This document shows positions 1-64,000 of a stretch of DNA of 64,000 bases, piece by piece. Numbering within the stretch: the stretch's first letter is position 1; each line of letters begins with the position of its first letter. Below the pieces are notes generated by a model. The model was not told the DNA's origin. It worked only from the letters and a program-made list of their open reading frames with translations, and ran no database searches. Origin of the DNA: Abditibacterium sp. (lineage in GTDB: Bacteria; Armatimonadota; Abditibacteriia; Abditibacteriales; Abditibacteriaceae); contig OZ251992.1 of NCBI GenBank assembly GCA_965246885.1, forward strand, positions 256,001 to 320,000. Direction: 5' to 3'. A program made the position numbers and the translations under genes.

Positions 1-20
1 GACGCCGCTCGTCGCTTCGC

Positions 21-245
21 TTACGCTTTGAGGTGTCCCGCCAACAGCGTCTGGGCTTTCTCTGCGGTGGTTTTGGCCGCGTTCTGCGTTTCGCGGAAGA
101 ACTGCGCGCATTCGTTGTCGCCCGATTCCTCGGCGTCTTTGATGTAAGCATCGTAGCGGATGGTGGCTTCCGCCGTGTGGTGAATGACCGAAATCAGGTT
201 GTAGGCGATGTTCTGAATACCGGTTTCTTTTTGGTCTTGGTTCAT
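21..245 (-). CDS. small helical hypothetical protein (possibly ferritin-like)
   Basis: 74-aa ORF from ATG 245 (NQDQKETG...YNLISVIHH...YDAYIKDAEESGDNECAQFF); helical pattern with His/Asp/Glu residues; GGAG upstream. Confidence 0.65.
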   Translation of the reverse strand: MNQDQKETGIQNIAYNLISVIHHTAEATIRYDAYIKDAEESGDNECAQFFRETQNAAKTTAEKAQTLLAGHLKA

Positions 246-306
246 GATGGGTTGACTCTCCTGTGGACGCTTGTCCACCCCGCCCCAAGGCAAATTGGGC
301 GCCGCG

Positions 307-1452
307 TCAAGCGGTTTGCGCGGCGTTTTTGCGATTCGAGGGCAAGAACAAATCGGAGAAAGTCTGCGTCGCGAAGCGGTCGGTCATACCCGCCACGAAG
401 TCGCACACCTCGCGCGCCAGTTCGCTTTGCGTCAATTCGCCCCACGCCGCGCGCGGGCAGATGGCACCGCTCATGCGGTCGGGGTGGTTCATGAAGAACT
501 CGAACAGATGCCATATCACGTGGCGCACGCGCGGCGCTTCCTCGTCCATACCGAGCAGGTAAACGTGTTGGAACATCCAGTTCTTGAGGCCGTCGGTCGC
601 TTGCATTACGTCGTCGCTCATGGCGATGCGCTCGCTTGCCACGCGCTCGCCGTTCACCATCTCACTGGAGGCTTCGACAATGGCGCGCACCATGCGGGTG
701 ATGCGCGCCGCGCCGCGCTCGCCCAGAACCGCGATGAACTCGCGCGGCAAGTCGTCGTGCGTGATGATGCCCGCGCGCACGGCGTCGTCTATGTCGTGGT
801 TGACGTAGGCGACGCGGTCGCAGATGCGGATGATCTGCCCTTCCAAGGTCGCCGGTTTGCCGCGTCCCAGCCACAGGTCAAGCGACTGTCCCGCGTTCAA
901 ATCGTCCTTGCCCTTGGAGTGATGGAGGATGCCGTCGCGCACTTCCCATGTTAAGTTCAGCCCGCCGCCGTGATGCTCCAAGGTGTCCACAATGCGCAGC
1001 GAATGTTCGTAGTGCCGAAAGCGCGCGTCGGGGTCGAAGCGGCGATACGCTTCGTCGAGCGCTTCTTCGCCCGCGTGGCCGTAAGGCGCGTGTCCGACAT
1101 CATGCCCCAAGCCGATGGCCTCGACCAAATCCTCGTTGAGCCGCAAAGCGCGGGCGACGGTGCGCGCGATTTGGGTGACTTCGAGGGTGTGCGTCAAGCG
1201 GGTGCGGTAGTGGTCAAATTCGGGGGAGATGAAAACCTGCGTTTTGTGCTTGAGGCGGCGGAAGGCTTTGGAATGAAGGATGCGGTCGCGGTCGCGCTGC
1301 CATTCGGTGCGCAGCGCGTCGGGCGCTTCGGGGGTTTCGCGGCCTTTGGACTGCGCCGAACGCGCCGCGCGCAGGGACAGCGACTCCGCTTCGCGCGCTT
1401 CAAGCCACAAGCGCACGTCGGAAAGATCGGACAGAGATGTTGAAAGTTGCAT
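307..1452 (-). CDS. dgt: HD-domain dGTP triphosphohydrolase-like protein
   Basis: RDRDRILHSKAFRRLKHKTQVF, RTRLTHTLEV, GHDVGHAPYGHAGE, HDIDDA and DFVAGMTD motifs; start set to ATG 1452. Confidence 0.92.
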   Translation of the reverse strand: MQLSTSLSDLSDVRLWLEAREAESLSLRAARSAQSKGRETPEAPDALRTEWQRDRDRILHSKAFRRLKHKTQVFISPEFDHYRTRLTHTLEVTQIARTVARALRLNEDLVEAIGLGHDVGHAPYGHAGEEALDEAYRRFDPDARFRHYEHSLRIVDTLEHHGGGLNLTWEVRDGILHHSKGKDDLNAGQSLDLWLGRGKPATLEGQIIRICDRVAYVNHDIDDAVRAGIITHDDLPREFIAVLGERGAARITRMVRAIVEASSEMVNGERVASERIAMSDDVMQATDGLKNWMFQHVYLLGMDEEAPRVRHVIWHLFEFFMNHPDRMSGAICPRAAWGELTQSELAREVCDFVAGMTDRFATQTFSDLFLPSNRKNAAQTA

Positions 1453-1537
1453 AAGGGCGCCGGACGAACTTCTCTTCCTTAGTTTGCCCGTGCTTTCTTT
1501 AAGTCGTTTTAAAGTGGAGGTGCTAAACCCTTTCCCG

Positions 1538-2458
1538 ATGCATCGCAACTCGCTCCAATACTTCTCCGTCCTCGCGCTCTCCCTCGGCGCCCTCCCGACC
1601 GCGCCCGCCCTCGCGTGGTTTCCCCAAGGCCATTCCCTCATCGCGCAAAGCGCCGCCCACGCCGTGCCCGCCGACTTGCCGACGTGGTTCCGCGACGGGG
1701 CGGCTCAAATCGCCCATGACGCGCAAGACCCCGACATCCAAAAGAATCGCGGCCTGCCCCTCATGAGCGAAGTCGAGGCGCCGCGCCATTACATAGATTA
1801 TGAACTCTTGGAAGGCAACGCCCTGCCCGCGAGCCGCGCCGACTTTTACACCCTATGCGAGAAGTTGGGGCACAAACCGGGCGACGTCGGGGAACTGCCC
1901 TATTCGCTGCGGGAGTGGAGCGAGCGCCTTACAATGGACTTTGCCGAAGCGCGCAAATACCCGAACAACCCCTATATTCGCGCCAAAACCCTCGTGACGG
2001 CGGGCATTCTCGCGCACTATTCGGGCGACTGCGAAATGCCGCTTCACACCACCCTCGACCACGACGGACGCCACCTCGCGGGCGGCAAGTCGCCCCGCAG
2101 TGGCATCCACGCCAAAGTAGACTCGCTCGTCGAGCGAGTCCATCCCTCCCCTGCCGAACTCGAAACCGGCCAAACCCTCGCGCCCATCGACGACCTCTGG
2201 CCTGCCATTAACGCCGAAATTCTCGCTTCGCGCTCCCATATAGACGAGACCTACGCCCTCGCCCCCGACCTGCCGCCCGCCAAAGGCGCGTGGACGCCCT
2301 CGCCCAAAGTGCGCGCCTTTACCCTCGAACGCGCCCGCGCGGGCGTCAACTGGACAGCGCGCCTGTATGCATGGGCGTGGCACGAATCGGCAACAGTGGA
2401 ACTCCCCGGCTGGCTGCGCCGCGAGGAAGACCAAAACAGCGCGCCCGTCCAGCCATGA
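1538..2458 (+). CDS. secreted S1/P1 nuclease / Zn-phospholipase C-fold protein
   Basis: Signal peptide ending ALA-W; mature N-terminus WFPQGHSLIA; HYID, HYSGDCEMPLH and GIHAKVD metal-ligand motifs. Confidence 0.75.
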   Translation: MHRNSLQYFSVLALSLGALPTAPALAWFPQGHSLIAQSAAHAVPADLPTWFRDGAAQIAHDAQDPDIQKNRGLPLMSEVEAPRHYIDYELLEGNALPASRADFYTLCEKLGHKPGDVGELPYSLREWSERLTMDFAEARKYPNNPYIRAKTLVTAGILAHYSGDCEMPLHTTLDHDGRHLAGGKSPRSGIHAKVDSLVERVHPSPAELETGQTLAPIDDLWPAINAEILASRSHIDETYALAPDLPPAKGAWTPSPKVRAFTLERARAGVNWTARLYAWAWHESATVELPGWLRREEDQNSAPVQP

Positions 2459-2536
2459 AACTCCTTTGCACGCACCAGAGCTTCGCCCAAATCACGACTT
2501 CATCTGGTCACAATTTCACCCAAGCAGGAGTAAGGT

Positions 2537-3010
2537 TTAACGGCCAAAGTCAGATGGCAACGCGAAACTTCTGCCCGGCAACTTCGATTCGTCGAAGTAG
2601 ATATAGTGATAGGTGCGGCTCGCAAAAAGCCATTGGCCATTCACCCGTTGCAAGCGGTCGTCATACATGGCCACGTTGTTCTGGAAGGTCGTCCCGTCTT
2701 TGCCCTTGACCATTTCTTGAACCGTCCAGCGCCCGGTGGCGGTGTCGCCCGCAATTTGGACAGTTCCGGCGTGGGTCATTTGCGCAAACATCTCGAAGTG
2801 TCCGATCATCTCCTCGAACTTTTGCGCGATGTTCGCGGCTCCTTCAGCGTGGAAGGGGAAGGGGTCGAGAACGCGCCATTGCCCGTCGTCCGTCCACAAC
2901 TTTCCGAACGCTTGGAAGTCCCGCCGATTCGCTGCGTCCGAAAAAAGTCCGGCAAGATTGCGGATTGCCAGTTCGTCTTTAATCGCTTGGATTTCTTCTT
3001 CGATGTTCAT
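2537..3010 (-). CDS. SnoaL/NTF2-like domain protein
   Basis: DELAIRNL...DAANRRD...LWTDDG...GDTATGRW...YDDRL.RVNGQWLFASR pattern. Confidence 0.85.
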   Translation of the reverse strand: MNIEEEIQAIKDELAIRNLAGLFSDAANRRDFQAFGKLWTDDGQWRVLDPFPFHAEGAANIAQKFEEMIGHFEMFAQMTHAGTVQIAGDTATGRWTVQEMVKGKDGTTFQNNVAMYDDRLQRVNGQWLFASRTYHYIYFDESKLPGRSFALPSDFGR

Positions 3011-3110
3011 ATATGGTCTCCGTAGCCCACGCGCGCGATTAGCGTACCAACTCATTGTCAAGTATCGAGGCTTGTTCAACGAGGAAACCGGGTTGCCCGC
3101 AGGCGTTGAC

Positions 3111-3153
3111 AAAAAGCGCCGCTTGACTAGGGTCAAGCGGCGCTTCTTTTTTT
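3111..3153. terminator. bidirectional intrinsic terminator downstream of speD
   Basis: AAGCGCCGCTTGAC-N4-GTCAAGCGGCGCTT stem, with A5 on the left and a T-run on the right. Confidence 0.8.
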
Positions 3154-3173
3154 GTCTTCAATCTCTCGAAGGT

Positions 3174-3680
3174 TTAATTATGGGCGTGCCCGTTGGTCTC
3201 GTAGCCGTTGGGGTTGTAGCCATGCAGGGCGGTCGAGGGCGCGGAGGCGACGGCTTCGGCGCGCGTGATGTTCGGCGTGTAGGCGGTCACGTGGGGCGCC
3301 ATCGGCGCGGGAAGCATCGAAGTTTCGGTTCCGTATTCCAAGCCGCGTCGCAGGACGCAGGTCTCGACTTCTTGGAGGCCGAAGGCATCCATCAGGTAGT
3401 CGCAGGTGAGCGCGGGGTCGAACTCTTTGCAGGAGAACACGTCAATGGCGACTTCGCCGCGTTCGGGAAAAGTGTGAACGCTGATGTGCGATTCGGCGAT
3501 CATAACAAAGCCGGAGATGCCCCAGTCTTCGGGGGACACGCCGACATAGCGCGTAACGATGGGCGGCATGATCTTGGTCATGTTGATCCGACCGGGCAGG
3601 GAGTCGAGCAATTCGTAAAGAGCCGGTAAGTCCTGCAGTTTGTGCCAGTCGCCGCCGCGACCTTCGATGATGAGATGCAT
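3174..3680 (-). CDS. speD: S-adenosylmethionine decarboxylase proenzyme (pyruvoyl-dependent)
   Basis: MHLIIE start; GISGFVMIAE|SHISVHTFPE self-cleavage motif; DVFSC motif. Confidence 0.88.
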   Translation of the reverse strand: MHLIIEGRGGDWHKLQDLPALYELLDSLPGRINMTKIMPPIVTRYVGVSPEDWGISGFVMIAESHISVHTFPERGEVAIDVFSCKEFDPALTCDYLMDAFGLQEVETCVLRRGLEYGTETSMLPAPMAPHVTAYTPNITRAEAVASAPSTALHGYNPNGYETNGHAHN

Positions 3681-4090
3681 ATTCGTATCCGTCTCCCGAC
3701 GGTGTGGATGGGACGTTGTGGCCCCGAATCCTCTAACCAAAGCCCGACGATGGAATCCGCCTCAACTGCGCTGCTTGAATATGTTCAAGCGGATTGTTTG
3801 GAACCGGGCTTACCTCCTCGCGGAAAGGGAATCACCAAGTGCGGCCCGCGACCTCGCACCCGGCGTTTTGCCACCGAAGTGGCGCTGCTGTCGTCTCGCT
3901 CTTTTTGGGTTTGACCCCGGAAACCGGTGAAAAAAAGAGCCACACCAGAATCAGGACTAATCCCCGCTCTTGCGGATTAGGCCCCCAGTGTGACTGCCTC
4001 GAAGAACTCGCTTCTTCGCTTTTATCAGTTGTCAAACCCGCCAAAGCGGGTCGTTAGCGCATCTACCAACGCTTTGCTCAGCCCTCAGGT
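3681..4090 (-). ncRNA. candidate structured 5' leader RNA of speD
   Basis: About nine hairpins, including cUUCGg (3870-3883) and GNRA loops (3815-3824, 3689-3702); G-U pairs consistent with the minus strand; long stem followed by U7 at 3930-3995; possible promoter TTGAGA-N16-AATAAT at 4123-4096. Confidence 0.55.
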
Positions 4091-4169
4091 TTCGTATTAT
4101 TACTCGCCACAGGGAACTCTCAATTTCGCGCTTTGGAGCGCCCCCTCACCCCAATCGTCCCTTGAAACA

Positions 4170-7100
4170 ATGATTTGTCAAGGGTTGAACGCGCCCGTTT
4201 CCCTCGCCGGGGCGTGGCAATTGGAGCGCGACGCGGCGCAGTTGGCACGCGGTTTGGCGGCGTCGCGTGGCTGGGAAGCGGTCGCCGACGAAGCGCGAAC
4301 CATTGTGCGCGAGGCGGCGCTTTGGCCAGTCGCGGCGCGGGCGGCGTGGAGCGATGACCCGCGCGATTTGCCAATGTCCGAGGCGCTGCAAAGCGCGGCT
4401 CGCGCTCTCGACGGCTTCGCGGTTCACGCCACAAACGGCGGTCAAGCGGCGCGCGAAGCGGGATTGTGGGCGGCGCTCGCGTGGGCGCTGGGCGGCAATT
4501 TCCCGTCGGCGAGCGTAGCGCTCAAGCGCACCTTCCCCCGTTTGGACGGGCGCTCCTCGCTTGTGCCGCTCGCGTCGGGGCGCGGATGGAAGGAGGGCGA
4601 AGCGGCACTCGTGGCGGCGCTTGCGCCGGGAATGGCGCCGCTCGTGGCGGGGGATTCTCGCTTTGCTGCAAGGGTGGCGGCAGGCGCTTTGGAGGACGAC
4701 GACGAATGGCAGGAGGAGTTGCGCTGCGAACTTCCTCCCGCGTGGTTCGACGGAGCGCGCGCGGCGTTCGAGGGCGCGCGGTTATTATCCACGCATCGCG
4801 CGTTGGACGAGCGCGGCGGCGCCCTCGCGGGCCACGCATGGGCGCCCATCTTGGCACGGCGCATGCCGACGCTTCTCCCGCCTCAAAAGGTGGCGCTTGA
4901 ACGCGGCTTTTTGTCGTCCAGTGGCGGCGCGGTCGCGGCGCTTCCGCCGGGAACGGGCAAGACGTGGCTGGGTGAACTGTTCCTCTTCGAGTCCCTCGCG
5001 CGCGCCGGGAAGACACCCGCGCCGCTCGCGGTATTTCTGGTGCCTTATGTCGCCTTGGGGCGCGGGGTTGCGGCGGCGATTAAGCGGCACGCGCGCGGTT
5101 TAGGCGTCGAGGTGCGCGTGTGGCTCAGTGGCGAAGAGGACGAAGCGGCCCTGCCCGACGCGCCAACGCTCGTCGTCGCTACGCCCGAACGCTTCGACGG
5201 CGCATGGCGCGGCGAGCCGAAACTGTCCGAGCGTTTGTGCGGCGTGGTGGTGGACGAGGCGCATCTCGTTTCCGACGGCGCGCGCGGCGCACGGTTGGAG
5301 TCGCTCGTGGCGCGCGCACAGATGGCGCGGGTGCGGATGCTGTTGCTGTCGGCGGCAACGGGCGACGCGGCGGCGTTGGGCGCGTGGATTGGCGCACCGC
5401 CCGCGTTGCAGTTGCAAAGCAGTTGGACGCCAACGGCGCGGCGCATGGCGTTTTGGCGCGCGGATGGGTCGCTGGAATGGCACGGCGAACTGGCGGGGCA
5501 GGGCTTGCTGCCGCTTGGCGAAGCGCCGCTCCAATGGGCGCGCCGCGAACTGCGGGCGGGGAGTGGCTGGATGCACGGTCAGAAGCAGGAGCACTTGGTG
5601 TGGGGCAACGTCGCGCACCTCGCGCGCCTGCGGCACGAGACGTTGGGCGGCGCGGTCTTGTGCTTGTGCGCGACGCGGCGCGGGGTGCGCGGCTTGGCCC
5701 GCGCGCTCGCGGCGCAGTTCCCGGAGAAGGCGGAAGTCGGCGGCGCCTTAGCGAGTGCCATCTCGCTCATCGAAACGCGCCACCGCACCCTGCTTCCACT
5801 CGCGCGGCTTTTGCGGCACGGCGTGGCGTGGCACTCGGCGGCTTTGCCGTCCGACCTGCGCGCCCTCATCGAGCAGGCGGTGACGAACGGCGAAGTGTGT
5901 GCCTTAGCCGCGACGCGCACGCTCGCCGAGGGCGTGGATTTGCCTTGGAATCAAACGATTCTCGCGGACTGGCTGGCATGGGACGAGCGCGGCTGGCACC
6001 CGATGACGGGCGGTTTGTTCCGCAACATCGCGGGCCGGTGCGGACGCGCCGGAGCCTTCACGGAAGGCGACACCTTCGTCTTCGACAACCCCCTCGGCCC
6101 CGCCGCGTGGACGGCGCCCGACGTGCGGGCGGGCGTGCAACGCGCGCAGTTTCTCGCGCCGATGGATGCCGCGCCGCGCTCAGCCCTTGAAACGGACGGC
6201 GCCTCTCTTGATCAAATGACCGCGACACGCGCCGCGTGGGAGTCGGGCTTGATGGCGCTTCTCGCGTGGCACACATCAACGCGCGGCGCCTTGGAGTTGG
6301 CCGACCTCCAAGCCGCCTTTTATCTGCCGCGCCGCGACGGGGCGGCGTGGGAAGTGGTGCTCGAAACGACGCTGAACGCTTGGCTCACGGGCGATTGGGC
6401 GCGGGTGGATTCGGACGGCAAGTGGAGGGCGACAGCGCGCGGCTTGGCGCTCGCGCGGGCGGATGTGTCGCCTGCGACGGCGCAGAAACTCTTGCTGGCC
6501 CTCGCCTCGCTTCCGCGCCGCGCGCCGGGAACGGTCGAGGACGCCGCGAAACTCAACGCGCAGTTGTGGCACGCGCTCGGCGACGTGCCCGAAGGAAGCG
6601 ACAACGCCGCGTTATGGGCGGCGCGCTCGAAGTTTCCCGCCCGCTTGGACGACGCGGCGAATGTGGGGCGCGCGTGGCTGGAGGGCGTGCCCGTCGCGGC
6701 GATGTTCGCCGCCTTGCCGCGCGTGCGGGCGGCGAAGAGTTTCCCCGGCGACGCGGCGCTCCGCGCGTGGCTCGACGGCGAGGACGACGCGGGATGCGCC
6801 TTGGACACAGCCGACGCCGAGTGGACGGGCGGCTTCGACCGCTTCAGCGACTGGGTGCGCGCGGCACTCGGCTCGTGGACGCCGCGTTTGTGGCGGGCGT
6901 GCGGCGCGCTGTCGCCCCTCGTCGCGGCCCGCCCCGAACTGGCGGGATGGGAGTGGAGCCGCTTCGCCGCGCGTTTCGCGGGCGGCGTTTCAAGCGACTG
7001 GGCCGTCAACGCCCTGCGCGCGGGCGCTCCCGGTGGCCGCGAAACCCTTGGCGCGTGGGGCGAAGCGTGGCCGTTCCCCGTCACACCCGCCGACTCGCTC

Positions 7101-7265
7101 GCGCTCCTTCCCCTCGCCCGCGACGAAGACGAGGGCGCCCGCGAAGCGGCGGATGCTGCCTTCACGCAAACCCTCCACGCCGTCGGCGGCCCCTTTTGCG
7201 CGCGCGGGAGGAGCGTGGCGGCGCTCCGGGACTGGCTTTGGGCACGCGCGGGGGCGACGAAGTGA
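4170..7265 (+). CDS. large Ski2-like DEAD/DEAH-box helicase
   Basis: PPGTGKT Walker A, VATPER, DEAH, LSA, GVAWHS, TRTLAEGVDLP and GRCGRAG motifs; start uncertain. Confidence 0.85.
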   Translation: MICQGLNAPVSLAGAWQLERDAAQLARGLAASRGWEAVADEARTIVREAALWPVAARAAWSDDPRDLPMSEALQSAARALDGFAVHATNGGQAAREAGLWAALAWALGGNFPSASVALKRTFPRLDGRSSLVPLASGRGWKEGEAALVAALAPGMAPLVAGDSRFAARVAAGALEDDDEWQEELRCELPPAWFDGARAAFEGARLLSTHRALDERGGALAGHAWAPILARRMPTLLPPQKVALERGFLSSSGGAVAALPPGTGKTWLGELFLFESLARAGKTPAPLAVFLVPYVALGRGVAAAIKRHARGLGVEVRVWLSGEEDEAALPDAPTLVVATPERFDGAWRGEPKLSERLCGVVVDEAHLVSDGARGARLESLVARAQMARVRMLLLSAATGDAAALGAWIGAPPALQLQSSWTPTARRMAFWRADGSLEWHGELAGQGLLPLGEAPLQWARRELRAGSGWMHGQKQEHLVWGNVAHLARLRHETLGGAVLCLCATRRGVRGLARALAAQFPEKAEVGGALASAISLIETRHRTLLPLARLLRHGVAWHSAALPSDLRALIEQAVTNGEVCALAATRTLAEGVDLPWNQTILADWLAWDERGWHPMTGGLFRNIAGRCGRAGAFTEGDTFVFDNPLGPAAWTAPDVRAGVQRAQFLAPMDAAPRSALETDGASLDQMTATRAAWESGLMALLAWHTSTRGALELADLQAAFYLPRRDGAAWEVVLETTLNAWLTGDWARVDSDGKWRATARGLALARADVSPATAQKLLLALASLPRRAPGTVEDAAKLNAQLWHALGDVPEGSDNAALWAARSKFPARLDDAANVGRAWLEGVPVAAMFAALPRVRAAKSFPGDAALRAWLDGEDDAGCALDTADAEWTGGFDRFSDWVRAALGSWTPRLWRACGALSPLVAARPELAGWEWSRFAARFAGGVSSDWAVNALRAGAPGGRETLGAWGEAWPFPVTPADSLALLPLARDEDEGAREAADAAFTQTLHAVGGPFCARGRSVAALRDWLWARAGATK

Positions 7266-7338
7266 GAAGTCGGCGCCCACCGTTTCTTTGCGCGGCGCGC
7301 ACCGAAGGGGCAGCCAAGGGGGTCAAACTGGGGCGTTG

Positions 7339-8520
7339 ATGGCTGTTGCCCCCTCTCCCGTCGCCCCGACTTCGCTGGCGCCCGCGCATCGCGCGCCGCG
7401 CGGGTCGTTCTTTCGCTTGCACGCGCTCGACTTCGCCTATGCGCGCGAGATGCTGTTGCCGATGTCGCTCGGCCTCATCGTGCTCGTGCTGGTGTTGGCG
7501 GGGAACTTTGTGTATTGGGCGACTAACTCGGTGGTCAACCAAGGGATGAGTATCTTGCCCGTCCTCAAGCTGTTCATCCTTGCGGCGCCGGGGTTTGCGG
7601 TGCAAGGGATTCCGGCGGGCACCATCTTGGGGGTATGCCTCGTGCTCAACCGCGCGGTGCGCGACAACGAGATATTGGCGCTGCGCGCGGGCGGCGCGAG
7701 CCTACCCCGCATTGTGGTGCCGTTTCTGTTCATGGCGCTCGTCACGTCGGTCGCGGACTACGCCATTGTCGAGTATGTGTCGCCCATCACCAACGACCGC
7801 GCTCAGAAGACCTACACGCGCTTGATGAGCCAAAACGCCACGCCGTTCATTGACTCCGACCGCTACTTCAAAGCGGGGCCGTATCACTTCTATGTCGGGC
7901 GCGCGCAAAACGGGCGCTTGGAGAACGTGATGGTCTACAAGCAGGCCGACGCGACGCTGCCGAGTTCCGCTTCCAACGTGTATCCCGTCGTCATCATCGC
8001 CAAAAGCGCGCACGAGAACCCCGCGCACAAGGGGCAGTGGATTCTGGAGAACGGCTTTATTCACACCTACCAAGACAACGGCCAAGTCCAACTCAGTTCC
8101 CACTTCAATAGCACCATAATCAACATCGAGCAGGGGCTAAACAACTTTTTCGGCGAGCAGAAACAGGCCATGTCCCTCACGCGCGCCCAACTCGCGGAAA
8201 AGATCGCCGCCGAGCAGAAATCGGCGACCGACCAAGGGCAGCTAAACACCGACATGGTGGATTATTGGCGCCGCTTCTCGCTTCCCGCCGCGTGCTTTGT
8301 GATGGCGCTCGTGGCGGCGCCGTTGTCGCTCAAATACGCGCGTCACGGCTCGTTCGCGGGGTTGGTGGCGGCGTTTCTGCTCGCGTTCTTGTGGCAGGGG
8401 TTCGATGGCTGGTTCCGCGCGCTGGGCATCGCGGGCTACCTCACGCCTCTGGTGGCGGCGTGGGCGACGGACGCGCTTTTCCTCGTCGCGGGCGCGGTGC
8501 TGTTGGTGCGGGAACGATGA
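7339..8520 (+). CDS. lptF: LptF/LptG family permease
   Basis: Three N-terminal TM helices, DNEILALRAGGASL motif, periplasmic domain, RFSLPAACFVMALVAAPL and C-terminal TM helices. Confidence 0.85.
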   Translation: MAVAPSPVAPTSLAPAHRAPRGSFFRLHALDFAYAREMLLPMSLGLIVLVLVLAGNFVYWATNSVVNQGMSILPVLKLFILAAPGFAVQGIPAGTILGVCLVLNRAVRDNEILALRAGGASLPRIVVPFLFMALVTSVADYAIVEYVSPITNDRAQKTYTRLMSQNATPFIDSDRYFKAGPYHFYVGRAQNGRLENVMVYKQADATLPSSASNVYPVVIIAKSAHENPAHKGQWILENGFIHTYQDNGQVQLSSHFNSTIINIEQGLNNFFGEQKQAMSLTRAQLAEKIAAEQKSATDQGQLNTDMVDYWRRFSLPAACFVMALVAAPLSLKYARHGSFAGLVAAFLLAFLWQGFDGWFRALGIAGYLTPLVAAWATDALFLVAGAVLLVRER

Positions 8521-11102
8521 GACTTCTTCTCGCCCTCGGTGTGTGGGTCGCCTTGATAGGTGCGGCGGTGGGCGCACGCGCCCAGAACCAGTTGCCCACG
8601 CCCACGCCGCTTCCCGCCACACCTGCGCCACTCCCGACCGCGACTGCGCTTCCCTCGAAAACGCCTACGGTTGCCGCCACCCCGTCGCCTGCCTCGCTTC
8701 CCAGCGTCGTGCCGAACGCGCCCACGCGCATTGCGCCCGACGACTCGCAGCCCATTCGCGGCTTTGGCGACCCCAACCGCGTCATTCTGCCCGCGCCGGT
8801 CGTCGCGCCAACGGCCACGCCCGCGCCCACTGTCGCGCCCATCCCAACAGGGGTTCCCGAACCCATCGGCGGCGTGGGAGATGTGACGGGCACCGAAACG
8901 CCCGACAGCGACTTTTCGCTCGACTCCCCCGGCGGCCTCTTGTACGACATGGAGCGCGGCCTGACCCTCGCACAGGGCGCCGTGACGTTCCGCTACCGCA
9001 ACTTCCTCGTGCACGGAGACCGGGGCGTCATCAACAACGCCACCCGCGAAGCCACACTTTCCGGCAATCTGACGGTCAAGGCCACCGTAGGCGGCGCCAG
9101 CCAGACCTTTACCGGCCAGTCGCTCGTGTTCAACCTTGATACGGGCAAGTGGCTGCTCTCGCAACTGCGGACGACGTTTCCGCCCGACTACTTCCCGCCC
9201 GGCACTGTCTTGGCGAACCTCTACGAGACCAACGGCACAGTGCGCGGCCAAGGCGAGGGGGCGCGCGGCGAGAACTTCCGCTTCTCGTCGTGTGACCGCG
9301 ATCACTATTACATCCGCTCGAACCGCATCGAGTTCACGCGCACGCCGGGCGGCCAACCGCAGCGCATCATCCTTCGCAAGAACGCCCTTTTCGTCTTTGG
9401 CCGCGAGATTTTGCCGCTCCCGGTCTACGCCATTTCCCTGCTCGGCGAGCGCTCGCGCCGCCAGCCGCTCCAAACTACCTTCGGCGAGAACGCCATTGAC
9501 GGCTATTTCGCCAAGTCCATCTACGACCTGCGCGCAACCGCCAAAGCGACTGATTCCGTCCTGCTCGATGCCCTGTCCAAGCGCGGCTTGGGCTTGGGCT
9601 TGCAACGCGAGTTCGTCGGGGGCGGGCTGCTGTATCTCTACGCCGTGTCGGGCAAGAGCGGCGGGCGCGAAATCAACTCGCGCGTGCAAAAGCGCATCCC
9701 CATCTCGCGCCAGACGTTTTCGGACGTGAACTTCCAGACCACGCAAAACAACTCGCTGTCGGGCTACGGCATCGCCTCGCGCACCGGCAGCTTCTCGCTT
9801 CAAAACGCCGGGAACCGCTCGCAATCGAGCGCGAACTACAACTTCGACTCCTCGCACTACTCCACGTCCGGCTCGCGCACCGATTCCCTCTTGCTCCAAC
9901 ACACGCAGCGATTCGGCGGCGGCTACAGCCTCATCGCGACGGGCGACCTCAACCAGTCGCAGTTCTCTTCTTCCGCCACCGATGCCACCCCCGTGCCCAA
10001 GAACCAGACCGGCGATCTGAACGTGCAGCTGGGCAAGAACAGCCGCGCCTTCGACCTGTTCCTGCGCACCGAACTGCACAACGACTTTGCGCGTGGTAAC
10101 AAAGCGTTCCAACTCGAACGCTTGCCGGAACTGCTGCTTCAATCCGACAGCCGCCGCTTGCAACTGGGCGCGCTCAACCATGTGGTGCCGGGCACGCTCA
10201 CCTTTGGCGTGGGCACTTTCAACGAGCCATCCTTTGGCGGCAGCAGTAGCACCGGCGCCGTCGGTGGCCAAAAGAGCCGCGCCGACTTCTTTTACAACTT
10301 TAGCGAACGCTCGCTTAAGCTCGTCGGCACCCCCAAGAACGGTTCCCTCCTGCGCGCGGCGGGCACCTTCGAGCAAGCGTTCTACTCCGACAGCACCGCG
10401 CGCTACAACTACGCTTACAACCTCAACAACACCAGCAACCTTGGCCCCATCCAAGTCGCCGTCAACTACAACAAGCAGCGCACCTACGGCTTCACGCCGT
10501 TCCAGTTCGACTACTCCACGCCCGGCGAAAACGTGGACTACACCGCGTCGGTCGGACGCGGCGAGAACTTCCGCCTCAACCTGAGCGGCGGGCGCGACAT
10601 CCAGCACTCCTACACCCGCGACATCCTCACCAACCTTCAGTGGATTCCCACGCGCGGCGCCTACGTGTCGCTGGGCACCAGCTACGGCCTGCAAGCCGAG
10701 CGCAAGAACAAGTTCGGCGACATCTACGGCAACTTGCGCTTTTCCCGCGCCGAATCGGGAAGTTTCGGCGGACGCTTCGCGCTCGGCTTCCGCTACACCC
10801 CGTCGGGCACCGGGCGCAACCAAGGGCTAACGCGCGTCAACGGCTCCTTCGACGGCAACATCTCGCGCAAAATCCGCTTTCAGGCTCTGGCGGGATACGA
10901 TGGCATCAGCCGCCGCTTCGATTTCCAGCAATACCGCGCCATCGTGGACTTGCACTGCGTCAACCTCTTCACCACCTACGACGGCTCGCGCAAGGAACTC
11001 CGCTTCGATCTGGCCCTCAAAGCCTTCCCCTTCGCCGACACCCGCTTCGGGCGCAACGGCTTTTCGCAAGGCTTCGACGCGGGCGTGGGCGAAGTCCGCT
11101 AA
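8517..11102 (+). CDS. LptD-like outer-membrane LPS assembly protein
   Basis: Signal peptide, Pro/Thr linker, OstA-like region with FSSCD...HYYI, beta-barrel-like C-terminus with DLHC; ATGA-coupled to lptF. Confidence 0.7.
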   Translation: MRLLLALGVWVALIGAAVGARAQNQLPTPTPLPATPAPLPTATALPSKTPTVAATPSPASLPSVVPNAPTRIAPDDSQPIRGFGDPNRVILPAPVVAPTATPAPTVAPIPTGVPEPIGGVGDVTGTETPDSDFSLDSPGGLLYDMERGLTLAQGAVTFRYRNFLVHGDRGVINNATREATLSGNLTVKATVGGASQTFTGQSLVFNLDTGKWLLSQLRTTFPPDYFPPGTVLANLYETNGTVRGQGEGARGENFRFSSCDRDHYYIRSNRIEFTRTPGGQPQRIILRKNALFVFGREILPLPVYAISLLGERSRRQPLQTTFGENAIDGYFAKSIYDLRATAKATDSVLLDALSKRGLGLGLQREFVGGGLLYLYAVSGKSGGREINSRVQKRIPISRQTFSDVNFQTTQNNSLSGYGIASRTGSFSLQNAGNRSQSSANYNFDSSHYSTSGSRTDSLLLQHTQRFGGGYSLIATGDLNQSQFSSSATDATPVPKNQTGDLNVQLGKNSRAFDLFLRTELHNDFARGNKAFQLERLPELLLQSDSRRLQLGALNHVVPGTLTFGVGTFNEPSFGGSSSTGAVGGQKSRADFFYNFSERSLKLVGTPKNGSLLRAAGTFEQAFYSDSTARYNYAYNLNNTSNLGPIQVAVNYNKQRTYGFTPFQFDYSTPGENVDYTASVGRGENFRLNLSGGRDIQHSYTRDILTNLQWIPTRGAYVSLGTSYGLQAERKNKFGDIYGNLRFSRAESGSFGGRFALGFRYTPSGTGRNQGLTRVNGSFDGNISRKIRFQALAGYDGISRRFDFQQYRAIVDLHCVNLFTTYDGSRKELRFDLALKAFPFADTRFGRNGFSQGFDAGVGEVR

Positions 11103-11111
11103 GGGCACGTT

Positions 11112-12026
11112 TTACGCGGGGCTTTGCGCGAAGTAGCCGTTGTCGCGCATATCCGCCAGCAATTCCGGGCCTTGCGGACGCCAGTTGAACGCTTCGCGCG
11201 TGATGGCGCTCGAAGCCGGGGTGTCCAGCCCGACGAAACCCGCCATCCAGCCGAAGTGGGGGGCCGCTTCTTCCGCGCTGAGGCTGCGTGTGGGCAAGTT
11301 CAGCCCGGCGCCAATGGTCTGCGCGATGGCCCGCATGGGCACGCCTTCCTCGGCGACGGCGTGCAAGCGCGTTCCCGGCGCGGCGTGTTCGAGCGCCAGC
11401 AGATACAAGCGCGCCGCGTCCAAGCGATGGACGGCACACCAACGATTCGCGCCGTCGCCCACATAAGCCGCGACCCCCGTCCCGCGCGCGACGTCAATGA
11501 TCATCGGCACGAAGCCCTTCTCACCCGCGCCATGCACGGTCGGCGGCAGACGAATGACGCTCACCCGCACACCGCGCGCGGCGGTGGCGAGCGCCGCCAC
11601 TTCCGTTTCGCCGCGCTTGTAAGCAGTGTTCCCCGTCGGGTGCGCGTCCTCTTCTGTAGCCACGCGCCCCGGCGCGATCATCGCCAGACCCGACGACAGG
11701 ACGAACGGTTTGCCCGTGCCTTCGAGGGCGCTTGTCATCGCTTCGACCGCACGGCGGTCTGTCTCGATGGCGGCCACAAAGTTCGTCATGTCGGCGAAGT
11801 CGTGGATGAAGGCGGTATGAATTACGCCGTCGCACGCCCGCGCGCCCGCCACGAGACCGTCGGTGTCCAGCAAGTCGCCCCGGTGCACTTCGATGCCGCG
11901 CCGCGTCAGCATCGCCGCTTTCTCCTCATCCCGCGCCAGCCCCACCACTTGATGCCCTGCCGCCAATAGTTCCCCCGCGATGGCGCTGCCTATAAAGCCC
12001 GTCGCGCCCGTTAAGAAAATCCGCAT
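11112..12026 (-). CDS. atypical SDR / NAD-dependent epimerase-dehydratase family oxidoreductase
   Basis: IFLTGATGFIG, VIHTAFIHDF and NRWCAVHRLDAA motifs. Confidence 0.88.
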   Translation of the reverse strand: MRIFLTGATGFIGSAIAGELLAAGHQVVGLARDEEKAAMLTRRGIEVHRGDLLDTDGLVAGARACDGVIHTAFIHDFADMTNFVAAIETDRRAVEAMTSALEGTGKPFVLSSGLAMIAPGRVATEEDAHPTGNTAYKRGETEVAALATAARGVRVSVIRLPPTVHGAGEKGFVPMIIDVARGTGVAAYVGDGANRWCAVHRLDAARLYLLALEHAAPGTRLHAVAEEGVPMRAIAQTIGAGLNLPTRSLSAEEAAPHFGWMAGFVGLDTPASSAITREAFNWRPQGPELLADMRDNGYFAQSPA

Positions 12027-12081
12027 ATTGCTTCTCCAGTGTGTTGCGCCCCACACGGGGCGCCTTTTCTAATATACCCGC

Positions 12082-12687
12082 CTACACCCGCGCGAAGTTG
12101 TCCAGAATCCGTAGGCCGATGGCCGACGATTTTTCGGGGTGGAACTGCGCGCCGAAGATATTGCCGCGCTCCACGCCCGCCACAAAGGTGCCGCCGTGAT
12201 GCGCCGTCGCCGCAACGATGGCCGGGTCTTCGGGCAGGACGTGGTAGGAATGGACGAAGTAGGTCATATCGCCCGCTTCCAACCCGGCGAACAAGCGGGA
12301 CGGGCGCGGCAACGATAGGCCGCTCCACCCCATGTGCGGGATTTTAAGAGCTGGCGCGTCCGCGAACCGCCTTACACCGCCGCCCAGAATTCCCAAGCCG
12401 CCAAACACGCCCAACTCCTCGCTCCAATCGAAGAGCAGTTGCATCCCCAAACACACCCCCAGAAGCGGCTTGCCCATCCGCGCATGCTCGACTATGGGAT
12501 CAATCAGCCCCTTGGCCGCCATGTTCCTCATAGCTTCGCCGAACGCGCCCACCCCCGGCAACACCAACTTTTCGGCGCCCGCCACCTCGTCCGCGTCGGC
12601 GGTCACGCGCGTCGCGTGCCCCAAGTGCTCAAAGGCTTTTTGCACCGAGCGCAGGTTGTTGACCGAGTAATCGAGGATGGTAATCAT
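12082..12687 (-). CDS. hisH: imidazole glycerol phosphate synthase glutaminase subunit
   Basis: LPGVGAF, GVCLGMQ, PHMGW, YFVHSY and QFHPEKS motifs. Confidence 0.96.
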   Translation of the reverse strand: MITILDYSVNNLRSVQKAFEHLGHATRVTADADEVAGAEKLVLPGVGAFGEAMRNMAAKGLIDPIVEHARMGKPLLGVCLGMQLLFDWSEELGVFGGLGILGGGVRRFADAPALKIPHMGWSGLSLPRPSRLFAGLEAGDMTYFVHSYHVLPEDPAIVAATAHHGGTFVAGVERGNIFGAQFHPEKSSAIGLRILDNFARV

Positions 12688-12739
12688 AAAGAGAACAAAA
12701 GCCGCAAGCGCGCTTCGACTTCCAAGCGCCCGCCGCCTT

Positions 12740-12964
12740 TCAAGAAGTGGCCTCGTAGGGTCTGCCATCTTCGCGCGTGTAAACGTCTTCGGCGGGGTCA
12801 GTCCAATAATTGAACAATGGGGTGCTCATCGCGGTAAGTACTTCGGTCGGCACTTTAATCGACACGCGGACTTGACCGGCGGGAGCGCCTGCAAAAGGTT
12901 CGACGCGCAGGACGCCGTTTTCGTCTATAGTGCCAGTGGTTTCAAATGTCTGGAAAGAGGTCAT
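12740..12964 (-). CDS. small acidic hypothetical protein, antitoxin-like
   Basis: 74 aa, ATGA overlap with the hisB stop; N-terminal ETTGTIDENG..VRVSI beta pattern and acidic tail DPAEDVYTREDG. Confidence 0.6.
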   Translation of the reverse strand: MTSFQTFETTGTIDENGVLRVEPFAGAPAGQVRVSIKVPTEVLTAMSTPLFNYWTDPAEDVYTREDGRPYEATS

Positions 12965-13566
12965 TTCGCTTCTCCTAAGACGCCCTTCGTTGTGGGCAGT
13001 TCGTCGCCCTCGACGGAAAGGGCCGCCTTCATGGCGCGGGCGAGAGCTTTAAACGCCGCTTCAAGGGTGTGATGCGCGTTTCCGCCCGCTTCCTGCTTGA
13101 TATGCAGGTTAATGCGCGCGTTGTTGGCGAGCGCCACGAAGAACTCGCGCGCCAGATGGGTGTCGAAGTCGCCGATGCGCTCTTGGTTCAAGTCCCAATC
13201 CAGTCGCAAGAACGCGCGCCCGCAAAAGTCAACGGCGGCCAGCAGGAGCACCTCGTCCATCGGCGCGAAGAAGAAGCCGTAGCGCGCGATGCCGCGCTTA
13301 TCCCCGACCGCCTCGTCCAGCGCCAAGCCGAGCGCGATGCCCAAATCTTCGACCAAGTGGTGCCCATCTATATAGATGTCGCCCGTCGCGCGGATGGACA
13401 GGTCAAAGCGCCCGTGACGGCTCCACTGCTCCAGCATGTGCCCCCAAAACGGCAGCCCCGCTTCCGTTGGCAGTTGGATGTCAAAGCGCCCCTGCCCATC
13501 GAGGTTGAGGGCCAACTCTATTTGCGTTTCGTTCGTGTGGCGAGAAATGGAAGCGGTGCGCGGCAT
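12961..13566 (-). CDS. hisB: imidazoleglycerol-phosphate dehydratase (monofunctional)
   Basis: RHTNETQI, DGHHLVEDLGI, PMDE and NAHHTLEAAFKA motifs. Confidence 0.96.
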   Translation of the reverse strand: MPRTASISRHTNETQIELALNLDGQGRFDIQLPTEAGLPFWGHMLEQWSRHGRFDLSIRATGDIYIDGHHLVEDLGIALGLALDEAVGDKRGIARYGFFFAPMDEVLLLAAVDFCGRAFLRLDWDLNQERIGDFDTHLAREFFVALANNARINLHIKQEAGGNAHHTLEAAFKALARAMKAALSVEGDELPTTKGVLGEAK

Positions 13567-13596
13567 AAGTCATAGTGTGGCGCGCCCGCCCAACTT

Positions 13597-14862
13597 CTAA
13601 CCGCTCGCGCCCGGATTGTAGATGGCGCCCTCGAACAAACGCGCGCCACTGCTTTCCTCCACCAAGGCCACGACAAAGGGGCGGTCAAACTTCAACACCT
13701 TGGGCGGCTCCGGCTTCATCATTGCCGCGCCCGCCATGCCCACAACCGTTGCCGCCGCCGCGACCGTGCCCTCTTCGTCCACCCTCATTTTGCAGACATG
13801 GAGCACCTCGGCAATGCCAAAAGCAGGCTGACCCATCGCGCTGAAATCCGCCTTTGGGTCGAACGGGAGTGGCGCGATTTTCGCCAAATCGGGCGCCACA
13901 TCCGCGCGCCACTGCACATCGAAGCGCGGGAGCGACAGGATGACTGTGCCGTTCGCGTTCAGTTGGCGCGACTTCTGCGCTTCCAATTCTCGTATCACGT
14001 CGGCGGGCGTTTTCCCTGCCTTGGGAAGGAGCACCCACAGCGCGCAACTGGTGTTTCCATAAGCGAGGCGCGCGCCCTCAAACGAGCCGCCCGCCAAATA
14101 AGCGTGCTCGCGATGCGCGTTCATCGTGGGAAGGCGCACCATCCCCCCATTGGCCAAGTGAAACGGCGCCGGTTTGGTTTGCGTCTTGTCGAAAACATCC
14201 TTCCAACCGCCCTTGAAATACACCGCGTTTACCAGCAAGGCGCTTTTCCCCTCGACATCGCCCCTTTCCACGATGTGCGTAATCTCCTTCTTGGTGTGCG
14301 CGCCCACCCAAGCGTTGATGCGCGCCGCGCCATCGGCAGGATTCGCGGCGGCAAACTGTTCGACGCCCGCGCCAAAGTCCGCCTTGGCGCCCGCCACGAA
14401 CGCCGGAGTGGGCGTAAAAGTATCGGCCAGCCACAGCGAATTGGCGACAGAAATCGTCGCGCCCTTTTGCGCCGAGAGTAGCGCATTGAAGGCGCGGTTC
14501 TGTGCGCCGATTTGCGCGTCCGGCAACTTCTGGAGCGAGAGCAGGCCGCTCATCTGCGCTTTCGTTGCTCCCCGCGCGCCCGTCGCCGTAAGGGTGAGCG
14601 CCTGCCATAAACTCGTCGGCGACGCCAGCAGGTTGCGGTGCTCCTTGTTGCGGCCTTCCAAGTCCGTAAGCAGGCGCGCGCCGAACTCATTCTGCGCGCC
14701 AACAAGGGCCGAGGCTTCTCCCGCGCGGGCAGCGACCGTTGCGTAATCCATCGTTTTCCCGGAATCCGGCGCACCCAAGTGGGGCAACGTCGCGGGCGCC
14801 CCACACGACGCGACGCCGCAGCACAACAAGCAAGGCACAAACAGCCAAACACGGGAGTTCAT
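13597..14862 (-). CDS. serpin family protein, probable lipoprotein
   Basis: Signal peptide with VASC; NLLASPTS, NAVYFKGGW, hinge VDEEGTVAAAAT and FDRPF motifs. Confidence 0.92.
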   Translation of the reverse strand: MNSRVWLFVPCLLCCGVASCGAPATLPHLGAPDSGKTMDYATVAARAGEASALVGAQNEFGARLLTDLEGRNKEHRNLLASPTSLWQALTLTATGARGATKAQMSGLLSLQKLPDAQIGAQNRAFNALLSAQKGATISVANSLWLADTFTPTPAFVAGAKADFGAGVEQFAAANPADGAARINAWVGAHTKKEITHIVERGDVEGKSALLVNAVYFKGGWKDVFDKTQTKPAPFHLANGGMVRLPTMNAHREHAYLAGGSFEGARLAYGNTSCALWVLLPKAGKTPADVIRELEAQKSRQLNANGTVILSLPRFDVQWRADVAPDLAKIAPLPFDPKADFSAMGQPAFGIAEVLHVCKMRVDEEGTVAAAATVVGMAGAAMMKPEPPKVLKFDRPFVVALVEESSGARLFEGAIYNPGASG

Positions 14863-14868
14863 GCCCCG

Positions 14869-16099
14869 TTAGACTGCTGCGCAGTCCCCGATGTTCCCCC
14901 GCCCCCGCGTTATTTTTCCAAGGGTCGCCGACGGATCGTATACCACCCCCACGAATAACCGCGCCCCGCTTGTTTCCTCCACCAGCGCCACGACGAACGG
15001 ACGATTAAAGACGAGGGGCGTTGGCTCTGGTGGTCTAGGCCCGCCGCGCGATTTAGTAACGGCGGTCGCGGCGGCAGCAACGGTGCCCTCTTCGTCCACG
15101 CGCATCTTGCAAACATGAAGCACCTTCTCAATTCCTGCCGAAGGCGTTCCCATCGCGTGGAAGTCGGCGAGCGCTCCAAAGGGCGTCGGAGCGCCCAGCG
15201 CGACCAAATCGGCCACCATTTGCGCGCCACTCCATTTCAAAGCGCGGCAGCCATAATTCTACCAAGCCACCAGACGTGGGCCGTTGCCATGCCGCTTCGC
15301 CCAACTCGCGCAGCACTTCGAGGGGCGAGGCTCCCCTGTGCGGCAGCAGAACCCACAGCGCGCAACTCGTGTTTCCATAAGCGAGGCGCGCGCCCGCAAA
15401 ACTGCGGCCCGTCAAAAGCGCGTGACTTTGCCGCCCATGCATCATCGGCACTTCGATTTGCGCCCCGTCATGGAGATAAAAAGGCGCGGGGCGCGTTAGA
15501 GCGGGGTTGAACTCATACGCCCACGTCCCGCGAAAGTAGAGCGCGTTCGCTAAAACGCTGGCCGCGCCCGCGACATCGGCGGCGTCCAGCACTTGCGGGA
15601 TTTCGCCGCGCGTTTGGTCGGAAAACCAATTATTGATGCGCGCGGCACCCGCCTTCGGGTTGGCACTCGCAAAGGTGGCGATGTGAGCGTCGAAGTCGTG
15701 GCGCGCACGCTCGACGAACGCGGGGGCAACGCGAAAATAGTCGGCGAACCACGCGGAGTTCGCCAACGCAATGAAAGCGCCCGTTTGCTCTTGAAGCAGG
15801 GCGACAAAAGCGCGGTTCGCCGCGCCGAAGTCACCTTCGCCCTCCGTGTCCAGAGCCAATAGCGCGCGCAGTTCCGCTTGCGTCGTTCCGCCCGCGCCCG
15901 CTTCGGCCAAGGCGAGAGCTTGCCACAGGCTCGGCGCGGAGCATAGGATATTGGCGTGGGCGGGGTTGCGCTCTTCCAAGCGTTCGAGAAGGCGCGTGCC
16001 AAAGCGGTTCTGCGCCCGCGCAACTACCCTGACATCCTTGGCCAAATCGTAGGTGAGCGCGTCATCGCTCCAACTGAGGTCGTAAGTTACCGATGCCAT
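14869..16099 (-). pseudogene. second serpin, split by a frameshift near 15217-15222 (pseudogene or sequence error)
   Basis: ORF 15128-16099 carries NALYFRGTW...LPRFEMEWRA; ORF 14869-15240 in another frame carries VDEEGTVAAAAT...FNRPF; together they are collinear with the neighbouring serpin. Confidence 0.85.
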
Positions 16100-17098
16100 T
16101 TACCCCTTCCCCTTGGCACCCTTAGCGGCGCTGGCCAAGTATTCGAGAAGCACATTCACATCCGGCGCGACGATGTCGGCGCCTGCTTCTAAGAATTCGC
16201 GCTTGTGCTTATCGCCGCTTGGCCCGCTCAAAACGATGGCGGAGTAGATGCGCGCTTTTCCGGCGCCTTTCAAGTCGCGGTAGTTGAACACGGTGCGCAG
16301 GTCGTCCATGATGTCCCCGATGAACAGGCCCAGCTTGAAGTCCAGCTTCTCGCGCGCCAGCAGGAGCGTCCGCCCATCCGGTTTCTTGAAGCCCGAATCC
16401 GGCACCACCCAGCCGTTCTCCGGGAACTTATTGGTTAGCCTCGCGTGCGCCAAGCCCAACTTCGCTTCCGAGCGCCCGCGCCCCGTGATGAGGCCGGTTT
16501 TCAAAGCGGTCGGCACAAGCTCCGGCTGAATGATGACGCGCTCGCGCTTGTAGTAGCCCTCGCCGTGCAGGTATTCGGGGTCGAACCCATACAGGTCGCG
16601 GCATGCCTCGTCGCCGCCGTAGAACTCCTGAAAGAGGCGCGTCACCAACTTCTGGTTCCACGCCCTTGCGAACTCGCGGCGCTGCGTCGGACGCAGCATC
16701 TCCAACACGAACCCCTCGGCTTGTTGCAAGCCGCCGCCTTTGCGCCGGAGCGAGGCCGTAAACTCGCGCCAATCGGGGCCAAACTCGCGCAGTGCCTTAG
16801 TATCTTTGGCGCCCGACTGCGCCCACTTGCCAATGAGGAAAGCGACGGCGGCGTTGGTCAAATCCCAGTCGTCGTTGAAGCCGCCCGCGAACTTGAACAG
16901 TTCCGTTTCTTCGGCTTCTATCAGCGCGCCGGTGTCGCTTAACCCCAGTTGCTCTTTGATATAAAACTGGACGGTATCCACGATGGCGGCGCGGAACGAC
17001 AGCGACACATCGAGGAGCACGCCGTCCACATCGAAGAGGATGCAGTCAAGCGCGGGTAAGTTCTTGAGGATTTCTTGGCGGATGAAAAGTTCGGACAT
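16100..17098 (-). CDS. HAD-superfamily hydrolase (TIGR01548-like)
   Basis: FDVDGVLLDVS motif I, GGFNDDWD, ITGR, KPD and IGDIMDD motifs; start ATG 17098. Confidence 0.82.
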   Translation of the reverse strand: MSELFIRQEILKNLPALDCILFDVDGVLLDVSLSFRAAIVDTVQFYIKEQLGLSDTGALIEAEETELFKFAGGFNDDWDLTNAAVAFLIGKWAQSGAKDTKALREFGPDWREFTASLRRKGGGLQQAEGFVLEMLRPTQRREFARAWNQKLVTRLFQEFYGGDEACRDLYGFDPEYLHGEGYYKRERVIIQPELVPTALKTGLITGRGRSEAKLGLAHARLTNKFPENGWVVPDSGFKKPDGRTLLLAREKLDFKLGLFIGDIMDDLRTVFNYRDLKGAGKARIYSAIVLSGPSGDKHKREFLEAGADIVAPDVNVLLEYLASAAKGAKGKG

Positions 17099-17226
17099 GA
17101 ATAGAAATGAGTGGACGAACGCGCGCGGCAAAAGCGCGCATAGTTTTGCCAGATAGAAAAAGTCGCGCGCCGGGGCCGCGCCGCCCAAAAGCGGGGCCGG
17201 TGAGCCGTCCGCCGGGGCGCGCCGAC

Positions 17227-17341
17227 GGCTGGCGCAGCTAATTCTTCCAAGAATTAGCTGCGCCAGCCAAAGAATTAGCCGCGCCGATGATTCGCCGGTA
17301 CAATTCTTTCGTCCGCGCGCACAATTCGACGGGTGGCGCAG
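17227..17341. repeat. 20-bp perfect inverted repeat plus 21-nt-period direct repeats
   Basis: GGCTGGCGCAGCTAATTCTT-CC-AAGAATTAGCTGCGCCAGCC (17227-17268); AAGAATTAGC at 17249 and 17270; ACAATTC at 17300 and 17321. Confidence 0.85.
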
Positions 17342-17378
17342 CCCGGCGAACCGTTGGGCCATCCCTTTCTTCCTTCCC

Positions 17379-18092
17379 ATGCTGCCCCGCCCCCACCGAT
17401 TGACGAGCGCGCAGTTCGAGCGCGCCTTTGGCAAAGCGCAAGTCGTGCGGCACCCGCTCGTCCAAGCGCGGGCGCACCGGCGCGGGGACGATTCGCCCCT
17501 TGTTCGAGCGGCGTTCGGGGTGCCCAAAAAGCAAGGCAAGGCGCACGAGCGCAACCGGGTCAAGCGGCGTTTGCGCGAGCGCTACCGCTTGCATCCGCGC
17601 CGCGACGAAGCGGCGTTGCGCGGCTGCGACCTGATTTTCTTGACGACCCCCGCGACGGGCGCGGCGAGCGGAGCGGAATTAGATGCGGCTCTGGACGAGG
17701 TGCTCAGGCGTCTGGGAGGGCGTATGTCCCAAGACACGCACCCCAAACACGAAGCACCCGCGCCGCTCGAAGCCCCCGGAGCGCAAGGCGACGAGCGCCA
17801 AGAGCCGACGGTTTCGTGGCGTAAAGCGCCGGTTTCTTGGTTGTTTCTTGCCTTAATTCGGGGTTATCAGGGCGCTTTGTCGCCGATGTTGCCGCCTTCG
17901 TGCCGGTTTTTTCCGACTTGCTCGGTTTATACTGCGCATGCCATCGAGCGGCACGGCGCGCTGTGGGGAACGCTATTGGGAGCGTGGCGGATTTGTCGTT
18001 GCACGCCGCTTTCCAAGGGCGGGTTCGACCCGGTTCCGGCCACCCTTGCGGCGCGCTCCTTTCCGTTCTTGAGGTTGTCCGCCAAGAAGTAA
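17379..18092 (+). CDS. rnpA-yidD: RNase P protein component fused in frame to membrane protein insertion efficiency factor YidD
   Basis: N-half has RL...F and [18 protein letters not shown] (RNR motif); C-half has [24 protein letters not shown]...[14 protein letters not shown]; no stop between them; internal ATG 17724 preceded by GGGAGG. Confidence 0.88.
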
Positions 18093-18167
18093 GCGTCCCC
18101 TTTCCGGGGACAAGGTGCACTTATCCTTGGCGCGCCCCCTTTTGGCAGGGCGCGCCGTGTTGTCATT

Positions 18168-19874
18168 ATGAAGAAGTCAGGATCACCGAACGATCGAATA
18201 TGGACGTTTTTGCTGGCCATCGGGATGTTTTTCCTTATCCAGCATTTCATGGGAGCGCCGCCGAGCAAGGCGCGCCCGGCCCCGGCGTTCGCCACCGTTT
18301 TCGCGGGGATAGACCCCGCCCAAGGCGCGCCCCCCACCCCCGCGACGGCGCCGCTCACGCCCGCAACGGCCAATGCCGAAGTGACCAAGCTGCAAGCGAA
18401 CATTGCCGCGAACGATTCCGACGACCTCGCGCGCTGGTCGAAGATGCGACTGGCGCTTATCCAGCAATACGTGACGGGAACGCTGCAAACCAAGACGCGC
18501 AAAGTCGGCATGTTTCCGCTCGCCCAGTTGGGAGTGAGCGCGCCGCCCTTCACGCATGATCAGACCTATTACCCCGCGTATGAGGACATCTACTACGCGG
18601 ATGGAACCGACTCCCTTGGTGCGCAGGCGATGTACCAAGCGGGCGACTTGCTGTGGCGACAGTCGCTCAAAGACCCCTCTTTGGGCGATTCGTCGGTCGC
18701 AGTGTTTGAAAACATCCTCGTCCACGAGCGCGGCAACGCCCTGCTTCCGGGCCGCGCGCGCTCATTTGCGAACCTGCCCATCTACGTTCCCACGCAAGTA
18801 GACCCCGCGAAGGTGCCCCTCACCGGCCCGCCGCCGAGCGGCTTTCACCTCGTGAAGATCGGCGACCTTAAGGGGACAGTCGCCGCGCCCAATCCGCAGG
18901 GCATCGCCGACCGCATGGACGCGCACTACCAGCCGACCTTTTTGTACCGGGTCTTTGACTCGTTCGTGCGGGCGCTTGGTTCCAACCCGCTCTTTTCGTA
19001 TGGCATCGCCGTCTTGATTTTCTCGGTCTTGCTCCGCTCGGCGACGCAGCCCATCTACAAGAAGCAATACGACAGCATGAAGGGCATGGCCGCCATTGCG
19101 CCGGAAATGAAGAAGATACAGGAGCGGTATAAGGGCAAGACCGAGCAGAGCGCGCAAATGGAGCAGATGAAGGAGATACAGGAGTTGCAGCGACGGCACG
19201 GCGTTAATCCGATGCTTGGTTGCGGCCTGTCGGTGCTGCAACTGCCGATTCTGTTTCTGCTCGTGTATCCGACCATCCAGCACTACGAGCCGCGTATGGA
19301 GTTGGTAGGCGCGCAGTTCCTTTGGATTGGCGCGCTCGCGCGGCCCGATTTGCTTTTGCTGGTGCTGTATGCCGCTTCGATGTTCCTTTCGATGCGCTTA
19401 AGCGCCACGCCCGCCGCCGATGAGTCGCAGCGCCAACAGCAGCAGATGATGACCCGGATATTCATGTTCTTCCCGTTGCTGATGTCCACCTACCCGGCGG
19501 CGTTCTTGATGTATTGGACGACGACCAACCTGCTCTCCACCGCCTTTCAATGGCGCCTGATGAAGAAGGCCGATCCGTCGAAAAACTTCTGGCTCGCGCT
19601 ACGCGGGGATGGTCTCAACACCGTCGCGGCGACGGCGGGGAGCGACGCCGTCGCGCCGCGCCCAACCGGGCTGAATGGCAACGGAGCGGCGAAGCCGGTC
19701 AAAGTCCAAACGAAAACGCCCTCCCTCAACGGAACAGTGGACGGCCAGAACCGCGCCTTGGACGAAAAAGGCGCGAAGAACGGCGCGGGGGGCGCGCATA
19801 AATCGGCGCCCAACGGCATCGTGCTTGGCCCCAGCGCGGACGAGGTCGAGCGGCGCAAGAAGAAGCGCAAGTAA
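18168..19874 (+). CDS. yidC: membrane protein insertase YidC
   Basis: YGIAVLIFSVLLR, SMKGMAAIAPEMKKIQERYK, GVNPMLGC..LQLPI and YWTTTNL motifs; position after rnpA/yidD. Confidence 0.92.
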   Translation: MKKSGSPNDRIWTFLLAIGMFFLIQHFMGAPPSKARPAPAFATVFAGIDPAQGAPPTPATAPLTPATANAEVTKLQANIAANDSDDLARWSKMRLALIQQYVTGTLQTKTRKVGMFPLAQLGVSAPPFTHDQTYYPAYEDIYYADGTDSLGAQAMYQAGDLLWRQSLKDPSLGDSSVAVFENILVHERGNALLPGRARSFANLPIYVPTQVDPAKVPLTGPPPSGFHLVKIGDLKGTVAAPNPQGIADRMDAHYQPTFLYRVFDSFVRALGSNPLFSYGIAVLIFSVLLRSATQPIYKKQYDSMKGMAAIAPEMKKIQERYKGKTEQSAQMEQMKEIQELQRRHGVNPMLGCGLSVLQLPILFLLVYPTIQHYEPRMELVGAQFLWIGALARPDLLLLVLYAASMFLSMRLSATPAADESQRQQQQMMTRIFMFFPLLMSTYPAAFLMYWTTTNLLSTAFQWRLMKKADPSKNFWLALRGDGLNTVAATAGSDAVAPRPTGLNGNGAAKPVKVQTKTPSLNGTVDGQNRALDEKGAKNGAGGAHKSAPNGIVLGPSADEVERRKKKRK

Positions 19875-19875
19875 G

Positions 19876-19907
19876 GGGCGTCCCTGCCAGAACTGGCAGG
19901 GACGCCC
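19876..19907 (+). terminator. 15-bp stem-loop after yidC
   Basis: GGGCGTCCCTGCCAG-AA-CTGGCAGGGACGCCC; no clear U-tract. Confidence 0.55.
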
Positions 19908-19966
19908 GACTTGACAGGCGCGTTCCTACCCAACCACTGAGCGGCGACTTTACACTAAGGCACCAC

Positions 19967-21088
19967 ATGGCCCAACCCAAGAAATTTAGCCCCATGCGCT
20001 ACACCGCCGCTTCCGAAGAGGCGGCAGTGGACGGCGCCCTCCTGTTAGCGGGCGTCGGGCGCGACGACGTGGATTACGACGTTCTCGACCGAACCGAAAA
20101 AGGCGTCACCGTGCGCATTTACCCGCGCGGCGAAGGCACTTCTGCCGCCCCGTCCGCCCCTGCGCCCAGCAAAGAGTCCGAACCCGCGACGCCCTACGGC
20201 TCTTTCGGCTACAACTCCTCGCCCACCCCGACGCCTGCGCCCGCTTCGCCCCGCACTTTTGGCGCATCTGCCCCGACGCCCGCCCCGCCCGAACCGGTCG
20301 CCGCCGCTTTATTAGAAGACGAGGCCGATGAAGATGACGCCCTTGAAGAAAGCGCGGTTTCCGTTGGCCTCGCGTCTGACCCCGAAGAAGCCGGAGAGGG
20401 CGAGGGCCGCCCGCGCCCATCGGAGCGCAACGGTTACAACCGCCAACTGTCCGCCAAAGCGCGCGCCCAAGCCCAAGAGTTCCTCAACCGCATGGGCCTC
20501 GAAGCCGAAGCCCGCTTTGGGCGCGGTTTCAACGAGAGCACCATTCCGCTTTTCCTTGATGGCCCGGATGTCGGCATCATTATCGGCAAGCACGGCGCCA
20601 CGCTTCAGTCCTTTCAATACTTGCTTAACCTCACCGTCAACAACGTGGACGGCTTGGGCGGCGATCCCGAAGGCGGCGTGCGCGTTACGGTGGATGCCGG
20701 GAAGTATCGCCAGCGCCGCACCACCAGCCTCGAAGCCACCGCCCGCCAAGCCGCCAACAAAGCGCGACGCGAAGGGCGTCCCATCCGACTGGAGCCGATG
20801 CCCTCGCACGAGCGCCGCATCGTGCACCTGTATTTAACGAGCGTCGCCGAAGTTTCGAGCGTGAGCGAAGGCAAAGAGCCGACGCGCCGCGTCGTCGTGA
20901 CGCCCTCGAACACCGTTCCCAACCCGAATTTCCGCCCCGTCATGCCCGCCCGTTCGGGTCGCTCCGGCGGAGGAAGCGACCGGTCGGGCGGCGGCATGGG
21001 CAGTTTCAGTCGCGGACGCCGCCCCGACGGTCGCTCCGGCGGCAATGCGGGTTCGGGTGGCGGTGGCGGCTTCAATCGCGGACGCTGA
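19967..21088 (+). CDS. jag: Jag/KhpB (EloR) RNA-binding protein
   Basis: KH motif IIGKHGATLQSFQYL; R3H motif LEPMPSHERRIVH; Gly/Arg-rich tail. Confidence 0.92.
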   Translation: MAQPKKFSPMRYTAASEEAAVDGALLLAGVGRDDVDYDVLDRTEKGVTVRIYPRGEGTSAAPSAPAPSKESEPATPYGSFGYNSSPTPTPAPASPRTFGASAPTPAPPEPVAAALLEDEADEDDALEESAVSVGLASDPEEAGEGEGRPRPSERNGYNRQLSAKARAQAQEFLNRMGLEAEARFGRGFNESTIPLFLDGPDVGIIIGKHGATLQSFQYLLNLTVNNVDGLGGDPEGGVRVTVDAGKYRQRRTTSLEATARQAANKARREGRPIRLEPMPSHERRIVHLYLTSVAEVSSVSEGKEPTRRVVVTPSNTVPNPNFRPVMPARSGRSGGGSDRSGGGMGSFSRGRRPDGRSGGNAGSGGGGGFNRGR

Positions 21089-21107
21089 TCTTCTTTCTTC
21101 TTCGACC

Positions 21108-21539
21108 GTGTTCAAGCCCACCAAGAAAGCCAAGCCCAAACCCGACCGCGCGGGCGCGCGCAAGCAGTTTCTGGCGTTGCGCCCGCTCCGCAACCCCGTT
21201 ATCGAGGAGGAGGATGCCGAAGGGCGGGTGTTGCTCATCATCACTCCGCCCGACACGCGGCTCTCGAAGATACTCGGCTTCTTTTTGCCGCTCTCGCCCG
21301 AAGAGCGCCGCAAGCGCGTGGTGCTCGATCCCATCGGCTCGCACGTGTGGCGGCTGTGCGACGGGCAGACCACGATGGACGCCATCTCCAAGTCGCTGCA
21401 GAAAACCTTTAAACTGGGCGTCCTTGAAGCCGAGCAGTCGCTGCGCCAGTTCTTCCAAACGCTGGGGAAACGCGGCTACGTCGGCTTTGTCCAACCCAAT
21501 AGAAAAGGGGCCGAGGAGAAGAGGAGCGGAGGAGCGTAG
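21108..21539 (+). CDS. PqqD-like winged-helix (RRE-fold) protein
   Basis: LDPIGSHVWRLCDGQTTMDAI...L..FFQTLGKRGYV pattern; GTG start assumed. Confidence 0.7.
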   Translation: MFKPTKKAKPKPDRAGARKQFLALRPLRNPVIEEEDAEGRVLLIITPPDTRLSKILGFFLPLSPEERRKRVVLDPIGSHVWRLCDGQTTMDAISKSLQKTFKLGVLEAEQSLRQFFQTLGKRGYVGFVQPNRKGAEEKRSGGA

Positions 21540-21581
21540 CGCCTTCATTCCGCACTTCGCGCTCCCCGCTCCGCACTCAAT

Positions 21582-22181
21582 ATGGCCACCCTTTCTCCGA
21601 CGCGCGTCGAGCGCCAAATTTCCCTTCCGTTCAACCAAGCGTTTAAAATCGCGCTGCGCAACATCACCATTCGCTTGGGCCGCGCCATGATTACCGGCGC
21701 CGGAACGATGCTGGGCATCGCGTTCTTGATGAGCGTCTTCGCGTCGAAGTTGGTGCTACAAGCCAAGGGCGTGACGCTCGAACCGTCGCAGATACAAAAG
21801 TCCAACTGGCTGGTTTCGATGTCGCTTCTGGTGTGCTTTGTCGGCATCACCAACTCGATGCTGATGAGCGTGACCGAGCGCTACAAGGAAATCGGGACGT
21901 TCAAGTGCTTGGGCGCGCTGGATAAGTTCATCATTAACCTGTTCCTCATCGAGTCGGCGTTGCTCGGTTTCTTCGGTTCGCTGATTGGCGCCGTCGTCGG
22001 TCTGTTGTTCACGCTCATTACGAACATCGGCGTCATCACGCGCTTGAACTGGGGCGCGGCACTGCTGAACTTGCTCGCGTGCGTTGCCATCGGCACCTTC
22101 CTGAGTATTGCCGCCGCCATCCCGCCCGCCATGCGCGCCGCCAAAATGCAGGCCGTTGACGCCATGCGCACGGAGGTCTGA
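21582..22181 (+). CDS. FtsX/MacB-type ABC permease (minimal, four TM)
   Basis: GITNSMLMSVTERYKEIGTFKCLGA and PAMRAAKMQAVDAMR motifs. Confidence 0.88.
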   Translation: MATLSPTRVERQISLPFNQAFKIALRNITIRLGRAMITGAGTMLGIAFLMSVFASKLVLQAKGVTLEPSQIQKSNWLVSMSLLVCFVGITNSMLMSVTERYKEIGTFKCLGALDKFIINLFLIESALLGFFGSLIGAVVGLLFTLITNIGVITRLNWGAALLNLLACVAIGTFLSIAAAIPPAMRAAKMQAVDAMRTEV

Positions 22182-22220
22182 GGCGCCGCTTAAACTCTCG
22201 CTACTTATAAAAGAACTTCC

Positions 22221-23096
22221 ATGACCCCGACCGACACCACCGCCACCATTCCCGCGCCCGTCCCCTCTGCCGATGAAGCCTACAATGCGAGCGAGAACAT
22301 CGTCCGCGTGCGCGGCGTGAAGCGCACCTATTACATTGGCGAGAACCCCGTCCACGCGCTGCGCGGCATTGACCTCGACATCAAGCGCGGCGAGTTCATG
22401 GCCATCATGGGGCCGTCGGGGTCGGGCAAGTCCACTCTCTTTAACATGGTCGGCGGCTTGGATAAGCCCACGTCCGGCACCGTCTTTATCGACGAAGTGG
22501 ACATCGCGCAACTCGACCCCGGCGAGCTGGCGTGGCTGCGGTGCCGCAAGATCGGCTACATCTTCCAAACGTTCAACCTCATCCCCGTGATGACGGCGCT
22601 CGAAAACGTGACGCTTCCGATGATCTTCGCGGGCGCGACCCTTGAAGAGCAGATGGAAAAAGGGCGCCGCCTGCTCGAACTGGTGGGACTTGGCCACCGC
22701 TTGCACAACAAGCCGGGGCAATTATCAGGCGGGCAACAGCAGCGCGTCGCCATTGCACGGGCGCTTGCCAACGACCCGGCGATTATCCTCGCCGACGAGC
22801 CGACGGGCAACCTCGACCAGAAAGTGGGCGAAGAGATCATCCAGATGCTCAAGCGCCTGAACAAGGAATCGGGCGTTACCATCATCACCGCCACGCACGA
22901 CGACAAGATGTATAAGCGTAGCGACCGCGTCGCCATCGTCATAGACGGCGAAATCGTCACCGTCGTCCCGCCCGCCCTGCTCGGCGACAACACCGTTGAC
23001 GGCTTCCTCCAACAAATGCGCGACGACAAAGAAGCCGCCGAAGCCGCCGCCGTGACCGCCACGAACGAGACGATAGTGGAAGCGGACAAGGCGTAG
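22221..23096 (+). CDS. ABC ATP-binding protein (LolD/FtsE-like)
   Basis: GPSGSGKST, LSGGQQQRVAIARAL and LADEPTGNLD motifs. Confidence 0.93.
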   Translation: MTPTDTTATIPAPVPSADEAYNASENIVRVRGVKRTYYIGENPVHALRGIDLDIKRGEFMAIMGPSGSGKSTLFNMVGGLDKPTSGTVFIDEVDIAQLDPGELAWLRCRKIGYIFQTFNLIPVMTALENVTLPMIFAGATLEEQMEKGRRLLELVGLGHRLHNKPGQLSGGQQQRVAIARALANDPAIILADEPTGNLDQKVGEEIIQMLKRLNKESGVTIITATHDDKMYKRSDRVAIVIDGEIVTVVPPALLGDNTVDGFLQQMRDDKEAAEAAAVTATNETIVEADKA

Positions 23097-23121
23097 AAGC
23101 CAGACGCTTGGACACGTCCTA

Positions 23122-23257
23122 AAGGACGTGGCAAGGAGCCTGCGGCTGGCCGTGCTCCGCACGATGCGCGAGCGTCACTGAGTTGCGTACGCGCAATGCT
23201 GCTGCAATTGCCACCCGTGCGGAGCACGGCCAGCCGCAGGCTCCTTGCCACGTCCTT
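23122..23257. repeat. REPIN/MITE-like element with 42-bp perfect inverted arms
   Basis: Arm 23122-23163 (AAGGACGTGGCAAGGAGCCTGCGGCTGGCCGTGCTCCGCACG) is the exact reverse complement of 23216-23257; 52-nt spacer. Confidence 0.85.
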
Positions 23258-23281
23258 ATCCCCGTTTTGTAACCTGTTCCC

Positions 23282-23890
23282 ATGCAAAGCGCGGATGATT
23301 TAGGGTTGGTGCTGGTGATTTCGGGGCCGTCGGGCGTCGGGAAGGATACGGTTTGGCAGCACGCGCAGGCGTGCCTCCCGACTTTTGCGCGGGCCGTCAC
23401 TTGCACGACGCGGCCCCGGCGCCCGCATGAAGTCGAGGGGCGCGACTACTACTTCCTCTCCAACGAGGAGTTCGCGCACATGATCGCGCACGACGAACTC
23501 ATCGAACATGCCCAAGTGCACGGCAACTTCTACGGCGTTCCCGAACGCTCCATCTTCGAGCGCATCAACAACGGGCTGGATGTCGTGTGCGTGATAGACG
23601 TGCAAGGCGCCCTGCGCATCCGCCGCCTGTTCCCGACCGCCGTCCTCGTCTTCATCCGCCCGCCGCACGGCCACGAAGAGCGCGTTCTCGCCGAGCGCAT
23701 CCAAGCCCGCCAAGAGGTAGACCCGTCCGAACTTCAAACCCGCCTCCAAACCGCGACGTGGGAAATGTCGCAAGTCCACCTCTACGACTTCGAGATCACC
23801 AACGACGACCTCTCCCGCGCGTCCGGCGAACTGTGCCGACTTGTGAGCGCGGAGAAAGCGCGACGCGGGGAGAGGTTGGAGGTGGAATAA
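23282..23890 (+). CDS. gmk: guanylate kinase
   Basis: SGPSGVGKDT, TTRPRRPHEVEGRDYYF, HGNFYG and IDVQGA motifs. Confidence 0.95.
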   Translation: MQSADDLGLVLVISGPSGVGKDTVWQHAQACLPTFARAVTCTTRPRRPHEVEGRDYYFLSNEEFAHMIAHDELIEHAQVHGNFYGVPERSIFERINNGLDVVCVIDVQGALRIRRLFPTAVLVFIRPPHGHEERVLAERIQARQEVDPSELQTRLQTATWEMSQVHLYDFEITNDDLSRASGELCRLVSAEKARRGERLEVE

Positions 23891-23893
23891 GGA

Positions 23894-24169
23894 ATGAAAC
23901 AGCCCTTGGGCCGCGCGTTCGACCGTTTCCTTGACTTGTTCGGCCATTTGATGGTGGGCGGCACGGTCGGCGGCGTGTTGGGCATGAGCCTCTACACCTT
24001 TAACCGCATTATTTTGTCGGCACTCCACGCCAACGCCGTCCGCATCGGCCCGCACCTACGCTTGGGTAGCACCATCGAATCCCTCACCATGATCTCCTGC
24101 ATGCTCGGCGGGTTAGCCTATGGCGCGCATCGCTACAGCCGCGCGGCCAAGCGGCACCCGCCTCACTAA
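23894..24169 (+). CDS. small membrane protein, hypothetical
   Basis: 91 aa with two hydrophobic segments, 3 nt after gmk. Confidence 0.6.
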   Translation: MKQPLGRAFDRFLDLFGHLMVGGTVGGVLGMSLYTFNRIILSALHANAVRIGPHLRLGSTIESLTMISCMLGGLAYGAHRYSRAAKRHPPH

Positions 24170-25044
24170 ACCCGTTCATTCCTCAGTTTCTCCCGCAGCG
24201 CCTTATAAAACTCCCCCGCGTCCAACGTCGCGGGGAGGCCCGACACGCCGCCGTCGCCCATTTCGATGAGTAGCCATGAGCCGTCTTCGCGCTGCGCCAT
24301 GTCGAGGGTAAAAAAGCGGCTGGGACACCGGTGCGCTATCTGGCGAAGCGGTTCCACATCCGGCGTTTCATCGCCATTGGGGTTGGGCGAAAGGGACAGC
24401 AGCTTCCCATTCAGCCAAAACGAGCGCCATTCTCCGGGACGCAATTGCTCGAAGCGGCGGAAGACAAGGCCGCCGGTCAAGTTGTCGCCCGTGAGTTCCA
24501 AAAAGCGCCCGACGACGCGGCGCACACCCGCTTCGTCACTCGAATCGGGCACGAAGCACGCGGCGTCCCACTCCTGCTTTTGCGATTTGACCCAGTCTTT
24601 GACGACGACCGCCGCGCCGCCGAACGGCTTAAGCGTCTCGAAGATGGGCGTCCACGTGGCGGCGCCATCGCGCTCGAACCGGGCGCGCTCTATCCACCGG
24701 GTTTCGGGCAAGAAGTCGCGCCAAAAGCTGTAGTTCTCCGGCGCGTGGTGAGCGAAGCGATACTGTTCCGCGTCGTTGAGTAGGTGCCAGCCGCGCTTTT
24801 GCAGGCCATCGAACAATCGCTTGTAATCGGCGGCGCGTAGCATCCAGCCGCGATAAACGAGAGTTTGCTGGTCGTCGCTTTCGGGGACGCGCCGCAATAC
24901 CGCGTCCAAACGGTCGCCGCGCCGCAAGCCGTCGAAGTCGAAGATGGCCGTCTCGAATCCGGCGGCTTGCGCGGCGTCCCACTCGGCGCGGTAATGGCGC
25001 TCGACTTCGTGCCGTTCGAGGGAATCGGCGGGAAAGAGAATCAT
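24166..25044 (-). CDS. ATP-grasp domain protein (R2K-like)
   Basis: YRGWML, VKDWVKSQK.EW..ACF, EWRSF and FTLDMA..EDGSWLLIEMGDGGVSG motifs. Confidence 0.8.
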   Translation of the reverse strand: MILFPADSLERHEVERHYRAEWDAAQAAGFETAIFDFDGLRRGDRLDAVLRRVPESDDQQTLVYRGWMLRAADYKRLFDGLQKRGWHLLNDAEQYRFAHHAPENYSFWRDFLPETRWIERARFERDGAATWTPIFETLKPFGGAAVVVKDWVKSQKQEWDAACFVPDSSDEAGVRRVVGRFLELTGDNLTGGLVFRRFEQLRPGEWRSFWLNGKLLSLSPNPNGDETPDVEPLRQIAHRCPSRFFTLDMAQREDGSWLLIEMGDGGVSGLPATLDAGEFYKALREKLRNERV

Positions 25045-25074
25045 GTCCCCAGTTTGTGCGTCGAGACTCCCATT

Positions 25075-26286
25075 ATGCACGGCAAAACAATCGTTCTGGG
25101 CATCGGCGGCGGGATTGCTGCCTACAAAATCGCGGATTTGGCGTCGAAACTAACGCAACGGGGAGCGGATGTGCATGCCGTCTTGACGCAGGCGGCCACG
25201 CGTTTCATTGCGCCGCTTACCTTTACGGCTTTGACGCACAATCCGGCTCAAACGGAGCTTTGGCCGACCGGCGAAGGAGCGCGCGCGGGACTTGCGGCGG
25301 GGATGCCGCACATCGAGTTGGCGGACAAGGCGGACTTGGTATTCATTGCGCCCGCGTCGGCGGACTTGCTGGCGCGCTTGGCGGGCGGGTTCGCGGATGA
25401 TTTGCTGACGACGTTGGTAAGCGCAACGCGCGCGCCGATTGCCGTTGCGCCCGCGATGAACCCCACCATGCTCGCACGTCCCGCGACGGTGCGCAACTTG
25501 GCGACGTTGCGAGCGGACGGGTTTCACATCATCGAGCCGGACGCGGGGCGCATGGCGTGCGAGCACGTCGGAACGGGGCGCTTGCCCGAAACGGCGGAGT
25601 TGCTGGAGCGCATCGAAGGGCTGCTGTTTCCCCGGCGCGACTTGGCGGGGAAGCGGGTGTTGATTACGGCGGGACCGACGCGCGAAGCGCTTGACCCGGT
25701 GAGGTTTCTGTCGAACCGCTCGTCGGGCAAGATGGGCTTCGCGCTCGCCCAAGTCGCGCGGGAGCGGGGGGCGAGCGTGACGCTCGTGTGCGGCCCAACG
25801 TCCGTTCCGCCGCCAGACGGGGTGGAAGTGGTGCGCGTCGAGACGGCGGAGCAGATGCTCGCGGCGACGCTTGGGGTGTTCGAGGCGTGCGACATCCTCG
25901 TCGCGTGCGCGGCGCCCGCCGATTTCCGCGCCGCCGCGCCCGCCGCTCAAAAGATAAAGCGCGGCGAGTTGCAAACCCTGTCGCTCGAACTGGTCGCCAA
26001 CCCCGATATTGTGGGAGCGTGCGGCGCGCGCAAGCGGGCGAATCAGTTGGTAATTGGCTTCGCGGCGGAAACGGAGAACTTGGAAACCAACGCGCGGCGC
26101 AAATTGGCGGAGAAACACTTGGACGCGGTGATTGCCAACGATGTGTCGCAAAGCGGCGCGGGGTTCGATGCGGATTCCAACGCGGCGACGTTCATCACGC
26201 AAACGGGGAGGGTGCAGTGGGAGCTACTGAGCAAGACCGCGCTGGCGGGCCACGTGTGGGATGAAGTGGCGCGTTTGTGTCCGTAA
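25075..26286 (+). CDS. coaBC: phosphopantothenoylcysteine decarboxylase / phosphopantothenate-cysteine ligase
   Basis: GGIAAYK, HIELA, APAMN, GRMAC, TAGPTREALDPVRFLSNRSSGKMG and GFAAET motifs. Confidence 0.96.
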   Translation: MHGKTIVLGIGGGIAAYKIADLASKLTQRGADVHAVLTQAATRFIAPLTFTALTHNPAQTELWPTGEGARAGLAAGMPHIELADKADLVFIAPASADLLARLAGGFADDLLTTLVSATRAPIAVAPAMNPTMLARPATVRNLATLRADGFHIIEPDAGRMACEHVGTGRLPETAELLERIEGLLFPRRDLAGKRVLITAGPTREALDPVRFLSNRSSGKMGFALAQVARERGASVTLVCGPTSVPPPDGVEVVRVETAEQMLAATLGVFEACDILVACAAPADFRAAAPAAQKIKRGELQTLSLELVANPDIVGACGARKRANQLVIGFAAETENLETNARRKLAEKHLDAVIANDVSQSGAGFDADSNAATFITQTGRVQWELLSKTALAGHVWDEVARLCP

Positions 26287-26387
26287 CCGCAGAAAAGAAG
26301 TGGCGACGCGGAACCAAGTGTTGTGTTTGCTACATTTTGAGGGTGCCCGTTTGCGTCTGGCCGCGAACGTGCGCCCGCGCCCCCTTT

Positions 26388-27404
26388 ATGCCCCACCCCG
26401 CCGAAGCCGAATCGCTGCGCGCTCTTTTGTGCGAACTGCAGAACTCCATCCGCGACGCCCTACTGCACGAGCGGCGCGAGGTGGGCGAGGGAGACTGGGC
26501 AATTGTCGTCGGGCAAACGGGCGCCGACACCATTTACGCCCTCGACCGCATCTCCGAAGCGGCGATTAGCGCGTGGTTCGGGGCGCACTGGCCCACGTCG
26601 GAGCCGGTGGAAGTGGTGATGGAAGGATTGGAAGACGGCGAGGTCGTCACCTTCCCCCTCGGAACGCCGGTTGGAGAGACGAAGTGGAAGTGCATTCTCG
26701 ACCCGGTGGACGGCACACGCGGGCTGATGTATGACAAACGGAGCGCGTGGAGCTTGGCGGGTATCGCGCCGCAACGAGGTGCGGCGACGAACCTCGCCGA
26801 CATCTGCGTCGCGGCGATAACCGAACTGCCCACGAGCAAAGGGTATCTGGCCGATCAGGTGTCCGGCGTGGTGGGGTGCGGGCGCGCAGGGCTGGTGTGC
26901 CAGCGCGTCAACATCTTGGACGGCACGCGGGCCTCGTGGACGCCGCGCCCTTCGGCGGCGAGCGACTTCCGGCACGGATTTGCGGCCTTAGCGCGCTTTT
27001 TCCCCGAAGGCAAGGCGCTACTGGCGCGCGTCGAGGAGGAACTGTGGGGGGAACTGGTGGGGTTGGGACAGGAAGCGGCGCCGGTGGTGTTCGACGACCA
27101 GTACATCTCGACGGGCGGGCAACTGTTCGAGATTCTCGTCGGGCACGACCGCATGCAAGGCGACCTGCGGCCCTTGGCGTATGCAAAACTGGGGCTGCAC
27201 TCGACGCTGGCGTGCCATCCCTACGACATTTGCACGGCGTTCCTACTCCGAGAAGCGGGGGGCGTGGTGGAGGGGGTGCAGGGCGAACCGCTCCGCGCGC
27301 CACTCGATACCACAAGTTCGGTCTGTTGGATGGGGTATGCCAACGAAACGCTCGCGGCGCAGGTGCGGCCCGTGTTGCGGCGGCTGGTCGAGGTGCATTT
27401 ATGA
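26388..27404 (+). CDS. inositol monophosphatase/FBPase superfamily protein
   Basis: MEG...ILDPVDGTRG and HPYD motifs. Confidence 0.78.
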   Translation: MPHPAEAESLRALLCELQNSIRDALLHERREVGEGDWAIVVGQTGADTIYALDRISEAAISAWFGAHWPTSEPVEVVMEGLEDGEVVTFPLGTPVGETKWKCILDPVDGTRGLMYDKRSAWSLAGIAPQRGAATNLADICVAAITELPTSKGYLADQVSGVVGCGRAGLVCQRVNILDGTRASWTPRPSAASDFRHGFAALARFFPEGKALLARVEEELWGELVGLGQEAAPVVFDDQYISTGGQLFEILVGHDRMQGDLRPLAYAKLGLHSTLACHPYDICTAFLLREAGGVVEGVQGEPLRAPLDTTSSVCWMGYANETLAAQVRPVLRRLVEVHL

Positions 27405-28612
27405 CCGCGCGCGGCGAAGCGGGCGGACGGCTCGACGTGCTGGGCGGCTTGTTCGGGGAAGCGGGCATCTTGGCATTGTCCAAGGGCACGCGCGCCGCGA
27501 CGTGGGTGGAAGTTTCGCCCCGCGCGGGCAAAGACGGCACTTCCTTTTCCGTACAGGGCGAGCGCGACCGCGCGCCTTTTGTCATCGAAAGCCTTTCTCT
27601 GCGCGCTCTGCTCGCTTTGCCGCCGCACGAATGGCGGGCCAAACTTGGGGCGCGCGGCGCGCCCGACTGGATGGGCAACGTGTGGGGCGCGTTTGGCGTG
27701 TTTGCGCGCGCAACGGAGTGGTGGCCCGAAACCGGCCTGCACCTACGCGCCGCATCCAACGTGCCCAGCGAGCGCGGGTTGGCGTCGGCTTCGGCGCTGT
27801 GCTTGGCGACACTGCGCGCCTTGGAAGGCGTCGCGGGCTATCACCTCTCTCCCAGCGAGGCGGCGCACTGGGCGCTGGTGGTGCGCTGCGAAATCATGGG
27901 CGCTTCGTGCGACCTGAGCCAACCCCTCGCGTGCGCCGTCGGGTCGTCTGACGCGCTCAGCCCGGTGCTGTATCGCCCCGACCAAGTGCGCGAAGCGCTC
28001 GCCATTCCGTCAGGTTTGAGCGTGGTCGGTTGCCCGGTTGGCAGTGAGGCAGGCGAAGCGGGGGAAGACCCCGGTCGCGTGGCGCGGATCGCAGCGCGCA
28101 TGGGGCGCGTCATGTTGGAACGCAAGTGGGGGCCGCGCGCCTTCTTGTGCGAGTTCGCGCCCTCGCACGCAGGGGACTTGCCCGCAGATGTGAAAGCGCG
28201 CGAGTTTCGGGCGCGCTTTGGCGACGCCGCTCTCCCCTTAGATGAAGCGGGCGACGACGGACACGCCTTTCCCGTGCGCGCCGCCACGACGTGGGCGCTC
28301 GAAGACCACTTTCGCGCCAACTTGGTTTCCACTCTGCTGGGTATCCCCGACGCGCGCCGCGCGTTCTCTTTAGCGGGCGAATTGCTGTTTCAATCCCACG
28401 CTGGAGCCACCCGTTTGGGGTTATCCTCGCCCGCGTGCGATGGCCTGATCGCCGCGATTCGGGCGCGCGGGCTACGCGGGGGTTTTCTCGGAGCGCGCGT
28501 TTCGGGGGAGGGTCGCATCAAAACCGTCGTCGTTCTCCTTGAAACCCGCGTCTGGGACGAATTGGAAGCGTTGCGCGCCGACCATTCCCCCGCAGGCGCG
28601 TTTGTGGAGTAA
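27401..28612 (+). CDS. GHMP kinase-fold protein (galactokinase/arabinokinase-like), divergent
   Basis: GRLDVLGG, SNVPSERGLASASAL, GELLFQSH and GARVSGEG, all degenerate GHMP motifs; ATGA-coupled to the upstream gene. Confidence 0.68.
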   Translation: MTARGEAGGRLDVLGGLFGEAGILALSKGTRAATWVEVSPRAGKDGTSFSVQGERDRAPFVIESLSLRALLALPPHEWRAKLGARGAPDWMGNVWGAFGVFARATEWWPETGLHLRAASNVPSERGLASASALCLATLRALEGVAGYHLSPSEAAHWALVVRCEIMGASCDLSQPLACAVGSSDALSPVLYRPDQVREALAIPSGLSVVGCPVGSEAGEAGEDPGRVARIAARMGRVMLERKWGPRAFLCEFAPSHAGDLPADVKAREFRARFGDAALPLDEAGDDGHAFPVRAATTWALEDHFRANLVSTLLGIPDARRAFSLAGELLFQSHAGATRLGLSSPACDGLIAAIRARGLRGGFLGARVSGEGRIKTVVVLLETRVWDELEALRADHSPAGAFVE

Positions 28613-28674
28613 AATTAAAGCGAGGCACAGGTCGAATCCCCCACCGTTCCACCCTTCCTGCTTGACTGAAGCGT

Positions 28675-30462
28675 ATGGCGTTGATCTCTTTTTCGGATGT
28701 GTCGCTGCGACTGGGCGATGCGCAGTTGCTGGACGGCGCCGCGTTTTCTTTGGAGCGCGGCGAGCGCGTCTGCTTGTTGGGGCGCAATGGCGAAGGCAAG
28801 TCGTCCCTCCTGCGCGTGCTCGCGGGCGACTTGGCGCCCCAAGGTGGCACCATCGCGCTTGGGCGCGGCGTGCGCTTGGCGATGCTGCCCCAAGAAGTGC
28901 CGTCGGGCGTTGTGGGAAGCGTGCGCGAGGTTATTGCGGGCGAGGGGCGAAGCGAAGAGTTCGAGATAGACACCCTCCTCTCGCGGCTCGACTTGGACGG
29001 CGCGGCGCGCTTCGAGGACTTGTCCGGCGGCCTCAAGCGGCGCGCCTTTCTGGGCCGCGCCCTCGCGGAGCAACCGGACGTGCTCCTGCTCGATGAGCCG
29101 ACCAACCATCTGGACATAGATTCCATCGCGTGGCTCGAAGAGTTTCTGGTGCGTCACGTCAAGACGCTGCTTTTCGTGAGCCACGACCGCGCGTTTTTGC
29201 GGCGCATCGCCACCCGCATCGTGGAACTCGACCGGGGGCAGTTGCGCTCCTTCGATTGCCCGTACGACACCTACTTGGAGCGCAAGGAAGCCCTCCTGGA
29301 AGCCGAGGAAACCTCCCGCGCCTTGTTCGACAAGCGGCTCAAAGAAGAGGAAGCGTGGATTCGGCGCGGCGTCGAAGCGCGGCGCACCAAATCTCTGGCC
29401 CGCATCCGCGAGTTAATGGTCATGCGGCAAGACCGCGCGGGTCGCCGCGAACGCGCCGGCGCCATCGAGCTTCAAGCCCAAGACGCCAATCGGTCGGGCC
29501 GCCTCGTGGTTGAAGCCAAAGACCTCGCCTTTGCTTACCCCGGCGCCCCGCACCCCATCGTTGACGGCTTTTCGACGGTGATTATGCGCGGCGACAAAAT
29601 CGGCATCATCGGCCCCAACGGAAGCGGCAAAACGACTCTGCTCCGCTTGTTGCTTGGCCAACTGGCGCCCCAAAGCGGCGAAATCCGCTTGGGCACCAAC
29701 CTGCAAATCGCCTACTTCGACCAACTGCGCGCCCAACTGGACGACAACGCTTCCGTTCAACAAAACGTGGCGGGCGAGTCCTCCACCGTCTTGTGGAACG
29801 GCGAACACCGGCACGTCGTCGGCTTTCTGAGCGAGTTCGGCTTTGACTCCAAGCGCGTGCGCCAAAAGGCGGGGCTTTTGTCGGGCGGCGAGCGCAACCG
29901 CCTCCTGCTCGCCAAGCTGTTCACCCAACCCGCCAACCTGCTCGTCTTGGACGAGCCGACCAACGACTTGGACATAGACACCCTCGACACTCTGGAGAAC
30001 CTGCTGGTCGAGTTCAAGGGGACGCTCCTCATGGTGTCGCACGACCGCCAATTCCTCAACGACGTCGCCACTTCCACTTTTGTCTTCGAGGCCGATGCGA
30101 CGGGCGCCTTGCACCTGCGCGAATACGTCGGCGGCTACGACGACTGGCTACGCCAACGGCCCAAGGGGGAACCCGAAGCCAAAACCAAAACTGCCGCCGT
30201 TGCCGTTTCGCTCGCCGCGCCGGTGAGCGCCGAAAAGCCGCGCAAGTTGGGCTTCAAGGAAACCCGCGACTTGGAAGAGTTACCCGCGCGCATCGAAAAG
30301 TTGGAAGCCGAGCAGACGCGATTGGGCGAACAGATGGGCGACGCCGCTTTTTATCAGGGCGACGCCCAAAAAGTCGCCGCCACTGCCGCGCGCCTCACCG
30401 CCATTGAAGGGGAGTTAAAAAGCGCCTTCGCGCGCTGGGAGGAATTGCTCGCGCGCGCGTAG
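28675..30462 (+). CDS. uup: ABC-F family ATPase (Uup-like)
   Basis: Two NBDs (GRNGEGKS/LSGG/DEPTNHLD and GPNGSGKT/LSGGERNRL/DEPTNDLD), EEAWIRRGVEARRTK linker and coiled-coil C-terminus. Confidence 0.88.
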   Translation: MALISFSDVSLRLGDAQLLDGAAFSLERGERVCLLGRNGEGKSSLLRVLAGDLAPQGGTIALGRGVRLAMLPQEVPSGVVGSVREVIAGEGRSEEFEIDTLLSRLDLDGAARFEDLSGGLKRRAFLGRALAEQPDVLLLDEPTNHLDIDSIAWLEEFLVRHVKTLLFVSHDRAFLRRIATRIVELDRGQLRSFDCPYDTYLERKEALLEAEETSRALFDKRLKEEEAWIRRGVEARRTKSLARIRELMVMRQDRAGRRERAGAIELQAQDANRSGRLVVEAKDLAFAYPGAPHPIVDGFSTVIMRGDKIGIIGPNGSGKTTLLRLLLGQLAPQSGEIRLGTNLQIAYFDQLRAQLDDNASVQQNVAGESSTVLWNGEHRHVVGFLSEFGFDSKRVRQKAGLLSGGERNRLLLAKLFTQPANLLVLDEPTNDLDIDTLDTLENLLVEFKGTLLMVSHDRQFLNDVATSTFVFEADATGALHLREYVGGYDDWLRQRPKGEPEAKTKTAAVAVSLAAPVSAEKPRKLGFKETRDLEELPARIEKLEAEQTRLGEQMGDAAFYQGDAQKVAATAARLTAIEGELKSAFARWEELLARA

Positions 30463-30580
30463 AAAGACGGCGGCGACGCGGTGACAGACGGCGGCAAAAG
30501 AGTGCCAGACGTCCGGGAATTGGTGGCGGACGGCGGCGAAAGAGTGCCAGACGTCTGTCAGCGAGTCGCCGCCGCATGGG
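30459..30580. repeat. degenerate 21-nt tandem repeat, about 5-6 units (family A)
   Basis: RGACG anchors at 30465, 30486, 30507, 30528 and 30549. Confidence 0.8.
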
Positions 30581-30664
30581 AACCGAAGAAGTAAGAATCT
30601 TCTGAGGGGAACGGCTTCGGTGGGAAATTTGGCGCGCGGTTGGCGTCTATGCCAGAGGAAACCC

Positions 30665-31390
30665 ATGACCACTTCGACCTCAACTCCAGAAAAAGAGCGC
30701 GCGCCACTGTCTCCGACGGGTGCGCCCACCCTCACGCAGAAGCCGGACGAGGACGAGCAAGACCCCGAACCGCGCTGGCCCGCCGTAATTGCGCTGGTTG
30801 CGGTGGTGGCCCTCAACTACGCGCTGCCCGCCTCGCTCATCGCGTGGCCGCGCCCGTTGTTCGGGATCATCATCGGTATTTTGCTGATACCGACCATCGT
30901 TTCGCACAAGACCAAAGCGCACAATATCAACCAACTCTTCGGGTATTTGGTGAATGGCATCGAAACGCTCGCGCTCATTGCCTCGCTCTGTCTGCTGGTG
31001 CGCGCCTTGCCCAAGGGCATCGAAAAGCCGGTGCCGCTCCTGTATAGCGCAGTGTTGTTGTGGGCGTCGAACATTTTGGTGTTTGCGCTGTGGTATTGGC
31101 GGGTGGACGCGGGCGGGCCGCACCGCCGCGACGAAGTGGCGGGCCACAAATGCGGCGCGATTCTGTTTCCGCAAATGACGATAGACCCGACCAGCCCCTC
31201 GTACGACCCCGACTGGTCGCCGCAGTTCGTGGACTACCTGTTTGTGGCGTTCAACACGGCTACGGCGTATTCCCCGACCGATTCGCCCATCATGACGCGC
31301 AACATGAAGTTGCTCACCATGACGCAGTCGGCGATTTCTCTTACCATCCTGACGCTTCTGGCCGCGCGCGCGGTCAACATCCTGACTTAA
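30665..31390 (+). CDS. membrane protein (DUF1345-like)
   Basis: EPRWPA, several TM helices, FALWYW..D.GGP, LFPQM, DYLFVAF..ATAYSPTD and ARAVNIL motifs. Confidence 0.75.
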   Translation: MTTSTSTPEKERAPLSPTGAPTLTQKPDEDEQDPEPRWPAVIALVAVVALNYALPASLIAWPRPLFGIIIGILLIPTIVSHKTKAHNINQLFGYLVNGIETLALIASLCLLVRALPKGIEKPVPLLYSAVLLWASNILVFALWYWRVDAGGPHRRDEVAGHKCGAILFPQMTIDPTSPSYDPDWSPQFVDYLFVAFNTATAYSPTDSPIMTRNMKLLTMTQSAISLTILTLLAARAVNILT

Positions 31391-31438
31391 GGGGCGACGG
31401 TGGCATGACCGCTTCGATTTGGGTTAAAATTGCGCCCG

Positions 31439-32266
31439 ATGAATGAACCTAAGTTGATAAACAAGTTGATGGCCGAGTTTCTCGGCACGCTGTGGCTGAC
31501 TTTTGGCGGCTGCGGAAGCGCGGTGTTGGCGGCGAAGTTTCTGGCCCAAGAAGGCGCGACGCCGCTCAATCTGGGCATTGGACTGGTGGGCGTGTCGCTC
31601 GCGTTTGGTTTGACGGTGCTTTCGATGGCCTACGCCGTCGGGCACATTTCGGGCGGGCACTTTAACCCGGCGGTGTCGCTGGGTTTGGTGGTGGGCAAGC
31701 GTTTTCCGGCGTCGCAACTGCTGCCGTATTGGGGCGCGCAGGTGCTGGGCGCGATTGTCGGCGCGCTGATTTTGTTCGTGATTGCGTCGGGCAAGGCGGG
31801 CTTTTCGGCGGGCGGTTTCGCGGGCGCGGGCGCCTTTGCAACCAACGGATACGGCGACCTGTCGCCGGGCGGCTACTCCCTTATCGCGTGCTTTGTTGCC
31901 GAAGTGGTGCTGACGGCGTTCTTTTTGTTGATTATTTTGGGCGCGACTGACGCCCGCGCGCCGCAAGGCTTCGCGCCGATTGCCATTGGCTTGGGGCTGA
32001 CGCTGATTCACCTCATCGGCATCCCGGTGACGAACCTGAGCGTGAATCCGGCGCGCTCGACTGGCCCCGCGCTGATGGCGGCGCTCAATGGCGGTGGCGG
32101 GCACATCGCGCAACTGTGGCTGTTTTGGCTGGCGCCGCTTGTGGGCGCAGCGATTGGCGGCGCCTTGTATCCGCTCGTGGCGGGCGATGCCGGAACGCGC
32201 GCGGTGGACACGCAGTCCGAGCCGGGCGCTGGCCCCGCCGGTCGTATCGGTGAGCGCGCGGCGTAG
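31439..32266 (+). CDS. aqpZ: aquaporin Z
   Basis: [27 protein letters not shown] and NLSVNPARS motifs. Confidence 0.95.
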
Positions 32267-32314
32267 TGCGAGATGGCGGCGGTTTGGGCGCGTAATTCGC
32301 CGTTAAAGGCCGCG

Positions 32315-32974
32315 ATGCAACGCTTCACCCCCGCCGCCCTGCGCGGACTGTTAGTTGGTTTGGCGCTGGTCGTCGTGTCACTACCGAGGCTGTGGGCGCT
32401 GCACGGCGCCTTGGGGTTGGGGAAGCCGCCCGCCGAAGGCTTGTTGTTGCTGGGCGGGGCGGTGATGCTGTCGCTGGCATTGTCGGGCGCGGCGGGAGCG
32501 TTTATCGGTCGCACGCACGGCAACGCGACGTTGGCGGCGCTCGCGGGGCTGGCCATTGCCCTGAGCGCCTGCTTTGTGGCGGCGCCCTTTTATGGGGCCT
32601 TAGTGATGGACGACGTGGACAGGGACGCGACGGAAATGGTCGTTCGTGAGGGAGGCCGCCTGACGGAAGGGGCGCAAAGTGCCGTCGAAAACGGCGCGCT
32701 CACGCGGGCGCAGGGCACCCTCGAAGCCGCGCGGCAGGGGCGGATGCGCGAGGAAATGGCGCGCTTGCAAGCGCAGGCCAAAGCCGCGACTTCGCCGCAA
32801 GCGCGCGGGCGAGCCGCCAATGCCGCGCAAGATTTGGCCGACCAACTGGCGCCCAAAGGCGTGGAACTATTCAAATCCGGCGTGGCGCGGCTGAGCGCGT
32901 TTGCCTTGTTGCTGTGGGCCATCGGCGCGGCGCCCATCGGCGCGGCGTGGGAATGTCGCCGTGCGCGGCGTTAA
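32315..32974 (+). CDS. hypothetical membrane protein
   Basis: Three N-terminal TM segments, helical linker, C-terminal TM; start uncertain. Confidence 0.6.
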   Translation: MQRFTPAALRGLLVGLALVVVSLPRLWALHGALGLGKPPAEGLLLLGGAVMLSLALSGAAGAFIGRTHGNATLAALAGLAIALSACFVAAPFYGALVMDDVDRDATEMVVREGGRLTEGAQSAVENGALTRAQGTLEAARQGRMREEMARLQAQAKAATSPQARGRAANAAQDLADQLAPKGVELFKSGVARLSAFALLLWAIGAAPIGAAWECRRARR

Positions 32975-33261
32975 CAGGCGCTACCCTGTTCGGTGTCCAA
33001 CACATCGCGCGCGTCGGGGTGGCGCGCGAAGTAGGTCACCATGAACGGGCACACGGGCACGATTTTGCCGCCTTCGCGCCGCGCGTGTTCGACGATGCCC
33101 GCCGCCAACTGTGAGGCGACCCCGCCGCCCCGCAAGGCGACGGGCACTTCGACGTGGGTGACGATCCACTTATTTGGCTCGGTGCGGCAGTCGGCGATGG
33201 CGGTTTCACCGTCGGTTGCTAATTCAAAGCGCGAGCGCGCGGCGTTCCATTGGACGTTCAT
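32971..33261 (-). CDS. GNAT family N-acetyltransferase (YjdJ-like)
   Basis: THVEVPVALRGGGVASQL...KIVPVCPF...HP motif. Confidence 0.88.
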   Translation of the reverse strand: MNVQWNAARSRFELATDGETAIADCRTEPNKWIVTHVEVPVALRGGGVASQLAAGIVEHARREGGKIVPVCPFMVTYFARHPDARDVLDTEQGSAC

Positions 33262-33309
33262 GAAGGGCGCGACGCCGCAAGATGGGCGCCGCGCCTTAAA
33301 ATGTCTGGC

Positions 33310-34113
33310 ATGGTTTCGGTTTGTTTAATCGGCGCGGGCGGGCGCATGGGCTTGGAAATCGTGCGCGCGCTTTACAACGACGCTGACACGCAGTTAGCCG
33401 CCGCCGTTGGCACCCCTCGCACGGCGGGGCAAGACGCGGGCGCCTTGGCAGGCATCGGAGGGGTTGGCGTCGCGGTGGCTACCGACCTGAGTAGCGCCTT
33501 GGGCGCGACGCGCCCAAGGGCAGACGTGGCGCTCGATGTCAGCGTTCCCGCCGCCGTGATGGGCAACGCCCAGACCGCACTTCGGGCGGGCGTTCCACTC
33601 GTCATCGGCGCAACGGGGTTGTCCAAAGACGACTTAGCCCATCTCGACGCCCTCGCCAAGGAAGCGAACGTCCCCGTTCTGGTGGCCCCCAACTTTGCCA
33701 TCGGCGCCATCCTGATGATGCGCTTTGCTGCCGAGGCCGCGAAGTATTTCGACAACGCCGAGATACTCGAATTTCACCACGACAAGAAACTCGACGCGCC
33801 GTCCGGCACGGCGTTCAAGACCGCGCTGCTCATGCGCGAAGCGCGCGGGTCGGACTTTGAGCGGGTGGGCGGCGACGATGCCAACGCTCCCGGAGCGCGC
33901 GGCGGGCAGATGGGCGGCGTCGCGCTCCATTCCATCCGCCAACCGGGGTTTCTGGCGCACCAAGAAGTCATCTTTGGCATGAAGGGTCAAACTCTGCACA
34001 TCCGCCACGACGCCCTTTCCCGCGAGTGCTACATGCCCGGCGTCCTGCTCGCCGTGAAGCGGGTGCGCGGCCTCGCGGCGGGTGTCCATTTCGGTCTGGA
34101 GAACGTCTTATGA
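33310..34113 (+). CDS. dapB: 4-hydroxy-tetrahydrodipicolinate reductase
   Basis: GAGGRMG, VIGATG, APNFAIG and EFHHDKKLDAPSGTA motifs. Confidence 0.96.
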   Translation: MVSVCLIGAGGRMGLEIVRALYNDADTQLAAAVGTPRTAGQDAGALAGIGGVGVAVATDLSSALGATRPRADVALDVSVPAAVMGNAQTALRAGVPLVIGATGLSKDDLAHLDALAKEANVPVLVAPNFAIGAILMMRFAAEAAKYFDNAEILEFHHDKKLDAPSGTAFKTALLMREARGSDFERVGGDDANAPGARGGQMGGVALHSIRQPGFLAHQEVIFGMKGQTLHIRHDALSRECYMPGVLLAVKRVRGLAAGVHFGLENVL

Positions 34114-34889
34114 AGAGAACCTTCCTACTCTTAGCGGTGCTGGGTGTTGCCTCCATCGCGCACGCGCACCCGGAGCCAACGCTCGACATAGACGCTCTCG
34201 TATGGGGCAGCGATGCGGTCGTCGAGGGCACGGTCGCCAAGGCCCACACTCGCACTTACCCGCCCCGCGACGGCGGCTTCACCGTCGTGGAAAGCGCCGA
34301 TGTGCGCGTGGAAAGGGGATGGATGGGCGCCATCCTGCCGGGGCGCACCGTCCTCGTCGGCGACCTGTCACTTTACTCCGTCGGCGGCGGCGAGGGCGCT
34401 GTGGCGTCCGCGCTTGGCATCCTCACCGAGAACGGCAAAACGGTCACGGAGTGGGTGCGCCCTTCCGAGCCGCGCTCGTTGGGGGCGGGCGACCGCGCCA
34501 TCTTCTTCTTGCGAGACGCCCGCAGGCACCCTGACGCTTACGGCGCGGCGGGGTTCGCCGCGTTGCCTTCGGGCATACGGATGGTGCGCGGCGGGCGAGT
34601 TTGGGGCTTTCGGCAGTGGAGCAATCCCGGCGGCTACGGCGAAACCGCCCCCGTATCGCGCGCCGCTTTTGACGCCGGGTTCGCCGCCAGCCGCGCGCGC
34701 ATCGCCGAGTTAAAAGCGCGCTTGCACAACCCGCCGCGCGCCGCAGACCGCGCCTTCTTCGCGCGCTGGAAAGCCGCCCGCCAAAGCGCGAGGCAAGGCC
34801 GCGACTCTTGGGGCGCCGATCAGGGCCTCACGCAAGCCCTCGACGAGCGGCTCGCCCAAATCGCGCGCGTCGCGCCCCAAACCCGCTAA
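34110..34889 (+). CDS. secreted hypothetical protein
   Basis: MKRTFLLL...AHA signal peptide; ATGA overlap with dapB. Confidence 0.65.
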   Translation: MKRTFLLLAVLGVASIAHAHPEPTLDIDALVWGSDAVVEGTVAKAHTRTYPPRDGGFTVVESADVRVERGWMGAILPGRTVLVGDLSLYSVGGGEGAVASALGILTENGKTVTEWVRPSEPRSLGAGDRAIFFLRDARRHPDAYGAAGFAALPSGIRMVRGGRVWGFRQWSNPGGYGETAPVSRAAFDAGFAASRARIAELKARLHNPPRAADRAFFARWKAARQSARQGRDSWGADQGLTQALDERLAQIARVAPQTR

Positions 34890-34904
34890 ACCAAACTATT
34901 CTCC

Positions 34905-35981
34905 ATGACTAAGAAGAAAGTCGCCGTTGTTGGCGCGACCGGCATCGCCGGTCAACAGTTCCTCGCCGCCCTGCCCGCTCACCCGCAGTTTGAACTGGTC
35001 GCGCTCGCCGCTTCCCACCGCAGCGCGGGCAAGACGTATCTCGACGCCATCCGCGAGCCGTCCGGCATGGTGGGCTGGTGGTGCGACGAGCCGCTCGACC
35101 CCGCTTTCGCCGCCATGACCGTGCAGGACTCCCTCGCTTTCGACGCCCAAAGCGTTGACCTCGTGTTTACCGCCGTCGAGTCGGACGCGGCCAAGGAGTT
35201 GGAGCCGATATACGCCCGCACCACGCCCGTTGTTTCGACCGCCAGCGCGTTCCGCTACTTCGACGACACGCCCATCTTCGTCCCCGGCGTCAACAACGCG
35301 CACATCGCGCTCCTCGACCGCCAAGCGCGCGAGCGCGGCTGGAAGGGCTTCGTCACGCCCGTCCCGAACTGCACCACGACCGGCCTCGTCATGACGCTCA
35401 AGCCCATCTTCGACGCCTTCGGCATTGCGGGCGTTGTGCTCACTTCGATGCAAGCGATGAGCGGCGCGGGACGGCGCGGCGGCGTCTTGGGCTTGGACGC
35501 GCTCGACAACATCATCCCCTATATCTCCGGCGAGGAAGAGAAAGTCCAGAAGGAAACGCAGAAGATTCTCGGCACACTTGGAAACGGCGCCATCACGCCC
35601 GCCAACTTCGGCGTGTCGGCGACTTGCACGCGCGCGAATGTGTCGGACGGCCACACCGAAGCCGTCTTCGTGGCGACCGAGCGGCCCTGCACGCCGGAAG
35701 AAGTCGCGCGCGTCATGCGCGAGTTCAAGGGCGGCTTGGAGGGCTTGCCTTCGACGCCGGAGCAGTTAATCTACGTTCACGACGACCCGTTTCGCCCCCA
35801 GCCGCGCCGCGACCGGGACATGGGCGCGGGCATGACAACCGTCGTGGGCCGCCTGCGCCCCGAAACCGTGCTGGGGCAAAGCGGCGTGAAGTACGTGCTG
35901 GTATCGCACAACACCAAGATGGGCGCCGCCAAAGGCGCCATCTTGGTAGCGGAACTGCTGCTACGCGAGGGGCGCATTTAA
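34905..35981 (+). CDS. asd: aspartate-semialdehyde dehydrogenase (archaeal/fungal-like type)
   Basis: GATGIAGQ, PNCTT, QAMSGAG, DNIIPYISGEEEK, DGHT, PQPRRDRD and SHNTKMGAA motifs. Confidence 0.95.
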   Translation: MTKKKVAVVGATGIAGQQFLAALPAHPQFELVALAASHRSAGKTYLDAIREPSGMVGWWCDEPLDPAFAAMTVQDSLAFDAQSVDLVFTAVESDAAKELEPIYARTTPVVSTASAFRYFDDTPIFVPGVNNAHIALLDRQARERGWKGFVTPVPNCTTTGLVMTLKPIFDAFGIAGVVLTSMQAMSGAGRRGGVLGLDALDNIIPYISGEEEKVQKETQKILGTLGNGAITPANFGVSATCTRANVSDGHTEAVFVATERPCTPEEVARVMREFKGGLEGLPSTPEQLIYVHDDPFRPQPRRDRDMGAGMTTVVGRLRPETVLGQSGVKYVLVSHNTKMGAAKGAILVAELLLREGRI

Positions 35982-35999
35982 CCTGCTTCCGCACTCCCC

Positions 36000-37004
36000 A
36001 TGATTTACGACGAGCAAGAACTGAAGCGGGCCATCGAAGCGGGCGAGCGGCGTTTGGCGCAGTCGCGGCAAGCGGCGCGCAAGCGGCGGCGCTCGGAAGC
36101 GCTGGGCATCGGCGCGGCGGTTGTGCTCGTGTCGCTTGTCTCGCTGTATTATCTCGCGTCGCGGCGCGTGCCGGGAGCGCCGCACTTTCTCGTCACGTGG
36201 CCCAAAACCGACGCGCCCCAAAGCGTGGCGTCGGGGCAAACGGTGCTCCTGCGCGAAGGGCAACCCTTCGACGTGACGGTTTCGGAAGCGCCGAAGTGGA
36301 ATGTGACGTGGACATCGCCCAACGCTTCGCAAAGCGGCGAGTCGGTTTCGTGGGCGCCGCAACAAAACGGGGAGCTATTGCTGGCGCGGTGTCGCGCGCA
36401 AAACACCGGCTGGGCGGCGCTCTTTTCCCATGTGGTGCCCACGCGCGACCTATCTCTGGGGTGCGTGGCGCCCACGCAAAGCGTCGGCTCGCGGCGCACG
36501 GTTTCCCTCCCCGATGCGGGCGCGTGGGTGTGCCCGCACGTGCAAGCCGCAGGAAACGTCGGTTGGGATGAGCGCGCTCTGCCCGCCCTGAGCGCCGCGA
36601 CTTCGGCGGTTCCTGACGCCGCTTTGTCGGAGAAGTTGGAAGCTCCGCCCACTCCCGCACTGTGGCAATTGGTCTCGAACTTCGACGGCGACACCCGCGC
36701 GCCCACCGAAGAAGCCGCCACCTACGCTTTGCTCCACGCCCCCCATCTGGAAGACGCGCTTCCCCAAGTCGCCGCCAAACTGGTGCGCCTCGCGCCCGAC
36801 GCGAGCGTGAAGTGGGTCTTGCGGTTGGATAAAGACGCGCCCGAAGGCATCATTCGCGTCGCCTTCGACGGCAAGCGGAGCCATCAAGCGTGGATCAAAC
36901 ACAAGGGAGTCGCCGCCGGAACCCCCGTCACCGGCTGGGAAACCGCCGCCAGCCCCGCCACTGCCCCTGAAGTGCCCACCCCCACGCCCACTTCGCGGCA
37001 GTGA
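36000..37004 (+). CDS. membrane-anchored hypothetical protein
   Basis: Basic segment, single TM, then a soluble domain with a Pro/Thr tail. Confidence 0.6.
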   Translation: MIYDEQELKRAIEAGERRLAQSRQAARKRRRSEALGIGAAVVLVSLVSLYYLASRRVPGAPHFLVTWPKTDAPQSVASGQTVLLREGQPFDVTVSEAPKWNVTWTSPNASQSGESVSWAPQQNGELLLARCRAQNTGWAALFSHVVPTRDLSLGCVAPTQSVGSRRTVSLPDAGAWVCPHVQAAGNVGWDERALPALSAATSAVPDAALSEKLEAPPTPALWQLVSNFDGDTRAPTEEAATYALLHAPHLEDALPQVAAKLVRLAPDASVKWVLRLDKDAPEGIIRVAFDGKRSHQAWIKHKGVAAGTPVTGWETAASPATAPEVPTPTPTSRQ

Positions 37005-37063
37005 CATGGAGATGTGCCTCCCAAAACGTCACCGTCAGGGCAACCGGCGGCAGCTGGAGTCGT

Positions 37064-37469
37064 CCAGACCTCGCCGAAGGCGAGTCAGAAGGTCATGGGT
37101 CGTACTGGAGCGCGATTGTCGCGGCCGCGCTCAACGGAACGGACAGCACGGCGTAAACCGACGCTTCGACCGCTTCAGTTCGGCGCCAACTGGCATTCCA
37201 TCAAGAGGTGGCGACATTGCTTTGGCTGGTCAACTCTTGCGGCATCGCCGTCGCCGCGCCCGCCGGGATGCGCGCCATCACCGGCCATCCTTGCCCGCCG
37301 TCGCTTGCACGGTTTGGCCGCGAAACGCCACGCGGACGACGGTTCCCATTGTGTCCCGGCCCCAAGCGGCGTCGCTTTGCCTTTGCTGCAACACCATGTT
37401 GTCGCCGATAACCGAGAGCAATAGCCCTTGGGCGCGCGCCGGAGCACACACGCAAAAAAGCCCGCACAA
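37064..37469 (-). pseudogene. remnant of a sialate O-acetylesterase-family gene (N-terminal part)
   Basis: IGDNMVLQQ...WG...V.FRGQTVQATAGKDGR* with TGA where W is usual; LAFGEVW at 37084-37064; the rest of the gene is absent. Confidence 0.65.
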
Positions 37470-37654
37470 CCCCGCGAAAAGGGGCGCCGGGTGGAGACGT
37501 GAAAGAGTTCGTGTCTAAGGTGGGAAGGGCCTCCTACGGTTTGAGGGGATTTTTTGGAAGCGGGCCGCCGCATTTTGCCCCTGAGCGGCCAAACTTTGTC
37601 CGTAAGCGGACGCCCACCCCCATTGGGCGCGGGTGGAGCGAGGGCAATTAGCAG

Positions 37655-38461
37655 ATGAACCTCTTTGATTTGAGCGGCGAAGTCGCCGTCGTAGTGGGCG
37701 GCACGGGCGAGTTGGGCGGCGCCCTCGCTCTGGCCCTCGCGGGATGCGGCGCACGGGTGGCCGTCGTCGGGCGCGACGCGACGCGCGGCGGCGAGCGGGT
37801 CGCCGCCATCCGCGAGGCGGGCGGGGAGGCGGGGTTCTTCGCCGCCGATGCGTGTGACCGCTCGGCCCTGCAAGGCGCGCGCCTCGCCATCGAGGGCAGT
37901 CTTGGCCCCGCCTCGGTCTTGGTCAACGCGGCGGGGGGCAACCGCGCCGGGGCCACGCTGCCTCCGGGCGCGGACTTTTGCGCGCTCGAACAGGCCGCGT
38001 GGAACGAGGTGTTCGACCTGAATCTGGTCGGCGGCGCGTTGCTCCCCTGCCAAGTGTGGGGCGCGGGGATGGTGGCGCGCGGGCGCGGCTCGATTGTCAA
38101 CATCGCCTCCCTCAGTGGCATGACGCCGCTTTCGCGCGTGGTGGCGTATAGCGCGGCGAAGGCGGCGGTGCTGAACCTGACGCAGTTTCTGGCGCGCGAG
38201 TGGGCGCCCTCTAACGTGCGCGTGAACGCGCTGTCGCCCGGCTTTTTCCCCGCCGAGCAAAACCGCGCCCTGCTTCAGAACGCCGATGGCACGCTGTCGC
38301 AACGCGGCGCGGCTATCATCGGACACACGCCGATGGCGCGCTTTGGGCGGGCCGACGAGTTGGCGGGCGCCTTAGTGTTTCTGGCCAGCGCGCGAGCGTC
38401 GGGCTTTGTGACGGGGCACAACTTGGTCGTGGATGGCGGCTTTAGCGCCACGACGATTTGA
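37655..38461 (+). CDS. SDR oxidoreductase, D-mannonate oxidoreductase (fructuronate reductase)-like
   Basis: GGTGELG, NAAGGN, PLSRVVAYSAAK, PGFFPAEQNR and HTPMARFG motifs; hexuronate context. Confidence 0.8.
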   Translation: MNLFDLSGEVAVVVGGTGELGGALALALAGCGARVAVVGRDATRGGERVAAIREAGGEAGFFAADACDRSALQGARLAIEGSLGPASVLVNAAGGNRAGATLPPGADFCALEQAAWNEVFDLNLVGGALLPCQVWGAGMVARGRGSIVNIASLSGMTPLSRVVAYSAAKAAVLNLTQFLAREWAPSNVRVNALSPGFFPAEQNRALLQNADGTLSQRGAAIIGHTPMARFGRADELAGALVFLASARASGFVTGHNLVVDGGFSATTI

Positions 38462-38467
38462 ACTTCC

Positions 38468-39706
38468 ATGCTGACACCAACCGACATCGCCGCGCGTGTG
38501 GCCGCCTTCGCGCAGACTCTGCCGCTCGACGGCAAGCGCGTCTTGCTCATTGTGCCCGATGCCACGCGCACCGCGCCCATTGGCCCGCTCTTTCGCGCGC
38601 TGTGGGCGGCGCTCGATGGGCAGGTAGCGGCACTGGATGTGATGGTGGCGCTGGGCACGCACCCGGCGATGAGCGAGGCGGCGATTCGGGCGCGCTTGGA
38701 GATAACCCCGCACGAGCGCGAGACCACCTTCGCCCGCGTCGGGTTCTACAACCACGAGTGGGACAACCCGGCGGCGCTCACGCTTTTGGGCACCATCCCG
38801 GCGGGCGAGATAGCGGCGCTGTCGGGCGGCTTGTTCGAGATGGACGTGCCCGTCACCTTCAACGCGCGCGCTTTGAGCTACGACCATCTGCTTATTGTCG
38901 GCCCCGTCTTTCCGCACGAGGTGGTGGGCTTTTCGGGCGGCAACAAGTATCTCTTTCCGGGTATCGGCGGGCCGGAAGTGCTCAACTTCTTCCACTGGCT
39001 GGGCGCGGTCATCACCAACGCGGCCATTATTGGGGCGGGCTATACGCCGGTGCGCGCCGTCGTTGACCGCGCCGCCGCTCTGGTTCCGGTCGCCAAGAGC
39101 GCCATTTGTCTGGTCGTGTCGCCCGGTGGGGAGTTGGTGGGGATGTTCACCGGCACCCCCGAAGCCGCATGGGAAAGCGCGGCGAAGTTGTCGAGCGAGG
39201 TGCATATCACGCGCAAGGCGCACCCGTTCCACACCGTCTTGAGTCGTTGCCCGCTCATGTATGACGACCTCTGGGTGGGCGGCAAGGCGATGTATAAGTT
39301 GGAGCCAGTCGTCGCGGATGGCGGCGAACTGATCATTTACGCGCCCCACATCCGGGAGATTAGCCCGGTGCATGGCGCGCTGTTGGAGCGCATCGGCTAC
39401 CACTGCCGCGACTACTTCCTCGCCGATTGGGACACGTTCAAGGCGCTGCCTTGGGGCGTCCTCGCGCACTCGACACACGTGCGCGGGCAGGGCACGATGG
39501 AAGGTGGGGAGGAGCGGTGCCGCATCCGCGTCACCCTTGCGACGGGCATCCCCGAAGCGACTTGCCGCCGCGTCAACCTCGGCTACCGCGACCCCGCTTC
39601 GATTCGTATCGGAGACTACCAAAACAGCGAAGACGAGGGTGTTCTCGACGTGCCCAAAGCGGGCGAAATGCTCTTTCGATTGGAAGACCCCAGCGCGCGG
39701 GTGTAA
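38468..39706 (+). CDS. LarA (lactate racemase) family 2-hydroxyacid racemase/epimerase
   Basis: PDATRT, ALGTH, NHEWD and PHEVVGFSGGNK motifs. Confidence 0.85.
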   Translation: MLTPTDIAARVAAFAQTLPLDGKRVLLIVPDATRTAPIGPLFRALWAALDGQVAALDVMVALGTHPAMSEAAIRARLEITPHERETTFARVGFYNHEWDNPAALTLLGTIPAGEIAALSGGLFEMDVPVTFNARALSYDHLLIVGPVFPHEVVGFSGGNKYLFPGIGGPEVLNFFHWLGAVITNAAIIGAGYTPVRAVVDRAAALVPVAKSAICLVVSPGGELVGMFTGTPEAAWESAAKLSSEVHITRKAHPFHTVLSRCPLMYDDLWVGGKAMYKLEPVVADGGELIIYAPHIREISPVHGALLERIGYHCRDYFLADWDTFKALPWGVLAHSTHVRGQGTMEGGEERCRIRVTLATGIPEATCRRVNLGYRDPASIRIGDYQNSEDEGVLDVPKAGEMLFRLEDPSARV

Positions 39707-39718
39707 GACTTACCACTC

Positions 39719-40981
39719 ATGCCTCCCTCCCTCCCGCTGTTTGCCGAGCAGCTGCCCACCGCCGTGTCGCGCGCGGTGCGCGAAGCGCGCGTCTTCGACA
39801 TCCACACCCACCTCTACGCCCCGGCGTTTGGTGACCTGCTGTTGTGGGGCATAGACGATCTGCTGGTGTTCCACTACCTCGTCGCCGAGACGTTTCGCCA
39901 CGCTGCGCTGCCTTACGAGCGCTTCTGGGGGATGTCCAAGAGCGAGCAAGCCGAGTTGGTGTGGGGGACGCTGTTCCTCGACCGCTCGCCTCTTTCGGAA
40001 GCGCGCCAAGGCGTGCTGACCACGCTCCATGCTTTGGGTTTGGATGTCCGCGCGCGCGACTTGCCCGCGCTCCGGCGCCACTTCGCGGGGCAGAACCGCG
40101 ATGCCTACATCGGGCACTGCATGGAGTTGGCGGGCGTTTCCAAGATATGCATGACGAACTCGCCCTTCGACCACGACGAAGCGCCGCTTTGGGACGGCTT
40201 CAGGGGCGATGAGCGCTTTTGCGCGGCCTTGCGCATAGACCCGCTCCTCAACGAGTGGGAGCAAACCCTCCCCCAGATGCGTGGTTGGGGCTACGATGTG
40301 GGCAGCGACCTGAACGAGGCGACGCTGCGCGAGGTGCGCCGCTTCCTCGGTGACTGGGCGCGCAAGATGAACGCGCTCTACCTGATGGTGTCTTTGCCGC
40401 CGGAGTGGAACTTCCCCGACGACCGCCACAACCCCACGCGCGGACGGCTCATTGAAGGTGTCATCCTGCCCTTTTGCCGCGAGGCGGGACTGCCCTTCGC
40501 CGTCATGCCCGGCGTGCGCAAGCTCATCAACCCCGACCTGCGCTTGGCCGGAGACGGCGTGGGCCGCTCCGACCTCTACGCCTTGGGCAACTTGTGCGCG
40601 CACAACCCCGACGTCAAGTTCATGGCCACCGTCCTTTCGCGCGAGAACCAGCACGAACTGAACGTGTTGGCGCGCAAGTTTGGCAACCTGCACCCCTTCG
40701 GCTGCTGGTGGTTCCTCAACATCCCGACCCTCGTGGACGAAATGACGCGCATGCGGCTCGAACTGTTGGGAACGAGCTTTACCTTCCAACACTCCGACGC
40801 CCGCGTGTTGGAGCAGATGATTTACAAGTGGGATCACTCCAAGACCGTGTTGGAGCGCATCCTTTCCGAGAAATACGCCGCCATGACCGCGAGCGGCTGG
40901 GGCGTTACCGCAGGGGAGATCGAGCGCGACGTGCGCGAAATCACCGGCGGCGCTTTCGAGGAGTTCCTCGCTCGTTCCTGA
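39719..40981 (+). CDS. uxaC: uronate isomerase (Bacillus halodurans BH0493-like type)
   Basis: DIHTHL, HYLVAE, MTNSPF, LRIDPL, FGCWWFLN and QHSDARVLEQMIYKW motifs. Confidence 0.85.
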   Translation: MPPSLPLFAEQLPTAVSRAVREARVFDIHTHLYAPAFGDLLLWGIDDLLVFHYLVAETFRHAALPYERFWGMSKSEQAELVWGTLFLDRSPLSEARQGVLTTLHALGLDVRARDLPALRRHFAGQNRDAYIGHCMELAGVSKICMTNSPFDHDEAPLWDGFRGDERFCAALRIDPLLNEWEQTLPQMRGWGYDVGSDLNEATLREVRRFLGDWARKMNALYLMVSLPPEWNFPDDRHNPTRGRLIEGVILPFCREAGLPFAVMPGVRKLINPDLRLAGDGVGRSDLYALGNLCAHNPDVKFMATVLSRENQHELNVLARKFGNLHPFGCWWFLNIPTLVDEMTRMRLELLGTSFTFQHSDARVLEQMIYKWDHSKTVLERILSEKYAAMTASGWGVTAGEIERDVREITGGAFEEFLARS

Positions 40982-42243
40982 TGTTAATCCTTGAAAAACT
41001 TTCTTTCGGCGTGGGCGACCGCTTCGCCCACCAAGCCCGCGCCCAACTGCGCGCCTTCGAGATGCTCCACACGGCGGGCGTGGACGTCGTGCCCGTGTGG
41101 AACAAGTCGCACCGCGAACATAGCACCATCGGCTCCGCTCCAGAGGATGTGCGCCGCGCCGCCGATGCCGCCGTCAAAGAGGCGAGGTGGCCCCTCGCGC
41201 ACTATGTGGACGCCGACCATGTGCGCTTGGAAACCGTCGCGGGCTTTGTGGAAAGCAGCGACTTTTTCACACTCGATGTCGCCGACTTCATCGGGCCAGC
41301 GCCGCCAGCGTCGGATGAAGGTGGAGCGGCCTCGTTCGTCGCGCGCCACCCCGAACTCGTCGGGCGCGTCGAGATTCCCGGCATCGAAGCGCCCTTTGAG
41401 ACGACCAAAGAGCAAGTGCAAGCCGTTGCCGCCAAGTATCTCGCGGCGGTCGCCGAAGCGGGGCGCTCGTATCGCCACATCGCGGGCGTCAAAGGTGTCG
41501 GCACCTTCATTACCGAAGTCTCGATGGACGAAACCGACGCGCCGCAAACTCCGCCCGAACTGTTGGTCATCCTCGCCGCCCTCGCCGACGAAGGCATCCC
41601 GCTCCAAACCATCGCGCCCAAGTTCTCCGGGCGCTTCAACAAGGGCGTGGACTACGTTGGCGACCCCGCCCAGTTCGAGCGCGAGTTGGGCGACGACATC
41701 GCCGTCATCGCGCACGCCGTCGCCCGCTACGACCTGCCCGCCAACCTCAAACTCAGCGTCCACTCCGGCAGCGATAAGTTCTCCCTCTACGCCCCCATCC
41801 GCCGCACCCTCGCGCGCACCGGCGCGGGGTTGCACCTCAAAACGGCGGGCACCACATGGCTCGAAGAACTCATCGGCCTTGCCGAAGCGGGCGGATCGGG
41901 CCTCGCGCTCGCCAAGGAGATTTACGCCCTCGCGCTCGAAAAGCAGGCGGAACTGTGCGCGCCGTATGCGTCAGTCATTGACATCAACCCGGCCCTCCTC
42001 CCCTCTGCCGCGACAGTGAACGGCTGGACAAGCGAGCAGTTCACCGCCGCCCTGCGCCACGACCCAACTAACCCCAGTTTCAACCCCGGCGTGCGCCAAC
42101 TGCTCCACGTCGGCTACAAAATCGCCGCCCAACTGGGCGCGCGCTACACCGATGCCCTCCAAGCGAACCAAGCCACCATCGCCCGCAACGTCACCCACAA
42201 CCTCTTCGAGCGCCACATGAAACTTCTCTTCCTCAAAGATTAA
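40981..42243 (+). CDS. uxaE: tagaturonate/fructuronate epimerase family
   Basis: SFGVGDRF, DADH, EVSMDE, APKF.G.FNKGVDY, KLSVHSGSDKF, HLKTAGTTWLE and RQLLHVGY motifs. Confidence 0.9.
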   Translation: MLILEKLSFGVGDRFAHQARAQLRAFEMLHTAGVDVVPVWNKSHREHSTIGSAPEDVRRAADAAVKEARWPLAHYVDADHVRLETVAGFVESSDFFTLDVADFIGPAPPASDEGGAASFVARHPELVGRVEIPGIEAPFETTKEQVQAVAAKYLAAVAEAGRSYRHIAGVKGVGTFITEVSMDETDAPQTPPELLVILAALADEGIPLQTIAPKFSGRFNKGVDYVGDPAQFERELGDDIAVIAHAVARYDLPANLKLSVHSGSDKFSLYAPIRRTLARTGAGLHLKTAGTTWLEELIGLAEAGGSGLALAKEIYALALEKQAELCAPYASVIDINPALLPSAATVNGWTSEQFTAALRHDPTNPSFNPGVRQLLHVGYKIAAQLGARYTDALQANQATIARNVTHNLFERHMKLLFLKD

Positions 42244-42336
42244 ATCAGCAGAATTCATAAAGAACACCGCTGTCAGGTCAGGCGCAGACGGACACCGAGA
42301 AATACCCAGCAGAGATAATCCTTTGTGGTAAATTCA

Positions 42337-42349
42337 AAGGTAGAACCTT
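42337..42349. promoter_or_regulatory. candidate FadR-family operator
   Basis: Palindrome AAGGT-AGA-ACCTT just upstream of the RidA gene; AAAGGTAGAACC recurs at 58358-58369. Confidence 0.55.
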
Positions 42350-42358
42350 AGACTTTCT

Positions 42359-42754
42359 ATGTCCATGAACTCTTACCCGATGGCACCGGGCCAAACGCAG
42401 CATGCGCCGCCGCTTTCGATGTGGCGACGCGCGGGTGGCCTCGTCTTCGTGAGCGGACACGGCGCGGTCGATGAGCGCGGGCAGTTTGCGTCCGAGGAGT
42501 TCGAGGCGCAGTATCGGTATACGATGGAGCAATTGAGCGCCACGCTCGCCGAAGCGGGTTGCGCGTTCGCCGATGTCGTGAGCGTCCGTTGCTACATTCA
42601 GCACCCGTCCGACTTGCCCGCCCACAACCGACTTTACCGCGACTACTTCTCCGAGCCGTTCCCCGCTCGCACGACCGTCGTCAGCTGCCTTCCGCCCGGA
42701 CTGCTGTTTGAGATCGAGTGCATCGCCCTCGCGCCGGAAGGAGCCGCGCCATGA
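42359..42754 (+). CDS. RidA/YjgF family protein
   Basis: LVFVSG, N..Y..YF..PFPART and LP.GLLFEIECIA motifs. Confidence 0.88.
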   Translation: MSMNSYPMAPGQTQHAPPLSMWRRAGGLVFVSGHGAVDERGQFASEEFEAQYRYTMEQLSATLAEAGCAFADVVSVRCYIQHPSDLPAHNRLYRDYFSEPFPARTTVVSCLPPGLLFEIECIALAPEGAAP

Positions 42755-43878
42755 AGTCTGCCCTTTGCTGCTATGCGTGGGACTTTGCCGCCGAGGGTGT
42801 CGAGCCGCTCTTGGGCCAGTTAGCGGGCGCCGGGTTTAGTCACCTCATCTATGCCGTCACCTATCACACCGGCTGGTTCTTGCACGCGCGGCGCCATCCC
42901 AAAGCGTTTATGCCCCCATCGGGCGCGCACTACTTCGCCCCGCAGAGCGCGCTCTACGGAAAGCTCCAGCCGCTTGTCGCCCCGGAGTGCATCGCGCGCG
43001 ACTGGACGCGCGAGGTCGGCGCCGCCTTGGGAAGGCACGGCCTCCAGATGATCGCGTGGACGGTAGGCGCGCACAACTTCCGGCAGGGGGCGCTTCACCC
43101 CGACTGCGCGAGCCGCAACGCTTTTGGGGACGTTTATCCGCACGCGCTGTGCCCCGCCGACCCCGACGTGCGGCACTACCTGCTCGCCTTGGCGCGCGAT
43201 GTCGGGACGAATCTGCCTGTCGAAGCGCTCGCCTTGGAAGCCTTCGATTATCAGGGCTGGAAGCACGATCATCAGCACGAGCGCGACTTCTACAACCTCG
43301 GCCCGCTCGAAGGGCGCCTGATGAACCTGTGCTTCCACCCCGCCACCCAAGCGCGCGTGGGCGCAGCAGGCGTGGACGGCGCGCGCGTTCAATCGCAGGT
43401 CGTGGCCCTCCTGCAAGCGCGCTTTGATGCTTCGCCGGAGCGTCCGCCGGGTTATCCCGACTCGCTCGATGAGTTGCATGCGCGCATCGAAGGGTTGGCG
43501 GGTTACGAAGCGGCTATGGTGGAAGTGGTCGAGGAGATAACGCGCGAGGCGGTCGCAGCGATGCGCCCCGCGATGTGGCACTCGTTCGGCGGGCCAAAAG
43601 CAGCCGATGTGTCCCTCGCCGGACGTTTCTCGCTGTTCGCGTATGGTCAGGACGCCGATTACGTGCGCGCCGCATATCCCGCCGCTAAAGCCAAAGCGGG
43701 CGAGCGGGAACTGTGGGTGATGCTCAAAATGGGCGCCCAAGAGATGCCCTCGCGCGCCTTCGTCGAGGAACTCATCGGCGCGGTGCGCGAAGTGAAGGCG
43801 GACGGACTGGCGTTTTACAACTACTCCGAAGCGCCGCCGCGCGTGTTCCAGTGGGTCTGCGAGGCGATGCAACGATGA
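42751..43878 (+). CDS. hypothetical TIM-barrel-like protein (glycoside hydrolase-like)
   Basis: YAWD, AVTYH, AW.V..HN, NAFGD.YPHALCPA.P.VR.Y and H.HQHE motifs; no signal peptide. Confidence 0.55.
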   Translation: MKSALCCYAWDFAAEGVEPLLGQLAGAGFSHLIYAVTYHTGWFLHARRHPKAFMPPSGAHYFAPQSALYGKLQPLVAPECIARDWTREVGAALGRHGLQMIAWTVGAHNFRQGALHPDCASRNAFGDVYPHALCPADPDVRHYLLALARDVGTNLPVEALALEAFDYQGWKHDHQHERDFYNLGPLEGRLMNLCFHPATQARVGAAGVDGARVQSQVVALLQARFDASPERPPGYPDSLDELHARIEGLAGYEAAMVEVVEEITREAVAAMRPAMWHSFGGPKAADVSLAGRFSLFAYGQDADYVRAAYPAAKAKAGERELWVMLKMGAQEMPSRAFVEELIGAVREVKADGLAFYNYSEAPPRVFQWVCEAMQR

Positions 43879-44669
43879 AGCGCGTCTTGTTTATTGGCGC
43901 AACCGGCGTCGTCGGAAGCCAAGTCGTGCCCCTGTTGGCGCGCGAGTTCGAGTTGTCCCCCGCCGCCTTTGGCGGTGGGCGGGTGGAACAGTTGGAAGTG
44001 GCCCACTGCGACATCACCGACTTCGAGGCCACCCAAGCGCTGTTGAGGAGCGCGCCGTTCGAGGCCGTCGTCAACTGTGCGGTTGCCGACCATCGCGGCG
44101 CCCGCTTCGATGACCCCGAAGCGCGGCGCACATATTTCGAGCGCTGTTTGGACATCAACGCGCGCGGCGCTTACTACGTTTTTGAAGCGGCGGCGCGCGC
44201 GGGTGTGCCCGCGTGCGTGTTCGTTTCCAGCCTAACAGCCGTGATGGGCGAGCCGCGCTACTCGCACGTCCCCGCCGATGCACCCCCGCGTCCGCGCGAC
44301 TTGTACTCTTGCACCAAGCTCTTCGGCGAGCAGTTGGGCGCCACCTACGCGCACCGCGCACACGACCCGCTCCGCGTGCTGTGCTTGCGTTTGGGGCAGC
44401 CGTATCCCGCTTTTGTCGAGTCGGACGAAAACTGGAATCAAAACGCTTTTAGCCGCTCGATGATGGTGCACCACGAGGACATCGCCGCCGCCATCACCCG
44501 CGCGCTCCACTCGTCGCGGCGCTACGGGGTGTATCCGATTTTGTCGCGCTCGGATGGGGCTTGGATAGATCAGTCGCGCTGCCAAGAAATTGACTACGCC
44601 CCGCAGTGGACGTTTAGTGCCGACGGCTCCCTGACGCGCGCGGGGGAAGGAGGGGTGTCCCGCGAGTAA
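43875..44669 (+). CDS. NAD-dependent epimerase/dehydratase (uronate dehydrogenase-like)
   Basis: GATGVVG, VFVSS, YSCTKLFGE (YxxxK) and CLRLG motifs. Confidence 0.8.
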   Translation: MKRVLFIGATGVVGSQVVPLLAREFELSPAAFGGGRVEQLEVAHCDITDFEATQALLRSAPFEAVVNCAVADHRGARFDDPEARRTYFERCLDINARGAYYVFEAAARAGVPACVFVSSLTAVMGEPRYSHVPADAPPRPRDLYSCTKLFGEQLGATYAHRAHDPLRVLCLRLGQPYPAFVESDENWNQNAFSRSMMVHHEDIAAAITRALHSSRRYGVYPILSRSDGAWIDQSRCQEIDYAPQWTFSADGSLTRAGEGGVSRE

Positions 44670-44689
44670 CGGGGCACATCCCTCCTCGC

Positions 44690-44792
44690 GTGCGGGGAGG
44701 CGTTCTTCGCATGGCGGACGTCCGCCGTCGCATGGCGGGAGAAATTCTTCCGATGCGGGGAGGAGTTTTTCGGATGGCGGGAGGAAATTATG
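44690..44792. repeat. degenerate 21-nt tandem repeat, 5 units (family B)
   Basis: Units start at 44690, 44711, 44732, 44753 and 44774 (RTG...GGAGR); the last unit provides GGAGG and the ATG of the next gene. Confidence 0.8.
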
Positions 44793-46016
44793 TCGAAGCC
44801 GCTTCAATTGGCCGTTGTCGCAACGGTGTTTTATCCCTACTCGCACGCCGATGTCATCGTGTCGCGCTGGCTGTCGCCTTGGCCCGATGACGCGCGCGCT
44901 GGGTGGGTGGCGCAAACGCAAATCGCGGGGATGTTCGTGGCACAAACTCCGCCGCGCGACCTGCGCGACGACCCGGCGCTGCTGCAATGGGTCGAAGCGC
45001 GCGAGCGGCCCTTCCATGTCGTGCGCGACGTGGATATGGCGGGCTATACGAGCGAGAAGTACGGCATCCCACTTTTCCCTTCCATTCGGGAGGCGCTGTG
45101 TTTGGGTGGGCGCGAGTTGGCAGTGGATGGGGTGCTGCTGATTGGCGAACACGGCGCGTATCCGTTCAACGAGTGGGGACAAAAAATGTATCCGCGCAAG
45201 GAGATGTGGGACGAAATCGTGGCGGTGTTTCGCGGGAGCGGGCGAGTGGTGCCCGTTTTCAATGACAAGGGCCTCAGTTGGAACCCCGACTGGGTGCGCG
45301 ACATGTTCGACACGGCGCGGGCGCTGAACATTCCCTTTATGGCCGGTTCGAGCCTAACGCTCAACGGGTTTGCATCGGAACGCTTTGGGGTGGAGCCGCA
45401 AGAAGGGGATGCCATTGAGGAAAGCGTATCGCTGTTCGGTGCCGGGCCGGAGAGTTACGGCTTCCACTCGGTCGAGTGGATGCAATCTCTCTTGGAGCGG
45501 CTTCCCCATCCCCCACCCGCGCCCATCGGGGTGGATGCGGTGGAAGTGTGGGAGGGCGCGGCGGTATGGGACGCGCTGGATAACGATACCTTGCCCCGCG
45601 AGTTATGGGAGTTGGCCGCCGCGCAACTGGGTCTTTCGACGGAGAAAATCCGCGCCAGTTGCGAGACGGCTAACGAAGGCGCGACTTCGGCGCACCCGGA
45701 AGAAGGGTGGTTCCGCGCGCCTATCGCCTTTCGCTTGCACCACCAGAATGGCACCATCTCCAACCACTTCTACCTCGCGGGGCCGGGGATTCGCTTTGTG
45801 ATGGCGATGCGCACCTGCGCCCCGGAGGGCGCGCCCCATCTTTTCGCCGCGCGCAACTTTGCCGACGAGCCGGAAGATGTGATTCTGGGCCACTTTGCTC
45901 GCTTGAACACTCACATTCAGAAGTTGATGCTGACGGGCCAATCGCCCGTCCCGCCAGAGCGCACCCTGATTGCTTCGCTCGCCATCGCCGCTGTAATGAA
46001 GGCACGGGCTGCGTGA
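44790..46016 (+). CDS. hypothetical oxidoreductase-like protein (Gfo/Idh/MocA-like)
   Basis: SHADVI, DGVLLIGEHG.YP, VPVFNDK, MAGSS and ESYGFH motifs. Confidence 0.6.
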   Translation: MSKPLQLAVVATVFYPYSHADVIVSRWLSPWPDDARAGWVAQTQIAGMFVAQTPPRDLRDDPALLQWVEARERPFHVVRDVDMAGYTSEKYGIPLFPSIREALCLGGRELAVDGVLLIGEHGAYPFNEWGQKMYPRKEMWDEIVAVFRGSGRVVPVFNDKGLSWNPDWVRDMFDTARALNIPFMAGSSLTLNGFASERFGVEPQEGDAIEESVSLFGAGPESYGFHSVEWMQSLLERLPHPPPAPIGVDAVEVWEGAAVWDALDNDTLPRELWELAAAQLGLSTEKIRASCETANEGATSAHPEEGWFRAPIAFRLHHQNGTISNHFYLAGPGIRFVMAMRTCAPEGAPHLFAARNFADEPEDVILGHFARLNTHIQKLMLTGQSPVPPERTLIASLAIAAVMKARAA

Positions 46017-46176
46017 CCGGACGCACAACAAGCGTTTCCAAGGGTGCCCAGAGTTGCTCTCGCTTCTTTATCTGTTGTGGGGAGCAGCCGGTCACATCCT
46101 CTCCTGCCCCGGTTTCTACGCTCAAGTGTGGTGCTTTTAGCCCGCCGAGACACCGGCCCGAAAAAAATTCCGGGCG

Positions 46177-46210
46177 GATGTTTAAAATTGGCTCTAAGTG
46201 GGTATAATGA
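46177..46210 (+). promoter_or_regulatory. sigma70-type promoter of module 1
   Basis: GATG-TTTAAA-N16-TATAAT-GA; same architecture at 58313-58346. Confidence 0.6.
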
Positions 46211-46256
46211 GATGGCATACCTAAAGCCCGATGCGCGGGGGCACTTGAAAGCTGGT

Positions 46257-47528
46257 ATGCCCACTGCCATGACCGCCCTTTCTGCTGTTCGCCCAAACCA
46301 GACTCTTCACGAGTGGGTCGCAGCCGATTTGCGCTTGAAAATCGAGAGCAGCGAACTGTCTCCGGGAGAGCGTTTGCCATCTCGCCAACGGCTGGCCGAG
46401 CAGTACGGTGTGAGCACCATCACGGTGCGCGAAGCGCTGCGTCGTTTGGCTGCCGAAGGTTACATTTTGAGCCGCCGGGGTTCGGGGTGCTACGTGGATG
46501 GCAAAGACGTTTTAGCGTCGGGCGACATAGATGGCGCGCGAAATCAGAGCGTGAATGGGGGCAACGCGTATGCCCTTGGGCGGGCGTCGGTCGAGAAAAC
46601 CTTCAGCAATATGGTGGCTGTTTTGACGCCATTGACGGAGGCGCTTTCGGGAGCGGACGCGGCGCGGTTTCAACTGCTGGAACAAGGCGCCCTCAACGAA
46701 GTCCGGCGCGCGGGTTCTCATGCTTTGGCGCTTCATCCCGACCGTTTAAACGACGAGGAGATCGAGCGACTGGCCGAGATGGGCGTGCGCGGGGTGATTA
46801 TCGGCGAATTCGGGGCGGACACCAAACGTGAGGTGGCTTGCGCGCAGTTGCTGGCGAATCACGGTGTTGCGGTCGTGATGTATGGGGAAGGGGAAGCGGA
46901 TGAGTTCGAGGCGTTCGACCGCGTCGTTTCCGACCACGAAAGTGGGGCCTACGATTTGGCACGTTGGCTCATCGAGCAAGGTCGGAAGCGCATCCTGAAC
47001 GTGTGGGGGATGCCCGCGCAGGGGTATTGGTTCGCCCAGCGCTACAAAGGCTACGAGCGGGCGATGCGCGAAGCGGGGCTTGAAGTTCTGGCACCCATTC
47101 AAGTTCCGCCAACGCCGCTCACCACCTCGTCGTCGTGCGCGCCCTTTGAACAGCACGCCCGGTTCATGGCGGGGTTCCTCATCGAGCACCTGCGGGGAAG
47201 CGAGTCGGTTGACGCTATTATGGCGGGAACTGACCGCGATACCTTTGGAGTGCTGGCCGCCTGCCGCTTGCTGGGCAAGGAGCCGGGCCGCGATGTATCG
47301 TTGGTGGGCTACGACGACTATTGGAAGGAGTGCGAGGAGCGCGCGTTCGAGCCTTGCAGCCCTCAAGCCACCGTTTCCAAGCGCACGGCTCAGATAGGGC
47401 GTGAACTGGCCACGCTCCTGTTTGAACGCACGCAAGGAAGTTTGCCTGCTCCCGCGCAGCGCCGGGTGGTTACGCCCCAAATCGTGGTGACGAGAAGCAG
47501 CGCCCGCAGTCAGTTGCCAGAAGAGTGA
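46257..47528 (+). CDS. GntR HTH + LacI-type sensor transcriptional regulator (AraR-like)
   Basis: GERLPSRQRLAEQYGVSTITVREAL..L..EG.I..RRGSG; C-terminal SDHESG..RYKGY..VSLVGYDD; start uncertain. Confidence 0.88.
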   Translation: MPTAMTALSAVRPNQTLHEWVAADLRLKIESSELSPGERLPSRQRLAEQYGVSTITVREALRRLAAEGYILSRRGSGCYVDGKDVLASGDIDGARNQSVNGGNAYALGRASVEKTFSNMVAVLTPLTEALSGADAARFQLLEQGALNEVRRAGSHALALHPDRLNDEEIERLAEMGVRGVIIGEFGADTKREVACAQLLANHGVAVVMYGEGEADEFEAFDRVVSDHESGAYDLARWLIEQGRKRILNVWGMPAQGYWFAQRYKGYERAMREAGLEVLAPIQVPPTPLTTSSSCAPFEQHARFMAGFLIEHLRGSESVDAIMAGTDRDTFGVLAACRLLGKEPGRDVSLVGYDDYWKECEERAFEPCSPQATVSKRTAQIGRELATLLFERTQGSLPAPAQRRVVTPQIVVTRSSARSQLPEE

Positions 47529-47650
47529 ATGTCTACATGCCATAAACCAAACGCCATGCTGGTGGCGACTTGGAAAGTATTATTTACCAGCGCAGGGGAG
47601 TTTCTCCCACCACGTCAGCAAACAATCGGCTTTCAGCCCAAGGAAACAAA

Positions 47651-48424
47651 ATGAACACATCCAAACAAGGCTTTACCCTTATAGAATTGCTCGTAGTTAT
47701 CGCCATCATCGCTATTTTGGCAGCTATCTTGTTCCCCGCTTTCGCGCGTGCGCGCGAGAACGCCCGCCGCGCCTCTTGCCAGTCCAACCTCAAACAAATC
47801 GGCCTCGGTTTGCTTCAGTATGCCCAAGACTACGACGAGAAAATCGTGCGCTGCTCCTACGGCACTGGCGGCGGTGATGGCGCTTCCCAATCCGATAAGT
47901 GGAAGTGGATGGACGCCGCTTACCCCTACGTCAAGAGCACCCAAATTTTCACCTGTCCCAGCGACTCCGTGAACACTGGCTACACCTACAACCAACCGGG
48001 AGTTGGAGGAGGCAACCTCTCTTTCGGTTCTTACACCATCAACTGCGCCGTTGGCGTTGGCGGAACGGCGCCTTCGAGCAACGCGAGCGAAACCACGCTC
48101 GCGCAACTGAGCGAATCGGCAACCACCGTTTGGGTGGCCGATGGAGCGCCCAACCCAAACAAAGACTACACCTACCGTTACATTCCCGTCGACCTAGGGC
48201 CAGGATCAGCAGGAGGTACTGGTGATGGCGTCAGCATTTCCGGCACGTCACCGCGCCTTTTGAACGGCCACTCTTCCGCTTCAAGCAAAATCAGCGAGCG
48301 CCATTTGGATACGACAAACGTCCTGTACTGCGACGGGCACGTCAAAGCCGTGAAGCTGGACGCCATCGCCAAAACGAACGCGGCGGGAACTGCCATCCCC
48401 GCGCTCACCGTAGAAGCCGACTAA
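47651..48424 (+). CDS. prepilin-type N-methylation / DUF1559 protein with H-X9-DG motif (#1)
   Basis: [45 protein letters not shown] and [16 protein letters not shown] motifs. Confidence 0.93.
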
Positions 48425-48434
48425 CCCAAATACC

Positions 48435-48479
48435 GCATCCGCGCGTGACCGGGGAGTGGAACCGGTCACGCGCGGATGC
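48435..48479 (+). other. 18-bp intergenic stem-loop between DUF1559 genes
   Basis: GCATCCGCGCGTGACCGG-N9-CCGGTCACGCGCGGATGC; no U-tract. Confidence 0.75.
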
Positions 48480-48496
48480 TATGGAAGAAAACTGCC

Positions 48497-49207
48497 ATGA
48501 CACACAGAGAAATAAAGCGCGATTCTGGATTTACCCTTATAGAATTGCTCGTAGTTATCGCCATCATCGCAATCCTTGCAGCGATTCTGTTCCCCGCTTT
48601 CGCGCGTGCGCGCGAGAACGCCCGCCGCGCCTCGTGCCAGTCCAACCTCAAACAAATCGGGCTGGGGCTGGCGCAATACATTCAAGATTACGACGAGCGC
48701 ACGCCCATTCAAAGCTACAGCTACAGCGTCAACGGCGACGTGGTCTACTATTCCAGTAGCACGGCCCTCACCAACTGGATAAAGGGCATAGACCCCTATG
48801 TGAAAAGCTGGCAAATCTACCGGTGCCCGTCGGCTACCAGTTACGCCGCCCTTCCCGTTGGGGATTATACACCCAACGGCACCAACGATACCAGTTACTT
48901 CGCCAACGCGGTGGTAATGAACCGCAGCGCCAGCGTCATTCCCGCTTCATCCGAGATCATCTGGGCGCACGAAGATCAGGTCTCTTACGGCGCTTCGGTG
49001 CTTAGGCCGACCACGCAGGACAGCGGCGCGACTTATCTGGGCTGGCTCAACTCAACTTACGATGTTCATCACTTCGAGGGCGGCAACCTGCTGTTCTGCG
49101 ATGGGCACGTCAAGTGGCGCAGACAAAGCAGCATCAAGGCCAGCGAGTTTGGACTGACCAGTACAGCCGTCGGCGTGGCCGGTGGAACATCAACGGCGGC
49201 GTTTTAA
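48497..49207 (+). CDS. prepilin-type / DUF1559 protein with H-X9-DG motif (#2)
   Basis: GFTLIELL..., CPS and [15 protein letters not shown] motifs. Confidence 0.93.
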
Positions 49208-49234
49208 GCGCCCAAACATCGCCCGGAGGAATTC

Positions 49235-50179
49235 ATGATTTCCCAATACGCAGGTGGCGGCGCCCCGGCGGCGCCTTCCGGTTATGGTTTGTGCTTCCAC
49301 TGGACGACGTGGACGATGCCCCGGCACGGGGAATTGCTGCCGTTTGAAGAAGCGATCAATGCTTTTGATGTCGGGCGCTTCGCGAACATGGTGGCGCAGA
49401 CCGGCGCGAGTTATTGCTTCGTGACGGCGACGCACGCGCTCGAACAGATTCCCGCGCCGATTCAATCTCTGGAAGCGGCGTTGCCGGGTCGCACTTGCGC
49501 GCGCGACCTGTTGGGCGAGATGGCCGATGCGCTCATCGAACGCGGCGTCCAGTTCGCGCTTTATTACAACCATTCCTGCAACGCGGAAGACGACCCGCAG
49601 TGGCAACGCGCCTGCGGCTGGTTGGACGAAGATAAGTCCCGCTTTTACGACATCGTTTTCGGCATCGTGCGCGAACTGGGCGAACGCTATGGCGAGCGCT
49701 TGGCGGCGTATTGGTTCGACAGCGCCTTCACCCTCGCGCCCTTAAGCCCCGATTGGCAAAGGTGGACGGATGCGGCCAAAACTGGAAACCCCGACCGCCG
49801 CATTTGCTACAACTCCGGCGTCAATGACCTGACCAGCTACACCCCGCTTCAAGATTACTGGGCGGGCGAGTTCGACGACATCCATCATCCCAACGCGCAA
49901 CCTCCAACCGACTACGCTTCGGGCGGACGCTTGGCCGCCAACGGGCTGCCTTTTCATAGCCTGTTCTGGCTCGACGACTTCTGGGGACACACGGCCAAAG
50001 ATACCGACATCGTGGCGCCCAAGTACTCCGACGAAGAATTGTGCGAATACGTGACCCGCGTCCTGCGGCACGGCGGCGCCGTTACGCTCAACCCCAGCGT
50101 CTATCAGGACGGAACCATCTCCCCGGCGACTTTCGCGCAACTGCTCAAAGTCAAAGCCGCCGCGCACGACGCGCGCTAA
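49235..50179 (+). CDS. alpha-L-fucosidase-like (GH29-like) glycoside hydrolase
   Basis: FHW, FD...FA..V..TGA.Y, RDLLGE.ADAL, LYYN, ELGERYG and YWFD (nucleophile position) motifs. Confidence 0.7.
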   Translation: MISQYAGGGAPAAPSGYGLCFHWTTWTMPRHGELLPFEEAINAFDVGRFANMVAQTGASYCFVTATHALEQIPAPIQSLEAALPGRTCARDLLGEMADALIERGVQFALYYNHSCNAEDDPQWQRACGWLDEDKSRFYDIVFGIVRELGERYGERLAAYWFDSAFTLAPLSPDWQRWTDAAKTGNPDRRICYNSGVNDLTSYTPLQDYWAGEFDDIHHPNAQPPTDYASGGRLAANGLPFHSLFWLDDFWGHTAKDTDIVAPKYSDEELCEYVTRVLRHGGAVTLNPSVYQDGTISPATFAQLLKVKAAAHDAR

Positions 50180-50194
50180 CCCTACCCCCTTTTC

Positions 50195-52858
50195 ATGGAC
50201 AAGACCTTTTCGGCGGCACGCGCCTTGTTGTGGGCGGCGTTTCTGCTTTGCCCTACCTGTGGCTGCGTGCGCGCTGACGAAGCCGCCGCGCCCGCCGCGC
50301 CCGCGAACAAAGCCACCAACAGCGCGCCTGCTCCGCTTTCCTACACCTCGACATGGGTGGGAAACTCTTACGGGCAGGGCGACGGCAAATGGATTCAAAA
50401 CAACATTTTGGGCCTGCATGTCACGGCGTCCGGCGTCGTGTATACCAACAGTTGGTGGGACGAAGGGCGGCGCGAAAGCGGCATCTACGCCGGAAAAGAC
50501 GGGACTCCCGTCGGCATGTTGGAAAGCTTGCACGACTCTTTCGGCGGCGGCTTCGCGGTGACGGGCGACGACGGGTTCATCTACGCCTCGAACTGGGACA
50601 ACGTGCGCCGTTGCCATTTCGATGGTAGCCCCGCGCCTTTTCCCGGCGGGCAAGGCGTGCGCGGTGACACCGTCGGCACTTCCACCAAGCCCACCGGCAC
50701 CGACAAGAGCAAGGGCGTGCGCGGTTTGGGCGTGGATAAGGCGAATCACCTGCTGTTCGTTTCCCAAAACAACGACAACGAACTGCAAGTGTGGGACACC
50801 GCCACCATGACGCGCGCCCGCAAATGGAGTGTCGAGCGACCCGGCCAATTGGCTGTTGCGCCCGATGGCACAATATGGCTGATTTCCCGCAAAGAAGCCG
50901 GACAGAGCGGCCAAGTTTTTCACTACCAAGCGGACGGCACGCAGCTTTCCCAGACAATCGAGGGCGGCGCCGACTTCGACCCGACGGGGATTTGGTTCGA
51001 CGCCAAGACCAACCGCCTCTTTGTGGCCGACAACGGCCCCGACCAGAACATCAAGATATACGGCCAATCGCTGGCCCTTGCGCACCCCAAGCCGAGCGCG
51101 GTCTTTGGGGCGGGCATTTACTCCGGCACGCCGGGTCAAGTCACAACTTCCAAGTTCGGCAGTAGCGGTTTGACCGGCATCGCCACCGATGCGGCGGGCA
51201 ACTTTTACGTGAGCATGAACGGCGTCGGCCCGCAGTCGTTCTGGCATGGCGGCGGGACGGTGCTGGAATCGTGGACGCCTGCGGGCAAGCTGCGTTGGCG
51301 CAAGCTCGGCCTCGCGTTCGTGGACAGCGCCGACGCCGAACCCGCGTCCGACAAGGGTAGCGGCCTTGATGTCTACGACAAGTACTCCCACTACCGCCTC
51401 GACCTGTCCAAGACGACGGCGGGGACGGAGTGGACATACGCGGGTCGCACGCTCAACCAACTGAAGTACCCGCAAGACCCGCGCTTTCTGCGCTCGGCGG
51501 ACGGCTGGGACTACACCGGTGGCACCTTCGTGCGCCAAGTCCAAGGGCATAAGCTGCTGTATGTATTGAGCATGCAAGCGCGCCGCGTGCTCATCTTCCG
51601 CTTTAGCCCCGCCACCGATGGCGAAACCGCTATTCCGGCGGGCATCTGGGAATCGCAGGGCGGCTACTCCGCCGACTACCCCGGCAGCCCGCGCGGGAAG
51701 GATTTCTTCTGGCGCGACATCAACGGGGACGGACGCTTCGACGCCGATGAATTCGCGGCGGGGCCGGGAGTGCCCAACGTCGGCTTCGGGTTGTGGGTGG
51801 ACTCCAACGGCGACTTCTGGTCGTGCAACCACTGGGCCGGGAATGGCGTCGGGATTCGCCGATGGAAGATGCAGGGCTTTGACGCGCACGGCAACCCCAT
51901 CTACGACTATTCGGCGGGTAACTACACCGAGTTCCAGCGTCCCGAAGGGAGCCAAGGCGACCTGCGCCGTTTGGAGTATTTTCCCGCGACCGACACCATG
52001 TACGTCGCCAGCACCAGCGTTTCCGATGGCGACCGCGACGCGGGCAACCGCATCGTGAAATACGACCACTGGAACAGTTCCAAACGGAGCGTCGCTTGGA
52101 CGCTTGACCCGCCTTTGGACAAGACGAAAATCTCGGCAATAAGCGTCGCCGGAGATTACCTGTTCCTCGGCTATAGTTACTTCGGCACCAACAGCCGTGA
52201 GGGAACAATCCGCGTTTACAAGGTCGCCGACGGCTCCTATGCGGGTGAGATTACCCCCACGCCTGCCGTCGGCTCGGTCAGTGGCACCTTCGACATCCCC
52301 TACGCCATTCGCGCCGTCAAACGGCAAAGCGGCGAGTACCTGATTTTCGCTGAGGACGACCACTACGCGAAAATCATCGTCCACCGTTGGAACCCAACCG
52401 GCACGACAGTGGTGGATACCCTCGACCAACTGAACAAGATAGACGCGGCGCGCAGTTCCAAGGGGTGGGACATTGACGGCTCCAATCCGGGGCAGTTCTC
52501 TGGCGACACCGGACGGGCGACGCGCACCAGCGATACGGCGCAGGCGTTGGTGTGGCACGTCCCGAATCTTTCCAATTTTGCCGGGGCGATATATTTCGAT
52601 TCTAAGCTCGACCTCGATGGCTTGGTGACATTTTCCACTTCGATGGATGGCGCCAAATGGACGCCCCTCCAGACGGCCCGCACCGCTTCTCTGGGCACGA
52701 GCGGCGGGTGGAGCGTTTCCTCTTTTGCGCCCCATAGCGGCGCCGTGCCCGCCCACACGAACTACCTCAAGTTGCAGGTCGCTCCCAGTGGCGTGAGTTG
52801 GAACGTGCAGTTGGGCCGGATGGAATTGTTTAGTGCACCGGAGCCGGTAACGCGATGA
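50195..52858 (+). CDS. secreted beta-propeller (NHL/SMP-30-like) protein with C-terminal accessory domain
   Basis: Signal peptide; repeated propeller-like blades (LAVAPDGTIW, LFVADNGPDQ, IATDAAGNFYV); DINGDGRFD Ca-loop. Confidence 0.65.
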   Translation: MDKTFSAARALLWAAFLLCPTCGCVRADEAAAPAAPANKATNSAPAPLSYTSTWVGNSYGQGDGKWIQNNILGLHVTASGVVYTNSWWDEGRRESGIYAGKDGTPVGMLESLHDSFGGGFAVTGDDGFIYASNWDNVRRCHFDGSPAPFPGGQGVRGDTVGTSTKPTGTDKSKGVRGLGVDKANHLLFVSQNNDNELQVWDTATMTRARKWSVERPGQLAVAPDGTIWLISRKEAGQSGQVFHYQADGTQLSQTIEGGADFDPTGIWFDAKTNRLFVADNGPDQNIKIYGQSLALAHPKPSAVFGAGIYSGTPGQVTTSKFGSSGLTGIATDAAGNFYVSMNGVGPQSFWHGGGTVLESWTPAGKLRWRKLGLAFVDSADAEPASDKGSGLDVYDKYSHYRLDLSKTTAGTEWTYAGRTLNQLKYPQDPRFLRSADGWDYTGGTFVRQVQGHKLLYVLSMQARRVLIFRFSPATDGETAIPAGIWESQGGYSADYPGSPRGKDFFWRDINGDGRFDADEFAAGPGVPNVGFGLWVDSNGDFWSCNHWAGNGVGIRRWKMQGFDAHGNPIYDYSAGNYTEFQRPEGSQGDLRRLEYFPATDTMYVASTSVSDGDRDAGNRIVKYDHWNSSKRSVAWTLDPPLDKTKISAISVAGDYLFLGYSYFGTNSREGTIRVYKVADGSYAGEITPTPAVGSVSGTFDIPYAIRAVKRQSGEYLIFAEDDHYAKIIVHRWNPTGTTVVDTLDQLNKIDAARSSKGWDIDGSNPGQFSGDTGRATRTSDTAQALVWHVPNLSNFAGAIYFDSKLDLDGLVTFSTSMDGAKWTPLQTARTASLGTSGGWSVSSFAPHSGAVPAHTNYLKLQVAPSGVSWNVQLGRMELFSAPEPVTR

Positions 52859-53022
52859 CGGGAGGCGGCAGCGCCATGCGGGGAGGAAATCATGGCGTGC
52901 GGGGAGGCGGTAGCGCGACGAGGGGAGGAATTATTCCCGTGCGGGGAGGTAATCATGGGACGCGGGGAGGTATTCTTCCCGTGCGGGGAGGTAATCATGG
53001 CGTCCCGGCTGTGGCCGGGCTT
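52855..53022. repeat. degenerate 21-nt tandem repeat, 7-8 units (family B)
   Basis: Units at 52855, 52876, 52897, 52918, 52939, 52960 and 52981, each with GGAGG at positions 7-11; consensus GTGCGGGGAGGTAATCATGGC. Confidence 0.88.
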
Positions 53023-53028
53023 GGTATT

Positions 53029-56000
53029 ATGCACACAGTTCTCAAAATCGCGCGCGCCGCTTCCCTGACGGGCGTTTTTCTGGCGTTCCCTGCACCCCGT
53101 TGTTTGGCCGCCGGGGAGATTCCCTTGGTGGCCAATTACACAATGGAGCCGCCCGCCGACGCGCGCGCACTCGCGGACAATGGCCCGCTTCATATAGATG
53201 GGCGCCTGACTTCGGGCGTGGAGTATTCGACGCCCGGACGCGACGGGACGGGCCACGCGCTGCGCTTTTCCGGCGAGGGCGATGGCGTGGCCCGCATAGA
53301 CAAGGGAAAGTTTCTCCACCGGCTCGGCGCGCCTTTGTCGGTTTCCTTGTGGATCAAGCCGCAAGCGTGGGCCGAGCCGGGGCGCGGCGCCGCTCTGCTG
53401 ACCAAAACCTCCCAATCGTGGATTTCCAAAGCCTTTGCGCTGAGCATCGGCGACAACGGCAGTTTGGGCTTCGAGGGCAGCGAGGGCAACGGGTCGGGCT
53501 GGACGGGGCCGATACTCCAACTGAACAAGTGGCAACACGTCGCTTTCACCTTTGCACCCGGCGGCCAGAGGATTCTCTACCTCAACGGCCAAGCCGTCAG
53601 CCAAGCCCCGGCGGGGCCGGGTTTGTACAACAACGAAGAACCGCTTTTCTTCGGCTACGAGAACGGCTACGACGGGCCGGGCGGCTACCGCTCGAAATAC
53701 AAGGGCGAGATGGACGACGTGCATATCTACGCCGCCGCCTTGTCCGGCGACCAAATCAGGGCCGACATGATCGCTCCCCTCGCGCCCACCCGCGCCGCGA
53801 CCGAAAGCGACCTCGCGCCGCGCCGCTTCCGCACTACTCTGCGGCTCGCGCGCTTTGATTGGCCGCTTGGACTGCGCGACTATCGCGGACAAACCCGCGC
53901 GGGCGCCCGGCGCACGGATGGCCCGGACGCGCTCGACTTTCCGGCGCTCACCTTGACAAACGGCGACGGCACCGCGCAAACCCTCTTTGAAAAAGAGGCC
54001 GAGCAGACCGTTGACTTGCCCGAATTTCAAGACGCCCAAGGCAGCCCCGTCTTTCGCCAACCCTACGACAGCACCATCTCCCCCGGCGACCATTGGGTGC
54101 GCGCCCACAAGCTCACCTTGTGGGGGCGGCGCGACGTGTATTCCACTGATGCCACGCTGCGCGGGGGGCGCGACTTGGAAATCTGGGCCTTTCCCATTCG
54201 CATATCCGGCGAGCCAATCGCCTCCGTCGAAGTCAAGTCCGGCGCCCAGATCGTTTACCAAAGGACGTTTGTCCCCGCGCTTCACTCCCTCACGCTCCAA
54301 CTGCCGCAAGCCGCCTATTCCGTTACGGTCAACAACCGCGCGCCCGTCAGTTTCGCCGCCGGGTTGCAGCCACTCCAAAGCGGCGACCCGCGCTGGAACG
54401 CCCTCGTGGTGAACGCGCCCATCGCCGGAACCAAGTTGAGAATCGAGAACGCGCCGCGCGCTTTTGTCCATCAAAAAGAGTGGGACGACGACCTCGCGGC
54501 GGTCTCGCAAGCGGCGCCGTTGCCATTTGAATGGACGCGCGAGGTGCGCTCGTTCCCCGATTTCGTCGGCGTGGAAGTGCCGCGCTCGCCGCTTTCCATC
54601 TACGCCACCAGCCTAACGCACGGCATGAGCGGCGGCTTTCTGTATCACTCCGAACAAGGCCCGGCGTTTTCCGGCTCCGCCGACAATTACGCGCAGTTTC
54701 TGGCCGACAACGGCTATGATTTGGTCTTCGAGCAAAGCATCAATGGTTACGTGCTCGATCGCGCGAGGGACGTTAGCTCCTACGAAAACTGGCTGGCGGC
54801 GCTTGGACGGCACGGCGTGCGCGGCGGCCTCAACGTCAACAGTCTGAACAACTCGCACCAAGCGCTCTTTGGCGCGAACCTCGTCGAGTTCCACGCGCCC
54901 AAATTCCGCGACGCGCAGCTAATGGCGGGGCGCTTCGCGCGCTTCCCCAACTTCGCGGGCATGGCGATGGGCGCCGACAACGCGCAGTATTCGTGGTATT
55001 GGGATTGGAACGGGCCAAGCAGCGAGCACCCCTTTGGCATGGCGCTCAGCACTTTGTTTGCTCAAAGCGCGCCCGTCATCCCCGCCGCGCCCGCTTGGAC
55101 GGAACTCAAATCCTACCAACAAAAGACAACGCAACAGCAGTTCCTCCGTTACATCGCCCGCTTCGACTCGGCCTATAAAAAGAACGGCGAATACTTTGGC
55201 CGCGCGGTGCGCGAGGTTAACCCCGCTCTGGCGATAACGTCCGGCTCATACGGCAGCGAGTCGGGAGTGGGCGCGCGCGGCGGGCACTGGTCAACCCTGC
55301 CGGGAAAAGCGATGTTCGAGGGGCTTCCCGTTGCGCAGGCTTACGACTGGGACGAAACCGACGTGGTCAAGCCGCTCCAAAACGTGGCCCTCACCGACCG
55401 GCTCCGCTCGTATTTCCCGGACAAACCGGCGTGGTCGCTGTTGGACGATTTCCGCTTGAAGTTCGGACGCGAAACCATGCAGCGCCAATACGCCTTAGCC
55501 CTCACGCGTGGAATTGAGGGGATGGGCGTGTCCTTCCTCGCCAACCCCACCAACCAAAAGGAGTGGAACAAGCCGGACTACTCCAACTGGCGCCGCGACA
55601 TGCACGCTTGGGCACACCGCTACGGCGGCGTTTATGCCCGCACCCAACCGCGCCCGTCCGTCGGGATTCTCTACGTCAACGCGCAAGCGCTATCGCGCAC
55701 CGTCGTTGGCAACAAACCCGACGCCCCCGACGCCGCTTTGCTCGCAGGCTCGCACGGCGGCAAGACGAGCGAGGCGCTGTTCTTTTGTCAGGCCGCCGGT
55801 TGGCCCGCCAAAATCGTCACGCCCGAAGAATTGCGGCGCGGCCTCGCGCCTTCCGTGCACACGCTGTTGCTGGTCGGCCTGAACCGCTTCGACGGAACGT
55901 GGAACTGGTATGACGGACTGACGCCCGACCTAAAACGCTTCGTCGCGCGCGGGGGCCGCCTCGTTTCGGACGCCGAAACCGTCGCGCCGCCCGGTGTTCC

Positions 56001-57165
56001 CGTCGAGAACCTCGGCTTGCAAGTGCGCGCCTACGTCGAGCAAGGCGAACACGTGGCGCCCGCGCCCTCGACCGACCGCACCGCCCTGCTTTACGCGCGC
56101 AACCGCGACAACATCGCCAAACTGCGCGCCCTGAAAAACGCCGCGCCCCCGTTATGCGCGAGCGACGACCCCGCCATCTGGACAATCCCGACCCAAACCG
56201 GCGGCGTTCAATACGTGACCGTCGTCAACTACGCCGCGCCCGCAGGCCAAAACGCGACGCACGTCTTTGAACCGCGCACCGCCGCCTTGCGCTGGAACTC
56301 CGCGCGCCCCATCTACGATGTTCGCCTACGCCGCAAGCTCACGCCTGCCGAAGCCGCAACGGTGGACTTGACCCGAAACGCCTTCGCACTTTACGCCCTG
56401 CCGCCGCGCGCGGTGGGTGTGCCCCGCATTGCCCTCGCGCGCGGCGCCGATGGCTTCTGGAGCGCCAAAGTGGGCGTCGGGGCGCCCGATATGGACGGCG
56501 TGCCAGTGGAAATTGCCATCGAGAAAGGTGGGCAGAAAGCCACCGTTTGGGGCGCGACGGGAAGCGGCATCAAGCTGCCCATTCACGCGAGTTTGCCCGG
56601 CGCTTACTCCGTCACCGCGACGGAACTGTTGTCCGGCCTGAGGGGGAAAGCGACGGTTTCGGTGCCCGCCGCCCCGAAGAACGCGCCCGCGACACACGAT
56701 ACAGCCATCGCACGCTTTTTCGCGCGCCAAACGGTGCCCTTAACCGTTGCTCTCACGCCGTCGCAGTTCGACGACGCGGCGTGGCAAAAGGCGGCGGCAC
56801 TTCTCGTGGGCATGGCGCGCGCCGCCGGACGCCGCAACGTGACCGTCGCGCGGCTCGAACCGGGGACGCTCGTGACGGGTTTACAGGTCGTGGGCGGCGC
56901 CCAAAGTTTTCCGCGATGGCAGACCATCGAAAGCGACATCGTTCTACTGGGCACGCCGAACAGCAACGTGTTGTTGCTCGACCAAGCGCGCGGCTTTTTG
57001 CTGCCTCAAGCGGCGTTCGACCTCTCGCGCGGCGCTTACTCCGCGAGCGCTTCCTATTCGCCCTTCGTCGGCGAATACGACGCGCTCAACCTCGTTTCTC
57101 CCGATGCTTCGGGCGTGGCCGCGTTCATCCATGACTCCACAAAACTTCAAAAGAAAACCCCATGA
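53029..57165 (+). CDS. large secreted LamG (concanavalin-like) domain protein, putative glycanase
   Basis: Signal peptide after MHTVLK; LamG motifs SVSLWIKP, WQHVAFT, LYLNG and G.MDDVHIY..ALS; the frame is also open from ATG 52855. Confidence 0.72.
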   Translation: MHTVLKIARAASLTGVFLAFPAPRCLAAGEIPLVANYTMEPPADARALADNGPLHIDGRLTSGVEYSTPGRDGTGHALRFSGEGDGVARIDKGKFLHRLGAPLSVSLWIKPQAWAEPGRGAALLTKTSQSWISKAFALSIGDNGSLGFEGSEGNGSGWTGPILQLNKWQHVAFTFAPGGQRILYLNGQAVSQAPAGPGLYNNEEPLFFGYENGYDGPGGYRSKYKGEMDDVHIYAAALSGDQIRADMIAPLAPTRAATESDLAPRRFRTTLRLARFDWPLGLRDYRGQTRAGARRTDGPDALDFPALTLTNGDGTAQTLFEKEAEQTVDLPEFQDAQGSPVFRQPYDSTISPGDHWVRAHKLTLWGRRDVYSTDATLRGGRDLEIWAFPIRISGEPIASVEVKSGAQIVYQRTFVPALHSLTLQLPQAAYSVTVNNRAPVSFAAGLQPLQSGDPRWNALVVNAPIAGTKLRIENAPRAFVHQKEWDDDLAAVSQAAPLPFEWTREVRSFPDFVGVEVPRSPLSIYATSLTHGMSGGFLYHSEQGPAFSGSADNYAQFLADNGYDLVFEQSINGYVLDRARDVSSYENWLAALGRHGVRGGLNVNSLNNSHQALFGANLVEFHAPKFRDAQLMAGRFARFPNFAGMAMGADNAQYSWYWDWNGPSSEHPFGMALSTLFAQSAPVIPAAPAWTELKSYQQKTTQQQFLRYIARFDSAYKKNGEYFGRAVREVNPALAITSGSYGSESGVGARGGHWSTLPGKAMFEGLPVAQAYDWDETDVVKPLQNVALTDRLRSYFPDKPAWSLLDDFRLKFGRETMQRQYALALTRGIEGMGVSFLANPTNQKEWNKPDYSNWRRDMHAWAHRYGGVYARTQPRPSVGILYVNAQALSRTVVGNKPDAPDAALLAGSHGGKTSEALFFCQAAGWPAKIVTPEELRRGLAPSVHTLLLVGLNRFDGTWNWYDGLTPDLKRFVARGGRLVSDAETVAPPGVPVENLGLQVRAYVEQGEHVAPAPSTDRTALLYARNRDNIAKLRALKNAAPPLCASDDPAIWTIPTQTGGVQYVTVVNYAAPAGQNATHVFEPRTAALRWNSARPIYDVRLRRKLTPAEAATVDLTRNAFALYALPPRAVGVPRIALARGADGFWSAKVGVGAPDMDGVPVEIAIEKGGQKATVWGATGSGIKLPIHASLPGAYSVTATELLSGLRGKATVSVPAAPKNAPATHDTAIARFFARQTVPLTVALTPSQFDDAAWQKAAALLVGMARAAGRRNVTVARLEPGTLVTGLQVVGGAQSFPRWQTIESDIVLLGTPNSNVLLLDQARGFLLPQAAFDLSRGAYSASASYSPFVGEYDALNLVSPDASGVAAFIHDSTKLQKKTP

Positions 57166-57950
57166 CAAAGCACCTCCTTTCAGTACTCCTCGTGATGGCC
57201 TACCCTTTGGTAGCCCGCGCGCAAAGCTGGCCACAGGTTCTGGTGCCGCGCACCGCCGCGCCGCCGGGAATGAAAGCCGCACCCGATGAAACGGCATGGA
57301 ACCGGGCCGCCTTGATTCCTCGTCTCACCCTATCGCGCGGCGCCGACGCCAAGGGCCTCGCGCCCCTGCCCACCTCGGTGCGCTTGTTGTGGGATGCCCA
57401 CTATCTTTATTTGCGCTTTCGCTGCGCCGACGCGGAAATCTACACGCCCATTAAGGGCCGCGACGCCGAGCTTTACAAGGGCGACGTGGTGGAAGTATTC
57501 CTCGACCCCGTTGGCGACGCGCGCTGGTATATCGAGTTGGAAATCAGCCCGCGCGGTGACATCTTCGACCAAATGTTCTCCGTCACGGCCCAACCGCGCT
57601 TCAACGCGCACGGGCGGCTGGTGGACGACGTGCTGGCGCGCGACTGGTGGCCCAACCTGTCGTGGACGCTCGACGGTTTGCGCGTGGCGACGCGCGTCAT
57701 CCCGGCGCAGAGCCAAACGAAGGAATGGATCGCCGACATCGCCATTCCCGCCGCGCCGCTCTTGCGGCGGTTGGGCAAAAGCCAGTTCGAGCCGATGGAT
57801 TTGCGCGCCCATTTTCTGCGCTACGATTGGACAGCGCCGCTTTCCACAACCCACCAACGCCGTTTGGTCGCCATGAACTGGGCGACGGTAGATTACGGAT
57901 GCCCCCACATCTCGCCCGCAGCGATGGGATTCGTGACCTTGAATCGCTGA
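57162..57950 (+). CDS. secreted CBM9-like/DOMON carbohydrate-binding protein
   Basis: Signal peptide; T.VRLLWD..YLYLRF, GDVVEVFLDP, Y.ELEISP.G..D and W.A.IAIP motifs. Confidence 0.78.
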   Translation: MTKHLLSVLLVMAYPLVARAQSWPQVLVPRTAAPPGMKAAPDETAWNRAALIPRLTLSRGADAKGLAPLPTSVRLLWDAHYLYLRFRCADAEIYTPIKGRDAELYKGDVVEVFLDPVGDARWYIELEISPRGDIFDQMFSVTAQPRFNAHGRLVDDVLARDWWPNLSWTLDGLRVATRVIPAQSQTKEWIADIAIPAAPLLRRLGKSQFEPMDLRAHFLRYDWTAPLSTTHQRRLVAMNWATVDYGCPHISPAAMGFVTLNR

Positions 57951-58095
57951 GTCACAAACATACGCGGACGAGCGACAGACCTCTGGCAACCAGTCACAGA
58001 CGTCTGGCAATGAGTCACACACCTCTGCCAACGACTGACAGACGTGCGCCGACCGCCGACACGCGTCTGCCAATGGTTGCCGGAGGGCGTTGGGC
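57949..58095. repeat. degenerate 21-nt tandem repeat, about 7 units (family A)
   Basis: Units at 57949, 57970, 57991, 58012, 58033, 58054 and 58075; consensus GAGTCACAGACGTCTGGCAAC. Confidence 0.85.
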
Positions 58096-58312
58096 GAAGC
58101 GCAGACACCGCCCGTCTGGACATAAGGCACCTTACCCCCGGCAGGGCGCGCTGGCTTTTGATGCGCGCGTGCAACTCCTTGGGGCGGTCTTATGGTGAAG
58201 CGCCTGAGTTGGAGAGTGGTTCGAGAAGCGGAAGGCGCGTTCAACCGCATGACAAGCGTTTTCAGCCCGTAAACGGCGCGAAATAAAAAATTTACATGGG
58301 AGAATCGAAAAA

Positions 58313-58370
58313 GATGTTTAAACGCCCCGCGATTTGGGTATATTGATATTGCGGACGAAAGGTAGAACCA
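58313..58370 (+). promoter_or_regulatory. promoter of module 2 with downstream candidate FadR operator
   Basis: GATG-TTTAAA-N16-TATATT-GA (58313-58346), followed by AGGT-AGA-ACCA (58360-58370). Confidence 0.6.
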
Positions 58371-58383
58371 AGAAGGGGAGACC

Positions 58384-59193
58384 TTGACCGCAGTTATGAC
58401 GACTTCCACGCTTCCCTTGTCTTCCGTTCTGGATATTCCGGCCAAGCCCCGCAAAGGCGTAAACCGCGAATTGTCGGAGATGGCGAGTCTGCATCCGTTA
58501 GGCAGCGCCAATCGGGTGACGGCGGTGGTGGATCAACTGACGCAGGTCGTGCTTAAAGGCGAGTTTAAGCCGGGTTCGCTGTTGCCGCCCGAACGGGATT
58601 TGGCCGAACATCTGGGCGTGTCGCGCAATGCGGTGCGCGAAGCGACCAAGATTATGCAGTCGCGCGGGTTACTGTCGGTCAAGCAGGGATTGGGAACTGT
58701 CGTCACCGGCGTAACCAGCGCGCCGATGCAGCAGATGTTTACGCAAGCCCTGCACGGCAATGAGGAAGCGCTATTGCATCTGACCGAAGTGCGTTTGTCG
58801 TTGGAAGTGCGCATCGCGGCATGGGCCGCCGAGCGCGCGACCGAGTTGAACGTGGCGCGTCTCAAGGAGCTACTCGACGCGATGGAATCGAGCCTGAACG
58901 ACAACGGGCGTTACGCCGATTTGGATGTCGAGTTTCATCTGGAACTGGCGCGCGCCACACAAAACCCGCTGTTCGTGCTCATGCTGGAATCGGTGGCCGC
59001 CATGCTGCATCAGAGCCGCGAGTTGGCACTGTCGGCGATTGCTGCCCCTGTGACCAAAGTCGCCCAGCGAGCGCACGGGCGTCTTTTCAAGGCTGTCGCG
59101 GCCAAAGACTCAGCCGGGGCAGCCCAAGCGATGAGCGACCATCTCGAAATGCAACGCCAAGATTTCGAGAGATTGCTCGCCAAGCCGGAGTAA
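58384..59193 (+). CDS. FadR/GntR family transcriptional regulator (FCD domain)
   Basis: LPPERDLAEHLGVSRNAVREA, R..LE, DVEFH..LA.ATQN and H..L..A...D motifs; TTG or ATG 58396 start. Confidence 0.92.
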   Translation: MTAVMTTSTLPLSSVLDIPAKPRKGVNRELSEMASLHPLGSANRVTAVVDQLTQVVLKGEFKPGSLLPPERDLAEHLGVSRNAVREATKIMQSRGLLSVKQGLGTVVTGVTSAPMQQMFTQALHGNEEALLHLTEVRLSLEVRIAAWAAERATELNVARLKELLDAMESSLNDNGRYADLDVEFHLELARATQNPLFVLMLESVAAMLHQSRELALSAIAAPVTKVAQRAHGRLFKAVAAKDSAGAAQAMSDHLEMQRQDFERLLAKPE

Positions 59194-59210
59194 CCGGCAT
59201 TTACACCTTA

Positions 59211-59255
59211 TCAATTCCTCGTTTCGCCAACCGAAACGGAGTTGAAGTTTAGAAA
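59211..59255 (+). repeat. 45-bp hairpin-forming leader repeat, copy 1
   Basis: TCAATTCCTCGTTTCGCCAACCGAAACGGAGTTGAAGTTTAGAAA; copy 2 at 60083-60127 differs by 1 nt. Confidence 0.9.
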
Positions 59256-59268
59256 GAGGACAATTCTT

Positions 59269-60000
59269 ATGTCACATTTCAATAGCCGTACAAAGCGGCC
59301 CGCTTTCACGCTCATAGAGCTTCTCGTTGTCATTGCCATCATCGCCATTTTGGCAGCTATCTTGTTCCCGGCTTTTGCCCGCGCCAGAGAAAACGCCCGC
59401 CGCGCGTCGTGCCAATCCAATCTTAAACAAATCGGCTTGGGCTTCGCGCAATACACGCAGGACTACGATGAATTTCTTCCGCCTGGCTACAACACCAACA
59501 ACGGGCGCTATCCTGTCGCTCCAGCCACGCTGTTCAGCGTCCCTTGGGACATCCTACTGCAACCCTACCTTAAAAGCTCACAACTTTTCGTGTGTCCCAG
59601 CGATACTAACTCCATAACCCAAGATTTGACGGGTGTTCCCGGCTACGGTACCACTGCAAAACGCTCATACGCCATTGCCGATTATATTCGCGGTGTCTCC
59701 CTAGCCACCATTAATTCCCCGGCCCTCACGATTGAAGTGGGTGAGCGTGACAAAAACGCAGCGCCGCCCGACCAGTGGTTTTACTACCACGACCTCGACA
59801 ATACCGGTGGAGAAACGTGCGCCAACAACAACGCTGCCAACGACACGCGCCACTTGGGAACGTCGAACTGGCTGTACACCGATGGCCACGTCAAAGCGCA
59901 AAAAGGTGGTAAACGTTCTTTTACGGTGTTTACCGGCCACCCCAACACAGCCTCCGATGGTAGCACCAAAATTGCCGTTGCTGCCGATCTACCTCAATAA
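59269..60000 (+). CDS. prepilin-type / DUF1559 protein with H-X9-DG motif (#3)
   Basis: AFTLIELL..., CPSD and [16 protein letters not shown] motifs. Confidence 0.93.
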
Positions 60001-60082
60001 TAAAGCAAGGGGCACCATAACAGATGGTGTGTGGTGCCCTACTACCTTAACTTGACAGGGTGTTTCTACCAACGGAACTCAT

Positions 60083-60127
60083 TCAATTCCTCGTTCCGCC
60101 AACCGAAACGGAGTTGAAGTTTAGAAA
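60083..60127 (+). repeat. 45-bp leader repeat, copy 2
   Basis: One-mismatch copy of 59211-59255. Confidence 0.9.
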
Positions 60128-60431
60128 CTCGACGGCCACCCTCATAATGGCTTTCGACTCCGGCTTTTTCTACCTCAACTTGTACAGTACCAACTTTCGG
60201 TTTTTGCCGGGTCAGGGCAGTAACGGAAACGCGGCGGACTGCACAGGTACAACTGACCCGCGTTGCCAAGCAGCCGATTCGGCGCACTTGGGCGGTATCA
60301 ACGTCGCCTTTGCCGATGGACACGTCAAGTTCCAGCGCATCGGGCCGGTCGCGTCCGACCTCAAAGCGTGGACGGCCGCCAGCCGTGCCGCGACTACCCT
60401 CAGCGCTTGGAATCCCGCCAAAAGCTCGTGA
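60128..60431 (+). pseudogene. headless DUF1559 fragment (C-terminal H-X9-DG part only)
   Basis: ..ATLIMAFDS...AHLGGINVAFADGHVKF...WNP with no FTLIELL N-terminus; fused directly to leader repeat copy 2. Confidence 0.8.
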
Positions 60432-60596
60432 GCCAAGCGAAGACTCGCTTTTGTCTCGCCGGTATGTTTTAAATACCCGCTTCTGGGAACATTACGTCGA
60501 AGGCGACGGGATACCACAGATCATGGTTTGGCTTGTCGTGCTCCGTCGCCTGAAGATTTCTGGAGCTTTATCGTTTACCGGAACACATTCACATCT

Positions 60597-62399
60597 ATGA
60601 TACATTTCTCGAAGGGAACAAGCGTCTGGTTACTGGGGGGCGCTTTTTTAGTGGGCGGTTGCATGGCTACCAGCGCGCCTGAAGTTTCGGCCCAATCTCT
60701 ACCCAACCGGGCCAAGGTGCGCGCCGATGGCACCATCTTGCTCAACGGAGACAACCCCTACTTTCCTTTTGGGTTTCAATACGACTACTACGAGCCGAAC
60801 GCGACGGGAGGTTTAACCGAGCAAAACCGCACTAACGCTTTGAACGCGCTTTCGAGCGCCGGATTCGATTCCATGCACACCGGGGAGGCCAGTGGCGCGG
60901 GGGCGGGTGGATTCAACTTCAATACGTTTCTGGCCAACTGCGATGCGAAGACTCCGAGGATGAATGTCAATGTGTATCCCGGCCCCAATACCTACGATGT
61001 GAGCAGTTCGGACGCTGCGTTATCGGCCTACATCGACACCTACAAGGGCTACAAATCGCCTTTGTGGTGGACTTTGGGCGATGATGTCAACGGTACCAAC
61101 CTCAACCCCAATGGCACTATTAACTGGCCGCCCTCCCGGATTCAACAGCGCAACGCAGTGGCGAAAGGGCGCGACCCCAACAGACTGACGTTCATTTCGG
61201 GTGGTGGGACGGATGTAGATTATCCCAACAACGGCGACAAAAACACGGCGCCCTTTATGGGAACAGCCGATTGTTACGGCGTCCAAAACTACTCTCTGAG
61301 TCCCAGTAACACCAATCCCTTGGGAGGCTCGTTCGACAAATACGCCATTGTCACCAGACAAGCCGATAACGCCACGTATGCGGCGGGCCAATCGAAGACC
61401 TGTGTGATAGCGGACTTGCAAACGTTTCGCAGCGCGCCAACTGATCCGTTCCCCAATCCCGCGTTGCTGCGCGGCCATGTTTACATGGCTTTGGCGGCGG
61501 GCGTGAAGGGACTCAACGGTTATACCTACGAGAGAAGTCTGGGCGTTGGGAAGGGGCATGAGGGAGTCTTTGAATTCCCGGATTCGTGGAATTTATTGAA
61601 GTCGTTGCGCCCCGAAATCTCCACGCTCGCTCCGGTGTTGTGCGATGGCTACATTTATAAGGATGTCGAGGATAACGACGGGCCATACGCGCGGACATCC
61701 CTATGGGTTTTCAAAAACAAATTGTATGTAGTGTCCGGCAATATCTCCCCGACGAATCCGCAGCCAGTCACCATTCCCTTGCCCGGTTCGGTCGCCGGAA
61801 ATCTCACCAACCTTTTTGGCGCGCGGCCTGCGGGACTTTCCTTTTCTGGGGGCGCCCTACGCGGCACATTGCCCGCCGCGAGTTGGGCTGCGGGTCAAAA
61901 CGTCAATAACATCAGTGGCGGTGTCGGCGTGTACTCGCTGGATATGCAACCGCTCCTCGCCAATCCAGATTTCGAGAGCGGCTACACCGGCTGGACGACA
62001 TGGGAAATCATTCCCGGCTCAGCCAGCGCCGTTTCTACCCCCACTTTCGATGTAAAAAGCGGAAGCAAAGCCTTGTCGCATTCCCGCAACACTCCGTATT
62101 TCGTCGCCAGCCAGCAAGCGCTCAGTGGATTGACCAACGGCAAATACACCCTGCGTGCATGGGTGCGTTGTAGCGGCGGACAGGAAATCTGCCAGATGGA
62201 GTCGTGGAACGGTTCCAATCTCTATTCGACGCCCATTACCAACACCTACTCCACCGAGTTGGGCAAACACATCTGGACACCCATCGTCATCAAAGACATC
62301 CCTGTGACCAACGGCACGCTAACTGTGGGCGTCAAATCCAAAGCGGCGGCAAATCAGTGGTTGAACTTCGATTGCGTTGACCTTTGGCGCCAACCTTAG
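60597..62399 (+). CDS. secreted putative glycoside hydrolase with C-terminal CBM4/9-like domain
   Basis: Signal peptide; LLNG..YFPFG, WTLGDD, DPNR.T and ALAAGVKG..Y barrel-like motifs; LANPDFESG..GW...YTLRAWVR...FD. Confidence 0.65.
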   Translation: MIHFSKGTSVWLLGGAFLVGGCMATSAPEVSAQSLPNRAKVRADGTILLNGDNPYFPFGFQYDYYEPNATGGLTEQNRTNALNALSSAGFDSMHTGEASGAGAGGFNFNTFLANCDAKTPRMNVNVYPGPNTYDVSSSDAALSAYIDTYKGYKSPLWWTLGDDVNGTNLNPNGTINWPPSRIQQRNAVAKGRDPNRLTFISGGGTDVDYPNNGDKNTAPFMGTADCYGVQNYSLSPSNTNPLGGSFDKYAIVTRQADNATYAAGQSKTCVIADLQTFRSAPTDPFPNPALLRGHVYMALAAGVKGLNGYTYERSLGVGKGHEGVFEFPDSWNLLKSLRPEISTLAPVLCDGYIYKDVEDNDGPYARTSLWVFKNKLYVVSGNISPTNPQPVTIPLPGSVAGNLTNLFGARPAGLSFSGGALRGTLPAASWAAGQNVNNISGGVGVYSLDMQPLLANPDFESGYTGWTTWEIIPGSASAVSTPTFDVKSGSKALSHSRNTPYFVASQQALSGLTNGKYTLRAWVRCSGGQEICQMESWNGSNLYSTPITNTYSTELGKHIWTPIVIKDIPVTNGTLTVGVKSKAAANQWLNFDCVDLWRQP

Positions 62400-62437
62400 A
62401 ACGAAAGGCTTTACACGCCCCTCAATAACGCGAAAAG

Positions 62438-62476
62438 CGAGGAGTCAGAAGCCAACTCGTGGTTTCTGACTCCTCG
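62438..62476 (+). other. 17-bp intergenic stem-loop before the GH1 gene
   Basis: CGAGGAGTCAGAAGCCA-N5-TGGTTTCTGACTCCTCG. Confidence 0.7.
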
Positions 62477-62488
62477 TAAAGCCGCACT

Positions 62489-63751
62489 ATGACCGATATT
62501 TTCTCTTTGCCGGACTTTGATTTCCCGCCGGGTTTTTGGTGGGGTAGTGCCACTGCCGGTTATCAAACCGAAGGTGAGGTGATACACGCCCACCTTTATC
62601 CCAAAGAGCAGGCGGGCGAGTTCGCCGAACTTTCGGGGCGGGCCTGCGATTCGTGGAACCGCTTGGACGAGGATTTGGAACTGCTCAAAACCTTGGGGCA
62701 CAACACCTATCGCTTTTCCGTCGAGTGGAGTCGCATCGAGCCGCGCGAAGGCGAGCGCGATGAAGCGGCGCTACGCCGCTATCTCGACTTCGCCCGCGCG
62801 CTCAAGGCGGCGGGCATCCGCGTCGTTCTCACGGTAGTTCACGGCGCGCACCCTTTGTGGTTCGAGGAAAAAGGCGGCTTTGGCGCCATCGAAAACCTGC
62901 CGCTTTTCGAGCGTCACGTCGCGTTCGTCGCCGAAAAGTTCGCAAACTTGGCCGACGCATGGATTGTGCTCAACGAGTTCAATCTCAGTTCGCGGCGCTT
63001 ATCTGCGCTTCATTTTCACGCGCGCGGCTACCACACCATTAAGAAGTTCTCGGATGCGCCGGTTTCGTCGGCGCACGCTTATCAGGAGTTGGCCCCGCTT
63101 CGCTCCCGCGACGAACTCGACCAACTGATGACGCGCCACCGCGACTTTGTGGAAAACGAGTTTTTCTTCCACGCTGTTCGCACTGGCGAAGTCGCCTCGC
63201 CACACACCCAAAGCGTGATGGCGCCCGAAATACAAGGCACCGCCGACTTTTGGGCCATCCAGTACTACACGCGCTTTATGGTGGACGGGCGTCAGGCCAA
63301 CGGGCAAGGCAAACGGTTCGACGCGCTGAAGTTGCAAATGATCGACCTGCCGGGATTCTACATGGAAGAGTTCTTCCCCGAAGGTTTGTTCAACTCTTGC
63401 CTGCGACTGCGAGATAAACCCATCATCGTCACTGAGAACGGCGTGAGCGCCGATAACGACGAGTTTCGGCTGGTGTTCTTGGTCGCCCACCTCAAAATGC
63501 TCCACGAAGCCATCGAGCAGGGGTGCGATGTGCGCGGCTACTTGCACTGGTCGCTGCTGGACAACTGGGAATGGGGCAGTTTCGTGCCGCGCTTTGGCTT
63601 AGTTGCCGTTGACCGCGACACCTTCACGCGAACGGTCAAACCCAGCGGCAACTTGTTCCGCGACATCATCCAACACAACGGCTACCAACCGGAAATGATC
63701 GCGCGCTACCTGCGGCAGATGCCGCGACTTTCTTCCCAACCCTCTTCATAA
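62489..63751 (+). CDS. glycoside hydrolase family 1 (cytoplasmic beta-glycosidase)
   Basis: FWWGSATAGYQTEG, YRFSVEWSRIEP, LNEF (acid/base), VTENG (nucleophile) and WSLLDNWEWG motifs. Confidence 0.92.
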   Translation: MTDIFSLPDFDFPPGFWWGSATAGYQTEGEVIHAHLYPKEQAGEFAELSGRACDSWNRLDEDLELLKTLGHNTYRFSVEWSRIEPREGERDEAALRRYLDFARALKAAGIRVVLTVVHGAHPLWFEEKGGFGAIENLPLFERHVAFVAEKFANLADAWIVLNEFNLSSRRLSALHFHARGYHTIKKFSDAPVSSAHAYQELAPLRSRDELDQLMTRHRDFVENEFFFHAVRTGEVASPHTQSVMAPEIQGTADFWAIQYYTRFMVDGRQANGQGKRFDALKLQMIDLPGFYMEEFFPEGLFNSCLRLRDKPIIVTENGVSADNDEFRLVFLVAHLKMLHEAIEQGCDVRGYLHWSLLDNWEWGSFVPRFGLVAVDRDTFTRTVKPSGNLFRDIIQHNGYQPEMIARYLRQMPRLSSQPSS

Positions 63752-63756
63752 GCATC

Positions 63757-64000
63757 ATGAACAAATCAAATCTTTTAGGCGCCCTCAGCTTGACTGTGGG
63801 CTTATGGACGGCCACTCTCGCGGCAGGCGCGCAACCCGCGCCGACATTGGCTACTAACGCTCCGAACATGACCACCGGCAGCAAGAAGCTGATTCAAATC
63901 GGCTGGGACTCGGTTGAACCGGCTTATCTGCGCGATCATGCCGCCCAAATGGAAGCGTCCTCGCCGTTCAACGGGCTTGTCGTTGTGTTGCGTCCCGCGC
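63757..64000 (+). CDS. secreted hypothetical protein (partial, runs off the window)
   Basis: MNKSNLLGALSLTVGLW...AGA signal peptide, then KKLIQIGWD...LRDH..MEA..PFNG; open to the end. Confidence 0.7.
   Translation, partial: MNKSNLLGALSLTVGLWTATLAAGAQPAPTLATNAPNMTTGSKKLIQIGWDSVEPAYLRDHAAQMEASSPFNGLVVVLRPA

What the first reader, a model, noticed from the sequence alone, without database searches (positions are those of the whole stretch)
46177..64000. Two tandem regulator -> DUF1559 pseudopilin -> glycanase modules: PUL-like loci with no recognisable transporter
Seen: module 1 is GntR-LacI, DUF1559 x2, GH29-like, beta-propeller, LamG protein, CBM9-like. Module 2 is FadR, DUF1559, a DUF1559 fragment, GH-CBM, GH1 and a secreted protein. 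In both, the gene directly after the regulator is a prepilin-type protein with a constant N-terminus and a highly variable body, and no SusC/SusD, TonB-dependent, ABC or MFS transporter lies in either module within this window. Established: GFTLIELL is a prepilin-peptidase substrate motif, and DUF1559/H-X9-DG proteins are expanded in Planctomycetota and similar phyla with unknown function. Inference: these proteins fill the substrate-capture slot of a PUL, for example as swappable glycan-binding subunits of a shared type IV/T2SS-like filament used for uptake.
Basis: partly seen in the sequence, partly recalled or inferred. Interest (0 to 1): 0.8.

Follow-up and report, generated by a model that had tools for sequence, protein, structure and literature searches.

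The report
Pilins replacing outer-membrane nutrient receptors
In this bacterium, where no standard outer-membrane nutrient receptor was found, pilin-like genes of a large family of unknown function sit directly behind sugar regulators and behind vitamin B12, thiamine and nickel control elements, so they are likely interchangeable nutrient-binding subunits of a pilus that would pull food into the cell.

Summary
The gene order is real. It is not chance: 15 of 25 LacI-type regulators in this Armatimonadota genome are followed directly by a DUF1559 prepilin gene (background 45 of 2899).

One correction: module 2 runs 3.5 kb past the window into an OPT/YSL-fold inner-membrane transporter (DUF6785). 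What is missing is the outer-membrane receptor; no TonB-dependent barrel or plug was found (genome 92.7% complete).

The predicted DUF1559 structure is pilin-like. The family supplies 59 of 63 prepilin motifs, beside one retractile type IVa pilus machine.

The role is wider than glycans. Here DUF1559 also follows the only cobalamin riboswitch, the only TPP riboswitch and nikR. Across the phylum it is the next gene for 51 of 89 B12 riboswitches (TonB-dependent receptors 9), 13 of 30 TPP riboswitches and 6 of 30 nikR genes, and head sequences group by regulon. Published Fervidibacter RNA-seq shows glycan-specific induction of some copies.

Best reading: ligand-specific capture pilins in the receptor slot. 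Binding, filament assembly and uptake are untested. The scan noted this plan and the B12 link earlier on other DNA.

The parts
46181..46208 (+). Promoter-like site (TTTAAA-N16-TATAAT) opening module 1
   Evidence: consensus match only
46257..47528 (+). GntR-HTH + LacI-type sugar-binding regulator (start uncertain: 46212 or 46257)
   Evidence: PF00392 E 1e-20, PF13377 E 4e-16
47651..48424 (+). DUF1559/H-X9-DG prepilin 1 (G|FTLIE); predicted pilin fold with a large loop-rich variable insert
   Evidence: PF07963+PF07596; AF2 pLDDT 91.9; VIA Z 5.2 to PilA4
48476..49207 (+). DUF1559/H-X9-DG prepilin 2 (G|FTLIE); variable part 16% identical to prepilin 1
49235..50179 (+). GH29-like protein, no visible signal peptide
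   Evidence: PF01120 E 8e-13; N-terminus
50195..52858 (+). 887-aa protein with signal-peptide-like start, family unknown
   Evidence: no Pfam or PDB hit; homologues in 12 of 30 other class genomes
53029..57165 (+). 1378-aa LamG3-domain protein with signal-peptide-like start
   Evidence: PF13385 E 2e-21; homologues
57162..57950 (+). CBM9-like protein with signal-peptide-like start
   Evidence: PF06452 E 2e-7
58317..58344 (+). Promoter-like site (TTTAAA-N16-TATATT) opening module 2
   Evidence: consensus match only
58396..59193 (+). FadR-type (GntR+FCD) regulator
   Evidence: PF00392, PF07729
59211..59255 (+). 45-nt leader with a predicted hairpin, upstream of prepilin 3
59269..60000 (+). DUF1559/H-X9-DG prepilin 3 (A|FTLIE)
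   Evidence: PF07963+PF07596
60083..60127 (+). Second copy of the 45-nt leader (44 of 45 identical), found nowhere else in the genome
   Evidence: blastn; public contigs break at the repeat and run on through the fragment
60147..60431 (+). C-terminal DUF1559 remnant with H-X9-DG and no prepilin helix; likely a decayed tandem copy
   Evidence: PF07596 profile 224-260, below cut-off; TIGR04294 33 bits
60597..62399 (+). Lipoprotein-like or secreted protein, possibly clan-A GH plus CBM4_9-like domain
   Evidence: no Pfam or PDB hit; Atlas look-alikes 0.93-0.94
62489..63751 (+). GH1 glycosidase, no signal peptide
   Evidence: PF00232 E 5e-53
63757..64000 (+). Start of a 610-aa secreted protein. The same-strand run continues beyond the window: CBM9-like protein, DUF6785/6784 OPT-fold transporter, class III aminotransferase, M81/MlrC, creatininase-like, another DUF1559

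Best explanation
Both modules are regulator-led catabolic gene runs in which a DUF1559 prepilin gene occupies the position that an outer-membrane receptor holds in classical loci, and each DUF1559 protein is likely a ligand-specific capture subunit that would be built into the cell's shared retractile type IV pilus and would deliver its ligand to the periplasm through the secretin. Shown: the gene order and its recurrence; the class III signal; the absence of detectable TonB-dependent receptors in this genome; the pilus machine; the same slot in B12, thiamine and nickel regulons; heads grouping by regulon. Predicted: the pilin fold. Inferred: the regulator derepresses the operon when its sugar appears; PilD processes the prepilin; the subunit enters the filament; the variable insert binds the glycan or oligosaccharide released by the secreted enzymes; PilT retraction carries it inwards; an inner-membrane carrier finishes uptake (the DUF6785 OPT-fold protein for module 2, BtuF-type ABC for B12, NiCoT for nickel); GH1 and the GH29-like enzyme act in the cytoplasm.
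For: (1) LacI-to-DUF1559 adjacency: 15 of 25 here, 8 of 13 in G017, 7 of 18 in G007, 14 of 29 LacI ORFs in 79 related loci. 14 of 16 regulator-led modules here have a carbohydrate-type Pfam hit in the next three genes, 3 of them weak and 2 being BNR repeats. (2) No PF00593 or PF07715 match in this genome; same-family genomes have 1-6 PF00593 matches against 14-150 TIGR04294 matches. (3) This genome's only B12 riboswitch, only TPP riboswitch and only nikR each directly precede a DUF1559 gene; NicO genes converge on the nikR one. (4) Next gene after 89 B12 riboswitches: DUF1559 51, TonB-dependent receptor 9, BtuF-type 5. BtuF-type follows the DUF1559 in 9 of 19 second genes tested. TPP 13 of 30. 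NikR 6 of 30, with TonB-dependent receptors in 2 of the 4 other NikR next genes scanned. (5) All 51 B12-linked heads form one branch, SH-aLRT 96, with their own GYGYNxxYxG motif; all 13 TPP-linked heads have another TPP-linked head as best match. (6) Predicted pilin fold over residues 8-240; P22, E5, C36, C95 invariant in the mature chain. 59 of 63 PF07963 matches are this family and there is no short PilA or GspG. Three PilT/PilU and PilM are over cut-off, with PilB, PilC, PilD and a PilQ-like secretin. (7) Fervidibacter sacchari RNA-seq (PMC11535203 supplement rows): LacI WP_259096448 and DUF1559 WP_259096451 both peak on starch (43-fold range for the DUF1559); GntR-LacI WP_259101407 and DUF1559 WP_259101409 both peak on gellan; adjacency is inferred from accession order.
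Against: No binding, processing, assembly or uptake is shown. The fold match is weak (best Z 5.2, Foldseek best E 0.13) and gave no lectin or CBM match. 40 of 59 copies have Ala, not Gly, at -1. The pilin is dispensable for these enzymes in relatives: only 1 of 13 loci with a homologue of the 887-aa protein and 3 of 7 with a homologue of the 1378-aa protein have a DUF1559 beside them, and those heads are not closest to the window's heads. The glycan head-to-enzyme covariation test showed mainly close-relative synteny. In G028, 36 prepilins are mostly lone genes and the single LacI match is not adjacent to one. In F. sacchari 15 of 30 DUF1559 rows vary under 4-fold and only 5 of 30 over 10-fold across eight glycans; I have no genome-wide background for these ranges. 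B12-DUF1559 also occurs in genomes that have some TonB-dependent receptor (27 of 57 matches, against 22 of 32 without), and G007 has both arrangements. One clade per regulon can reflect old synteny as well as ligand specificity. The genome is 92.7% complete and all 11 other same-family genomes searched have a PF00593 match.
Confidence: 0.55

Rival explanations
1. DUF1559 proteins are ligand-binding proteins that stay anchored in the inner membrane by the pilin helix, or form only a short periplasmic pseudopilus, and concentrate ligand in the periplasm. Outer-membrane passage is by porins or an unknown channel.
For: All the regulon-slot and clade evidence fits this too. Ala at -1 in 40 of 59. 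In Tuwongella the proteins partition to detergent-soluble fractions S2 and S3 (PMC8567305 passage). Porins were not searched.
Against: B12 operons already carry a BtuF-type periplasmic binder right after the DUF1559, which would make it redundant. No other major-pilin candidate exists for the T4aP machine. E5 and P22, needed for filament assembly in known pilins (recalled), are invariant.
Confidence: 0.2
2. Each DUF1559 is a cargo-specific pseudopilin or adaptor that exports or displays the secreted enzymes encoded beside it through a T2SS-like or T4P machine.
For: Regulator-led modules here contain large proteins with signal-peptide-like starts. PMC13274419 (passages) suggests T2SS export of alginases for a locus with a pulG-like pseudopilin that has 67 homologues. 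PMC8567305 notes flanking genes with signal peptides. A second GspE/PilB-like ATPase and three tandem secretin-like genes exist here.
Against: Many B12, TPP and NikR operons have no secreted hydrolase after the pilin. The DUF1559 at C1:118672 leads eight genes without a visible signal peptide. The window's enzymes mostly occur without a DUF1559 in relatives. In F. sacchari the chondroitin-induced DUF1559 WP_259100850 has a next accession with no chondroitin peak.
Confidence: 0.12
3. They are adhesive or sensory pilins: they attach the cell to the polysaccharide particle or signal its presence, without carrying anything in.
For: Type IV pili aid adhesion to biopolymers in planctomycetes (PMC11131199 passage), and the MUL2 pilus is proposed for attachment in Akkermansiaceae (PMC13174399 passages). 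The variable region is rich in Tyr, Asn, Ser, Thr and Gly.
Against: Adhesion does not explain control by B12 and TPP riboswitches and NikR, or the position before BtuF.
Confidence: 0.1
4. The adjacency is incidental: a large, mobile gene family drops in behind regulators.
For: Many copies are lone genes among housekeeping genes, and remnants occur.
Against: P 1.6e-22 within the genome, recurrence in other genera, regulon-specific head groups across many families, and substrate-specific induction in a relative.
Confidence: 0.03

Closest known systems
DUF1559 / prepilin-type H-X9-DG family (PF07596 SBP_bac_10, PF07963, TIGR04294)
   Same: The window genes are members. Large expansions are reported in Planctomycetales (PMC8567305 and PMC2754498, passages).
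   Different: The papers found give no function beyond a solute-binding label.
Archaeal bindosome of Saccharolobus (BasEF with GlcS, AraS, TreS; PMC13705601 passages)
   Same: Many sugar-induced proteins with a conserved class III N-terminus and diverse C-terminal parts, encoded away from one shared type IV filament machine.
   Different: Bindosome subunits are ABC-type solute-binding proteins in a cell without an outer membrane. Here the predicted head is the pilin domain itself with a variable insert, the cell is a diderm (LpxC and LptF/G present), PilT motors are present, and the slot is that of the outer-membrane receptor.
Bacteroidota SusC/SusD polysaccharide utilisation loci (recalled)
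   Same: Regulator, capture component and CAZymes in one co-oriented run, repeated many times per genome.
   Different: No TonB-dependent barrel or plug detected. Inner-membrane carriers are rare in the modules (DUF6785 in 2 of 16 by a crude scan).
BtuB-BtuFCD under a cobalamin riboswitch; TonB-dependent nickel receptors under NikR (recalled)
   Same: Same control elements, same downstream BtuF-type binder, and the classical arrangement occurs in sister genomes.
   Different: DUF1559 is the first gene in 51 of 89 cases against 9 for a TonB-dependent receptor.
Akkermansia MUL2 type IV-like pilus (PMC13174399 passages; Davey 2023 not held)
   Same: Pilus machinery tied to glycan foraging in a bacterium without classical Sus loci.
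   Different: One conserved locus with an archaeal-type pilin, proposed for attachment; not a large family of regulon-specific subunits.
Verruconatronum alginate cluster pseudopilin (PMC13274419 passages)
   Same: A pulG-like pseudopilin with 67 homologues inside an alginate-induced lyase cluster; a pseudopilin is among the proteins over-expressed on alginate.
   Different: The authors propose T2SS export of enzymes, that organism has a TonB system, and I did not check that the protein is a DUF1559.
OPT/YSL transporters (barley YS1, PDB 7wsr/7wst), for the DUF6785 gene beyond the edge
   Same: Predicted fold: TM 0.62, Z 24.1.
   Different: 10-12% identity; substrate unknown.

Membership tests
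DUF1559 / H-X9-DG | PF07963 + PF07596 over cut-off and an H-X9-DG motif near the C-terminus | tested here: met
   motif visible in all three full genes; H211, D221, G222 in 57-59 of 59 paralogues
Type IV pilin | Class III signal: G/A at -1, F1, E5, hydrophobic helix | tested here: met
   E5 59 of 59; G 19, A 40 at -1
Type IV pilin | Long alpha1 helix plus C-terminal beta-sheet (pilin fold) | tested here: met
   Predicted only: helix 10-60, strands 213-234; the top 20 VIA rows are all pilins or pseudopilins, best Z 5.2, rmsd 3.4, 117 aligned; weak scores
Type IV pilin | Processed by PilD and polymerised into a filament | not testable with these tools
   PilD gene present
Type IVa pilus system (host machine) | PilB, PilT, PilC, PilD, PilM and a secretin | tested here: met
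   3 PilT/PilU and PilM over cut-off; PilB 627 bits (cut-off 676); PilC; A24 peptidase; PilQ-like secretin in the pilM run
Type II secretion system | Dedicated GspG plus GspHIJK pseudopilin set | tested here: not met
   All 63 PF07963 matches are accounted for: 59 DUF1559-type, 3 large minor pilins in the pil locus, 1 remnant; genome 92.7% complete
Type II secretion system | GspC, GspL, GspM | not tested
   families not searched
SusC/SusD PUL | TonB-dependent transporter with SusD | tested here: not met
   PF00593 0 and PF07715 0 matches; SusD itself not searched; genome incomplete
SusC/SusD PUL | Clustered regulator and CAZymes | tested here: met
SusC/SusD PUL | Co-induction by the target glycan | not testable with these tools
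   no RNA holder listed for this organism; published data only for F. sacchari
Bindosome | Binding proteins with class III signals encoded away from one shared machine | tested here: met
   (layout only)
Bindosome | Solute-binding-protein fold in the C-terminal part | tested here: inconclusive
   no such fold listed; pilins fill the list
Bindosome | Measured ligand binding and uptake defect | not testable with these tools
   needs experiment
OPT/YSL (for DUF6785) | YS1-type fold | tested here: met
OPT/YSL (for DUF6785) | Proton-coupled import of peptides or metal chelates | not testable with these tools
   substrate unknown

The most novel reading that the evidence does not exclude
Armatimonadota, and probably the other phyla with DUF1559 expansions, use a TonB-independent route across the outer membrane: one retractile type IV pilus assembled from a library of dozens of pilins, each with an antibody-like variable head for one nutrient (glycans, B12, thiamine, nickel), switched on by that nutrient's regulator and hauled in through the secretin.
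Probability: 0.4. Interest if true: 0.92.

Novelty: new variant of a known kind. Interest (0 to 1): 0.75.

Why it matters
How polysaccharide-degrading bacteria without SusC/SusD import glycans is an open question (stated for Planctomycetota in PMC11131199, passage), and DUF1559 is a very large family with no known function. The regulon-slot evidence names concrete ligands (cobalamin, thiamine, nickel, starch- or gellan-derived sugars) for specific clades. That turns both questions into simple binding and knockout tests, with a cultured relative (F. sacchari) available.

Tried and rejected
Silent-cassette or gene-conversion model for the fragment and the constant N-terminus: synonymous identity over the first 50 codons has median 0.50 against 0.44 expected from codon usage (tandem window pair 0.73), and the fragment has no close donor. 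Rejected; the fragment looks like a decayed tandem copy.

Assembly artefact for the fragment: contigs of runs X1 and X2 (one study, possibly the source sample) cover it without differences, but none spans both repeat copies.

Three-copy complex of prepilin 1: no answer, score 0.00; neither evidence for nor against.

Expression in this organism: no RNA holder listed.

PDB sequence searches for the 599-, 887- and 1378-aa proteins: 0 hits at E 0.1. Lectin or CBM fold in the DUF1559 head: none listed, which does not exclude one.

Head-versus-enzyme covariation for glycan loci: 36 of 7716 cross-genome pairs share a neighbour, mostly close orthologous loci; uninformative. Terminator scan at chance level. 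ABC permease (14 matches) and MFS (13 matches) searches placed none in the window modules.

The careful tree did not finish; the quick tree is reported (the 102 'related-locus' rows were left out).

Literature searches: 'DUF1559' (4 papers); 'H-X9-DG'/'prepilin-type' (55, 40 listed); pseudopilin + polysaccharide utilization + Planctomycet (2); Armatimonadota + polysaccharide + pilin (3); methylation/GH/PVC/pili (22, 12 listed); cobalamin riboswitch + pilin (11, 8 listed); PF07596/SBP_bac_10/TIGR04294 (3). In the listings and passages I saw, none proposes DUF1559 as a receptor substitute. The library lacks most subscription papers, and the main supplementary PDF of PMC11535203, which may cover pili, was too large to read.

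Full report
SETTING. The window is G000:C1:256001-320000 of a 3.56-Mb, 92.7%-complete genome. Its DUF1559 relatives come from Armatimonadota, mostly Abditibacteriales. LpxC and LptF/G genes indicate an LPS outer membrane. Gene calls outside the window come from my own codon-model caller (2962 genes), so starts are approximate.

THE OBSERVATION. Each module begins with a similar promoter-like site, so regulator and pilin are probably co-transcribed. The fragment at 60147-60431 is preceded by a 44-of-45 copy of the leader of prepilin 3 and lacks the prepilin helix. The genome holds 59 full DUF1559-type genes in 49 loci plus 10 partial matches. Mature residues 1-55 are 83% identical at the median, residues 101-205 only 16%. 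15 of 25 LacI-type regulators are directly followed by a full copy, against 45 of 2899 other genes (P 1.6e-22). The same holds for 8 of 13 in G017 and 7 of 18 in G007, but 0 of 1 in the distant G028.

THE TRANSPORTER CLAIM. Inside the window neither module has a polytopic membrane protein. Module 2 continues on the same strand to a DUF6785/DUF6784 gene 3.5 kb past the edge. Its model (pLDDT 93) matches barley YS1 (E 3e-8, TM 0.62; Z 24.1), so an inner-membrane carrier is likely present. Its downstream neighbours (class III aminotransferase, M81/MlrC, creatininase-like) leave open whether it carries sugars, amino sugars or peptides. By the crude scan only 2 of 16 regulator-led modules contain such a protein. 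The gap that remains is the outer membrane: no TonB-dependent barrel or plug was found. Same-family genomes have 1-6 PF00593 matches (11 of 11 have at least one; 73 of 121 across the phylum) against 14-150 H-X9-DG matches. Porins were not searched.

WHAT THE PROTEIN IS. The model of prepilin 1 (pLDDT 91.9, 120-row alignment) has a helix over 10-60, a loop-rich middle and C-terminal strands that carry H-X9-DG. Foldseek gave only weak pilin hits. In the wide search the top 20 rows are all type IV pilins or pseudopilins aligned over the whole chain, best Z 5.2. The variable region is therefore an insert in a pilin head, rich in Tyr (5.1% against 2.2%), Asn, Ser, Thr and Gly but not Trp. Of 63 prepilin-motif matches in the genome, 59 are this family, 3 are large minor pilins in the pil locus and 1 is a remnant; there is no short PilA or GspG. 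The machine is type IVa: PilB, PilT, PilC, PilD and a DUF1559-type gene in one locus, pilM to a PilQ-like secretin in another, two more PilT/PilU, plus Tad genes. I infer that DUF1559 proteins are the bulk subunits. In F. sacchari several prepilin-type or DUF1559 genes rank among the top 60 rows of a table whose rows fall in mean expression (PMC11535203 supplement rows), and 20 DUF1559 rows appear in its proteome sheet.

THE DECIDING TEST. Reading G028 showed DUF1559 behind nikR and in front of a BtuF-type gene, positions usually held by TonB-dependent receptors (recalled). I then searched 121 genomes of the phylum for cobalamin riboswitches and read the next gene for 89 of the 150 listed matches: the top 30 and every second of the next 119, own genome excluded. 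DUF1559 is next in 51 (49 by motif, 2 more by Pfam), a TonB-dependent receptor in 9, a BtuF-type binder in 5, an ABC ATPase in 1, B12-related enzymes in 11, propeller or dockerin-like proteins in 4, unassigned in 7, no ORF in 1. Of 32 second genes behind a B12-DUF1559 I scanned 19 that looked like real ORFs and dropped 13; 9 of the 19 are BtuF-type. For TPP riboswitches the count is 13 of 30 loci read (of 40 listed), and for nikR 6 of 30 (of 72). In this genome the only B12 riboswitch (C1:3011030), the only TPP riboswitch (C1:852282) and nikR (C1:1949343, beside two NicO-type genes) each lead a DUF1559 gene, while sister genomes put a TonB-dependent receptor behind the main B12 riboswitch (G007, G011, G017, G123) or nikR (G005, G010). 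Heads sort by regulon: 51 B12-linked heads (the motif-called set plus this genome, G028 and G007) form one branch, SH-aLRT 96 in a quick tree of 138 rows, with a private GYGYNxxYxG motif; 5 of 7 NikR-linked heads group at 97; all 13 TPP-linked heads have a TPP-linked best match. Kin are not independent and old synteny can give the same picture, but riboswitch control ties each group to its ligand's economy.

EXPRESSION IN A RELATIVE. In F. sacchari (supplement file 5 rows), a LacI gene, a DUF1559 gene and a hypothetical gene with consecutive accessions all peak on starch; a GntR-LacI and DUF1559 pair peaks on gellan; an AraC-adjacent DUF1559 peaks on chondroitin while the next accession does not. 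But 15 of 30 DUF1559 rows vary less than 4-fold and 5 of 30 more than 10-fold, I saw no background distribution, and adjacency is read from accession order.

RESULTS AGAINST. The window's own enzymes do not need a pilin neighbour: 1 of 13 loci for the 887-aa protein and 3 of 7 for the 1378-aa protein have one, with heads not closest to the window's. This weighs against a cognate export adaptor, and equally against a tight head-to-glycan pairing for these modules. No carbohydrate-binding fold was found. 40 of 59 copies have Ala at -1. B12-DUF1559 is common also where some TonB-dependent receptor exists (27 of 57 against 22 of 32), which tempers the 'replaces' wording of an earlier scan note. 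Many copies are lone genes of unknown control.

MECHANISM. Most likely (0.55): the sugar regulator switches on its operon; secreted enzymes cut the glycan; the operon's pilin is processed by PilD, built into the shared pilus, binds the glycan or its fragments with its variable insert, and PilT retraction brings them through the secretin to the periplasm; an inner-membrane carrier and the cytoplasmic GH1 and GH29-like enzymes finish. All steps after gene order, motif and machinery are inferred. A ligand-capture role of some kind (best plus rival 1) is about 0.75; export adaptor 0.12; adhesion or sensing 0.10; chance 0.03.

COMPARISON AND NOVELTY. It works like a PUL but fails the SusC test. It is organised like the archaeal bindosome (PMC13705601, passages) but uses the pilin head itself in a diderm. 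In print I found family expansions (PMC8567305, PMC2754498), one pseudopilin in an alginate-induced cluster read as T2SS export (PMC13274419), and pilus-linked glycan foraging in Akkermansiaceae (PMC13174399), all seen as passages only; PMC5352709 mentions the domain in passing. The searches listed under Tried and rejected showed no paper that assigns DUF1559 to the receptor slot. The scan's own notes had the regulator-pilin-glycanase plan, the DUF6785 fold and the B12 link on other genomes. I looked up the last two after my own B12 counts and Foldseek result; the TPP test was run after seeing a note that named thiamine. Verdict: real, a new variant of type IV filament substrate capture, interest 0.75.

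Noticed in passing
window 37655-46016: Co-oriented run upstream of module 1 that looks like hexuronate and sugar-acid catabolism: SDR, Lar_N protein, a uronate-isomerase-like protein (recalled, no Pfam hit), UxaE, RidA-like, epimerase. May process products of the modules.
   Followed up: no
window 21108-23096: PqqD-like small protein, short FtsX permease and ABC ATPase. May be the ABC module that earlier scan notes tie to DUF6785 transporters.
   Followed up: no
G000:C1:2111654-2116287 (L130): Three tandem secretin-like genes with no pilus genes beside them, besides the PilQ-like and two Tad secretins. A possible specialised outer-membrane gate.
   Followed up: partly
G000:C1:2473337-2483071 (L132, L035): Second LacI-DUF1559 module with a DUF6785 transporter in the same run, followed by de-N-acetylase, TIM-barrel isomerase and Gfo/Idh/MocA genes. 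The other 4 of 6 DUF6785 genes are not in such modules.
   Followed up: partly
G000:C1:1989068-1993553 (L028): A DUF1559 gene lies between DUF485 and a sodium:solute symporter, an actP-like pair (label recalled).
   Followed up: no
L004-L043: PhyH-family dioxygenases recur in DUF1559-led carbohydrate runs (7 genes in 4 loci); role unexplained.
   Followed up: no
G000:C1:1010901 and 3048303: DUF1559 remnants directly behind two more LacI-type regulators, showing turnover of the slot.
   Followed up: no
L183, L184 (G018, G016): Homologues of the 1378-aa LamG protein sit beside a DUF6785 gene and no DUF1559.
   Followed up: partly
window 52870-53010 and 57960-58070: Short imperfect 21-24-nt tandem repeats between genes, seen as repeated peptides in the ORF list; similar ones near C1:2508000-2519000.
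   Followed up: no
L211, L224, L230, L231: B12 riboswitches followed by secreted proteins with dockerin-like and YNCE/DUF5074 propeller domains (hits for L224 and L230), candidates for BtuG-like surface binders.
   Followed up: no
G000:C1:143756-145328: Two near-identical tandem DUF1559 copies (97% in the variable part), a recent duplication.
   Followed up: no
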